A stretch of 64,000 bases of DNA from Amoebophrya sp. A120 (GCA_905178155.1 CAJINV010000009.1:2519373-2583372); one strand, 5' to 3'; positions 1 to 64,000 are shown, counted from the first letter of the stretch. Numbers and translations: made by a program. Notes: generated from the sequence alone by a model not told the origin.

Positions 1-151
1 TCGGAACAAGTGTCCTCGGCTTTCTACTTTCTTCGCAAAAAGAAATCCACCAGTCTGTGTTGCACAAAACCAAACTCGCGATTCCTACTTCGTCATGCAG
101 AATAACCTCAAGAACAAAAAGCACATTCGTAAATAGTACCTTTGGCCCTCG

Positions 152-315
152 TATGCAATGCAAAAGCATCGTACTAGTATAACTACAAGTACAAATGCAT
201 TACAAATTTCCTCAGCATGAGAAATAAAATTTGTAATGCAGATTTGCCTTGAAGACAAGATTTGTAAAAATGCAAGACTTGCATTTGTACGAGTACGATA
301 CTTTTGCACAGGATA
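152..315. mobile_element. Introner F1 (flanks do not match)
   Basis: TIR TGCAAAAGTATCGTACTCGTA type; flanks CCTCG/ACCTG. Confidence 0.85.
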
Positions 316-853
316 ACCTGCCGGGAAACGCCGGCGGTGCCCTTGCAGTTGTGGTCTTCTTCCCTTCTGTGGTCGAGGCAGAAAACAAGTTGGCAGCGGA
401 CGCAGGTTATCCTGTGCAAAAGTATCACACTCGTACTAATTGCAGTCATCCATGACAAATCTGGTTCCTAAGGCAAATCCGCATTACAAATTTAGTTTGT
501 AATGCTGAGCAAATTTGTAATGCAATTCATACTAGTACGATACTTTTGCAGTTCATACAGGTGAAGGGCAGAAAATCCTGCTGGTGGCACCCCGGGAAAG
601 CGCAGTGTGCGCCGATGTGGGCGTATGACCAGAAAAAAGTGTTACAGTTACACACATAGTCTATGCAAGACCGGCATCACAGACAGCCTTTCTCATGCAG
701 GAAATGCTTTGGATCCTCATTTCCTTCCTGTTTTCCCTTATGTTTTCTGCATTGCAAGTTCTCTCTCTCATGCAGAGAAAACTTGTGTTGCGGAATTGAC
801 AACAAATGTGCAACTGTAACACTTTTTTCGTGGGATAGGGCGAAATGGGTCAT
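316..853 (-). CDS. AN1-type zinc-finger protein, copy A (traceable part; 3' continuation unclear)
   Basis: After removing introners 624-837 and 408-557: MTHFAHIGAHCAFPGCHQQDFLPFTCVRCQLVFCLDHRREEDHNC (AN1 Cys/His pattern). Confidence 0.75.
408..557. mobile_element. Introner F1
   Basis: TSD CAGGT; empty site in AN1 copy B. Confidence 0.95.
624..837. mobile_element. Introner F12
   Basis: TIR GAAAAAAGTGTTACAGTT; TSD GGGCG; empty site in copy B. Confidence 0.95.
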
Positions 854-1417
854 GAGTGGTTCTTGTTTCTCGTGAAGACAAGAAATGCGAAGAGGATTAG
901 AAAAATTTCTATTTGGGATACAACTAGGAGGTCCTGATCATGTAGCTAGTATACAATTACAACTTTAGGGTTTTTATAATTTTTTCTCATACACATACTC
1001 CCCGTGGTATCATCTTACAAACAGACAAGCCTACTGGGTTGCGCAAGCATCTGCAGTTGCTTGTTGTATTTGCCTCGCTCCATACGTGCCTACATGATCG
1101 TCAGTTCTTTTCTCCGTATGAACCAGGCGGACGATGAAGACTCTTCTTGATGTCTGTTGATGCACATTGAGTTTTTCGCTCGCCCCCAAATGTTGCCAGT
1201 CAGTGCTTTATTTGCATTTCTGCTCAGCGTTCGCGCTCGCCTCAGTTGACGGTTTTTTCTTTTTGACTCGCTGTGTACTCCCCTCAACATGAAAATCTGC
1301 ATCGAGCACATTTATCCCTTTCGCGATTTCTCCTGAGAGCGACAGACCTTGCGCGAAGCACGCGACTCGTTGGAGATGTGCGACCTCTTCGCAATTGATC
1401 GTTTCGGTTGCGGTTAG

Positions 1418-2101
1418 TCATAGACCGGCTACTTGCCCATGGTCCTCTTCGCATCTGCCAAAAATGCATGTCAATGCGACGTAGCCTGCCTTCGCATTCG
1501 CATTAATACTCATCCATGTCACTTCCACACCCCTCCTATCAAGTGCTTCCTCCCAATTCCCGTCCCCTACGCACTTATTGTTGCTATTTGTTCCACCAGC
1601 ATCCGGAGACTGCGATCCGCCACTGTTTCGCCGCGAGTTTATACCACCAGCTGCGGATGCTCCTGCACCTGCCGGCCGGCACAGCCCGGGCGTGTTGGCG
1701 TGTCGCAACCACGTGACATTTTCGTCTTCGCCCGGGACTTTCTGAATTGTTAGATTGCAGATTGGGCAAATGATCACCTGTCGGGAAACGCCGGCGGTGC
1801 CCTTGCAGTTGTGGTCTTCTTCCCTTCTGTGGTCGAGGCAGAAAACGCATGCAATGTAAATTTTCGTTTTCCGTACATGTACAAAGTGCATGACAAATTT
1901 CGCTAACTTGCAGTGTCCAACTTGTCATGCTAGACTAGGATTGCAGGCAAGTTTTGTCATGCAGAGACTGCATTTGTATGTGTACGGGAAATTTACTGTG
2001 GATAAAACGAGCTGGCAGCGGACGCAGGTAAAGGGGAGGAAATCTTGCTGGTGGCAACCGGGATATGCGCAGTGCGCGCCGACGTGGGCGAAATGGGTCA
2101 T
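1418..2101 (-). pseudogene. AN1 zinc-finger copy B, truncated and fused out of frame to a duplicated tail of the LRR gene
   Basis: AN1 domain plus CPICN...WLRH knuckle after removing 1848-2004; below ~1565 it matches 2814-2860 in another frame. Confidence 0.6.
1848..2004. mobile_element. Introner F6
   Basis: TSD AAACG; empty site in copy A. Confidence 0.9.
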
Positions 2102-2813
2102 GAGTAGTTTTTCTTTCTTGTGAGGCAAGAAATGTTATGAGGATTAGAAAATTTTAAATTTCTACTGTGGGCACTACTAGGAGGTCCTGCTTATTAACAT
2201 GTAAGTAGTATACTTCAGGGTTATTTTATTTCTCATACACCTACTAGTCCCCGCATCATCTTACAAACAGACAAGCCTACTACAACTGGGTTGCGCAAGC
2301 ATCTGCAGTTGCTTGTTGTTTTTGCCTCGCTCAATACGTGTGTACATGATCATCACTTTTCTCCGGATGAACCAGGCATATGAAGACTTCTCGTGATGTC
2401 TGTTGATGTGCAATTCAATTTTTCGCTCGCCCCCGATGTTGCCAGAGCCAGCCAGTGCTTTAGCTTTATTTGCATTTCTGCTCCGCGCTCGCGCTCGCCT
2501 TAGTTGATGACGGTCCTCTTTTTTTTTATGTTTGAATCTCTGTATGCACCCCTCAAAACGAAAATATGTATCGAACACATTTCATCCCTTTCGAGATTTC
2601 TCCTGAACGCGCCAGACCTCGCACGAAGCACACGTCTCTTTGGAGATGCGCGACCTCTTCGCCATCGATCGTTTCGGTTGTGGTTAGTCATAGACCGGCT
2701 ACTTCCCCATCCCCATGGTCCTGCTCTTCGCATCTGCCAAAAATGCATGTCAATGCGACGGAGCCTGCCTTCGCATTGGCATTCTCGACGATGAAAATTA
2801 ATACTCATCCATG

Positions 2814-5800
2814 TCACTTCCACACCCCTCCAATCAAGTGCTTCCTCCCTATTCCCGTTCCCGGCACCACCCCAACATCCCTTCCCTTCAGAGGTATCAA
2901 ATGCAAATATGTCTGGGTCTGGAAACTTGTAATGCTGCATGGGGAATAGTGAATGTTCTGTAATGCCCAGCCAAGCATGAGAAATATCTGCGCTTCGCTG
3001 TGTTGCGTTTTTCGCATAACAAACTGCGTTTTTGCATCACAGACAAAAGGGTCTCTTCTTGGCCACGACGCATCACAAACTTTTTGTTTTTCTTCTGGTC
3101 ATCCCAGACAAGCATGACAACTCTCGCAATCTTCCAGACCCAGACACTTTTGCAGTTGATAAGCGGATTCCCCAGTCGATGCCGGTTCCCCCGAATGATT
3201 TTCGCGTTGACGAGCGGTTGCGTCGACCCGTACTGGTATCTTGGATTCGCGGACATGCTCATCGCATTCACAATGGAGGCGGCAGCCGAGGCTTGTTTCG
3301 CCTTGCTGTTTTTACTAGCAGTGGTGCCGAGAATGTCAAAAAAATCCCGGCTGTAGATGCTGCTTTCGTCGAAACAGGGTTCTTGTTCCCGGGAGGTCAT
3401 CTGCAGCTGATTCGTCATCTGGGGTCGACTTCTTGTTCGATTCTTGCCGGTCTTTCCGGTTCGCGACCCAGGGGTAGTAGCGGTCAACGCTGGACCCATG
3501 TAGTCGATGTTGGAGTAGAGGGGCGTGCTGCGACCGCCTTGTGATGCGGCGCTGCCAAGAAGCTGCGCTCCAGAAGTAGTACCCGAGATCATATCCCCGC
3601 CTGCAGGACTTCTTGCTCTCGTTTTTTCCTTCGGTGAAGCCTTCGACCTGCTCATTGAGGTTGATTGTGCGTAGTGGGGACCACCATTGGCTCGGTGTTC
3701 ATCACGCTCTACTGCACGTGGTAAGTTATGCCGCGAAGAAGTCGAGTAGTCGTGGGTCTGATGCCTGTGGTGTTTTGAAGCATCAGCACCCGCTGCTCCT
3801 GCTCCCGGTTTTCCGAAATGGTAATAGTGCAACTGGTGCTCGTTGGCCCTCTCCTCTGGCGAGTTCGGCTTTTTATCAAACAGAAAAGTGCTAAACGTTA
3901 GCGGTTTTCATAGATTGCAAATATGCATGACAAATTTTGCTTAACACATGCTATGCATGACAAATTTGGGCACGTTTTGTGGTGCGTTACTGCATCACAA
4001 ATCCCGTTAACGTTAAAACTTTTTCCTGTGATACTTTTGGAACCAAGACAAGGAACTGTCGTCGTGCGGATTCCACAGCTCTGGGTCGTTGTCTATGGCG
4101 TTCTCAAGCGTTACATTCTCAACTGTTACACGAGTTTGTGATGCAAGAGCAGCAATATGGAAAGGGGCAAGCTTGCGAGTCTCGCGTCACAAATTTAATT
4201 TGCAACAGATTTAGATGCTGTTTAACCTTTCGAGAATTTGTCATGCGAAGCACCTTAATCTTCTGGCAACTCATGGGAATTTTGCATGACAAATTCATGT
4301 AACAGTTGAGAATGTAACGCTTGAGAGCCCCATATTGTCGTAGCGGGTCTGCCAACGCGCGTGGATGGGTTGCTCCTATTTGGATGTTGTAGTGGTTGTG
4401 GGATAATTTGTTTTTGTATTGCATCTGGTGCATTTCTGTGTAAGTTTCGCATTCGCATCTCCGCATCACAAATACACTCACTTACAAAAAAAATCAAAAC
4501 ATTAGTATGTACCTGCTGCCTCCTGGCCGCGGCTCTGAACAGCCGGTTCGGAAGGCACATTTTTTTCAAATTCTCCCTGCGCGCACTCAAATTCGGAAAA
4601 AGCTGTGGTCCCAACGGCTCCTCGTCCTCGTCCTCTTCATCATCCAAATAGCCCCGTCGGGAAGAGGAGGAGTTATCGTTTTCTGTGGATTTTGAATTCG
4701 CCGCAGTGAACTTTTTTGACTCCAGAAAGCGCGCCACCGTTTCCTGGCGAATCTCCGACAACTCTTCAGCGTTCGCTGGAACAAAATTCTTGTGTTTTTG
4801 TGTCCTGCTAATGGTCCCGGCGGCAACACCCGGCGTTTTCAAATTAGAATTCGTGCCAGGAGGGAAGACGTAGGAATTAGAATAGTTGTTCTCTTCACCA
4901 CCGAATTGTTCTTCGTATGGCGATGCAGCAGCACTTCTTGTTCCCCTACTCCTACTCCCACTGCGACTCCGTCGCCCCCCGCCGCGTCCACCAAGATAGT
5001 ACTTCGGCGCGCCGTATCAAATGTAAAAATGTCTGGGTCCTCTGGAAGCTTGTGATGCTGGGTGGCGTCTCATGATGAGGCCACAAATGCTGGCTCAGCA
5101 TGACAAGTTTCTGAGCTTCGAGGTGTTGCCTATTCTGCATGACAAACTGCGTTCCTGCATCACAGAAAAATGGAGCTCTTGGGTAACGTGCATGACAGAT
5201 CTAAGAGTCATGCCAGACAAGCATGACAAACATGCATTCTTCCAGACCCAGACATTTTTACATTTGATACGCCGTGCCCGGGGTAGCCGAAGGGAAAGTG
5301 GTCTTTTCCGTACTGCTGTAGGTGATGCTTTTCTTTTTCCTCGATGATGTGCAAGCAAAGCTTATCGAAGAAAAAAGTGTTATCGTTATCGAATTCGCAA
5401 TCGCAGAGAAAGCCACTTTTTACCGGGTCGCGAAAAAATCGATAACAGCGAACATTTTTGGTCACTTTTACGCTGCAGTACCGCCGTGCCTAGCGTTTGT
5501 TATCGAATTTTCTAGGAGTCCAAAATGAAAATCGATAACAGCGACCATTTTTGGACACTTTTGCGCTGTAATTAGCCCGTGCTAGGACGTTTGTTATCGA
5601 ATTGGTTTCGGGCGCTACAGAAAGCCATGGACCCAAAACCAATTCGATAACAAACGCCCGGGGCCGTGCTGACTACAGCGTAAAAGTGACCAAAAATCGT
5701 CGCTGTTATCGAATTTGAGGGCGCGACCACAAGGAAATTCGATAACAAACGCCAGGCACGGCGGTACTGCAGCGTAAAAGTGACCAAAAACCTCCGCTGT

Positions 5801-8800
5801 TATCGAATTTTTTGCGACCCGGTAAAAAGTGGTCTTTTTTTCGATTGCGAATTTTTCGATAACGATAAACACTTTTTTGCTCGATAAAGCTGGAGGAACA
5901 CGTCGACGAAGCAGCTCGGCTCTTTCAGCAGTTGCCGGATCAGGTTCTGCTTAGAAATCATTTTCCTGTTACCCGTTTATGCAAGAAAAAAACTGTGTAA
6001 GTGTAAGTCTGTGATGCGAAGCGTGCAACACTGTTACACTTGTGCTTGTCATGCTAACCAACCATAAAATCCTATTCTATTTCTTGATGTGTTTTCATTT
6101 ACTAGGTGCGCATGACAGGCTTTGTCTATCATGCAGAACCGATTTGTCATGCTGTCACAGCAAGACACCTACACTAACACAGTTTTTTTCTTGGATACCG
6201 TTATTCCGTCCTTCATTCCATTATTTTCGAAGTAATTTTTCGGGTCGATGGAAAAATCCCGACCGGTATCCACAATACATTTCCCGCACACGTACAGATG
6301 CGGTCTCTGCATGACAAAACTTGGCTTCGATCCTAGTCTAGCATGACAGGTTTTACGCTCCAAAATGGTGAAATTTGTGATGTTGCATGTTGTACATGTA
6401 CGGGAAATTTGTATTGCATAGCCGGCTTTTTGCAGCGCCAACCGAACCACCTCCTCGTTCTCCGGTTTCGAGAGGAGCTGCTGCAGTTGGTACGCAAGAG
6501 ACCCATCGGGCCGCTCATCCAGAGGCGAAATCGTGCGGACTTCTTCGTGAGGACTGGTACTTTGCAGACGATTGTGGTACTGATGATCTATTCCTCCTGG
6601 CGTAGAAGTTTTCCTGCCTCTCGGTTCAAACCCAAACCCGAACCCGCTGGGATGGTGAACTCGGTTGGGACGGCGCCTCTCGTGACTCGGGGAGATCATG
6701 CGGTGGAGAAGGTCAAAGTGCGCTTTCCGAACACGGGAGGACGAGGGGGCTGAGTTAATTTTGGAAGTATAATCCGCAAATTGCACGGATAGGGACGAGG
6801 TTTGATTGTAATGCCTCAACAAAGGGCATCTTCGAGATGGAGTCGTTTGAGATTTTTGAGTAAATAAAGAAAGAAGCACGAGTCATCAAAACTGAACAGA
6901 GATTAGAAAGCACATACACGTCGCTTCCGCCGAAACGGACTGCAGCAGCACCGAGTCGCTATCCACAAAAAAAAACAACAACGAACCCCTATCCAATTTG
7001 TCATGCAAAAAATGTATGATGTCCTGTGTTTGTCATGCATGAAATGGATGGGGACGGTTGTTTTTTCCGGGATAATCGCCAAGCGCGTTGTAGTTCAACA
7101 TCCCTGGCTTCGAATGCCCCGACGCGTTTATGGGACTGAGATCCTCCACTTGTGGTCCTTCAAACGGCGCGCCGCTCGGCGATGCTTCAAACGCCGTGAA
7201 AAAAGGCGGCTGATTCATCTCGTCTTGCGCGGCTCCGTGGTCTTGATGTTGCGCAAATGAAGCTGAAGAAAGCGAGCCCTGTTGTAATACTGCTGAGCCG
7301 GCGCGACTTCCATTGTTTCCGGCACTTCTTGATGTTGCACTCGTCCGAGACGCGGCACTTGCTCGGATTTGGTCTGTCTTGCGGTGGTCAACTTGCGCTG
7401 CAGCCACCTCTTCGTCACTCTCTTCTACAAACCCCTTGTCTACTTCGTTCGCGCTAGCTCTGTTCACCGAGAAGTTTTGAATACGGGAAGATGTTGATCT
7501 TCCACCCATTCTACTTCCTTCCTGTTGCTCTCCTGGTACGGCCTCCCCGCGGCTTGCAGCACTACTTCTGGTCGTGGCGTGTACTCCTCCGTTCTCAGAA
7601 GCAGACGTCGGCCGGGGGTCGTAGAATTTCTCCTCTCCGTCTTGATGCGTCTCAGCATCAGCCCATTGCTGCTGCTCTTGGCTTTGCGAACCAGGACCAC
7701 CACCTCCACCTCCCGAGGGGGCAGAAGAGGAGGACGAGGATTTTTTTCCACCACTGCTCGCCGAAGACTTGCTACTCAAGGACTTCGATGGTGCACCAGA
7801 CGACTTATTCGACGAACTACTGCCCCCGTCATTCATAAACAGCACCGGTGGGGGTAGTTTTTGGCGGAAGTGGAAGTCGCTGTTCATTTTGTGGCCGTGT
7901 TTAGAGTCGTGAGGGTTTATTTGATGCAAATCTTGTTCCCGCTGCGTGTGCTGCTGCTGTTCCTCCTCTTGCCTCCATTTCCTCGCAGACCGCGCAGTAC
8001 TGGAGGATGACCCACCGGACTGGTAATTTGGAAAAAACGTTGTCTTCGGCGCGGTGGTCCTCGTGGTAGACGCGAGAATTTCCTTCTCCAGGTCGTAAAT
8101 CTCCGCTTCCACGCGAGAGATAGCCGCAGCCTCCTCCCCCACCTCCTCGAAGTAATCTTCATTGCCACCGTGACGACTTTGATCCTCAGAGCGCCCGTGG
8201 TTGTATTTGGTCGTCTTATTTTTCTGCTCAGCAGCTGCATCCGCTTCCGCATTTGGTGTCGCAGCTGAAGACATGAGCACCTCGTCCGCGCCGTGGTCCT
8301 CTAGGGACAATCGTTCTTGGTTTTTTACCACCACCTCCCGCGCAGTTTGTATCTGCATGCAGTCTGCTGCCGTTGCCGTGGGCAAGATTCCAGCCCGGAC
8401 TTGCTTCTGGATCGTTTTTCCAACTTCCTTCTGGTTGAAACGCTGGAGTTGCGGTACAAGGTACAGAATTTGGTACTCGATTTGAAGCTGCTGCCGAAGA
8501 ACATCATCATCGTGCAATAAGGACGCTGAGGGAGACGATGAAGAGAACGTAGTAGAGCTGTTGCTTTTACTTTGATTGCTGCTTTTTATCGCCGATAAAA
8601 TTGGATTCCGCCCCAAATCCAGACTCCTCAATTTCGGCAGCGTCGCGAGTTTCCCCGTCTCCACGAAGGAAGTTACTCTGTTGCCGGCCAGGTCGAGAAA
8701 CTCCAGCGCAGGGAAAGAGCTTGCTATGGTTTCGGGAATCGTGAAAAGCTCATTGTCGGAGATAAACAACTATGAATTGCAAAAGTATCCTATCGTACTC

Positions 8801-9635
8801 GTATAAATGCATAATTACAAATGATTTCCTCAGCATGAGAAATGAAAGATTGTATGGATTTGCCTTTAGAAAAAGATTTGTAGCGCATGATTGCAATTAC
8901 TACGAGCACGATACTTTTGCACAGGATAGCAACTGCGTTAAATCTGTCAGCGGGCCGAGGTGGTCGAAAGTCTTCAGCCTGCAACCGGTCAAGATAAGGA
9001 CCTTCGTTTTTTATTGAAAGAATGTATCTATACGTCACGAGAACAAAAAAACAAAACGAAGACATCAGCGTCTCAATGGGTCGTGTAGAGGAATGACCAG
9101 AGGGCTATTGAGTGCTAAATGATAAATTTGTTTCATCCCGAATAAACAAGATAAACATGATCAAAGCATCGCTTTTATGCTGGAGAAAAAAAAACGCAAA
9201 AAAGCAATTCGTCCTTACCTTCAATTTCGGAAAGAGAACTGGGATCCCAAATCGTTCCGGAGCTACGAAAAAATCAGAGTCAGCTACCGCTCTGTCGTGG
9301 GAAAAGTCCGCATCGAGTGTGTGGGAAAGGAAGGCTCGGATCGTTATGGTTACAATTGTGCCGGATTTGCTTTCTTCAGCACGTTGACGGTCCTCGTTGT
9401 CTCGCACTGCGTCGCAGAACCTCTGTGCCTCGCTGCAGCGGACGTTCCAGTTCGTGGGGGGCTCACCTCGGCGGCGGTTTCCGGTGGTTCTGGATTCGTA
9501 GTTATCAGCTGTGTGCTTTTGCAACAGCGGCCTGCTTGTGCTCTGCTCCGCGTCAAGAACACGACGATCCTCATCGTCCTGAGCGGCTACGAGAAAGGGG
9601 GCCAGGCAATCCAACAACAGAGACGAGGAGGACAT
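2814..9635 (-). CDS. Large protein with N-terminal leucine-rich repeats and long low-complexity regions (12 introns)
   Basis: Spliced frame followed by hand: PKLKVLILTGCRL, LTQLFISDNEL, LEFLDLAGNRV, LRSLDLGRNPI ... ends HLIGGVWK*; 9 introners, GT-AG introns 9002-9218 and 4376-4512, non-canonical intron ~6842-6919. Confidence 0.8.
2895..3161. mobile_element. Introner F2
   Basis: TIR TGTCTGGGTCTGGAA; TSD AGAGG/AGCGG. Confidence 0.9.
3874..4033. mobile_element. Introner F3
   Basis: TIR AAAAGTGTTAACGTTAACGG type; TSD CTTTT. Confidence 0.9.
4094..4334. mobile_element. Introner F4
   Basis: TIR CTCAAGCGTTACATTCTCAACTGTT; TSD TTGTC. Confidence 0.92.
5015..5269. mobile_element. Introner F2
   Basis: TSD CGCCG. 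Confidence 0.92.
5363..5886. mobile_element. Foldback introner F15
   Basis: Near-complete palindrome with TCGATAAC subrepeats; TSD AAGCT. Confidence 0.92.
5978..6197. mobile_element. Introner F5
   Basis: TIR CAAGAAAAAAACTGTGT; TSD CCGTT. Confidence 0.9.
6267..6420. mobile_element. Introner F6
   Basis: TSD ACCGG/GCCGG. Confidence 0.9.
6960..7074. mobile_element. Introner F7
   Basis: TSD GTCGC/ATCGC. Confidence 0.88.
8771..8928. mobile_element. Introner F1
   Basis: TSD ACAAC/GCAAC; splits an LRR. Confidence 0.92.
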
Positions 9636-11853
9636 GTTTTTGGCCTTGCTCTACTAAAAGCCACAACAAAAATGGGGCAGCCTGACGAGGCCAAGGCGGG
9701 GAGTCGAAATCTTGAAACTGAAAGAAAATGGAAACTACAGGAACACGAGGACCACTAGTACCGGGGCCGTTGCTCAGTTTGATTCCCGAGCCTGGTGCCC
9801 GTTCCGCCTCAGCTGCTCACTTATCAAAGTGTAAGTGTCGTGTAAGGACTATTAGAATTCAATCAAGAAAGTGAAAGTTTGGTTGCCAGATGATAACACG
9901 GCAGCGGCACACTTCTTTTTGACAAAACGACGGCGCGACAAGACGAACCCTCTCAACTACAATCAACGCAACATTTCTTCGTGTAAACACCATCTTCGAA
10001 CGCTCCAACGGACCGCACTGCTCGACTTGTTTGGCACTCAGTTTGTACAAGAGAGAACGAAATAAATTCGTATAGGAAGCCTGGCTGCCGAAGCCTACTC
10101 TTCGAGTAGCAAAACCACGTCGCGGCCCCGGCGGGATCCTCGCCCAAGAACACTGCACATTTGATACTTTTCAGAGTTATCAAGGCTTTTGGTTTCAAAA
10201 TGTAGCCGCGAGGAGGTTCGTGTGCTGAAAAGGTCACTTACACTTGTTGTTCTTAATGTACTTTTATTTTCATCATGCGCATGCTAGTGCGTCTTTTGTC
10301 TTCAGGGATGATCATGATTGCCTTAGTTATGCACCTGTGAGGACTCCGAAAAAGTTTATGAATGAAAACAAAAAGGATTTGTGAATACAATAGCGGTCGC
10401 CTGAACTGGTAGTGGATCATGTGGATTCGGTACAACTGCTATGAAAAAGTGAAACAAACTGCGATTACAAGAATAAATGTACAAAAAAAAATGCAACAGA
10501 AACAAAATTATGACTAGGGGAAAGAAGGGGAAAATGAAAAAGGAATGGACACTTGTTGTTCGTTCTTCTGCAGAGATAGAGAAGAGCAAAAAAATAACTC
10601 ATGCATTTGGATAGTCGTAGCAGTAGCTGTAATGTGCGTCCATTGAAATGGAGCCGCTATGTTGAAAGTTGGCGTCGGCAGTCTTACCACTTGTACTTGT
10701 TGTATACTCAGCAGCATGCTCGCCTGCATGACGATGACAGAGACGCCACCTCCGAAGTAAAATTGCAAAAAAAAAAAACTCAAAAAACTTTTTTGAAAAA
10801 TTGTAAAAAATTAAAAAAAAGTAAAATGCAAAACATTGACCACAACTTCTGTCACTTCCTACAGACTCTCCCGGAAGTTTTCGTCTGGTCCGGGCGCCGC
10901 CGACCAGTCGAACCATTCGGGCTATGAATTGTATGCCGTCATGGTAAAAAAAAGCCACGTAGGACGAAGACTTGGAATTATACGTGGTCTGGTAGTACCG
11001 ACTAAATTAATACTCACCAGAGTTGTACGAAAAACGTTGCTAGGCCGACGAGGACGAGGTCAACATAAAATCCTGTGGACGATTCACGGTTTGTCATGCA
11101 ATGCGAAACGACTTCCATTTGATGAGAGTAGGCTGACCGCTCTCTGGTGTTCGTCGAGCAAAGGTGCCACGATATTAGTCTACTGGTCCTTACTAGCGTT
11201 CCCTTCATACTAGCACTGAAATTTGTCCAGCAGGTATACGACATTCGTGTTCCTGCAAGGTATCTCGTCCGACACGGTAGCAAAGTTCCTCCGTTCATCA
11301 TGTCGAGCATCAGAAGGGGGGGCTGGATCAAAAGTAAAAGTAAAACATCGCTCTTGTCGAAATAAAAATTGGGTTCGAAAAAGTTGTACCTACTTGTACT
11401 TGTAGGCATGCATACTCGCGAAAATAAAAAGAAAAAAAGCTAGAAAATTTTGAATTTGTATACGAAATGGGGACGTCGATAGAACTAGATTATCTTCTAG
11501 CCGTCACACGTAAAACTTTGGTAATCGTACTGATAGTGCAGTGTCAAAAAGAAAATTTTTACAGTCCCGCTTGAGCAACAGACTTTATATATAGAAAGTA
11601 AAATCCCAAAGGGAAGTTTGAATAGAGCACAGTAGCAGGGCGAACTGAGAGCATTGTCGTGTTGGTGTTCTTAAAATAAGTGTCTCGAGTTTTTGTATAA
11701 TAAAATATTCGCCATCAAGATATTAAACGACCTTCTCGTAGTTGTGAAATCACGATAACAAGGTCGCTTTACTAAAATTCTACTTCACAGGGACGTGATC
11801 GTACTCTTCCGGAATCGATTGATCCACGAGTGAACGCCTTTCTTAAAGTCGTC

Positions 11854-12135
11854 TATCCTGAGTAAAAAGGTACCCACGCCAGAGTTGTAATGCAGATTTG
11901 CAAAGACAGGAAGACTCGTAATGCGCATCCCCATGAGAGCCATTTCCAATCGTGTTATGGAGTTTGTGATGCTGTGAACAGGATGAGCAGATGAATCTGT
12001 GACGCGGCTGCACTTGCTAACCTGCACTACACTGCATATTAGTGCAACTTGTCATGCGTGACCCACAAAACTCCTAGGTTTGTGTTGCAAAATCCTCATC
12101 CTGACTCTGGTGTGGGTACGTGTTTACTCAGGATA
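11854..12135. mobile_element. Introner F8
   Basis: TIR TATCCTGAGTAAA..GTACCCAC; TSD TCGTC; empty site at ~25035. Confidence 0.95.
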
Positions 12136-12215
12136 TCGTCTAACTTCTCCACAAGGTGCTGCGGGAGACTCGCGATCGCATTCTGAAACCCGCCCCTTAG
12201 TTCAAAAGCGTGCTC

Positions 12216-12375
12216 TATGCATTGCAAAAGTATAGTATCGTTATCGTAATCGTATAAATGCATTAATTTCCTCAGCATGAGAAATGAAATAGAAATTTGT
12301 ATATGCGGATTTGCTTTCAGAAAAAAATTTGTAATGCATGACTGCAATACGAGTACGATACTTTTGCACAGGATA
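12216..12375. mobile_element. Introner F1
   Basis: TSD TGCTC; shared with 25115-25265. Confidence 0.92.
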
Positions 12376-12435
12376 TGCTCGACCCCTTGCGCAAGCGACT
12401 TGCGCAACGTCCCCTCGGCAAACTCAGCGGATTGC

Positions 12436-12598
12436 TATCCACAGTAAATTTCCTGTACAGGTACAGTTGCTGCCTCTGCATGGCAAAAGCAAAACTCGGC
12501 TTCGCTCCTTCTTTAGCATGACAAGTTTTACACCCCAAATTGGCGAAATTTGTGATGCATTTTCATTTTGTACATGTACGGGAAATTTGTATTGCATA
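12436..12598. mobile_element. Introner F6
   Basis: TSD ATTGC/ATTGG; shared with 25326-25476. Confidence 0.92.
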
Positions 12599-12604
12599 AT
12601 TGGA

Positions 12605-15600
12605 TCACTCCCGGAAGTTTTCGTCTGGTCCGGGCGCCGCCGACCAGTCGAACCATTCGCGCAGCTGCTGCATACCATCCAATATCTTCTGCGGAATGCT
12701 GGCTTCCTGTTGGCCGGTCTCCTGGTTGGTTCTGGATTTAAACAGACTTCCCCCGATTTGGATTGTAAAAATATCTGGGTCCTCCGGAAGATTCTGATAC
12801 CTGTCATGCACGTTTTGCATGAGCTGCCATGATGTCGGTGGAGATGCATGCCCTAGCATCACAGATTTGTTGAGGGCTTCTTGATGCCTCCTCCGCATGA
12901 CAAACGCTCTCTCCGCGTAGCACAAATTACGTTCTCTTTGCTGCTTATGCAATACAGATTTTTTCGGAATCCAAGTTCAGCATCACAAGTTTCATTCTGC
13001 CAGACCCAGACATATTTGCATTTGATACCCGATTTGGAAGGCTTGGGACAAATTTTCCCGCAGCACGGCCTTGATCTTTTTTCCGAACTCCGCGGAACTG
13101 ATGTGCTTTATGCGAGTGCACAACTACTCCCTCTCCCCGTCATTTGTCTTCCAAAATCCCAAATCCAGATCCAGTCACTTCCCGCCTGTGGCAAGGTTTG
13201 CATGACGAATTTCGAAGGCCCAAGCAGTACTACAGTAGGCACATAAATTTCTTGTCATGCACAGGCTCCAGGGTCGCTGGCGTTTGGGTTTGTATTGCTG
13301 TTAATGCAATACAAATGAGGGGGAGTAGTTGTGCAGTGTCATAAGCCTCCGGAAATGTTGCGAAAACCGGCGCCAGACGCTCGTCGCGACCTCTGCGAGT
13401 TGCAGCTCTTTCTCCAGGTTTTGCCTTTTTTGCTGTCCTATCAACTGCAAATTTGTCTGGGTCTGGAAACTTGTGACGCAAGGAAGGGAATAGTGAGCAC
13501 ACTGTAATGCGCTGCCAAGCATGACAAGTTTTTCCGTGGTTCCGGGTTGAGTACTCCGCATGAGAAGCTGCGTTTTTGCATGACAGGCAAGCGGAGCGCT
13601 TTGCGGTGACGCAGCACAGAGTTCAGAGTCATGCCGAAGTAGCATGACAGCCCTCGCATCCTTCCAGAGCCAGACACATTTGCATTCGATATGTTCTTTT
13701 CTTTCCTTTTTCGTCTTTTTCTCCGCTTCGGAGGGGGCAGCGGCCCCCCTCGCGCCCCCGCCGACAATTGGTTCTACAATCCCCTCCAGGGCGTCGCTCG
13801 CTTGCTTGGCGATGCTGGTCACTTGTTTGGCGATGGATTTCGGGGTATCAAGTGGAAAAGTGTCTGGGTCTGGAAGAATGCATGTTTGTCATGCTTGTCT
13901 GGCATGACTGGTAAATCTGTCATGCACGTGGTCACCCAAGAGCTCCATGTTTCTGTGATGCAGAAACGCAGTTTGACATGCAGAATCATAGGCAACAGCT
14001 AGAAGCTCGGAAACTTGTCATGCTGAGCCAGCATTTGTGGCGTCATCATGAGACGCCACCCAGCATCACAAGTTTCCAGAACCAGATATTTTTACGTTTG
14101 ATACGGGGTGGGAAAGCACCAAATGTTAATCAAGCCGTCCTTGATCTTTCCGGCGCGAGAGATCCAATCGTTTGTCGTCGCTCCGGTCACATAGGCCGGG
14201 AACGTATGAACTGCAAAAGTATCGCACTCGCATAAATGCATTGCAAATTTCCCCAGCATGAGAAATAAAATTTGCAATGCGGATTTGACTTAACAAAAAG
14301 ATTTGTAATGCACCATGTGATAGCAATACGAGTACGATACTTTTGCAGTGCATAGAACAAAGTCCGGAGCGTTTTCGCAGCCACCTCGTTCCGGTACTCT
14401 GCGGCTTCTTGTTTCGGCATTACACAATCGAAACGGCCTGCTCCGGTGGCACCACCACAGAAAACTTTTTTCGGATCCGCTCGTTCTAGATCCATCTTCA
14501 AATTTTTGGACAAATCGTCAAAGCTGTGCTCTTTACTTCGTTGCAGCATTTGATGATAAAGTTCTCCGCTGTCGTCAGAAGAAGAGCCGGAAGGGAATCT
14601 GGGTACACCACCCCCCGCTATGCTCGGTTGCCGCGGCCCAGGCGGACCACCGGCCGAGAGCAAAGAACCAGTGCGACGACCTTCTTGCAACAAAGATTGT
14701 TCTTGCTGCGTCCCGTCATGGTCGTCCTCTCCTGCTCCTCCGGGGACCGCATGATTGCTGTTGCTGTTACTCTCTTCGTCACTGATGCCGTCACTTACCA
14801 ATGAGGATGACCCCTCACTGGTGGTGGAAGGAGTTGCGTTCTCTTCGTCCGAAGTTGCTGATGTTCCATCCTTGGCCGGGGTTGCCGCGCTCGCTTGGAG
14901 ATGTTCCAAAAATGAGGTGGGAGCTGCGCTTGTACCGCTGCCGGCGCCGCTCCAGGTAGAAGGAGATGTTGAAGTGGCATTGAAAATGTTCCCTGCATCT
15001 TCAAAATTCTCCATAAATGAGGAGCTCCTGGACCACGGCGCAGCTCGAGCTATCAAAGTGAAAAATCCCCCCTCCCCATATCAAAAGGGAAATCTGTGAT
15101 GCGGGATTTGTGTACACAAATCCAAACTGTGTTGCAGTAGAGGACTGCAGGCAGATGCAGTGCCTGAGTAGGGGCGTCTTGCTGTAGGTGCCTAGCAAGG
15201 CAGGCGCGTCCTCTGTAGGCGATAGAGCATTACAAAGTACCTGCGAAACGCGGCTGTTTCTCTGGCTTTGCCCTCTTGCAATACAGGGACGATTTGAGGT
15301 CGCAAATCAGCATCACAGATTTTCAGTAGTGCCCCTTTTTGGTATGGGGAGGGGAGATTTTTCCTCACAATACGAGCTGATGAAGAACTACCTCCAACAG
15401 CCCCACCCATAAGAATCGCCGCGCATCAAGTGTAAAAATGTCTGGGTCTGGAAACTTGTGATGCTGGGTGGAGTCTCATGATGAGGCTACAGATGCTGGC
15501 TCAGCATGACAAGTTTCTGAGCTCCTAGGTGTTGCGTATTCTGCATGACAAACTGCGCTTCTGCATCACAGAAAAACAGAGCTCTTGGGTAACGTGCATG

Positions 15601-18600
15601 ACAGATTTAAGTCTTAAATCTGTTAAATTAAGAGTCATGCCAGACAAGCATGACAAACATGAATTCTTCCAGACCCAGACATTTTTACAGTTGATACCGC
15701 GAAGTCCTGCGCAATTCTGTGCACCGCTTTGGCAAAGGTCGAGTCGAGAAAAATCATCATCAGGCTCGACGCCTGTTGCCAAACCCGCTGCACCGTTTCC
15801 GAGATGAGTTTGGGCAGGCCCGGCACGGGAATGGCCTCCACCAGGCTTTTCAGGGGGTCGATCACATGCTTTTGCACCTGGTCGCTGATCAGCAGCGTGC
15901 TGATTTCGTTGGGACACACCAGCCCGTCGTTGTTGGTGTCCAGCGTCTCAATCCACACCGAAATCTGCGCCGACAAGAGCCCGGACATCACCTCGGGCAC
16001 AACTTCCTCGAAAAATTCCTGCATCTTCTCTTGGAACGCCTGAACGGTATCCGCAGGAAAAGCATCGCGCAACTTCACGTAGTTCTAATCGCATGGCAAA
16101 GAGAAAGATCTGGTTTTGTAATTGAATCCACATGACAAAAAAGACTTCCTTACCTGCTTGTTCTTTGAGAATAAATTCATTGTCCTCATGCGATTGGTAC
16201 AACTAGTACGATGCTTTTGCACTGCATACACGGCGTTCACAACCCATTCCGTTCCAGCAAGCCAGTCGCGCAGATCCTGGGCACCAACCTGGGGCGGTTC
16301 AGCAAGCGAATACATCACGCGGGTGAACTGGGTGGCAACGATCGCCGTCAGACTCAGCTCCTTCACGGGCAGCCGGATATCAAATGCAAAAGTGTCTGGG
16401 TCTGGAAGAGTCATGCTGTTTCTGCATGACGCCGGAGGTCTGGTATGGAAGCTCTAGCATCACAGGTTTCGAGAAGCTTCGCTTCCGCAATGCCGAACCC
16501 GCATGACAAATCCCCCACTGTGGTGACAGAAAGTGGGCAGCTTTTGCTACCCATGCATGAGTGATTTTTGTGTGTAGTTCTGAAATGCGCATCACAGGTT
16601 ACATCCTTCCAGACCCAGACATTTTTGCAGTTGATACCGGAGGAACCCCGGCAACTGCTGCGGCTCCCCCCGGTCCCGTACGGCCGGCTTGCACCCGAGG
16701 AGGTCCTCGATCTCCCGCGATAATTTGTGGCACTTCTCACTAGTGGCAGCCTGGTCCAATTTGGTCCAGGACACGTTGTCGAAAACGTCCGTGCACTCAA
16801 CCAAGTTCGAACCGCCCCGGTTTTGGTTTGTTCCCTCTCTCTGCTATGGATGTGTCAGGATCGAAATCAACAAAGTCGAAAAAATTGTGATGCATAAAAT
16901 GTAGGGCACTGGAGGCCTGTATTGGGGAGAAGGCAAATGAGGCCGACTGTAAGCCTGTTTAGGGGTATGCAATGCGACGCTAGAGTAGCACGACAGGAGC
17001 AGTCTTCTTTGCCCAAACAGCACGACAGACCGGATTTGGGTGCTCCCGAAATTTGTCATGCGCCGCTTGCAAACTGAGGCTCCAACTGGTATCGATGTTA
17101 TGCATCGCAAGTTTTTCGATTTTGTCAATTTCGATTCTGACACTTCCATATCTGCTCTCGCGCCCGTATCTTGGCCCTCACCTCGGCTGCTGCCATGAAC
17201 TCCGCCGCCCGGCCCGACATCGCTGTGTCGTCGACATTGTAGCAGGTCTCCCGCTATGCATTGCAAATATGTTGTCTGGGTCTGGAAACTTGTGATGCGG
17301 GTAGGACAACCATGAGGACGCCTCAACTTGCAGCTCGGCATGACAAGAAGTTTCCGAGTACCTACGGTATTGATATTGTGTATTCTGCTTCCGCATGACA
17401 AAGCGCGGCTCTGGATGACAGAAAAATGGGGCTTTTGGGTAGTGTGCATGACAGACTTTGGAATCATGCTAGCAGAGCATGACAAGCCTCGGACTCTTCC
17501 AGACCGAGACATATTTGCAATTGATACCCGCAATTCGTCATACTTCTGCATCACCCCGGTGTCGCCTGCGGCGGTCGTCCTTCTCTTTGGCGGCAACGGC
17601 TTCAGGGTCACCACAACGGTATGCATTGCAAATATGTCTGGGTCTGGAAGAGTCATGCTGCTTTTGCATGACACAGAAGGTCCGCCATGGAAGCTCTAGC
17701 ATCACAGGTTTCGAGAAGCTTCTGCAATGCCGAATCCGCATGACAAATGCCCCATTTTGGTAACAGAAAGTGGGCAACCGCAACTTTTGCTGCCTATGCA
17801 TGAGAGATTTTCATGCGTTGTGAAATGCGCATCACAAGTTGCATCCTTCCAGACCTAGACATATTTGCAATTCATAAACGGCTCCGTCTGCACCACTCGT
17901 CCCGCGCAGACGCTCCCGAGCCGCGTCCTCCAACATTCTCCGCTCCTTCCGGTCGGCGCTCTCCGCCGCGAATCTAAATTTGTTTTCCCGGGCCCGCCGC
18001 TCTTTTTCCGTTTCGTGCTCCAGATTGAACTTCAGCAGGGGTCGGTTGAGCCTCGTGTTTTCCAAGAGAAGTTTGTTGCAGAAGGCTTCCACGCGGTTCA
18101 GAGGAAGTTTGACGCTTTTCCCGTCAATCAGCTTCTGCACGCCTCGCTTGGTGTCCGGCAGGCACCCCTCGCAAAGTTGATTCTCGTTGGCTTCCTTCAA
18201 AAGCGTTGCCGTATGCTGCCGCACAGTCGCGAGCTTTTCGGTGAGAATCAAGTTGGCGATCCAACAGGCGTGGTCCCAATAAAACCCACGATCCTTCAAG
18301 AAGTCACCTTCTTCATCTATCAAAGGGAAAGATCCCCCCGTTCTTTCCCCATATCGAAGACGGGAATTGTGCTGACGCTGTAGGTGAGTAGTACACAAAT
18401 TATCGACTCGCATTTTTGCTACAAGGCCAAGAGCCGCAGGAGCTGTGGCCTCGTTTAGTGCAGGCAATTTGTCATGTTGTTTCCCACTTCCTGAAGCTGC
18501 CTCCACCTGTCATGCTGAAGATGAAAGGCTTTCCCACGCCACCCAGCACTACAGGCCGCATCTTTTCCCTTTCAGCATGACAAACCCGATTTGCCTTTGT

Positions 18601-21600
18601 GAGCACAAATCTGCATCACAGAATTCCGTTTAGATATGGCGGGGAGGGGGGATTGATTTTCTTCTTGATATCATCGGCGTTAAATCCGCTCGCCCTGTTG
18701 TCAATAGTTTGCACCTCCAAAACAAGGTTGTTGTGGAGGTCGCCGAGTTCTGTCACGAGGCCGCGCAGATCGCTGACCGCCGCCACCACGTGTGTTGGTC
18801 GCTTTCCGCTTTATCCTATGTAAAAACGCCCCCACCTCCCCATAGTTGTCACGCAAATCTGCATGCCCAAAGTGCTTCCCATGCGGAGCCCCGCCATGAG
18901 AAGCGTTTTCTAGTCGTGTGCTTTAAAAATTTGCGGCGCTCCACGAACCAGCAGAATCGGCGAGAGCTGTGACGCTGCTGAACAAACTAAACAGAATTAC
19001 ACTACGAGGCCAAACCTGTCATGCGCAACAAGCAAAGCTGGCTGATTTGCCTAGCAGATTTATTCCAATCTAGTAGACTATGGGGTGGGGACGTAGTTTT
19101 TGCTCAGGATATCTTCTCATCCGCATTCGTTTTCAGCTGGTACTGTTCCTCGAGTAGCGTGGCCACCTGTGCTACCGCATTTTTCACCTGGGCCGACTTC
19201 GCGGCGGCGCCGGGCCGCTTTGATTCTGTGTATTCGCTTTCCAATTCTTGCAGCAGCTGTTCGACCTGTTTTCGACTTGGCTCCCTGGGCTGGTCTGTCC
19301 CGAAACGGCCGGCTCGAATGATAGAGGACGGCGCCTCGTAGCGGGCAAGCTGCATGTCGGCTGGTGCCCCTCCGTTGGTGACCAGAACGCCCCCAGTAGG
19401 GGGCCGCGCCGGCGGCGTCGGCGCTTCATCATCCACCAGCTGCGAGTCCCGCCTGAATGCGACGCGTGCGGGGGGACGACGCGCAGGTGGGCGTGCATTG
19501 AACGGCACCGGATTGACGACCGATGAAGATCCACCTCCTCCTGCTGTGGTTGAAGCTCCTGCACGACCACCAGCACCAGCCCCATTGGGGTTGTTCGTCC
19601 ACCGCGTCCCAACGACGGGCCCAAGGGGGTTCGCCTGTGCAGGAGCTCCAGTCGGCAGACGTTGATTTTGATTACCCAGCTGCACCCGCACAGCACCGTT
19701 GGGAACTGGATTTATTCCTGTCGACGCCCCGCCCTGCTGCGTAGAAATTTGACCAAGACCCGTCAGGGCGGGCCCGGGGGGACCAACTCCTGCCGTCGCG
19801 CGCGCTGGTGGTCCACCTGCTTGTCCGGCAGGAGTTCTAGCTCCAAGTAAAACCGCCGGCCTCGCAGTTGGAGGGTTAAAAACCGGCTGCACTGGTTTGG
19901 AACTCCTTCCACCGTAGGAATACGCGGCACCGGCTCCTGTAGTAGGATCGGAATGGTATCGGACAATACCATCGTCATCGGTTCGACGTCCAGCTGCTGC
20001 GCCGGGTCCTGGGTTGCCGTTGAGGGCGTTCACGACGCGTGGCTGTGCTGGCCACTGTTGGGTAGGGATGGCATAAGTACCCCGTGCTGGAGTTCCTCCG
20101 CCTCCTCCGAGGAGTGTAGTTCCCGTGCTCCCACCAAGGGCGCTGCTGCTGCTGGTGTGTCCACCCAGCCGTGCTGGCCCTCTAGGTTGTGGAGCACCTG
20201 CGGGACGAGGCGGGGCACCGGCGGCGCCGACGGGTGGCCTAGCAGCTCTACCGCTGCTCATCCAAGACGCCTGCTCTCGCCTTTGCTGCTTCTGCAGCAC
20301 GCTGGAAGTGGACGCAGCTGTAGAGGCGGAGGAGCCAACATCAGGTGCCTGGCGTTGGACAGAAGCTGCTCTCCTCGAGGCAGCAGAACGCGGTCGCGTC
20401 GTGACGTCGCGATGTCGAAAGTTGTAGGTGGAGTGAGACGAACGAGGAACAGAGGGTGAATCTGTTCGCCGACCACGTGATCTTCTACCGTGATTATGCA
20501 CTGGTGGTGGATCATGATCATCAGTCACTGCAAAGCCCGAGGGAGGAGCCGCGACTTCAGGCCGCGGTGGAATCCACGAGCCCTCCTCGGGAATGTCGTT
20601 TCGCCGGCGAGGACCCACTTCTGCAACATCTTCATCTTGAAGCTGCGGCACCTCCTCATCTCGTCGTCCATTGTCGCGACGCGGTGAAGTCACTCCACCA
20701 GCTGCATCACTCGGCCCATGTGCATTCTTCGTTTCCTCCTGCTGCAACATCGATGAGATCGTGGTCGTGCTCCTGCTTGTCGTGGGCAACGAGGAGCTCC
20801 TGCTGTCAGAGGACGGGTCGTCAGCTTGAGGATTGACAGCATCATGGTCCGGCTGTTCATGTTCTTGAGAAGTGAGACGAGTGGCTTTATTTGCGGCATT
20901 TTTGGTGTTCGAGTTCGTGCTGTTCATGGTGTTGATCTGATTCATCTGGCCGGGGGATTCATGCAGCTGCGACATCATCGTTGTAATTCCAGTACCGCTT
21001 TCTCTTGTAGTATTTGTATTGTTTGCGTTCAACATAATTTTATCCTCCGGGGTGGAGGCTGTCGCTGTAGTTTTTGTCGACATCGACAACGGCGCAGAAG
21101 CTCCTCCTGCTGCGCTTCTTCTCCTACCGGTTTTAGAAGAAGTTTTAGTACCGCTCTTCTTGTTGGCTTGATGATGTTTCGGCTTGTGCGTATACTTAGA
21201 AGTAGTTGTACTACTTCCGGGGGCTGCTCGCTCTCGTCGCCCACGAGTTGTAGTTGTTCCCCCCGGCCCGCCCACCGGCCGTCGTCCACTGAGCGCCCCG
21301 AGCTGCCGGGATAAAATTTGTTGCGAACTGCCAACCAGGTGGGACTCGTCCTGTTCGTAATCTTCCTCGTCGTAATCGAAGTCCCACATCGGACCTGATG
21401 AAGATGCAACTCCCTCTGATGCAGATGTTGCTCCAGGAGACGCGGCGCTGCCTACTTCGGGTCGCAAGACATTCTTCGTGTCGTGATCGCTTGTTTTTCC
21501 ACCACGAGGATCTTCCGCTGGTACAACAGCTGGCGCAGTTCCCCCGGCGCCGCCCCTCGAAGGTGGCGCAGTGGTAGTCGTGATTTTCCCGGTGGCTGAC

Positions 21601-23235
21601 GTTTCAAAGGTTGAAGGTGTGGCCGCGCCCGGGGGTGGTGGGTCTGGTCCTTGTTCTCCTGCTCGCTCTGATGCTGGTGCTGGTCTTGCAGAAGAAGAAG
21701 CAATTATATCATGATCTTCCGCTGGTGATGCCCCCTCCTCCACGTGAGCTGCTGCGGCAGCCGCTTGTTCCACTCCACGAACTTGTTCAACATCTTCGTT
21801 GCCCCTTTTTATCGCTGCAAGAGGAGCAGGACCTTGTAGTTGCCCACTTCCTGCAGATGAAGCCTCACTGGCTGCGACACTGGTGCTGACATCTTCGCTT
21901 TTGGTCGACGACGTCGCTGATGTACTTGAAGAAGTACTAGCAGCTGTAGAAGTATTGCTGGGTTCTTCCTTATATCCTGTGCAAAAGTATCGTACTCGTA
22001 GTAATTGCAGTCATGCGTTACAAATCTCATTCCCAAGGCAAATCAGCATGACAAATTGCATTTGTCATGCTGAGGTAATTTGTCATTCAATTACTATATA
22101 TTATATTCATGCGAAAAAAGAGGTAGACAGAGGGTAAACAAGAGGTGGCCGAGAGGTCAAAAAGAGGTCAAAAGAGGTAAAAAAGAGGTCGACAGAGGTG
22201 GAGAGGTGGCGCGGGACCCCTTTCGAGAGGGTCGGCGAGAGGGTGCGCGAGTATAGCCCGCCGAAGGACCCACCTTAAGGCGGCGCCTAAGTGCCTCAGA
22301 GGGTGCAGAGAGGTCAAAAAGAGGGGGCGCGAGAGGTCGACAGAGGGCGAGAGAGGTGGCGCGAATAAGGGCCAACCTCTCGCGCACCCTCTCGGCCACC
22401 TCTGGGCCACCTCTGTCGACCTCTACCCGCGAGTATAGCCGGATTATTAGCGGGGACCCCCAAAAGAGGTAAAAAAGAGGGTCTGCGAGGGGTCTGCGAG
22501 AGGGTAAAGACACAAAGTGGCGGGCGCGAATCCGCATGGTATTCCCCATATTTAGCATTGCAGGCCCTTCGCGGACTTGTTTTGTTCGGCGCCAGCCCCC
22601 GCCACCCTCTCGCGCCACCCTCTCGCGCCACCCTCTCGCGCCCCCCTCCCACACTGAAGTCATTGAAAAAGCGGCGCCGGGGAATGGGGTGGGGCCGGTT
22701 CTTGGTTCGTCTTGATTAACGAAAGGCATGCGTAGCGGACTGGTGTGGCATCTAGGTGCCTCCTGTTCTGCCCCAATGCTAGTGGTAGCTCCTCCCTGCG
22801 CAGAGCGCCCTTAGGCGCGGGAAGCGCGCAGACGGTGCTGAGGGGGCCTAAGTATGCATGTCGTTGTGGTCCGGTCCGCAAGCAGTTCAAACCCGGCCAA
22901 ACAGCCGCGCGCTCCGGCGGTAGCCGGAGCATGGCTGGTTTATACTAGTACGATACTTTTGCAGTTCATACCTTATTTTCTTCTCGAAAATAAAACTGTT
23001 CTTGCGCAGCTTCCTCTTGCTCCTTTACCTGGAACCCCGCAGCAAGCTGGATGTTGTTGAATAACAAGTGCTGTTGAACCTCCGCAAACAAACTCACGAC
23101 ACTGGCGGCCGCCCAGATGATCCTGCTCGTCGTCGTGGTCTTGTGGTTGACCATGATGCTCAACATCTTGCGCTGATGGGCAACCAGCGGGACGAAAGAA
23201 GTAGAAGTTGTAGAGGTCGTGCTAGAGGTGGACAT
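12605..23235 (-). CDS. Gene A: large putative secreted protein with an EF-hand-like loop, paralog of gene B (start uncertain, 23154-23235)
   Basis: ORF pieces join across 15 introners (most junctions checked); hydrophobic N-terminus; PMWDFDYDEEDYEQDESHL block; loop DTNNDGLVCPNE; ends PDENFRE*. Confidence 0.75.
12757..13027. mobile_element. Introner F2
   Basis: TSD CCCGA; direct repeat extends to CCCGATTTGGA. Confidence 0.88.
13109..13343. mobile_element. Introner F11
   Basis: TIR TGCACAACTACTCCC; TSD diverged TGCTT/AGCCT. Confidence 0.85.
13439..13691. mobile_element. Introner F2
   Basis: TSD TGTCC/TGTTC. Confidence 0.9.
13846..14103. mobile_element. Introner F2
   Basis: TSD CGGGG. Confidence 0.9.
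14205..14354. mobile_element. Introner F1
   Basis: TSD GAACG/GAACA. Confidence 0.9.
15051..15372. mobile_element. Introner F9
   Basis: TIR AAAAATC..CCCTCCCCATA; TSD CGAGC. Confidence 0.9.
15424..15696. mobile_element. Introner F2
   Basis: TSD CCGCG. Confidence 0.92.
16081..16228. mobile_element. Introner F1 with the left terminus deleted
   Basis: Right TIR intact; flanks CACGT/CACGG. Confidence 0.75.
16378..16636. mobile_element. Introner F2
   Basis: TSD CCGGA. Confidence 0.92.
16845..17150. mobile_element. Introner F10
   Basis: TIR TATGGA.GTGTCAG.ATCGAAAT; TSD TCTGC. Confidence 0.92.
17255..17526. mobile_element. Introner F2
   Basis: TSD CCCGC. Confidence 0.9.
17620..17876. mobile_element. 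Introner F2
   Basis: TSD AACGG. Confidence 0.92.
18318..18670. mobile_element. Introner F9
   Basis: TSD TCATC. Confidence 0.85.
18812..19111. mobile_element. Introner F8
   Basis: TIR present; TSD eroded, but element+5 nt removal restores the frame. Confidence 0.85.
21973..22970. mobile_element. Introner F1 carrying a nested ~850-bp element
   Basis: TSD CCTTA; both TIRs intact. Confidence 0.9.
22091..22938 (+). mobile_element. Non-autonomous Helitron-like element nested in an introner
   Basis: Starts TTACTATAT; hairpin GCTCCGGC-GGTA-GCCGGAGC (22911-22930) then CTGG; sits between A and T with no TSD. Confidence 0.65.
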
Positions 23236-24970
23236 CAAGAAGAGCTTTGTTCTACCGTCGGCGTTCTCAGGTAGGTCGTGATTTACTGCCGCAAGGTTTT
23301 TGCGGTTGACTTTGACCTTGAGCTTGAACGACCCTTAGCGGGAGCTGGTTCTACGATGGATAGGGTCGGCTCGCTCTTTATTCGGGTGCCAGCCTAAACA
23401 GGACTGTAGTTTCCTTCGTCTTCGTTGAGTTCGCTCCTGCAAGTCGATGGGCAGCGGCTGGTGGAAATCGTAATCGAGTGCTTGTTTCTGTTGTACACAA
23501 CTGACGCCTTGTTGACCCCGCTGTGTTGTGTTCTTTCCGAATCGTCTCTAGTGCGAGGACGTGGGTAGGATGAAGATGATCACGTTGCTGGTGGCAGTCG
23601 TGATGTGCCCGCTAGTACCTGAGTGTTTTCCGCTACTCTCTCCTCCAATCAGAAGAGGCAGAGGGCCAACGCAACCAGTTTACGGTCGTGCTCGTGGCTA
23701 ATCAACTTTATTAATTTAGTACAAGAACCAGGGCGACGAGGTGGATAAGAGTAAGACACCAGAGTGCAGAAAGTCTTTGAAGCAATAGCGTTTTCGTTAC
23801 GAAGAACTACGTCACCACGAAAGACAAAAGCTTTTAACTGAGTAGGAATAGGAAAGGTGAAAGTCGTAAGTAAGTAAACTATGGGGTTGTTGTAGTTTTA
23901 TTTCTCAATATGATTACAGATCCGGGGGGTGGAGGACGTAAGTTTGACGAAACAAACCTGGGTGAAGCGATAAAATAACGAGGTGAAGACTTAGAGTTAG
24001 AATTTCCTAGACGATGGCATTGCGAGTACAAAAAGTAAGCACACATCGTGCGCTTCTGCTTTTGTAGTGCTAGAACCGAGTCGTGGCAACGAAGCAAGAC
24101 CGAAACGCACGAACCTAAAGAGCACGACAATGACTACCGAGCGGGGTGCTGTGCTATGACTTGTATGTTGTCCCCGATGACGAAGACTTGTAATTGTACG
24201 TGCTGGTCTAGTACCGACTGAATCTTCTTGCACCAGAGTTGTACGAAAAACGTTGCTAGGCCGACGAGGACGAGGTCATAAAAGCCTGTGGACGATTCAC
24301 GGTTTGTCATGCAATGCGAAACGACTTCCATTTGATGAGAGTAGGCTGACCGCTCTCCGGTGTTCGTCGAGCAAAGGTGCCGCGATATTAATAGTCTACT
24401 GGTATTTCTTACTAGCGTTCCCTTTGCACTAGCACTGAAATTTGTCCAGCAGGTATACGACATTCGTGTTCCTGCAAGGTATCTCGTCCGACGCGGTAGC
24501 AAAGTTCCTCCGTTCACCTTGTCGAGCATCAGAAGGGGGGGCTGGATCAAAAGTAAAAGTAAAACATCGTTGTCGGAATAAAAATTGGGTTCATCGAAAA
24601 AGTTGCACCTACTTGTAAGCATGCATACTCGCGAAAATAAAAAGAAAAAAAGCTAGAAAATTTTGAATTTGTATACGTGATGAACGAAATGTTGGTAATG
24701 GGGACGTCGATAGAACTAGATTATCTTCTAGCCGTCACACGTAAATAAACTTTGGTAATCGTACTGATAGTGCAGTGTCAAAAAGAAAATTACAGTCACG
24801 CTTGAACAGACTTCATACATTTCTTTGAACATTGACGTCTTGGCGTTCCTAAAATAAGTTTAAATGCCTCGAGTTTTTGTAAATAAAATATTCGCGGCCA
24901 TCAAGATATTGAGCGAACTTCTCGTTGTAGTTGTGAAATCACGATAAGGTCGCTTTACTAAAATTCTACT

Positions 24971-27900
24971 TCACAGAGACGTAATCGTACTCTTCTTGAA
25001 TCGGTTGATCCACGAGTGAACGCCTTTCTTAAAGTCGTCTAACTTCTCCACAAGGTGCTGCGGGAGACTCGCGATCGCATTCTGAAACCCGCCCCTTAGT
25101 TCAAAAGCGTGCTCTATGCATTGCAAAAGTATCGCTATCGTATTCGTATAAATGCATGACAAATTTCCTCAGCATGAGAAATGAAATTTGTAATGCGGGT
25201 TTGCTTTCAGAAAAAAATTTGTAATGCATGACTGCAATACGAGTACGATACTTTTGCACAGGATATGCTCGACCCCTTGCGCAAGCGACTTGCGCAACGT
25301 CCCCTCGGCAAACTCCGCGGATTGGTATCCACAGGAAATTTCCCGCACACGTACAAATGCTGTCTCTGCATGACAAAACTTGGCTTCGATCCTCGTTTAG
25401 CATGACAAGTTTTACACCCCAAATTGGCGAAATTTGTGATGCATTTTGTACATGTACGGGAAATTTGTAATGCATAATTGGATTACTTCTTTTATAATGT
25501 CCATCACCGAGCGGATCATCATTTCTCGCTTCCAGTTTTTCCGCCACTGCGTTAACACCTTGTCCAGGTCGTAGTTCTGGTGCTCGTGTTTCTTTTTCCC
25601 TCGTCCTCCCGAGTGCGCTGCTATCAAATGCAAAAATGTCTGGGTCTGGAAGATTGCGAGATTTGTCATGCTTGTCTGACATGACCAAAAAGTTTGTGAT
25701 GCGTGTCCAAGAAAAGACCCTTTTGTCTGTCATGCAAAAACGCAGCTTGTCATGCAAAAAACGCAACACAAAGCAGCGCAGATATTTCTCATGCTTGGCT
25801 GTGCATTACAGAGCATTCATTATTCCCAACGCAGCATTACAAGTTTCCAGACCCAGACATTTTTGCATTTGATAGCTGCAGGTTCACCAGTTGTACTTCT
25901 GTGCTGGCCGTTGTCCTGGTTTTCGTGGTCCTCCCCGTGTTGAGAACCGTCCAATATTTCATCATCATCTTCGCCGCCACTCCCGCTCATATCGTCGCTA
26001 ATAGTAGACCTTGATCTAGACGGCGCACTACTAAAACCATGATGTTCATCATCTCCTGCGCTCGTTGAATCCATTTCATCAAGACCGCCATCTTCACTTG
26101 CCTCGTCCTCTTCCTGACCGCCTTCGTCGTCTGGTTCTTCAGCAGCATCGCCCGATCCACGGGCCGCATCAACGCCGTCAGATCCAGATCCTTTGACTTG
26201 TTGCGACGTTTTCTTGTTTATCTTGGTCACTTTGTCTTTCTCCAAAAATGCTGTAGCTTTTGCTTTTTGCTCTGCTTTCGCCTTTGGCTTTTTTTTGAAC
26301 TGGTTCACCATGTCCTTGGAGAACTTGTTGAAGGTTTTTGCAATGGATGCGGGCGTGGGGAAGCACCAGACCCGGTCCTGCTGGGTCAACACGTTGTGCA
26401 CGGCGCGACACTGGTCCTTACTAGAGTGGTGGCCATCCTTTTTTGCCGAGGCGACGGGCGAGGGCACATACTGGGGGTACAAAACGTGCAAGGACCACAG
26501 CACCCCGTGCACATTCAGCTTCGTGATTCTACTTCCACTTGTGGATGTACTTGTTGCAATTTCATCCCCAGGAGCTCCTGCTGACCGGAGGGGATCCTCG
26601 TCTTGAACCGTGACCAGCGTGCCTCCCGGTTGATGTTCTTGACCATGGTGCCCGTGAAGACCACGGGCGTCCTCGATCGCCCCGAGTTGTGGTCCGTCCA
26701 CTAGCCTCCTTGGTGTAGAAGTTCCAAGACCTCCGCCCCCTTCACCATCATGATCCTCTTCTCCTTGAGGGTCGTTTCCCCCCGATCGCGAAACAATTTC
26801 TGTCGTTGTCGCAGATTCTTCCCCGTCGCAACAACCATCCCCCTGCTTCTTTTTATGAACAGCACGTACCAGTGCTGTGCTGCCCTCGTCCTCCCTCGCC
26901 GCGCGGCCCGACAGGTCGTCGTCGTGCAGTTGGTCTTCCAGCATTCCAGGGGACGAAAAGCTACGTCGCAGAGGCGCTCGGAGGGATAAGGCCGACTCTG
27001 AATCGGTTTCGCTTTCCCCATTCGGCTCCGAGATAAACTCCATGCTGAAATCGCCCCTCCGTGCGCGTTATGAACTGCAAAAGTATCGTACTCGTATAAA
27101 TGCATGACAAATTCCTTCAGCATGAGAAATAAAATTTGTAATGGGAATTCACCTTGAGAAAAAAAATTGTAAAAATGCATGACTGCAATAGTACGAGTAC
27201 GATACTTTTGCACAGGATACGCGTGCGTCCAACTCCTCGCGTAGCTTGCGTTTTTGCTGTTCCTTGGCCTCCTCCACTACTTCCTGCAGATCTGTGCCGG
27301 CTTTCATTCGGTGCCGTTGTTCCCGCCGCTCCATCTGGTATTCCTCGAGTTCTGTCGTCGATAGTCGCCGGTGCAGCTTCCCGCCCCGCGCAAGCCGCGA
27401 CAGCAGCTTGTCTGCTGAAGCTCTACTTCCTCTTCTACTACGGGTCCTCGTGATCGTTGTTCTCGCCCCCAGCTGCCCCGCGACATCTGAATCAGAATGA
27501 TGATCGCGGGGCGGTAAGAAAGATCCTTGATCATGATGATCCTGCCCCCCACCGCCCGGGAGGACCACATCGACGTGGCCCTCGTGCAGTTCCTCGTCAG
27601 GTCGCTCTTGACCAAGATCACTTCCTGATCCGTGCGTCACGAGAGTTCCGCCCGTCTGGTGGTGGTGCGAGCTGCTGCCATGGTCCACGTCCTCGCCGGG
27701 AAGAACGTCGGACAGCAGGTGTTCTATCCTGTGCAAAAGTATCGTACTCGTACTAATTGCAATCATGCATGACAAATCTTGTTTCTTAGCGAAAACAGCA
27801 TTACAAATTCCATTTTCCCTTCTGGAAAAATTTGTATTGCGGTTTGTACTAGTACGATACTTTTGCAATGCATATGTTCCTTCCCACGACAAAACTCGTC

Positions 27901-30900
27901 GATCGGGCATTTGTTGGTCAGGGCAAAGTTGTTTTCCGCAGCGCTCTGCCGCAGCGCCGTCTGGCAAAGCCCGTGCGACTCCACCGGCAGGTCGAATTCG
28001 ATATCGTGAGAAAAAAGTGTTTCCCTGTAAGGATTTTGCAAGTTCTGCATCACAAGTTTGTTCTACATCACGGAGAAAATTTACCATGCGAGATTCCTAA
28101 GGGACAACACAGCTAAAAATCCATTGTTTTGCATGTGTAGCAAGACAGATACTTCTCAGATGCATTTTCTGCATTACAAGTTTACAGTGAAACAGTTTTT
28201 TCTCGCGATATTCGACGCCAAGCGTCCACTGCATCGTCTTCTCGAAAACGACGGACTATCCTCAGCAAAAACGTCTCCACCCCAGAGTTGTCATGCAGAC
28301 ACGCATCTAGTACAGGGAGTGGGGGATAATTTGTCATGCGCATCCCCATGCTGAGAAGCATTTTCTGTCGTGCTTCAGAATTTGTGACGCTGCAAACACG
28401 ATAAGAAGATGGATTTGTGATGCGGTCGCCCGTGCTAAGTAACCTGCACTACAATACGCCGGAGAAAAGCTTGTCATGCGTGACTCCCAAAACTTCTGAG
28501 TTTGTGTTTCAGAATTCCCAACTTGACTATGGGGTCGTGGGGACGTTTTTGCGCGGGATACGGACGCGGCGTTATTCAACGCCTCCGAGAGATAGTAATA
28601 TCCAACAAAAAAGTGTTAACGTTAACGGCTTTCATAGCAGGGTGCAGATATGCATGACAGATTTTGCCTAGTATGCATGCTATGCATGACAAATTTGGGC
28701 ACGTTTTGTGATACATTACTGCATCACAAATTCCGTTAACGTTAACACTTTTTCCTGTGATAAGTAATCCACGTAGATCATCATCAGCTCTGCCGCGTCC
28801 TCCCAGACCTCCTGGACTACCCCGGACACGTACTTGGGGAACCCGCCCGGAACCGGAATGGACTCGATGGCGTCCCGAAGAGGGTCGATGATGTGCTTTT
28901 GCCCCTCCCCTATGGAATGCAAAAAGGTCTGGGTCTGGAAGATGGCGAGACTTGTCATGCTAGTAGTCTGGCATGACTCTGCACTTCGTATTGCGTGGCC
29001 ACCAAGAGGTCCTCTTCCCTGTCATGCAAAAGCGCAGTTTCTCATGCGAACTACGCAGCACACAGGCACCAAAAAACTTGTCATGCTTGGCGGCGCATTA
29101 CTGAGCACTTATTGTTCTTCACGGACTTGCATCACAAGTTTCCAGGAGACCCAGACATATTTGCAATCCATATCCTCCAGAATCAGCAGATTGCTGATCT
29201 CGTTCGGACACACCATGCCGTCGCGGTCTCCGTCCAAATTGTCCACCCAGAGGGTATCCCACAGAAAAAAGCAGGCAGGGCACATTTGTAATGCAAAAAT
29301 AAATACGCAGAAAAATCTGTCATGCGCAACCCCATAGCATGCTGTTTGGGATACGCAGCGCAGAGTTTGGTTTTCCTGTCTATTTATTTTTGCATTACAA
29401 ATCTGACCTGCCTGCTTTTTTCTGCGGGATAAAGGGTAAGTTGTGCCGACAGCAAACCCGCCATCAGTTCGGGCACCATTTCCAAGAAAAAGTCCCGCAT
29501 TTTCGGCTGGAAGGATTCGGCGGTCTGGGTGATTTCGGAAAGGAGGTTCGTCGCTAAATTGCCGACAATGCGCAAGAACGTCAGGTCCTTCACGGGCAGA
29601 TTGATGAACCCCGGGCGCGGCTTATTCGAGCCTTCCTCCAGCTCGTGCGACTTGGGCATGCATCCGAGCGCGTTCGACAACTTCGCGGACAGATCGTCGC
29701 ATGAAAGCTGCTCCTGCTCTGCTCGGGACGACGACGACGACGACGACGACGCAACAGGTGCGGGCTTCCGCCACGCGATGTGGTCAAACACCCATTGGCA
29801 GGTCTGCAGGTGCTGCTCACTTATCTTCACGGTTCTTGTTGCAGTACTACTACTAACTTCACGCGAGGACGATGTCGGCGGGGCAGAAACCTGTACCTCG
29901 TCGTCGCAGCCGGGTTCCAGTCGCATCCGCTGCAGAATTTTCACCAACTGCTCTTCCGTGAGGTCAAAGGCGCTCGCCCACCCTTCCGTGTCGTCCACGA
30001 AGAGGAACGCCCCCCGAGAAGCAATATCGAGCCGCTCCACCAGGTCATTCAGTGCCACGTCTTCCGGGTTCGTGAGCGCCGTCAGCTTCGTCGCACCCCG
30101 GTTGGCCTCGGCGCACCCCCTTTTCAACTTCTCAAAGTGCTTCTGCAGCTTGGTCTTGATGGTTCGCTTCTCCAGTGCGTGGTCTACCGTCATTTTCACC
30201 TCGGCAATTTGCAACAACTTGGTCGCGCGGCCTTTGGTCTTCTGGTCCTTGGTTCGGTAACACTGTCCCCTTAGCTGCTCGTACACTTTCATCACGCTCT
30301 CGTCTGCTTTCAGAAAATACTTTTCCGGGATCTCGACCAGGCTGCTCTCCTGCTCCTGGGGCGATTGCAGCTGGTCCGCCAAGAAGTGCTTCTGCTGCAT
30401 TTTCCAGCCTTGGACGTTTGTGCGCGCCTCCGGATCCTCCTTCAGAGCTTTCCGCTCTGTCATTGCGGCCCGATCGTCCTTGTGCGGATCTTTTTCCTTT
30501 TCCAGCCCCGTGAATTTCCAAGCGAGCCTGGTAAAGTCGCCACGTTCCAGATCCTTTGGCGTTTTTACTAGGTAAACAAAATGGAAAAAGTAAGGACTGT
30601 CTAGCGAGCTGAAGCTTGGGTCGACAACGTCGACGAAATGTCTGGGGCCAGCTTCTGTCACAGCAGTAGAAATCGGCAGGAAGACCCGAGCGGTGCATTC
30701 TCGGACGATTTCGCGTAAACGCGGGATATGCGACAGCAGGAGCTCGTTTCGGTCGTAGGACAACTCACCAGGTGCTTCTGCACCAAGAACATTTAGCGGG
30801 CTTTGGCGGGTCAGAAAGGTATAGCTGTGGGGCTCATCTTCCTTGTACCACATAAACCCGGTTCGACCGTCCGAGAGGCGGCGGGAGCCGGGAGACGAGG

Positions 30901-33900
30901 GCTGGGCCTATCCTGTGTAAAAACGTCCCCACCCCAGAGTTGTCATGCAGATTTGCCATGACAGGAACATTTGCGATGCGCAACCCCATGACAGGCATTT
31001 TCAATCGTGTTTGGGAACTTGTAATGCTGTAAACAGGATCAGAAGGTCAATTTGTGATGCGGCTTTCCTTGCTGACTTGCACTAGCTTACGGACTGAAAC
31101 TTGTCATGCGTGACTCAAAAAACTCCTAGGTTTGTGTTGCAAAATCCCCATCCTGACTCTGGTGTGGGTACGTTTTTACTCAGGATAGGGCCATGACCTT
31201 GGTCAAATCCCAGTAGGGTAGTAGCGTGTACCGCTCCTCCTCTCTGCTTTCTGGGTTATGGAAGTGTCAGGATTGAAATCTTCAAAGTTGAAATGGTTTG
31301 CGATGCATAAAATGCAACCCACAAAGTGCCTGTCTTGCAGGGTAGGCAAGTGAGGCAGATTGTAAGCCTCTTAAGGGGTAAAAAAAGAGATGCTAAAGTA
31401 GCATGACAAAGGGCGTCTTCCTTACCCAAACAGCATGGCAAACTGGATTTAGGCTCTTCCTAAATTTGTCATGCGCCGCTTAGAAATTGGGCTTCCAACT
31501 GGTATCGATTTTCCGCATTACAAATTATTTCAACTTTGTCGATTTCAACTCTGACACATCCATATGGGTTCGTCACACAGTAGAGGGGCAGGTGTTGCGC
31601 CGGAACTGTGACCTCTGCCGGGTATGCGGAGCTCATTCGAGCATGTTCATCGGAAGGCGGACAATGAGAAACGTCGGGGAAGAAAATGAAAGGCTTGTCG
31701 TTGCTCGTTCCACCTCCCGGTTGTTGGAGGGGCAAGGCCGTTTCTCCCTTTTTTGGGTATTTGTACGGAGGATAAGCAGCTCTGACAAACTGCATACTGC
31801 TTTCAGGATGCGGGTCTGACGGCATCAGGTGCAACATCTGCGCAAAGCCCTGCTGCGTGGCGGTCGTGGCCTCTTCTGCTCCTTCTGTCCCCGTTGTTCG
31901 TTCATGATCTGCAAAGAAAAGTGGCTTGGTTATCCACACGTGGCGTCCCAGTGGTTTCTCGGTCTCGTGGTACATACAACCTTTTCGCTCGTGCCAGTTG
32001 AGCATCACTCGCGCTTTAATAGGATTGAGTTCCTCTGTGGGCGACGGCATCCTGAAAGGTAGCGACAGAAGGTTATCCACAAAAAGAGAGACTCACGACC
32101 CCCATCCATTTTTTGCATCACAAACACGGGACTTTATGCATTTTTTGCATGACAAATTGGATCGTGGGTGTCGTGGGTGTTTTATTTTCCTGGATAAAAG
32201 TCGTCGGTTCCCGGCGCGTCTTCGGTAAAGAACGTCCAGTACTTGTTGGGTTTATCAGTCTCGAGGTCTCTCGCCGAGGACACTGCTGGGAGTGCCACGT
32301 ACCGTACGGCTCTTCTGAGGTTATCGTCTTCCTTTTTCGCAACATAGATTTTCAGGTGTTCGACGGGGACCTCCACAACGCGGCCATGAAATATAGGACT
32401 CTCAAGCGTTACATTCTCAGCTGTTGCATGATTTGTCATGCGAAATTACCACGAGCCGCCAGACGATCAAGCTATCTCGCATGACAAATCCCCGAAGGGC
32501 TAAACAGTGCCTAAATCTGTGCCAAATTTGCGATGCGAAAGTTGCGAGCTTGCCCTTTTCAGTGTTGCGCTTCTTGCATCAGAAATTTATGCAACAGTTG
32601 AGAATGTAACGTTTGAGAACGCCATATGAAACGGTTGTGTCTCCTCGAGAAGCTCGTCTGGTTTCTTATCCTGTGCAAAAGTATCGCACTCGTATTCGCA
32701 ATCATGCATATCTTTCTCTTAAGGTAAATCAGGATTGCAAATTTTATCTCTCATGCTGAGGAAATTTGTAATGCATTTATACGAGTACGATACTTGTTTT
32801 GCAATTCATATTTCTCTCTGTTGGGCAAGTTCAAGCTCTTGGAGAGCATCTCGTTATTGGCGTTGAGGTAGTCGCCCCGAGCAGGTGTGCCTGGGTTATA
32901 AAAGCCTGGTACAAGTTCGAAAGGATTTTTTCCGCCGAGCCCCAGCCCCCCGAGAAAGGCGAAGGATGTGGCTTGTGAAATAACTTCTTCGTCATCTGCA
33001 ACTCCCAGCCGTGCCTGCTCACGATCAAGATCTTCCACATTTTGAGGACCAAAAGCTCTACTTTCCTCTTCGCTGGATGATGTTCCTCGAGGAGAAGAAG
33101 AAGTAGAGGCGTGCCAAGTTGCGCTGGCGGAACTCGAACTGTTCGTCGGTGTGGTTGCGGCATCGAAGTCGAAAGACGACGTCTTGTTCAAAATGGACGA
33201 AGCATTTTCAATGCCCTCGAACAAGTGGTCGGATGAAGGGAGACGCGAAGATGACAATGTAGTTGAAGGTGGCGATGCAGATGCACGTGCAGGCTCTCTT
33301 ACTGGTGTAGAAGTTCTCGCGGCTGTCCTACTTGTACTGTTCTCGCCCCCGCCAGCTGCACTACTACCTCCTCGAGGAGTTCTCCTGCCGAGGGGCAGCG
33401 TGAAAAAAATGGTTTCATTTTTCCCACCCACAACCGTCGTCATTGTGGTTGTAGTGGTGCTAGAAGTAGTGCTGCTCCTACTTGTCGACGCTCTCGATGT
33501 CTTGTTTTCCATCTTATTTCCTGCGTCCTCGATTTTGGATTGTTTTACGACGTGGTGGTCGTCCGGGGGCAGGACCACATCTGCAGCGGAGGACGCTGCG
33601 GAAGTCTCGGAGGACGGTACGGATTGCGTCGTGGTACTAGTGGACGTCGTGGCAGCCGCGCTCTTAGTACTTGAAGGAGCTGTTGGTCGTGCACTTCGAG
33701 TAGAAGTGCTGCTTCTCGAACTTTTTCTCCCCGCTCTTCGTGTTTTCTTTCCACCTCTCCGTCTCGCCCGCTGATGTGGTGCGGTACTCGCCCCGCTGAG
33801 GTCCGCGAGCTGTCGGGACAAAATTTGTTGCGAGCTGGCGACCAGGTGCGACTCGTCGTTCTCGTAGTCTTCCTCATCGTAGTCAAATTCCCACATAGGT

Positions 33901-34662
33901 GCTGCATCTTCAGCCGGCGGTATCCAAGAAAAAAACGCTGTTAGTGTAAATTTGTGATGCGCAACATGCAAGATGATTGCGTCTGTCATGCTTGGCATAC
34001 ATCTTAGGGTCCATTAAAGGGCGTTTTCACGTTCTATCTGCGCATGACAGGTTTTTGCTGTCATGCCGGGCAAATTTGTAATGCGGTTCCCCCAAAAAAG
34101 TTACACCTACAATGTTTTTTTCTTGCATAGGCGGCGGCGGGGGTTGTTCCTGTTTCCTCTGGTCGACGTGAGGCAGCATTTTGTTTTTGTCAGCACCAAC
34201 ATCTGGCACAAAATAGATGTCGCGCTTGTTGCCGGGCGTCGACGTCGTACTAGAGGGGGCTCCTTCGGCACCAGTACCACTGTTACGACGAGAAAGATCT
34301 CCCAATGTTGGTCCCTCGGTGCTAGAAGGCATCGTGCTGGCGCTCCCGACTACACTGCTTCTTGTTGCGCGGCCTGGTGTTGGTCTTCCAGCAGCGGCCA
34401 TTTCATCATCTTCAAGTCGCGAAGTAGAAGTAGTATCAGACAGCGCGGCGGTCCTCGTGAAGAGTTGTTCTTGTTGTGTACTGCTCGCTGAGTCATGTTC
34501 GGTATCTCGCTCGACTTTAAATCCGGTAACGCCACGGAGGAAGGAAACATAGTTGAAAATAACGCTGCCGCCACAACCTCTACTCCGGCCCACCAGGTCG
34601 TCGGGGGAGAGGCTGGAGGCCGCAAGCATGGCCGCGACGAGGAAAGCGTAGGGGCGCGACAT
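24971..34662 (-). CDS. Gene B: large putative secreted protein with an EF-hand-like loop, paralog of gene A
   Basis: Signal-like MSRPYAFLVAAMLAASS; PMWEFDYDEEDYENDESHL; DGDRDGMVCPNE; 16 introners; ends KKSTITSL*. Confidence 0.75.
25115..25265. mobile_element. Introner F1
   Basis: TSD TGCTC. Confidence 0.92.
25326..25476. mobile_element. Introner F6
   Basis: TSD ATTGG. Confidence 0.92.
25622..25874. mobile_element. Introner F2
   Basis: TSD GCTGC; perfect TIR. Confidence 0.93.
27069..27219. mobile_element. Introner F1
   Basis: TSD CGCGT. Confidence 0.92.
27725..27874. mobile_element. Introner F1
   Basis: TSD TGTTC. Confidence 0.92.
28002..28210. mobile_element. Introner F13
   Basis: TIR TATCG.GAGAAAAAA.TGTTTC.CTGTAA; TSD TTCGA. 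Confidence 0.9.
28257..28560. mobile_element. Introner F8
   Basis: TSD CGGAC. Confidence 0.9.
28599..28762. mobile_element. Introner F3
   Basis: TSD AGTAA. Confidence 0.92.
28911..29172. mobile_element. Introner F2
   Basis: TSD TCCCC/TCCTC. Confidence 0.9.
29255..29431. mobile_element. Introner F14
   Basis: TIR TATCCC.CAGAAAAAAGCAGGCAGG; TSD GAGGG/AAGGG. Confidence 0.9.
30909..31187. mobile_element. Introner F8
   Basis: TSD GGGCC. Confidence 0.92.
31257..31564. mobile_element. Introner F10
   Basis: TSD TGGGT. Confidence 0.92.
32074..32196. mobile_element. Introner F7
   Basis: TSD AAGGT/AAAGT. Confidence 0.88.
32392..32626. mobile_element. Introner F4
   Basis: TSD TGAAA. Confidence 0.92.
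32667..32810. mobile_element. Introner F1
   Basis: TSD TTTCT. Confidence 0.9.
33921..34129. mobile_element. Introner F5
   Basis: TSD GGCGG. Confidence 0.88.
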
Positions 34663-36233
34663 GATCGTCGTGAAGTGCCGGGCACGGGAAGAAGAAAATA
34701 AAGTCATCCTGAAATGACACAAGTTGCTCGTATGGAATTCAGGTGAAATAGATGACAATAATCTACAACATAAACAGGGGAAAAACAAAAAATGGCAACA
34801 AGGTAGTGCTTATTTTAGTTGGTTTTTCAGGGGGTGGTGGTTATTTTAGTTGTTTTTTCAGAGGGTCGTAGATTTTGACGTCGAGTGGAAAAATCTCGAC
34901 AAGAAGAATCCTGTTTAGTTAAGCAGAATGTGGTGCGCGGTGCTTTTTAAATGAGTCTGTCAATGTTGACAGTGATGTCAGGCTGTTTTTGGATGTACGA
35001 AAATCGTGGTTACGAATAACAATAATCATTGCTCCTGTTCCTGTTGGAGGAAACGAAATAAGTACTGACGACCTGGACGAAGTACGACGAACGGGGGGAC
35101 GAACAGGAGACAGACCGACAACGGAAAAGAAAGAACGAAGGCAAGAGTCCGAGTTTTTTTTCTGTGCTATGATCCGGCTCCATACACATACAGTTCATTA
35201 CTTCATCTTCGTAAAAACGGACGAAGCTGGACGAAGATCAGAAAGAGAAACTACACCGCTGCTCGCCGGCGTGCATGAGAGACTACAAGACCAGGTTGAT
35301 AGAAAGCAAAACTTATTTTTAGCCGGTTTACGAGAACGATGCTACCTTCGTCTTTGATGTATTTTGCTTACTACGTAAAGCAACGAATAACGAAAACAAA
35401 AACATAAACTACTCCATGTGAAGAAATATAACGACGCGAATCAAGTAGCTTCTTCGATAGAATCATGCAACTCACACTGAGGATGGAGAGGACCCACTCC
35501 TGTGTGACCTCGAACTGAGGATGATATACCAGATCCAGAAGATAAAGATTTAGATTAGATACGACGAAACTAAGCACGACCAAGCACCACGTCAAGGCAG
35601 CGGGCGGTACGTCGACGAGGACGAGAGAGAGAATATTTATTAACGGGTTGCACAAGAATGGCCGAGACAAGTTTACGCCAATAACCAAAATTGATCCTCC
35701 CGTGGACCGTGAGACAAAGTCCATCCCGCTTCGTCATCAAGTGTCAACGTCAAGGAGAACACCAAAATAAATTCAGCCATGGGTGACCTCGTTCATCTCC
35801 GCAGCCGCAGCTACAAGAAAGATATAGGCAGCTACCCTGGTCGTGCAATTCTAATTTTTATTTTTCCTCGCAATATGATACTAGATTCTATACGCTCTTG
35901 AAAAAGTTGTCGTCAACTGACCGGGGTCGTACGTGAAGGACGATTTCATTTGTGATGACGCAATCGCGATTTATTTGAAGACGTCTTTGCATCTTCTGTC
36001 GAAAAAGCAACTTCTTGTTTCAACGATTTTTCCAGTGACTAGTTGTTACTTCTAGTACAACCAAGAAGCCTAGTACAACGTGGAGGTGAATTGGTTTTGA
36101 TTTTGAGTTTGTTGATCCTAGCTTTCAGTTTCACAACCTCGTACTCACAGCTCCGATCCTACTTACTTCAAAAAATCGTTCCGATGTTTTCCTGGAATCG
36201 CATCGTATACAAGTCGACTCATCCGTTTCCCTT

Positions 36234-39200
36234 TCAATCGCTGAGTTCAATCACCTCCGGCTCGACAGCAGGCTTTGGCGGTCTGGCCCGTGATTGCTGT
36301 AGTTGTACTGCTCTAGAAGTTATGGAATGTAAAAGTGTCTGGAAGAATGTGAGATCTGTGATGCATATTTTGCATGATCCATAATGTCTGTGATGCATGG
36401 CCTAGCATCACAGATTTTTACAGCGCCTCCTCATGCCTATTCCGCATGACAAATGCCATCTCCGCGAAGCACAAAGTCTACTCCTCTTACTGGTCATGCA
36501 ATACAAATTTTTTTCGAATCCAGAGACAGCATCACAAGTTTAGAATCTTCCAGACCCAGACATTTTTGCATTGCATAGAAGTGGTTGTGGAAGTCGCTGC
36601 AGTTGTATTGTAGTTCTTCCCTGCAGCTCCTGTGGCCCCAGCCGCCCCGGTAGTTGTACCACGAGAACAAGTCGATCTGTGCAAGGAATAGGAATCTTTA
36701 GAAGCTGCGGAAGAGGATGAAGCTGCGACCCCAACGGCTGCAACAGCTGAAGATGAGGACGTGCCTGCGGTTATCATTTCGCCAGTCGTGCTGGTTGCGG
36801 TAGTTCCTGTTTTCTGCTTTTTCAACGCCGGCTCGTCCTCGTGCTTATCCTGTGCAAAACTATCGTACTCGTATAAATGCATTTCTTGCATTACAAACAT
36901 TTTTCTCAAGGTAAATCAGCATGACAAATTTTATTTCTCATGCGGAAAAAATTTGTGATGCATTTATACGAATACGATACTTTTGCAGTTCATAGTGCTC
37001 GTCGTCTGACAAAATTGTCTCCGCCCCACCAAACTGCATCTCATGCTCCTTCTTGATTTCCCTGTCAAATGCGAAGTTGGTGGTGCCGTATCCTGTGCAA
37101 AAGGATCGTACTAGTAGAAATCGCAATACAAATTGGCTTAGCATTACAAATTGAATTTGTAATGCTGATTTGCCTTAACAACTAGATTTGTAATGCGTAA
37201 CTGCAATTAGTACGAGTACGATACTTTTGCAATGCATATGCCGTCCTCGTGCACGATCACCCGCCCGAAGTCTTCCCGCACGATCTCTTTCACAATGAAA
37301 AATGCCCCCACCCCCGAACTACTTGGGAGCATTTGTATTGCAAACCCTTTCAAATGAAACACCTGCCCCCTTGCATCTATCAGCATCACAGATTATTTCC
37401 AATCGTGAATAGAAACCATTTGCATTGCAAAAGATCCCAGCGAGAGCGACGCTTGTCATGCAAGCGATGCGATACACGCCTAGATTTTGCAGCAGAAAGG
37501 ATCATACTCGTTTCACGCATAGACAAAAAGTTCTTCATTTGAAAACCTTTATGCATCACAAATTTTTTCAACTTTTGGGGTGGGGGCATTTTTCACTGTA
37601 ATAATCTCGTGGACCTCTTCTCTCTGGTCCTGGATCAGTTGTTTCACTAACAGCTTTTCCGTGTCCGCGTCTCTTTGCACGGCCTTCCCATGGTGTTTCG
37701 CATCTCGTATGTGCAGGAGTTTCAACGCGGCCTTGCGTTATGCATTGCAAAAGTATCGTACTCCTACTCGTATAAATGCATTACAAATTTCCGCAGCATG
37801 AGAAATGAAATTTATCATGCGGATTTACCTTAAGAAAAATATTTGTAATGCATGATTGCAATACAAGTGCGATATTTTTACAGTGCGTATGCGCTCTGCC
37901 GTGTTGATGAGTTTTTTTGTGAAACCGCAAAACCGCATATAACTGTGCACAACTCCCCCTCCCCCTCATTTGTATAGCATGGACGGCAATACAAGCATTC
38001 GCAAGAATGCCGGTTCTGCATGACAAATTCGCACTGGTGTATAGTGCTATCTGGGCTACCAGAACTTGTCATGCAAAGAAACAGTGCCAAGAGGAAGAGG
38101 CAAAGGGTGGATTGGGTATTTTGCATGACAAATGAGGGGGACGAGGGGGAGTTGTGCACTGTCATACCGCAGGTCAAAGGGATGGCACCGCGTACGGGTG
38201 TTGGGGCACTTCCACCGCTTGGCCGGGTTTTGGATTTGTCGCTGCGATATGCATTGGACAAGTATCGTAGTAGTATAAATTGCAATACAAATTTCCTTAG
38301 CATGAGAAATGGAATTTGTCATGCGGATTTGCCTTAGAAAAAAGATTTGTAAAGCAAGACTGCATTCCTACGAGTACGATACTTTTGCGCAGGATATGCG
38401 ACTCGAGAAAGGCGTCCATGTCGAAGGTCTGGAGATGGGTTTTCTCCGAGGTCTGGCTAATCATCGGGGTGTCCTGTACAGCCCCGGAGATCGGGCAAAC
38501 GAGCGAGATCGACCGGAGTTCGACCGAGACACTGGTCGTGAGAAGTTCCTGACTACCGTCTTCGTCCCCGGACTTCATTCGCTTGAAGTACTGCAGAATG
38601 CGCTGCTTGTCGTAGGAGGAGCTTTTGGTCGCCGCGGAGTCAACAGCTGCGTCTGCCGCCAGGGGGTCGGAGGTCGTGTCGTTGGTCGTCGTCAACCGGC
38701 GCTGCCTGTCGGAAGGTGGAAAATAGTTGGGGTTCTTTATCATTTGCTCCAACACCCGCTTCCGCAAGTCCCCCGTGCCCTTTTTTTCGCACAAGTAGAA
38801 GCCCATCAGAAACATTCTCGACGGTATATCAAATGCAAATATGTCTGGGCCTGGAAAGTTGTGATGCTAGTGTCCGAATGATACCACGCTCGCAGTCTGT
38901 ATTAGGGGGCTGCGCATGACAAGTTTCTGAGCGGCTATGTCTAGCGTGAACCGCATGAAAAATGTGTTTTTGCATGACAAACAAGTGACTACACTGTAGC
39001 GCACCAAGCATGACAGACTTTTCAGTCATGATGCCAGTCAAGCATGACAAACCTGCTTGCATCCTTCCAGACCAAGATGACATATTTGCAATGCATACGG
39101 TTCGCCGTCTTCCAATTTGTCAGACCCGTTGTAAAATCTGCAGGTGAGTCTGACCTTCGGCAGCCCGTTCGGGTTGGTCAACTGATGCTTGTCCATCTTC

Positions 39201-41039
39201 GCAAAAACAGTGGTCAAATTGATTCCGTCGCACTCCTTGCGGCTGTGTCCGTAGTCCGGTGGTGGGATCATGGGCTTCTCCGTGGGTCTGCCGTCCTTGT
39301 TCGGTTTTTTGTGCTCCACTCCGTTGACCAGCAATTTCATTATGGATTTCAAAAGTATCGCGCTTGTAAGTACTCATCGCAGTCATGCACCATCACAAAT
39401 CTCTTTACCAAGGTGTAACTACTGCATTCCAAACTTCTTCATTTCTCAAGCTAGCGAAATTTTCCATGCCTTTTTTACTAGTGCGGTAACTTTTGCGCAG
39501 GATATTCACCTCGTAGGGCCAATTCGGCCCGTTCAGGTCGTAGTCGTCGCAACGCACGGACTTTATCACCCAGGCGTAGTTTGGCAAGTCCTTCTTATCT
39601 CGCCAGTTCTTAACAAAGTCAGGCGGTAAATCGAAGTAGACCTTTTATAGATAGTTTATTATGCGGGATCCCCTGCCTCAGCCTCAGTTGTATTTTGAAG
39701 AATCCTGCTTGATCCCCTCCGAAAGTCACATTATACGATTTTTACACTGTCTCGACGACGGACATGAAGGAATCAACTACATTAAACAAGCATTTAAAAG
39801 CTGGTAACTAAGTAAAGTACCTCTGAAGCCAATCCCACACTCGCAGCAGCTTGTCGCTCGACTTGCTGGATTTCCCCTATGCAATGCAAAAATATCGCAC
39901 AAATTGAATATTGAAATTAGCAGTAAAAATCGCATTAGAAATTATATTCCTATATCGTGCGAGTAGTTGCACTTGAATGAGAAACCTCACCCGACCAAGA
40001 AATCGAAATGCAAAACGAGGCTTTTACTTTTTATCGTGCAGAGTCAGGTACTAGATGAGAAACCAAAAATTTGTCATGCAGTATTGCGATGTTGAGTTGT
40101 AGAAGCAGTTGCAGTGGCGCGATGCGTTTGCAGTGCGTATTTCCTGCTTGTGCCGTGCACGCCATTATCAAAGGGGGAAAAAGCGTTAACATCAACGGAA
40201 TTTGAGACGCAGTAACGCATCACAGAACGTGCCCAAGTTTGTCATGCATAGCATGCATACCAGGCAAAAGTTGTCATGCATATTTGCAATCTATTAAAAC
40301 CGTTACTAACGTTAACACTTTTTTGTTTGATAGCCATGAAGGGGTCCACATGCTTGAGACGACACCTGGGGCAGACCCAGGCGCCCCGGCGCTGCGCCTT
40401 TTCGCACTCGTCCATTCTTGATTTCTTCTGGCCTTGGTACCAGGACTTTACGCAGGCTGTGTGGAATTTGGTCTTGCACAGCCAGCACTTGTAAAACAAA
40501 ATCGCGCTCGGATTGTAGTCCGGCTTCTCCCGTTCCCGGGCGGTAAATTTCATCACCTTGGAGCCGCACAGGCAGGGGTGTGGCGAGACGTAGTCGGGGT
40601 GTCCCGGGTGGTTAGTGGAATACTGCTGTCGTGGTTTTCTGTTCATCTTCATAGAAGCGATTTGCGGTGCCGGGGGAACTTGTTGATGTCCATCGTCGTC
40701 TACTTGTTCCTGTGGGCGTCGTATGAAATGTAAAAATGTCTGGGTCATCTGGAAGATTGCAGGAGTTTGTCATGCATCTTCTGGATCACGCAACTGGTCT
40801 CTAATGCACGCAGAAGCATTACAGGTTTTTGCGCAGGCCTCCTGATGTCTATCCCGCATGAGAAATTCCCTATTTGCGTAGCAAGAAATGGGAATCTTTT
40901 GGTGCTTATGCAATACAAATTTTTGCCTATTCCAGAATTCGCATGACAAGTTCGGATCCTTCCAGACCCAGACATTATATTTGCATTTGATACGTCGCTC
41001 CATGTCGATCACTCGCTTCGGCTCAACAGTGTCGTCCAT
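36234..41039 (-). CDS. SIZ1: SIZ1/PIAS-like SUMO E3 ligase (PHD finger, SP-RING/MIZ finger, C-terminal SIM)
   Basis: PHD CLCG..CWLC..FHTAC..WVCPRC; SP-RING ISLVCPIS..THLQTFD..WKCP; terminal EVIELSD*; 12 introners plus GT-AG intron 39642-39820. Confidence 0.8.
36321..36577. mobile_element. Introner F2
   Basis: TSD GAAGT. Confidence 0.9.
36846..36994. mobile_element. Introner F1
   Basis: TSD GTGCT. Confidence 0.92.
37089..37238. mobile_element. Introner F1
   Basis: TSD TGCCG. Confidence 0.9.
37288..37603. mobile_element. Introner, F9-related
   Basis: TIR TGAAAAATGCCCCCACCCC; TSD ATCTC. Confidence 0.88.
37739..37889. mobile_element. Introner F1
   Basis: TSD TGCGT/TGCGC. Confidence 0.9.
37938..38166. 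mobile_element. Introner F11
   Basis: TSD CCGCA. Confidence 0.9.
38248..38396. mobile_element. Introner F1
   Basis: TSD TGCGA; splits the SP-RING. Confidence 0.9.
38827..39097. mobile_element. Introner F2
   Basis: TSD CGGTA/CGGTT. Confidence 0.88.
39341..39504. mobile_element. Introner F1 (degenerate)
   Basis: TSD TTCAT/TTCAC. Confidence 0.82.
39878..40139. mobile_element. Introner F1-like (degenerate)
   Basis: Eroded TIR; flanks TCCCC/TTTCC. Confidence 0.7.
40166..40332. mobile_element. Introner F3
   Basis: TSD GCCAT. Confidence 0.9.
40722..40992. mobile_element. Introner F2
   Basis: TSD CGTCG. Confidence 0.9.
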
Positions 41040-42009
41040 GTTTTAAATGATAAATCAAGTTGTCAGCTACTTCAACATCAGTCGTATGCTTATTTGTTGT
41101 TCCCCGGTATAAATAAATAGTCCATCTTGCTTTATTCGCCGCAACGACAACGAGATCATTTCATTTTCGAGTCGTGGTAAATTTTTCATATCCATTTTGC
41201 GCATGATGTTAATTTTCTCGCCCACATCTCATCAAGTTGTTCTGTTATCTAAAAACCGGACCTGCAACTTTGACTGCAAGAACTGTTGGTCTTGGTACTA
41301 GGCAATAAACGGCATATCAAGATAAAGAGGTCGCTGAAGCTGGTGTGGCAGGTCTGTTGTTGGTTCTTGTTCGCAGACTGAAATAAGAAGCACGAATCGT
41401 AGATACGCTGCAGCTGCAGAGGACCAACATGATTGTATTTCTATTTATTTGCTTCTTGTAAACTATCGCTGTGCAGCAATTTTGCAAATCGAATTCGTAG
41501 TGACCACTGGCACTGGTAGGACGATATGATTACTAGGCAGAACAGCGCTAAGCATATTTCTGTAGTTGTTCTAGGTGACAACAAGAGCTACAGTTACAGA
41601 CTGATACTGAAGAGGTGCACGCATATGTTTTCTACTTTGCGAGATGAACAGGTGGTGCGCAATATCCTTTTTTATTTCTTGTTCTTCCTTTCGCTCTACT
41701 TCCTCTTCATCGAACACCAAGACATAAAGCAGGACGTTGCGTCATAAGGTTTTCGTGCGGATCCCGCGCTCACGACGTTAATCTGCTATGATGAATATTT
41801 TGAGAGAATTCAGCCACTGCTTGGGACGCCCATGCTCTATTCTTTCGAATTCTATCAAAACGCTTCTCCAAATAAAAGTCGTTGGTCTTTGATTTTGCGC
41901 CCGATCGGTAGGAGTAGTCGCCGAGAGGACCAAAGGGCCACCAACGTACTACAATTAACTCCCTCGAGTGCAGAATTGATGAAGGGGTAGAGTCTGAGCT
42001 GTGGTAAAA

Positions 42010-43050
42010 TTAGACCAGAAAATCGGAAGAAGTACATGCTTTTTTGCGTATCCCCTTGCAATGGGGGTCGCGGCTTGAATGAGGTTGGGGGGTGCGAAGG
42101 CGCGACCGCGTTCCGGGTTGTTTTATCCCGGAAAAATTAGCCCCCGGCATTGCGGCTGCGCGGCCGGGGCCGGGGCGGGTCGGCTTGGCGTAGATAGGAA
42201 GGCGACGGCACGCAGCCAACACCCCGCCACCCGCCCCCGAGCTGGGCCCACGTCGGGGACACACAACCGACGCGGCGCGCATCCCGGGGCCCCAACGCGA
42301 AGCCCTTCCGGGCACGGAAAAGCTCTTGCTTTGGCCGCGGCCTGGCGCGCCTTTTCCCTTCCGGGGCCCCGGCCGGCGGGTGAACTGCAGGCCCCCCAAG
42401 AGGCACGCGCGCCTCCCCCTTCCGGAGGGGGGGGGAAAAGGGGGGCCGAATTGGCCCAATTCGCCCCCCTTTTTGAGGGGGGGTAAAATGTGCCCGCTTC
42501 CGGGCCATTTTGCCCCCCCCCCTGTAGTAGCGGGGGAAGGCCATTTATTGCCCCCCCCTAAAAAAGGCGGCAGAATTGGGCCAATTCGGCCCCCTTTTTA
42601 CCCCCCCTCCAGAAGGGGGGGCCCGCGCGCCTTCCGGGCCCCCCTTCCCGGCCCCCCAATTGTGGGGCGGCTGCTGTTGGGGCCGAAGCAGGCCCCACCA
42701 CAGGGGCGCGCGCCCTACTGCTTCAAGGGCCGGCCCCTCCGGTACGGCGAGCAGGCCCATGCGCATCCGGCAAAAAACATGGCGGCGCCGCACCGGCCCG
42801 ACCGGGACGGGCTCGCGGGGAGGCCGCTTGGTGGGGCGGCGTTTCTCGCTCCTGGCGGGCTTCGAGGTCGGGAGGCCGCCCCGGTTCTCTTTGGCAAGCC
42901 ACAACGCCCGAGCCGCTGCATGGCGCAGCGAGGCCCTCGGGCCGGGTGTACTGTCGGGGCACCCCGCCGCCCCCGAAGCGAAACGATAGCGGCCCGTCAT
43001 GCAAGCGGGTGCGCGAAAAAGTATGTACTTCTTCCGATTTTCTGGTCTAA
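42010..43050. mobile_element. GC-rich MITE-like element, intergenic
   Basis: Perfect 28-bp TIR TTAGACCAGAAAATCGGAAGAAGTACAT; TSD TAAAA at 42005-42009 and 43051-43055. Confidence 0.9.
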
Positions 43051-43266
43051 TAAAAAATTACGTACTACTCGCTATATTTCTTAGTTCTGAACAACTAATA
43101 CTAAAAGGCGAGCAGTAAACAAGAAGCAATTAGAATTACACGATTTCCATCTGTTATTTCAACTTTCAACACGTGTTTCTGTTTTTTTAACAAGACATAT
43201 TATTACTTGAAGTCGTTCTGCCATACTACCCAACCAACGATGAGCCAGTAAGTAGCAGGCACCCTG

Positions 43267-46200
43267 CTACAACTCCTCTCTCCCAGCACCATTCATCTCC
43301 ATTTCCAACTCTGCTTCGTCCCCTCGCCCCGACACGATGTAGTCCATAAAAGTCCTCCGGGTGATTTTATTTTTATTCGGTTTTTCATTTGCATTGCCGC
43401 CTTCCACTCGAAGATCATTCTTCCCCCACAAGCGATCGTACCGCATCCACTGGACCCCCCCGATCCTTTTCGCCTGGTCCAGTTTGTGCTCTTTGGTCAA
43501 CGGATTTTGGCACAGGTCCACGGTTTTCGCGGCCTCAAAATTCAGCTCGGTATCACACCACGTCTCGCAGAAGAGCCAGGACCGGTGCAAGCTGTGGATT
43601 TGCAGTTGGTCCGTACCGTACAGGTAGTTCGGCAAGTCCTGGTCAAGGTTGCTGAGACTGTTGCTGTCCTGCCCGAGCTCTTTGAACGTGTGCCGCAGCA
43701 GGTCCGGCGCGCCGATCTGGATAAACTTCGGAATGTTTACCACGAACAAAGTATGCAACAGCCAGGGTTCAAATCGTCAAAGTTTGTCATGCATAAAATG
43801 CAACGCAGAAAGTGTCTGTCTTGCAGAGTAGCAGGCAAGGGAGGCAGATTGCAAGCCTGTTTCGGTGTAGAAATGGAGCTGCTAAAGTAGCACGACAAAA
43901 GGCGTCTTCCTTACCCAAACAGCATGACAAACTGGATTTCGGCTGTACTCAAGTTTCTCATGCACCGCTTAGAAATTCGGCTTCCAACTGGTATCGATTT
44001 TATGCATTACAAGTTATTTCAACTTTGTCGATTTAAACTGTGACACATCCATAAAAAGCAGAGATGTGATAATGCTTCTGTTTCGGGGGTTTCGGCAGAA
44101 CGCTGTCGGCATGGCTGTAGTTGTCCGATGTCCCTGTCGTGGCGCTGCCGCGTCGAGCTTTTGCAGTCTTCTTGCCCTGGTGCCTCTTTTCGATCGCGAC
44201 GGCACCTTGGCCGGTGGTGGTGTCATCGTCTTGGTCTTGGTCTATTTCATCTTCGTCAGGATCATCCGCGTCAACATCGTCTTCGTCCTTCTTGTCCCCA
44301 TCTGTCCCGCCGTCCTTCTTCGTCCTCTTCCCCACAAACATATCACTTATCTTGGTCTCCAGCAAATTTTTCCAGTACCCGCTATCCCAGAACCGGTGCC
44401 CGAGGGTTGAGTTGTTTTTGAATTTCCCGTGGCAGAAGGGCACAAAGGCCCAAGCGGGGCTGTATTCCTTGAGTTTCCGCTCGCGTTCCATTTCTTGCTT
44501 CGCCAGTTCCCCGCGAAGAATGTGCGGCACGTTCAGCTCTTCAGCCAGCAACGGATTCTTCGCGAGCCCCGCCTCCTCCTCGTCAATCGTGTTGATCTGC
44601 GACGTTTTCCAGAGCGGAACCAAAGAAGACTTCACAATCTGGTCGGCGTCGATGAAAATGATTCGGTCGGTATCATAGGAAAAAGTGTTAAGACGTTAAC
44701 GGTTTTCACAGATTGCAGCCGTGCATCACAAATGTAGCCCAATATGCATGCTATGCATGACAATTTCTGACACGTCTTGTGATGCGTTTCTGCATCACAA
44801 ATTCCGTTAACATTAACACTTTTTCCCGTGATAGTCGGTTCTCTGGTAAAACAGCTGGTCCAAAAAAAGAATTTTGTACGCCCAGATGAGCTATGCAATG
44901 CAAAAGTATCGTATTCGTATAAATGCATTACAAATTTCCTCAGCATGAGAAATAAAATCTGTAATGCGGATTGACCTTAAGAAGAGAATTTGTAATGCAT
45001 GATTGCAATACGAGTACGATGCTTTTGCACAGGGTATGAGCCGCTGCTTGTCTTTCCGGATACCTGCAGAAAAAAATTTATGGACGACGAGCTGCAAGGA
45101 GTTTCTTTTTATTTTCAGGACGAACGTATATGTTTCTATCTAGTTCTCCCCGAATTTTAATTTTCGAATATGAGGAAGTAGATGCAGCACGGGCGGCCGC
45201 GGCAAAGGCAAAGCATGCAGCCAAACATTTCTTGTTCTTTTAGAGCCAAAACGGTGGATAGCGCGAGACGATTTGAGAACGTGCTGAGGACTTGCGCAAA
45301 ACTTGCGCGCGCGCGGCTTTTTCAGCAGCAGGCGGCAGGCGCCACAAGCGTCTGTAGAACCCCGGCGCCGCCCTCCGGGGCGTTTTTTTTGGTGGGTGGC
45401 TCGGCCGGATGGCGATAGCCTGTCCCCCCTCGCCATGGATAACATTACCCACCATGGGCTGAAGGCCGGCAAAATGGACTTTGTTCGGCTGGCCTCTTCA
45501 GAAGAGGCGAAGCCACACCTGCACCACACACCCGAAGGAGGCAAGGTAGGGGAGACAGCGCCAGGGCCCCTGCCAGGTGCAGAGGGTGCACGCCGGCAGA
45601 GACGCTAATAGGGCGCCGCGAGGTCACCAAGGGAGGACGCCAGGCTCGCCCGCCAGCCTGCCGGCTTGGGCGGGGCGAGGCAGAACACGCCCCAGCACTG
45701 ACTCTGCTGCCCTAGGTAGGCTAGCGGTGGGCGCAAGGCCGTGGCCATAGGGGGCTGTCCCCCTGGCTGGCTGTGCACGCAGAGGCCCCACTCTGCCAAC
45801 GAAACCCGTCGCGCGCCCGATGCTGCGCAGGCATTCTGAGAGCAGAATCGAGGGGAAATCACGGCCAGGGCATTTAACCCGAGAACAGCGGCCACTCCCG
45901 GTGCTGCGCACTTAACCCGAGAACAATCCGGTCGGTTCGCTGGTAAAACAGCTGGTCCAAAAAAAGAATTTTGTACGCCCAGATGAGCTATGGATTGCAG
46001 AAGGATCCTACTCGTATAAATGCATCACAAATGTTCTCAGCATGAGAAGTGAAATTTGTAATGCTGATTTACCCTAAGAAAAAGACTTGTAATGCATGAT
46101 TGCCATTACTACGAGCACGATACTTTTGCAGTTCATATGAGCCGCTGCTTGTCTTTGCGGATACCTGCAAAAAAAAATTTATGGACGATTTTTTTCTCTT

Positions 46201-49200
46201 CACGCCGAACGTTATGTTTCTAATTCTATCTAGTTCTCCCCGGATTTGAATTTTCGAAATGTGGAAGATGCAGCATTGGCGGGGGCCGCGGCAAAGCATG
46301 CAGCCAAACCTTCTTGTTCTTCGTGATCCAAAGTCCGCAGCATGGTACTTCTATCACACTCTATGTCTATGGTGCTGGGAACAGATGTTGAATACTTAAA
46401 TAAATACCGATTTTTTCATCCCCCGTGCTGATCCAGGTTTCGTCAAAAGAAGCCGCCCCCGATCCGGTTTTTTTCAGGTAGTCAGGCCAGGCGGGCACGG
46501 GAAGTAATTCCACCCCCGTGTTGGGCAAAACCTGTTCGATTTCATTTTCGTCGAAGTTGCTCGACAAGAAATCCTTCAGCACGTAAAACTGCAACCGCCA
46601 GTATCCGAGTGCACAACTCCCCCTCCGTCCCCCTCATTTGGATTTGTATATATTTTTGCATGAACAGCAATACAAACACTTACACCAACACACATGGAGC
46701 CTGTGCGTGACAAGTTCATGTGCCTAGTGTAGAAGGACTGTGTGGGCTTTCGAAATTTGTCATGCAAACAGTCCCAGAGCGCAGCAATTCAATTGGATTG
46801 GGCATTTGACATGACAAACACAAATGAGGGGGAGGGGGAGTTGTTGTGCACTTTGATAGCCAGTCCAGGGGCGTAGAATGTCTCGCCGAAGTCATCATGA
46901 TGCGAAGGAGCCTCTCATACTGCCACCCGGATGCGACAGAAAAGATGTGAATCGTCTTTTCGCTATCCTGTGCAAAAGTATCGCACTCCTCGTAGTAATT
47001 GCAGTCATGCATTACAAATTTTTTTCTTAAGGTAAATCCGCATTACAAATTTGATTTCTCATGCTGCGGAAATTTGTCATGCATTTATACGAGTACGATA
47101 CTTTTGCAGTTCATATTCGCCCTGGTTGATCCTGCTTTTCGACGCTCTAACTGTTGTACTGGAAGCTGCTGTAGAAGTTGTTGTTTTGGCTGCAGCTGGT
47201 GCCACCTCCTCCTGAGCGGCTTTACTACCAGCAGCGGTAGTACTTGATTCGCCTGTAGCAACTGCAGTTGTACTAGTTCCAGGTGCAGATGAAGTTGCTG
47301 CACTGGTAGCTCCTGCAGAAGCAGATGACATGAACTCCTCGCGTGTCATCGGGCAGGGTTCTAGTAACGCCAAGTCTTTTTCCATCCGAATCTCGTCTGC
47401 GAGAGACAGAACCGCCTCCGTTGAGCCGGCGACGTTTGTCTATGGTACAGAAAAAAAAAAAGCTAAAGCGCATCATTTTCACGTTCGGCTTGGCGTGATT
47501 ATATGCAAGTAGACAGATACAGATTCATTTGTCCATTCGCATTCATCTTCATGTTCATGATTTTTGCATACAACACAAGTCTGAACTTGTCTGTAGCTTT
47601 TTATTTGTTCTGTGGGATATTGCTGGGCTGGTGAGAAGGTTAATGGGCTTCGGGAAGAGACTCAATTTCCGTGCAGATTGTCGCCCGTCAAAGCCGCCGA
47701 AGTGCACTTGTAGCGGAAGAACATCAACGGAGTCAGTTGCGGAAGAAGTTGCAGCTTGATGCTCCATTGGAGTCGCTCGAGCAGCTGCAAGAAACTCCTG
47801 CACCCCGACTGTGAAGACATATCTGTTATCCTTATTCGCATTCACACTCGTGGTCCGCATGTGAACCCGCTGGTTTTTTACGTGCGTCTCCGATCGAAGC
47901 TGCGGGAGGACCATCCGCCTAGTTGTGCTACTAGATGGTGTAGTACTAATTTGTGATGTTGATGTACCGTCGACTACAGCAGCAGACTTTTTGTTCCTCA
48001 AGCCGGCAGACGTTGACGAAGAGTCATTGGCGCCAGCGATGGGCAGACACATCAGCTCCTCCTCCATACCAAAAATAGATCCTATATGGGCTTCCCAAGC
48101 CCTACACTCTCAGCTGTTACACGGATTTGCCATGCAAAAGCACTATCATCATCCACACTATCAGGCTGCTTCGCATGACAAATTTGCGAAAGGCCAGACA
48201 GCAACTAAATTTTCCGTGCAGAATTTGTAATGCTACAGGTGCGAGAACCTCCCCCCGTTGACTTTTGCTATTCTTGCATTGCAAGTTCGTGTGACAGTTG
48301 AGAATGTAACGCTTGAGAACTACGCCATATCCCCGTTTCTGCTTCTCCTCCACCAGCTGGAAGTTTTTCATGGTAACCTTCCGCTTGGGTAGGAAAATTT
48401 CTCCGGAGCTAATGCGCTCGGCGTCAAATGTGGACACGTCCGCATTTACCGTGTACTGAATCCCGGTGACTTCGTACTCCGCTTTGAAACTCTGATCCAA
48501 CGAATTCACCTCGTTCGCCCGCAGGTTGTCTATGGAAGTGTCAGGATCGAAATCGACAAAGGTGAAATGATTTGCCATGCATAAAATAGATGCCAGCTAA
48601 AGCCCAGTTTCTAACTTGCGCATGACAAACTTGGGTAGAATGCAAATCCAGTTTGTCATGCTGTTTGGGTAAGGACGACGACTTTTGTCATGCTACTTGA
48701 GCAGCTCCACTTGCACTTCTACCCCTCAACAGGCTTACAGTCTGCCTCTCTTGCGTCCTCTGCAATAGAGACAGTCTCTGCGTTGCATTTTCTGCTGCGT
48801 CACAAACTATTTCAACTTTGTCGATTTCAACCCTGACGCTTTCATATTGTCCAGATCCCCGGTAGAGTTCTCCGTGAGTAACAGCTGCCATGAGCTCTAT
48901 GAATTGCAAAAGTATCGCACTAGTAACATGGTATGTATCGCATGAGAAATTTCCTCAAGAGCAGGTAAGTTGGAATTTGTCATGCGGATTCAAGTGACAT
49001 AAACCAGATTTGTCATGCTTGAACTAACAATGTCAGTGGGATTATTAGTACGAGTACGATACTCTTCTATTTGCACTTGATAAGCTCGACGGCGGAACGA
49101 TTTCCAGGTACAGCCTTCCACTCGTCTTGATGTTCTCAAAGGTCGTTTCATCCAGAGGAAACAACACCCCCTCGCATCCAATTTGTCATGCAAAACATAA

Positions 49201-52200
49201 ATATTCACGGTGAAAAGCACTCGTCAGTACAAGGATCGATATGATGTATCTGTATGATGCAGCTTCTCAGCATCGAGAAGTGAAGAAATACCAGATCCAT
49301 GCTGTCCAAGCGGGCTGCGACACGAGTGTCACAGCATGCCTGGACGAAAGTCAGCGCGTAGGTCCACCCTAGGGTAGACCGCAAGCGCGGACTAGTAACG
49401 CACTCCGGGGAGTGCGTCAGCAAAGACCCAGCAGAGCACACACCGCGACAAGGTCGGGGTAGTGCTAGCTGGTCGCTACATCAGGGTGTAGGCGGGCGGG
49501 GAAAACTGAAAAAATATCCAGAAATCCCAGCCGGGGCTGTAAATGAATGTATGAACGATGAATATGAACGAGACCGATCTTGCTGACGATGCTTTCACTC
49601 GAAATATTTATCCCGTAAAAATATTCACGGTGAAAAGCACTCGTCAGTACAAGGATCGATATGATGTATCTGTATGATGCAGCTTCTCAGCATCGAGAAG
49701 TGAAGAAATACCAGATCCATGCTGTCCAAGCGGGCTGCGACACGAGTGTCACAGCATGCCTGGACGAAAGTCAGCGCACAGGTCCACCCGAGGGTAGACC
49801 GCAAGCGCGGACTAGTAACGCACTCCGGGGAGTGCGTCAGCAAAGACCCAGCAGTCAGAGCACACACCGCGACAAGGTCGGGGTAGTGCTAGCTGTGGCT
49901 TTCCTCCTCTTCACTGGCGCGAAGAGTGCTTCTGTATTTTGGCTATCGTGTGCACGATAAAGCGCCCCAAACGTTCTCAGGGCGTCGCTGATATGATCTA
50001 CAATTCATGAGGGACGACCGGTCTGATCCAGGGGATCAGTAGGAGCACAAGGTAGAGATCTGAGCACAAAAGATCAGTGGAGGTCATGGAGGGGACACCG
50101 TCAGGTACTGATCTGTTGTGCTGGAAGATCTCATGCTTGGGCTGCGAACTACAAGCGTAACACTTGCGACTGGTACGAAAGGAACCCGAGAAAGGCTTCG
50201 CCTGCTACAGACACTCTTCTCCTCCTGCTGGGAGATCATTGCTTTCTTTGGCATTTTCAGATTGAAACGTGAAACGATCATACAGTAAACCACCACTGAA
50301 TGTCTGGGTGGACGTAAAACTTGTGGTTGATGTATTTTAAGCAATCCACTGAATAGGTTTCCTCCCACATCAAACTTGACTCTGACCATCCAAAATGGTT
50401 TGTCACTTTCCTTTTGAAAACTTCAAATTTCTTCCTTGCGATCTCATCGCCTGCGGGTGTTGCACCGCACTCCAGGCTTCTGAACCTGAGCCACATCGCT
50501 AAGCTTCTTCTGACTCCGTATGGCGTTGTGCCTAACTTTCTGCACAAAATGTCCATCTCGGTTTTGTGCACCGGGAAATCTGCTGGATACCTTGTAATAT
50601 TTGTATGTATTGAGGCAATGGGGTATATGCACTCAAAGCATGTATGCAAATGCTCTACACTGCTCATAGGCTATCATCACTAAACTATTAGTACCATGAA
50701 TTCTGTGGAATTCTGGCATAGAAGCTCTCGCCTGGCACGGCGAACACTTTTTCGGATGTGACTAGTGTTCTGACGAAGCGCCCCGGTGCTTCCGGGTCAT
50801 CCTTGACTTGCAGCGGGTCTATTGACGCAAAGGCTGATGGTCGGAGTCCTGTGGGCGCCCACATGGCGAATAACCGAGATTCTCTTGCGTTCAGCAGGTT
50901 CAGCTTGCTCGTGTCAGGCGGGATGGCTCTCTTAACTGAGAGGTCCCTCACCAGGCTCTTCAGCCTGTGGTATGTTGCTTGCTGTATTTGCTGGCAGTGC
51001 GATTGTGTCTGCTCCAGAAGCTCCAGCGATCGTAATCTGATCGCGATCGTCGAGATGTACGGGATCGGGTTCCCGATATCTTTTTCGCAAATCCACGTGG
51101 CAAACGGGATGAGGTGGTGGTTGAAGGTGACACTGGCGTGTCGCTTTTTGATTACTTCTACTTCTGCTTGTGTGGTGAAAGTGTGGGGAATGAAGAAAAA
51201 CTCCGGGTGGTGCAGCTGACAATAGCGCATCCAAACTCTCCACTTTGAATTTCGTGTCTCGACTTCACCTGAGAAGAAAATAAATGCGGAAGAGACAGGG
51301 GAGGTATGTACTCTCTGTCATGTAGCCTTGCTCTCCTCTGATTTGCAAAGGGAAAAAACTCTACTCATCTCAGATACCTACAATGCGGCAATCCCGCTCT
51401 TCTTCAGGCCAAAATAGTAAGACTGTCTGTGGTGGTAGTGGCCATTGTATGCTGATGTGATAGGGGACGATGTTTGGGGCTCTCTTTTGGGCGAGCAGGG
51501 TAGACCAGCGCTCCAACTGTGTCTTGATCCCATTAAAATGGTGACAAACTTTGCCTGCGCATCGTGCGAAATCACACGACTTCTTCGGCTCTTTCAGCTT
51601 GGCCTTCTTTTTCTGGTCGGCCTGTGCATTTTGAAACAAATATGTGAAACATCTACTCTTTCCTAATATCCCCCAGCATCAGTTCGTCATGTAACTCTTC
51701 GCATTCTTTTGCCAGCAATTCTAACTCCTGCATGATTTCGCTTCGCGAAAGTGGGAATTTTGTGCCGTGTGAGCGGCTTAATGAATCCATCATTTCTATT
51801 CTTGTTGTCGCATCCGCACTGCTCAAATGCGTTGAGACATAACTATAAAAGTACTCAATTTGCTGCAAATATGCTCTGTCGCTTAAGATGCTAATCACGG
51901 ACGCTGTTTTCGGACAATCAACTGATGCATTCACTATACCGTAAGTGCACGAAGAGTTGTCCACATTGACTATGTAGCTCGACGATTCGCTAAATCTCGT
52001 CAGCAGCCGCTGTCCTAATGCCACTGCGACCGCCTCGTAGCACATTATAGCTGACCTTTTGAAAAAGGACGGGATTTCATCTTGACTAGTATGCAGGAAG
52101 AAACCTATACTGTTGGCCTCATCTTCTAAGAAACTTATCGCGCCGAAACTAATTTTCCCGTCGCTTTGTGATGCGGCTGCGTCTGTAAACATGTGCACTC

Positions 52201-55200
52201 TGTCCCTACACATTTTGTCTCGGGCTATGACCGTCTTGTCTCTTCTCTCTATGATCTCTTTGCACTTTTTCAAGACTATCAGTAACTGCTCGCGTCTGCT
52301 TTTGCTGCTAATATTTTGGGCAAAATTTTTGGGCTGCGATGTGAGTGCAAAAATGTGCTTTAATACTGGTAAATTTCTTCTAAGTTTCCTACTGTACATC
52401 GCGTGACAGAGTAACCCTTGGACCTTTTCCAACTCTTTGTGCGTCGACTCTAATGTCCGCTGGTCTGGATCTCTGATCAAATTTGCTACCCTATCTAAGT
52501 CTGCCGCGATCCGCTTAACTTTTGCTTCTGGTAAGAAGAACTCAATTGAGTCTGTTAGTCTTCTGCATCCTATTCCTAAAATCTCCCCTATGTCTTGGCT
52601 TGGGAGCATTTGCTCGTGCTTCTCTGGTGCTAAGGCGATGCCCCATATTGCTAGCACGCGCCTTATGAAGCGTTCGTATAGCGGTGCTAAAATTCCGTCC
52701 TGATCTGAAAAGTAGATTAAATCATCTACGTACTGGAATACTGGCACTTTCCCTATTTGGTTGAACCATTTTTCCATCCATTGGCTGCAACAGGCGCAGA
52801 AGCCATATATGGAATGAATATTGCCGAAATTCAAACAGCGTAAGAATCCGAATTCCATACGCTGTTTTTCGGGGCAGTATATTTGAAATCCATTTTGTTT
52901 TGGATCTTTAGCTCCATATTGCCAATAGGCACTAGCAAGGTCGTCTTTGCTAAGACAGGGTAAAAAGGATTTGCCTTTGTATTCTTTTTTCTTTCGTGGC
53001 AGCGTGCGGATGTCGCGCCAGGTCATCTTTTTGAGATTGCCTCTGCACCACTTTTTTGCTTTGTCTCTTGCTACTTGTATGCTTCTAAGTACGCCTTTCT
53101 TATTTTCGAAGTATGAGTCTTCGTACTCTGGGTTGCAGCAATACACAATGCCTTGCAAAATTTCGGGCAGGCCGCTGAACGTAAGATGTTCGACTGGTGG
53201 GCTTAAGATTTTACTCCTATATTTCTCATTGCTAATCGGGCGCACTTTACTGCGCTGTCCTGTTTCGTGGCACTTTTTCTGGCCCAGGCCGAAAATGGCC
53301 GCGAACCATGTACCCTGCTCTATTTCCCATTTGGCACAGGACTCACAGAGCATAGACGCTAGTCCTGCGTCCATGAGTTTGCTGTAGCTTTTGTCCGACC
53401 TTTCTGTGACGTCCTCCGTTTCGAAGTGCCACGGGCCATCTCTGATTTGGGCAAACTTATCGAGGCTTAATTTTCGTGCTGGATCGTTTATGTCGAAGTT
53501 TGATAGATTGCTAAGCTCTGACTTTGTCATTTCTTTGCCATTGGGCCAGGCTCCATATTTGGGCAGCTGCCCCTGACTTTCTAAACCACAACTAACATAT
53601 CCTTTTTTCCCGTAAAGCAGCGCCCTGCGGTCCGGGTCCAAATAATTGCACTGCTCCGCTGCGTGAAAGTGCATGAAGGTGTTCATCCTCCTGCGGTGTA
53701 TAAAAATGAATGATGTCGATGGCATGCAACGATCGATACTCAAGAAACAAAGGTGCATCACTCCAAAAAGGATCAAACATAACTAATACTTTGTATTGTA
53801 AATCGTGTCCCATCCTTCGAAGTAGTCATTGATCTTCTTGATATGATCCGGCTTTTCTTTTTCGTACTCCGCTATCGTCGTAGCGTTGTCGCGCTCCACT
53901 TTTAACAAGTCCTCGACTAATTTGTCTAGTCTTTCTGCTTCCCGCTGGAATCTTGTGAGCGGGTCGTAGTCAAGTCGTGCGTTGACCTCAGGTGGTCTAC
54001 CGACATCTTCCAGTCTGGTGTGACTACCGGCATCCTGTCGGTGGCTTTTTTGGGGGTTCGGAGGCTTACTGCACGAGGTTGTATTGCTGCTGCCGCAGCG
54101 AAGATTAAGGAGAGAGTCATCATTTTTCCATGGTCATTGTCCGCTTGCTATGTGGGTTTGAGGAGAGGAAAAAATGGCGCGTTGGCTAGTATGCAGGTCT
54201 GAATACTGGTCCTCTTGTTCCTTGTCATATCATCTAAAATCACTCTCACAACTCTTTGTGTTACAGAATCGATAACACGAACTGTATTTGTGAGGACAAA
54301 GTAGGCAGCCTTGCCTCGGCAACCTTGTCATCAATGGTGCTATGAATCAGGTATGAGTGGTTCCGTCATTCATCTTGTACAGCAGTAAATTTGTGTTTGA
54401 CAGACATGAAAAACGAGCGAGACTGATACTCTCATGAAGAATTCAATGTTTGTGATCGAAACGATTATGCCGTAGCAGCCGCTCCAGCTTCAGCTGTGGC
54501 TGCCTCGGTGTCATTGCTGGTAGTGGTAGCTGTCGAACTTGAAGGGGCGCCCTTCTTTGCCTTCTTGGTTGGCTTGGGGACTGCTTTCACAGTGGGATTT
54601 TCTTTGTAGACTTTGGCTGCTTGCGAGTGCCACTTGTCTTTCCTACACTCACTACCATCCTTATGTTTGCAAGAAATTAGTTCTCCTTGCGCATTTGTGA
54701 TGCCGTATTTTTCGGCCAGCGCCGGGATGCAGCAATTCTGGAAGTTGAACTTGGCCGGGTCTTTGTCGATGACTTCGCAAATACTATTCCGCGTGTGATC
54801 CAAGAACAAGAAGAAACCCTTGTTCTCATCACTGCCCTTGCCTGTGCCTGCTCCTCCTCCTTTTCCTGTTCCTCGGCCTTTGCCTCCTGGAGTGTAACAG
54901 AAAGGAAGATATAGTGACTCACTGGTGCTGCATTTCTCGAGGCAACAACAAAGCTACCTATATTGCATGCATGCATGATGCAAGAAGCTAAAATGTTCTA
55001 AGCTGATACCTCCTTTGTTGTCTCTGCCGCCTCCTCCCTTGTTGTTGTTGTTGTTATTATTGTTCTTTCCCTTCCTGTTTTTCCCTTTGGCGTTCTTGAT
55101 CTTCTCCATGAAGTCCCTGTCTTCTTGATCCTCTTCATTCACGTCCATGTACCACTTTTTCAAGGCGTTTGTGTAGTCTTTTGGCTTGAAGTCGTTTTTG

Positions 55201-58200
55201 TTGAACTTTTCGTCGGTGTGTAGCTTGTCGATTACTACTAAAACTCCCTTCGCTTGCGATAACTTTTCGGCACAAAACTTTTTCCAGATTGCGTCTTCTC
55301 TGATGTTCGACGCTACTAAACCGTACTTGCTTTCTGCACTGTCTGTCCACACCCCCTTCAGCAGTGGCGCTGCAGCTAAGATGGCCGCGTAACTAAACTT
55401 CTCGACCAACAAGAACGCGTTGGCTCTGCTTGAGATCTGCGGGCTCCTGTCGCCGTCACTCCTGTTCGGCGCCCAGTCGTCCTTGACCTGGGAGGGAGAG
55501 AGGAAATAATGTATGCTGCAGGTTTGTGGTGCAGTGCTGTATGTCTGTCATGCTCGTGCTGTGTGCACTTGGCTATTGCTCAATGTATTCTTGACTTAAC
55601 AAAGGGGGTTACCTTTTCTAACATCCTCCTCAGCTCTGTCAGCTCTTGCGGCGATTTTACCCCGATTCTATTGCACAGGTGGGAATCGTCAGCCGCTGCC
55701 CCTCTTGTGATCTGCAGCAGCGTCTTCATTACTCTGTCCTTGTCCACGAAGGATTTTGGCCAATTGAAATTGGCTTTGCTCGGCTCTAGCTTACATCCGT
55801 TCGGGTGATCCTTCAGCATGTCGCGCCATCTCTCTTTTCGCAATCTACCCTGCTGTCCAATTATCGTCACGTCGAAGACAAAATCCTTGGCTTTTTCTCT
55901 TCCGGCTTCAACTACTGTTTTGAAAGGCAACAGCACAGCTTTCGTCGTGCACGCAAAGTGTCTGTCGTTCTGGGGGCGGACTGATAAGAAATTTTTTGAA
56001 GAATGATATCAAAGGGTCTGTATCATTGTTTTCATGACAATGTGCATAACTCATCATCAGAAAAACAGAAGAGAAAGGAAAAGCACGGTCTTCTAGTTCG
56101 CCTTCTTCCATCGCTGCTAAGCCTTTTACTAGCGTGACTTCGACTTCGTGTTTTGCTTGCACAAAGTCAATCGGGTTCAGGTCTCCTTTTGGGTCTAGAG
56201 CCGTGTACTTCCTGACGTTGTGCGGGATCGCATTTTGCTCGTCGAAAGGGACATCGTAAGCGGTCGGGTCTCCTTCCATTATGTAGTGGTATGCGACTTC
56301 CATTTGCTGCTCTGTGACTACTGCTTTTTTGGCGTCCTCTTCTGTTTTGGCGAAAAGTAAATCAAGAGCTGACACCATGGTGTTTTGGTTCTGTGCTTGC
56401 CTTGGGTATGCGTGCTGCTTTTTCTGCTTTTTCCCCAACACCATGTTGCTCGGGTATGTTGCTTTGTTGCTGTCGTCACTGTCGCTGCTATCGCTACTGC
56501 TATCGTTGCCGACAGCTACGCCATTTTTCTTGCTTTTGCTGCTAAACTGACTGAAGAAGTTTTTGTGTGCACTGGAGGAGCTAACTTGTGCTGCTCCTGC
56601 TGCCGAGGAAGCTGCTGCTGTATTCGATGATGACGAGGCTGCTGCTCCGAAACCTAGGAAAGACTGTAAGCTTCCTGCGTTCGTTGGGTTGAGAGGGTGT
56701 GCTGGATTGCTTTGTGGGATGTATTGCTGCTGTGCTTTTTTGCTGTTTGGCTGTAACTTGCTCGCCCAGCTTGCTGTTTCTTGCTTTACCTGGCCCTGCA
56801 AAGACTGGTCGGTGCTATCTGGCTGTGCTAGCTGGAACTTTCTCCTGATGCTACCGGAGAAGTCTAGCTGTAATGCTGATTTCTTCGGGGCTGATATGGA
56901 CTTCGACAAGTCTACTTCGGGCTGCTGTGGTGGTACAAATTTCTTGCTCCATGCTGCTGCGAAGTCGGAGAAAGTCGTGTACGCGATCCCTGCCCATGGC
57001 CAGCTCGGTGCAAGGCCGTTCGCTTTGCTGGTTAGGTCGTGAAAGTCATGGACGTTCCACCCGAGCCGCTTTTTGCCGCCCTCCGACGACAAATCCAGCC
57101 CTGCGATTTTGGTGTGCCCCAGGTTGAGGATTTCTTGTATGGCGTCCGGCAGTAGCTCGGTGAAGCGGTCCCTTCCGTAAATGTCCTTGTCCCTCGCTGC
57201 GCTTTCTGGCGCTGTGACCAGAATCTGCGCTCTCATTGTCCTGATATTTGAAGAGAAGGGGGGAATATTAATGCGTGTCGGCTTCGATAAATGTGCTGTC
57301 ATTAGCTGCTTTGCTAACAAAAATAGGCTGTATGCTAAAAATACCAAATCATCTGCTGAATGAGTCCCATCGTTGATCTGGTATTGACGTGCACAAAAAC
57401 GCCGTTTACGTGCTTCGGGAGTTGTGAGATTTTGCCGTCGCACACTTTGTTCACAAAGAGCGAGAAGATTTTCCTGATGTAGGCTGCTAGCTTCACTCCC
57501 GCGTCACCTACTATTGCGCCGAAGGCTTTTGACGGTGAGGCGTAGTCGATTCCGTTCGCTTTACATGCACCTTCCGCCATGGCTTGGATCATCATTGGTC
57601 CGTTGTCGTGCGCATACAGCGACGTCTTGACCAGTGCTGTGCAGATTATATCCGCCATCGCCTGCAGGTTCTGCAAGTCCAGCTCATCTCCCTCATTGAT
57701 GTTGGCTAGTTTTTCTACTATCAGGCGCTGCACCGACTTATTGTTCGGTAGTATGGAGATCCCATCTGCGTACTGGGCTGGGTCGCTGAGAAAAGCTTCC
57801 CAGGCTTGTCCTGCTTTCTCATTGAAGATGGTCGCGTTCTCCATTGAGGTGAACTGCTTTGGAGGCTCGCACTGCGAGACTGCGTCTGTGATGCGAATCG
57901 TACCAATCTGGAAGTCTTTGTTTGCCTCGGTTGCTGAGGTGTCATCCGCCGGCGTAAGCTGCTGATCTGCTCCCCCAGCTAGCTTTTGTTGCTGCTGGTT
58001 TTTGTCTCCCGACATCTTCGATTTTTCTTTATCCTGTGCAATGTTCTTCTTGGACGACGATGCTCCGGCCGGTGGACCGCTTGGCGGTGCGTCCGGAGCG
58101 CCGCTTCCCGGTTTTTGGTCCGGGCCCTGAGAAGACGACGAAGCTGTCATCCTTCACTTACTAAACTCAAAACAACTACACGTAGGTAACTGCCGCTAAG

Positions 58201-61200
58201 GCTTTTTTCATGGAAAGGGTCACATGGGAGTTCCGGGCACGCACGAAAACGCAACTCAAACTGTGATTTCCGGATCTTACACACTGACACTGATAGCTCT
58301 GTATACGATTGCATGTGCTGTTATGTCTGCCTTGTGTGGTGCCGCACCTTCTACGAACGAACTGTCATCTTGCAACTTCCAAAACCAAGAGAAAACGGTC
58401 TACCATGTCTAGACGCTGTGCCGTAGAGAATTCAACATCAAGCTTGAATGAAACAAGCTGGCAGGCTTACGTAGCCGGTGGTGAGGGCTTTGATTTTTGG
58501 TCCGTAGCAACATGTACATCTACATTAAAAGTTTTTCTTGTTTCAAATCAGCTGCGTTTTTGGAATCGAGTATTCACTTTCCATCTAAAATTTCTTCTGC
58601 CGGTGCTGTCAATTTGTATTTGCACCCTTTTTTCATGGATCCATTCACTACGTATGTCAAGAATTCTTTTTCTGTCGTAGACCAGAAAACATTTCCCGAC
58701 TCGTAATAACGCAATCCTGGCCTCGGGATTTCATGCACCGCCACTGGGGAGGTAGTTGTCCGCAAGAAATTTTGAATCAGCGGGTGTATGTTCTGGATAT
58801 CCTTCAGGGTACGGACCTGGGAAATGTATTTTGGTGGTGTGCAATTTCTTTGCATCGCATGCTGGTGTCCATCATGAGTGTGATGTAAATTTTGGCACTC
58901 ATGCCAGACATGGAAGCTAATATGAACTGTACCTCTATTGTGTCTTGTATCATTTTTCCGAAGAAGGCTCTTTCGACTGTTCCGCTGGCCCGGCAGCATT
59001 GAGATAGTATCGCATGTGCTATCATCGTCGATAAAGCATTTGCTCTTTCGGTTTTTGTCAGTACGTGCTCAGCAGGCTTTCCGAGCGCCGACATGATATC
59101 AAACCTGTATGGTGTGTCGAAGTGTATTTGATGGAAGACAGGTATGCATTACTGAAAGCATCTGCCCACAGAAAAGCATCAGGAACTGTGAAAATCATGT
59201 ATGATTCTATACTTTTCTGGTTTTTTCCGGATCAGACCGAAACCGTATCGCTCTATCGTGTCTTGCTCGCGGTTCGTGCTATCGGATGTTGTGTCGATGA
59301 TATCGCTTTCATCATCGCTGGAGACTGCACTCCCTCGAGCTGTAGGCTGCTCGTCCGCTCTGGAGCTGCAGCTTCCCATTGTAGAATCTTACTGGATGGC
59401 GATGCTTCAACAAAAAATAAAAGAAACGGGGTATTTTATAGGCTGTGTTTAGCTGCTAATCGCTATTTTTAACACATACATGCGGCGTCCACTCTCACAC
59501 ATGTACCTAAGCTGAATTGTATGAAAAATTACTTTCCTCCCTTGCTAGAAGAAGAAGAGGATCCGCCTGAGCTGGACGATTGCGCACCGGGCAGTCCGAA
59601 TGCGTACCGCCCTGCTTTTTCATACTTCTTTTTCATATCTTCGTCCATCGTCTTGGAATACATCTTCGCTAGGTTCAAAACCTTTTCTCCTAATTCTTCT
59701 AATTCTTCGTCTTCGTACGCCACGAAGTACGGTTCTTTGGAGAGATGGGTAGTCAATTGGGATGCTAATTCCGTAGTCGTGGTTCCAGTGGCCTGTCCTC
59801 CCATGACCGGGACGAACCCGGAGGTAGTAATGCCATCGGTCCTACGCTTGGTGCACACATACTTGAAGTGCTTAAGTTCCTGGGACATTTGCAATTCTGG
59901 TAGAGCAAGCTTTCCTCGCAAAAAATAAATCTTCGCTGCACACTCGGCACAAAAAGTCATCCAGTTCGGGAAAACAGTTTGCACCATGGCGGGGTTTAAG
60001 TCCACCCACAACTCATCAATCAACTCACTATAAGCCGCGACCTTGGCGCTGAGCGCCGGGATCACTGTGGTGATAGCGAACTGCGCCAAGGATCTGTACA
60101 CATGCAGCAGTTTCTGGCTCTGTCCTTCGGACAGAATCGGAACACGAGTTCCGTCGGTGCCTAAGTGGGAGTTGTGCTTAGAAGTAAGATCATTCATGAA
60201 GATCCCGGCTGCATTAGATCCTAAATCATCTTTGCCACCATTTTTGACCAGGTCCTCAAGCAGGCTCAGGATGCTAGCCCCCTGCTTCCCCACTAAATCA
60301 GCTAAGTTGTCACATTTCCCGACACGCATCGCTTCGCAATTCTTGATAGAAACGTCGTGGCTGATGCCACTCATTTTCCAATCTTGCTTTTGTCAAAGTG
60401 AAACTCGATAACGGCTGAAATGTTAATAAACAAAAACTTACTGCTAGTTGCTGCTAAACTTGCTGTTCTTTCTTATGCTAAGACTAGTTTCTTCGTTAGA
60501 TTTGAGTATCTACGTGGACGCCGCTTCTGTGCTAGGAGGAATCAATCGCTGACTGTTTTTGGGAAATTGCATTTAGTCTGTATCTGACTCAACATCCGCA
60601 TCAATGCTATACTCATCCGCTAGCTGTCCGTCCGGTTTTTCGATTTTTTCCTTTTTGATCCTGGTGTGTAATTCGGAGATTCTCACCCGTGTTCTGAAAG
60701 CTAAATTTGATCTGCCATGACAATAGAAAGTGCACGGCGGGGGTGGGCTGATGTCGTAGTTGAAACTTCTTATGCACGCTTCGTGCATCTGGTGCTGCTC
60801 TACGAAGTGCCTGTTGAAGATCTGTCGTGCTCGTTGCGAGCCGGAGAAGGCATACAAATCCGCCCAGGTGATTGCTCTTTGATCGCAGATGGATGTTTCT
60901 AGCTCTATGTTGTACAGAGATTCTATATCCTCTTCTAACTCTTTGCACAAGCGGTCACTGTGCATGAAAAGTTTGTATCTTGTGTAGTTCCGCTCCGTTT
61001 GGAACTTTGCCTCGTAGGCTTTCAGTCTGTCTCGTTCTCGGGTGAAAGTCAACTTTTGCATCCACAGGATTCCCACTGGGCAGACCATCTTGGGTAGCAC
61101 GAACATCTGCTCCGCTAAACCGTATCTCGCGCTGTACTGCGTGCGCAGGATCACTTCCACTTCGAAGAAAGCCTCTGGCAGACCTGATGAGTCGTTGGCC

Positions 61201-64000
61201 GGGAATAATATGCTCGCATGTGTCATGTGCTCGCATCATGCAGCTTTATGAATGTATCCGCTAAAAAGGGGACTAATCTATACCAAAAATCTCCGCTGTT
61301 CCTAGCTTCGCCCATATCTTTTCGTCCTTGGGCTCTGGTATCCACTTGGCGCGCACTGCATACACCTGCGCTTTCAGTGGGTTGCTGTTTTCGTACTTCA
61401 CTGGCGGGAGGTATGCTGCCCGTGGTGTCCTGTGCAGGAAGTCCGGCAGTGGTCTGCCGTCTCCTACCGCTCTCCCCTGCCACAAGTAGTCCGTGTTTAT
61501 TCTTGGGACCGGGAAATTTATCAGACCCATCGATTTGTCTGACTGCTGCCATAATTCTGCTTTTGTCTTTCGGATATCTACTACTGGTGACAGCACCGAG
61601 CCTTCGAGGCCCGGCGCATACCCGACGTGGCGGGGCATTCTGTGCTAAACTGTTTCTGGTTATGAGATGGTAGAAGAAAAATCCAAGCTCACTAATGTTT
61701 TCTCTCATGCGTCGTGGTATCTCTGCTCTGTGTCTCAGCTTTGAACTCTCTGCTTGCATACTATGTCTATTTGCGAGCATTCTGCTTGCCTGGTGTCGAA
61801 CAACGAAGCGACAAGGGCTAGTTCTGCCGTGAACTGCCTACAGTGGTACGATTGCCAGCTTGGTCTAAGCTTTCCAAGATGAACTGCCTGCTGCCTACTA
61901 GTAACGCCACAACATGGTTGTAGCGAGGGGCTCGCTTGCGCGATTTACTATCCAGGGCGTGACTGTGACAAAGGTATCCTTCTCGTCAATCTGACGACCA
62001 TCGTCGATCAGAAATCCGAGAGGGCGGTGTCCCCTCCAGAAAACACCCCTCCTCCCCTAATTCGTCCACGAGAACCGAAGTCCTGGTGTCAGAAAAAGGA
62101 GTGAAGGTTGACCTAATGGTATACCAATGTCTGATATAAATCCAGAAAACTGAAAAAATATCCAGAAATCCCAGCCGGGGCTGTAAATGAATGTATGAAC
62201 GATGAATATGAACGAGACCGATCTTGCTGACGATGCTTTCACTCGAAATATTTATCCCGTAAACATAAAACTCTGTGTCTGTCATGCAAGAACTGGATGG
62301 GGATTGGTTTTTTTCTGTGGATACGTTTCTCCCGGCGCAACCTCGTTCCCGTAGATGGAAAGTTTCGTCCAGTGTCGCAGATCCCGCCAGATTATAGCGC
62401 TCTCAAGCGTTACACTCTCAACTGTTACATGAATATGTAATGCAAGTAGAATGGCAAAAGTGAAAGGAAAATGAAAAGGTTGCGCCTTTTGCATTACAGA
62501 TTTGGAGCAGATTAAAATGCTATCTAGCGCGTCGAGAACTTGTCACGCGAAGCAGCTTCATCATCATCGTCATCATGTAGTGGACACCCGCTCCCAGCGC
62601 CACAGGTCAAGGATCCCCTCCCCGGGGGGTGGGCAATTTTGCATGGCAAATTCATGTAACAGCTGAGAATGTAACGTTTGAAAACCCCATACCGATCGCG
62701 TTGTGTTTCGGCGCTTCGAGCAGTTCCGCAGTAGATTCCACAATCGGAGTCGCTAGGTGGATCGGTTCAAAAAGCGCTATATTGATTAACGGCGGTGACG
62801 CACACCAGTTGCAATCATGCATGACAGATCTTCTCTGTGTATCAATATCATGCATCCTAGGCTAGACAAATTTGAGCAACATCAAAATTTCCCACGCGCA
62901 CTTACTGCATGCCAAAACGACCCGTTATTAACGCTAACACTTTTTGGTTCTATGATAAGGTGGATCATCAAGTCAAAATTCCCGATGTTCTTGTCTTCGT
63001 GCAGAAACTGTAAATATCCTGTGCAAAAGTGTCGCATGATTCGTATAAATGTATTACAAATTTCCCCAGCATGAGAAATAAAATTTGTAATGCGAATTTA
63101 GCTTGAGAACAAGATTTGTAATGCATGTTTGCGATTACTACGAGTACGATACCTTTGCACAGCATAGCAAGGTCCGCGCGACAATGGGGGTGGACGGCGC
63201 TAGCGGCTCCAGGATCGCGAGGACCCCGGGCTGGACATCATTTTTTCCAGCCGCATTTTCATCCTTCGAGGAAAAAATCTTCAGCGTTCGCTTCGTGTCC
63301 CGCGCTATCGCCTCTTCCCAGTCTGTATCAAAGGCAAAAATGTCTGGGTCTGGAAGAATGCACGACTTGTCATGCTGCTTTTCCATGACCCATGGGGTCT
63401 GGAATGCAGGACCTAGCATGACAGATTCTGTGCGATCTCTCTCAAGCCTATCCTGCATGAGAAAGTCCCTCCCGACTTGGTCAAAACTGGACGACTTTTG
63501 GATTTTTGCATGCTTCAGATTTAGCATGACAAGGAAGTTGCAATCTTCCAGACCCAGACATTTTTACATTTGATAGTCTGGTCTTTTTCCCAACACCTCC
63601 ATAATCTGGGGCGTACAGGGGAAGGGAAACACCGTGCCAATGTTTTCGTGGGGTTTTTTTCCGTAGTTTTTCGTATTTTCATTCGAGGAAGCTGAAGATC
63701 GAGACCCAGACGTCGCAGTTGCTGATGTGGTGTCGTAATTGCTATCGCTGGAAGATGCTATCACGATGTCGTGGTTTCCCAAAGACGTTACCACACCGTT
63801 GCACACGACAAACCTACCAGTTTCCTCCAGGATGGTTTTTGTAGAAACCCGCTCTTCGGCTTCGTCATGTTGAGCATCGGATTTCAGCGAATCCTCGCCA
63901 GCACCTTCACCTTGTGGTCGCGTATCAATGTGTTTCGCGAAGAACTCCGTTACATTCGGGAAATGGATCACGGACACTGCGCCGCGGGTTGGAGTGCTGC
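43267..64000 (-). CDS. UGGT: UDP-glucose:glycoprotein glucosyltransferase, 3' part (GT24 domain), continues beyond the window
   Basis: DLDNL, IHIFSVASG-YER, KQRLIWAYKILFLD, IIFIDADQIV, GYWK, YHISALFVV, NSLSNLDQDLPN, WLFCETWC, DLCQNPLTKE; C-terminal REEL. Confidence 0.95.
43752..44053. mobile_element. Introner F10
   Basis: TSD CAAAG/AAAAG; splits YHISALFVV. Confidence 0.9.
44671..44833. mobile_element. Introner F3
   Basis: TSD GTCGG. Confidence 0.92.
44892..45036. mobile_element. Introner F1
   Basis: TSD TGAGC; splits KQRLIW. Confidence 0.92.
45241..45925. other. GC-rich insertion of unknown class between duplicated UGGT exons
   Basis: Abrupt GC shift; no TIR seen; TTAACCCGAGAACA twice at the right end. 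Confidence 0.5.
45989..46137. mobile_element. Introner F1 in the duplicated exon
   Basis: TSD TGAGC. Confidence 0.9.
46602..46858. mobile_element. Introner F11
   Basis: TSD GCCAG. Confidence 0.9.
46964..47115. mobile_element. Introner F1
   Basis: TSD TTCGC. Confidence 0.92.
48085..48329. mobile_element. Introner F4
   Basis: TIR present; TSD diverged TCCTA/TCCCC. Confidence 0.85.
48531..48846. mobile_element. Introner F10
   Basis: TSD TTGTC; splits DLDNL. Confidence 0.9.
48898..49082. mobile_element. Introner F1-like
   Basis: TSD AGCTC. Confidence 0.88.
49200..49471 (-). repeat. Split direct repeat B2
   Basis: Copy of 49620-49895. Confidence 0.95.
49501..49618 (-). repeat. Split direct repeat A2
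   Basis: Copy of 62145-62262. Confidence 0.95.
49620..49895 (-). repeat. Split direct repeat B1
   Basis: Matches 49200-49471 apart from ~3 substitutions and a 4-bp indel. Confidence 0.95.
50278..51639 (-). CDS. Tyrosine recombinase of the retroelement (2 GT-AG introns; start uncertain)
   Basis: TGLRPSA, YGVRRS, HFGW...TY catalytic-like motifs; introns 51269-51377 and 50591-50694 restore the frame. Confidence 0.75.
51653..54123 (-). CDS. Reverse transcriptase / RNase H (5' end unresolved)
   Basis: DDLASAYWQ, LNFG, YVDDL, ILG, FTDAA, YEA, VDN, ADATTR; GT-AG intron 53691-53789. Confidence 0.92.
54465..58150 (-). CDS. Gag-position protein of the retroelement (4 GT-AG introns)
   Basis: Five ORFs join in frame via introns 57241-57443, 55981-56086, 55488-55612, 54887-55009; Gly/Lys-rich stretch and Cys/His cluster at the C-terminus. 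Confidence 0.75.
59529..60374 (-). CDS. Accessory ORF in the retroelement, 281 aa, unknown function
   Basis: Long ORF, globular composition, co-oriented with pol. Confidence 0.65.
   Translation of the reverse strand: MSGISHDVSIKNCEAMRVGKCDNLADLVGKQGASILSLLEDLVKNGGKDDLGSNAAGIFMNDLTSKHNSHLGTDGTRVPILSEGQSQKLLHVYRSLAQFAITTVIPALSAKVAAYSELIDELWVDLNPAMVQTVFPNWMTFCAECAAKIYFLRGKLALPELQMSQELKHFKYVCTKRRTDGITTSGFVPVMGGQATGTTTTELASQLTTHLSKEPYFVAYEDEELEELGEKVLNLAKMYSKTMDEDMKKKYEKAGRYAFGLPGAQSSSSGGSSSSSSKGGK
60573..61226 (-). CDS. Accessory ORF in the retroelement, 217 aa, unknown function
   Basis: ATG-initiated ORF overlapping the stop of the upstream ORF (ATGA). Confidence 0.6.
   Translation of the reverse strand: MTHASILFPANDSSGLPEAFFEVEVILRTQYSARYGLAEQMFVLPKMVCPVGILWMQKLTFTRERDRLKAYEAKFQTERNYTRYKLFMHSDRLCKELEEDIESLYNIELETSICDQRAITWADLYAFSGSQRARQIFNRHFVEQHQMHEACIRSFNYDISPPPPCTFYCHGRSNLAFRTRVRISELHTRIKKEKIEKPDGQLADEYSIDADVESDTD
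61223..61780 (-). CDS. Possible accessory ORF in the retroelement, 185 aa
   Basis: ATG ORF coupled to the next ORF; no recognisable motif. Confidence 0.4.
   Translation of the reverse strand: MLANRHSMQAESSKLRHRAEIPRRMRENISELGFFFYHLITRNSLAQNAPPRRVCAGPRRLGAVTSSRYPKDKSRIMAAVRQIDGSDKFPGPKNKHGLLVAGESGRRRQTTAGLPAQDTTGSIPPASEVRKQQPTESAGVCSARQVDTRAQGRKDMGEARNSGDFWYRLVPFLADTFIKLHDAST
62145..62262 (-). repeat. Split direct repeat A1
   Basis: Identical by eye to 49501-49618. Confidence 0.95.
62393..62691. mobile_element. Introner F4
   Basis: TSD CAGAT/CCGAT. Confidence 0.9.
62760..62957. mobile_element. Introner F3 (degenerate)
   Basis: TSD AGGTG; repeat extends to AGGTGGATC. Confidence 0.8.
63015..63166. 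mobile_element. Introner F1
   Basis: TIR clear; TSD diverged GTAAA/GCAAG. Confidence 0.88.
63326..63575. mobile_element. Introner F2
   Basis: TSD GTCTG. Confidence 0.92.

What the first reader, a model, noticed from the sequence alone, without database searches (positions are those of the whole stretch)
152..63575. About 15 unrelated TIR families follow one grammar (5-bp TSD, TAT...ATA ends) and act as orientation-independent non-GT-AG introns
Seen: 73 elements interrupt exonic sequence, including UGGT and SP-RING motifs. At the junctions I translated, removing element+5 nt restores the frame. There is no fixed GT/AG at the ends, TSD sequences are arbitrary, and the same family occurs in both orientations within same-strand genes (F1 408-557 vs 8771-8928; F7 6960-7074 vs 32074-32196). 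Established: introners with inverted and direct repeats forming non-canonical introns are known in Amoebophrya, and how they are removed is unresolved as far as I know. Inference: excision is specified by a strand-symmetric signal (TIR stem plus direct repeat), either by a modified spliceosome, a separate RNA cut-and-ligate system, or DNA-level excision.
Basis: partly seen in the sequence, partly recalled or inferred. Interest (0 to 1): 0.9.

Follow-up and report, generated by a model that had tools for sequence, protein, structure and literature searches.

The report
Transposon ends act as splice ruler
These are already-described small jumping-gene inserts of the marine parasite Amoebophrya A120 that are missing from the spliced gene products whichever way round they lie, and the cuts appear to fall one base before and four bases after each insert, likely made by an altered spliceosome.

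Summary
Window exons are 100% identical to A120 proteins. I count 74 elements (5-bp repeat, TAT...ATA ends); 51 repeats are perfect. Element+5 is absent from likely-RNA contigs (17 elements) and from 58 of 58 junctions in four database proteins, while DNA contigs keep the elements. Both orientations occur in 24 of 24 clusters.
Corrections: the families are not unrelated (shared TAT-N7-AAAA end and a GCATnACAAA motif in 69 of 72). The direct repeat is not required: one with 1 of 5 matches is still removed exactly. The signal is read directionally.
Not found in the papers searched: 14 imperfect repeats all fit one register, intron = N-TAT...ATA-N4. The first T (intron +2) never varies (0 vs 12 at the mirror site, 301 elements). 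There is no G or AG preference and no G:U excess in the stem.
Best reading: a ruler measured from the transposon ends, likely used by a U1-less spliceosome (0.55); a Euglena-like separate system 0.3; DNA excision 0.03.

The parts
152..63575 (.). 74 TAT...ATA introner elements, each flanked by a 5-bp TSD: 152-315, 408-557, 624-837, 1848-2004, 2895-3161, 3874-4033, 4094-4334, 5015-5269, 5363-5886, 5978-6197, 6267-6420, 6960-7074, 8771-8928, 11854-12135, 12216-12375, 12436-12598, 12757-13027, 13109-13343, 13439-13691, 13846-14103, 14205-14354, 15051-15372, 15424-15696, 16048-16228, 16378-16636, 16845-17150, 17255-17526, 17620-17876, 18318-18670, 18812-19111, 21973-22970, 25115-25265, 25326-25476, 25622-25874, 27069-27219, 27725-27874, 28002-28210, 28257-28560, 28599-28762, 28911-29172, 29255-29431, 30909-31187, 31257-31564, 32074-32196, 32392-32626, 32667-32810, 33921-34129, 36321-36577, 36846-36994, 37089-37238, 37288-37603, 37739-37889, 37938-38166, 38248-38396, 38827-39097, 39341-39504, 39878-40139, 40166-40332, 40722-40992, 43752-44053, 44671-44833, 44892-45036, 45989-46137, 46602-46858, 46964-47115, 47441-47619, 48085-48329, 48531-48846, 48898-49082, 49149-62323, 62393-62691, 62760-62957, 63015-63166, 63326-63575
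18808..19112 (-). Intron as actually removed around element 18812-19111: 1 base before the TAT and 4 bases after the ATA. The repeat has only 1 of 5 matches. This is the one junction that fixes the register alone.
   Evidence: X1 contig piece starts at 19113 and the 1499-nt gap is exact; P0003 reads NADEKGKRP, which fits only this register
21973..22970 (-). Family-1 element swollen by an 850-bp nested insert (about 22095-22944). Removed whole as 1003 nt. Happens to be GT-AG in the inferred register.
27069..27219 (-). Family-1 element in the orientation opposite to 21973; removed as 156 nt
29255..29431 (-). Imperfect-repeat element; the contig keeps the downstream copy of repeat position 5 (cut before position 5)
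   Evidence: X1 piece starts at 29433
39878..40139 (-). Imperfect-repeat element with a TAC 5' end; the protein keeps upstream positions 1-4
   Evidence: P0002
62393..62691 (-). Imperfect-repeat element; the protein keeps upstream position 4
   Evidence: P0001
43752..44053 (-). Imperfect-repeat element; the protein keeps downstream position 5
   Evidence: P0001
13109..13343 (-). Element with two repeat mismatches; the cut falls after position 2, 3 or 4
   Evidence: P0003
49149..62323 (-). About 120-bp introner (6960/32074 family) split by a ~13-kb insert with imperfect inverted ends; a 13.2-kb intron in the UGGT model
   Evidence: perfect CGTTT repeats; P0001 joins across it; halves align to 6960-7074; not seen in RNA contigs
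51656..53782 (-). Reverse-transcriptase-like ORF of the nested insert
   Evidence: RVT_1 E 4e-5, below Pfam cut-off
43270..63998 (-). 3' part of the UGGT gene (P0001, 1948 aa); 15 element junctions
36237..41039 (-). SP-RING (PIAS-like) gene, P0002, 676 aa; 12 elements plus one canonical GT-AG intron (about 39645-39811)
24974..34809 (-). Gene of P0004 (2122 aa); 16 elements
12608..23235 (-). Gene of P0003 (1955 aa); 15 elements
2817..9010 (-). Gene region with 9 elements and canonical-looking GT introns; no database protein fetched
320..2150 (-). Tandem duplicate giving three reciprocal empty sites (elements 408 and 624 absent from copy 2; 1848 absent from copy 1)

Best explanation
These are Amoebophrya A120 introners, short TIR transposons with a 5-bp target duplication that are absent from spliced products as element+5 in either orientation, and they are likely cut from the pre-mRNA by a modified major spliceosome that measures from the transposon ends: likely one base before the 5' TAT and four bases after the 3' ATA. 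Shown: insertion with a TSD at arbitrary sequence; removal of exactly element+5; both orientations; no G or AG preference. Inferred from 14 imperfect repeats: the fixed register N-TAT...ATA-N4. Inferred: the TIR's TA stands at intron +2/+3, as in GTA donors, with +1 free. The A-run of the opposite TIR reads as a U-tract 15-19 nt before the acceptor. The acceptor is set by distance from the 3' end rather than by AG, possibly from the conserved A at -7 acting as branch point (speculative, about 0.25). Both ends carry the same sequence, so either orientation offers both signals, and every insertion leaves the mRNA unchanged. Mobilisation is likely by one kind of integrase-like DDE transposase recognising the shared ends and the internal GCATnACAAA repeats (inferred; no transposase found).
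For: Removal: the X1 contigs skip 21968-22970 and 27064-27219 directly. Two gaps match 9 and 6 further elements+5 to the base (1499 and 417 nt). 58 of 58 junctions in P0001-P0004 fit +5. Register: all 14 informative junctions fit a cut after repeat position 4; lower bound from 18812, 39878, 62393; upper bound from 18812, 13109, 43752, 29255. The chance that the other 13 fit under a random register is 0.003. Farhat's commonest A120 ends are all NT-NN and A25's TT-NN. Direction: in 301 oriented elements the first T varies 0 times against 12 at its mirror (p 0.0005; 0 vs 8, p 0.008, in the independent 227). The A at -7 varies once against 9 at its mirror (p 0.02; 1 vs 6, p 0.125, in the 227). The window's canonical donors begin GTA. 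The spliceosome is nearly complete but U1 was not found in A25 or A120, whereas the canonical-intron strain Kv has U1. A U2 spliceosome removes MITE-derived non-canonical introns in Fritillaria. Fixed branch-acceptor distances of -6 and -8 exist in Yarrowia and Trichomonas.
Against: No residual spliceosomal preference: G at +1 in 99 of 301 (background 0.30, p 0.23) and AG at the end in 23 of 301 (background 0.07, p 0.65). Intron +5 is C more often than G at the 5' end in the loci (157:63 vs 124:89, p 0.005; not seen in the window), opposite to a canonical G+5. The -7 A has a poor branch context (U two bases upstream in about half). The geometry (1 and 4 nt spacers) parallels Euglena introns (3 and 5-6), whose authors favour non-spliceosomal factors. 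Only one junction fixes the register alone; 11 of the 14 rest on gene models only, built by BLAT/Gmove. The RNA status of X1 is the tool's guess, and X1-X3 are one sample. Repeat positions 3-5 are better conserved than 1-2 (29, 19, 10, 11, 10; p 0.002), which a pure ruler does not explain. End variants within families may not be independent.
Confidence: 0.55

Rival explanations
1. Same ruler, but a separate non-spliceosomal cut-and-join system (Euglena-like) recognises the TIR hairpin and cuts 1 nt 5' and 4 nt 3' of it, releasing circles or linear introns.
For: No GT or AG residue at all. A terminal stem forms in the MFE of 280 of 293 elements (z -5.3 and -2.6 for two examples). Euglena's code has paired triplets with a 3' spacer 2-3 nt longer, the same offset.
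Against: No RNA-level tuning of the stem: G:U 246 vs C:A 246 in the transcript frame, and antisense folds as well (285 of 293); power is limited because many mismatches are inherited. In 27069 the terminal triplets are unpaired in the MFE. TIR position 4 is C:C or G:G in 108 of about 300. U1 loss coincides with these introns, which a separate system would not need.
Confidence: 0.3
2. The cut slides within the direct repeat, or is found by matching the two repeat copies.
For: Repeat mismatches are rarer at positions 3-5, next to the junction.
Against: 18812 (1 of 5 matches) is removed exactly; 14 of 14 informative junctions fit one register; mismatches at positions 3-5 are not enriched for synonymous changes (12 of 31). 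The window alone has 7 mismatches at position 5.
Confidence: 0.1
3. Programmed DNA excision (ciliate IES-like) in some life stage.
For: Precise removal leaving one repeat copy; X1's RNA status is only guessed.
Against: X4 contigs run into element ends at depth 21-27, equal to unique sequence (X4 may be the window's own source). A second assembly also keeps the elements in ORFs. End constraints follow the direction of transcription. Farhat's introns are RNA-seq supported.
Confidence: 0.03

Closest known systems
Amoebophrya A120 introner elements (Farhat et al. 2021, PMC7789003)
   Same: Same genome and the same elements: IR starting TAT, 7 nt, 3 or more A; 3-5-bp direct repeats; many families; non-canonical ends supported by RNA-seq.
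   Different: That paper leaves the splice border unknown or variable. In the parts I read it gives no orientation test, fixed register, end asymmetry or shared internal motif (figures not visible).
Euglena nonconventional introns (Nomura et al. 2025, PMC12501133)
   Same: MITE-like; complementary triplets at fixed spacing from the cuts; longer 3' spacer; slidable direct repeats; co-exist with GT-AG introns.
   Different: CDG/CH'G with spacers 3 and 5-6 and a purine exon start, against TAT/ATA with spacers 1 and 4; circles reported there, untested here.
Fritillaria borealis non-canonical introns (PMC13326754; review PMC11282704)
   Same: TIR/TSD-bearing introns, most non-GT-AG, removed by a U2-type spliceosome.
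   Different: Preferred ends (AG-AC, AG-AT) and exonic TAC; U1 kept; duplicated U2AF.
Polarella and Aureococcus introners (10.1101/2020.10.14.339549; PMC9860276)
   Same: DNA-transposon introners, several classes creating introns in either orientation.
   Different: They recruit G-initial donors and AG acceptors from the TSD or element and show orientation bias; here the TSD is arbitrary and no cluster is biased.
Ginger2/Tdd integrase-type DNA transposons (PMC2836005)
   Same: TIRs; 5-bp TSD in TDD-4/5. Integrase-like TIR introners are reported in A120 (PMC12130899).
   Different: TGTNR termini, against TAT here; no transposase found.

Membership tests
Amoebophrya A120 introner elements | Lies in the A120 genome | tested here: met
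   Exons 100% identical to NCBI 'Amoebophrya sp. A120' proteins
Amoebophrya A120 introner elements | IR starts with TAT, 7 variable nt, 3 or more A | tested here: met
   Profile; a few families have a weaker A-run
Amoebophrya A120 introner elements | 3-5-nt direct repeats at the borders | tested here: met
   51 of 74 perfect 5-mers, 72 of 74 with 2 or fewer mismatches
Amoebophrya A120 introner elements | Repeated families, removed from transcripts with non-GT-AG ends | tested here: met
MITE / non-autonomous TIR DNA transposon | TIRs and a TSD proven by empty sites | tested here: met
   Three paralogous empty sites
MITE / non-autonomous TIR DNA transposon | Cognate autonomous transposase with the same ends | tested here: inconclusive
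   None among 59 long ORFs from 412 kb of loci or 9 window ORFs; whole genome not held
U2-type spliceosomal intron | GT/GC donor | tested here: not met
   GT in 99 of 301 at the inferred register, at background; T at +2 in 301 of 301
U2-type spliceosomal intron | AG acceptor | tested here: not met
   23 of 301, at background
U2-type spliceosomal intron | Lariat via a branch A; snRNP dependence | not testable with these tools
   Needs lariat sequencing or inhibition; no raw reads of this strain were available
Euglena nonconventional intron | N3-CDG ... CH'G-N5-6 signature | tested here: not met
   N1-TAT ... ATA-N4
Euglena nonconventional intron | Complementary end motifs at fixed distance from the cuts, longer on the 3' side | tested here: met
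   14 of 14 informative junctions
Euglena nonconventional intron | Excised as circular RNA | not testable with these tools
   no data
Ginger2/Tdd transposon | TGTNR termini | tested here: not met
   TAT ends
Ciliate IES (features recalled, no call) | Removed from somatic DNA | tested here: not met
   DNA-like run X4 and a second assembly keep the elements; other life stages not examined

The most novel reading that the evidence does not exclude
A120 has its own splicing code, N-TAT...ATA-N4, read by machinery that ignores GT, AG and the exon sequence altogether. This would be a non-spliceosomal RNA cut-and-join system convergent with Euglena's, tuned to the ends of one transposon superfamily so that every insertion, in any sequence and either orientation, is erased from the mRNA, even with 13 kb nested inside.
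Probability: 0.3. Interest if true: 0.88.

Novelty: already known. Interest (0 to 1): 0.55.

Why it matters
The elements are published, but how more than 60% of this parasite's introns are removed is open, and the splice border was left undefined. A fixed register gives exact predicted intron ends for tens of thousands of introns. That tells a lariat or circle search where to look (branch at -7, or a circle of element+5), and it names the bases to mutate (+2 T, -7 A, spacers 1 and 4). If the spliceosome does it, it works without U1, without G+1 and without AG. If it does not, a second eukaryote lineage has independently built a Euglena-type system.

Tried and rejected
No whole genome was held, so there was no genome-wide transposase or snRNA search. 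No holder was on record as RNA. Raw RNA reads X7 and X8 (same species label) do not cover the window's exons: 88 and 0 reads laid, nearly all on one element end with foreign flanks. They are no test. The second lay (46301-63700, X1-X3, likeness 99) laid only short element pieces, with no exon contigs and no joints. It is uninformative, its lack of cover is not used, and the UGGT junctions and the 13-kb intron rest on the gene model only. The joints table was filled by repeat chimeras from X4; only 8 X1 pieces were visible. The internal GCATnACA motif as branch point was rejected: sense 238 vs antisense 233 elements, same distances. G:U excess in the stem: none. Stop codons as a register test gave only two cases, at positions 1-2. 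Sliding cuts predict synonymous enrichment near the junction: not seen. No element end in viral contigs. The loci hold no ortholog of the window's genes. Dataset S2 of PMC12130899 has no hit for 'Amoebophrya'; it was not read further and may bear on family classification. The snRNA alignments and Figs S19-S25 of Farhat are images and were not seen; Fig. S23 may bear on the register. Roy 2023 Curr Biol is not held; its preprint does not mention Amoebophrya. Two look-ups of earlier findings returned nothing.
Full report
1. Observation. A scan for TAT...ATA pairs with a terminal inverted repeat found 38 with a perfect flanking 5-mer and 12 with one mismatch; five shuffles gave 0 and 0-1. Relaxed and homology searches plus hand curation gave 74 elements, mostly 115-353 nt. 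Removing element+5 places 64 of 74 in ORFs of 200 aa or more, against 38-41 for out-of-frame controls, and rebuilds minus-strand ORFs of 1988 and 2162 aa. A tandem duplicate at 320-2150 gives three reciprocal empty sites with the 5-mer once, so the repeat is a TSD.

2. Identity. Two exon queries hit NCBI proteins of Amoebophrya sp. A120 at 100%. Two more unnamed proteins match the UGGT gene and the 24974-34809 gene. Farhat et al. 2021 (PMC7789003; abstract, sections 10-12, 16, 25, 32, supplement parts 2-3; figures not visible) describe A120 introners whose IR starts with TAT, seven variable bases and at least three A, with 3-5-nt direct repeats and 1,954 families. They report 65% non-canonical introns, borders 'unknown', U1 not detected and no transposase in A120. 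The finding is that system.

3. Removal. Contigs of run X1 (guessed RNA by the tool; 41 Mb against 106 Mb for X4) skip 21968-22970 and 27064-27219, each element+5. Two longer gaps equal the genomic span minus 9 and 6 elements+5 exactly (1499 and 417 nt). That is 17 elements from one sample. X4 contigs run about 25-30 nt into element ends at the depth of unique DNA; X4 may be the window's own source. In four database proteins 58 of 58 junctions fit element+5. The duplicated pair 44892/45989 matches the same peptide and counts twice. The in-frame alternatives +2 and +8 fit 0 of the 42 tested. Canonical GT-AG introns occur in the same genes.

4. Orientation and relatedness. Family 1 is removed in both orientations in X1 (27069 and 21973). 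A pattern scan gave 153 loci (412 kb) of a second assembly with the same families. An automatic finder recovered 61 of 74 window elements, with no extras and none in shuffles, and gave 341 unique elements in the loci. 227 could be oriented by a codon model and 114 were dropped. All 24 clusters with 4 or more members hold both orientations and none is biased. The families share TAT-N7-AAAA ends and an internal GCATnACAAA motif (1 mismatch allowed) in 69 of 72 window and 224 of 225 locus elements: 16.3 per kb against 0.38 outside, most often 31 nt apart. The motif has no strand bias relative to transcription. It is more likely a DNA-level (transposase) site than a branch point, and it makes 'unrelated' wrong.

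5. Where the cut lies. Write the transcript as U1-U5, TAT...ATA, D1-D5; the product keeps U1..Uk and Dk+1..D5. Fourteen imperfect repeats constrain k. 18812 gives only k=4 (contig and protein). 39878 and 62393 give at least 4; 32074 at least 3; 13439, 28911, 47441 at least 2; 14205, 38827, 39341, 48085 at least 1; 13109 gives 2-4; 43752 and 29255 give at most 4. Only k=4 fits all. With 18812 set aside, the chance under a random register is 0.003. Three of the 14 have contig support; the rest rest on gene models built from BLAT-aligned transcripts. The intron is thus N-TAT...ATA-N4. Farhat's commonest A120 ends are all NT-NN, and A25's TT-NN, though aligner bias could contribute. Because 18812 has 1 of 5 repeat matches and is still cut exactly, repeat identity is not required.

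6. Directional read-out. In 301 oriented elements the first T varies 0 times and its mirror 12 times (p 0.0005; in the independent 227, 0 vs 8, p 0.008). Position 2 varies 2 vs 5 (n.s.). Position 3 varies 9 times at the 5' end but once at the 3' A, which lies 7 nt before the acceptor (p 0.02; 6 vs 1, p 0.125, in the 227). G:U wobble would explain part of the first pattern but predicts the reverse of the third. Against my reading: G at +1 and AG at the end are at background; intron +5 is C-biased in the loci; repeat positions 3-5 are more conserved than 1-2 (29, 19, 10, 11, 10), and the window and loci disagree at position 5 (7 vs 3). The stem forms in 280 of 293 MFE structures, but equally on the antisense strand, with G:U 246 vs C:A 246.

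7. Mechanism. Shown: TSD-forming insertion at arbitrary sites, removal of element+5, both orientations. Inferred: cuts measured from the ends (about 0.85). Machinery: I favour a modified U2 spliceosome (0.55). TA at +2/+3 matches the window's GTA donors, the opposite TIR supplies a U-run, and U1 is undetected in the two introner strains but present in canonical strain Kv (PMC12005148, passages). Fritillaria is a precedent (PMC13326754, abstract and introduction), and fixed branch-acceptor distances of -6 and -8 exist (PMC2483917, passages). The -7 A as branch point is speculative. The main rival (0.3) is a Euglena-like system: there the tested code is N3-CDG...CH'G-N5-6 with fixed spacers, the same 2-3-nt offset (PMC12501133; abstract, passages, section 8). 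For mobilisation, 5-bp TSDs fit TDD-type integrase transposons but the TGT ends do not (PMC2836005, passages); integrase-like TIR introners are reported in A120 (PMC12130899, passages). I found no transposase.

8. Novelty. The elements and their grammar are already known. Either-orientation introners are known in Polarella and Aureococcus, with G/AG sites (preprint 10.1101/2020.10.14.339549, passages; PMC9860276, passages; review PMC11282704, section 6; diplonemid paper PMC12621601, passages). I did not find the fixed register, the end asymmetry or the shared internal motif in the listings of searches or in the parts of papers read. The library lacks most subscription papers, and Farhat's figures were not visible. 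Verdict: real, already known, with an added testable rule; interest 0.55.

Noticed in passing
window 49204-62262: A ~13-kb insert with imperfect inverted ends and an RT-like ORF (51656-53782) plus several ORFs without Pfam hits, nested inside a ~120-bp introner of the UGGT gene. DIRS-like layout is a recalled resemblance, not tested. It holds no introners itself.
   Followed up: partly
window 22095-22944: An 850-bp GC-rich insert with AGAGG/CCTCT repeats nested in a family-1 introner; removed with it in the X1 contig.
   Followed up: partly
window 11788-12609 and 24974-25487; 10963-11589 and 24179-24817: The tail of the P0004 gene is duplicated (about 90%) behind the P0003 stop. Paralogous elements 12216/25115 and 12436/25326 predate the duplication. 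P0003 and P0004 are paralogues (54% over one domain).
   Followed up: partly
window 44834-45239 and 45931-46321: A duplicated short UGGT exon, each copy with a family-1 element at the same site but with different element ends; which copy is used is unclear.
   Followed up: no
window 2-937 and 1421-2134 (-): Tandem copies of a small Cys/His-rich ORF (AN1-type zinc finger by recalled motif, not tested) differing in three element insertions.
   Followed up: partly
window 5363-5886: A 524-bp, highly palindromic element with internal tandem repeats; one of three lacking the shared internal motif.
   Followed up: no
window 9100-11800, 23400-24900, 34900-36200, 41100-43200: No elements were called in these intergenic stretches, so the elements concentrate in coding sequence (66 of 74 in coding-scored ORFs).
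   Followed up: no
loci L001-L153: Phase of the first repeat base is biased in the second assembly (49, 71, 107) but not in the window (22, 23, 21).
   Followed up: no
run X7 on window 25622-25655: About 85 raw RNA reads carry a family-2 element end with foreign flanks, while the window's exons are not covered: the family also occurs in RNA of another sample or strain.
   Followed up: no
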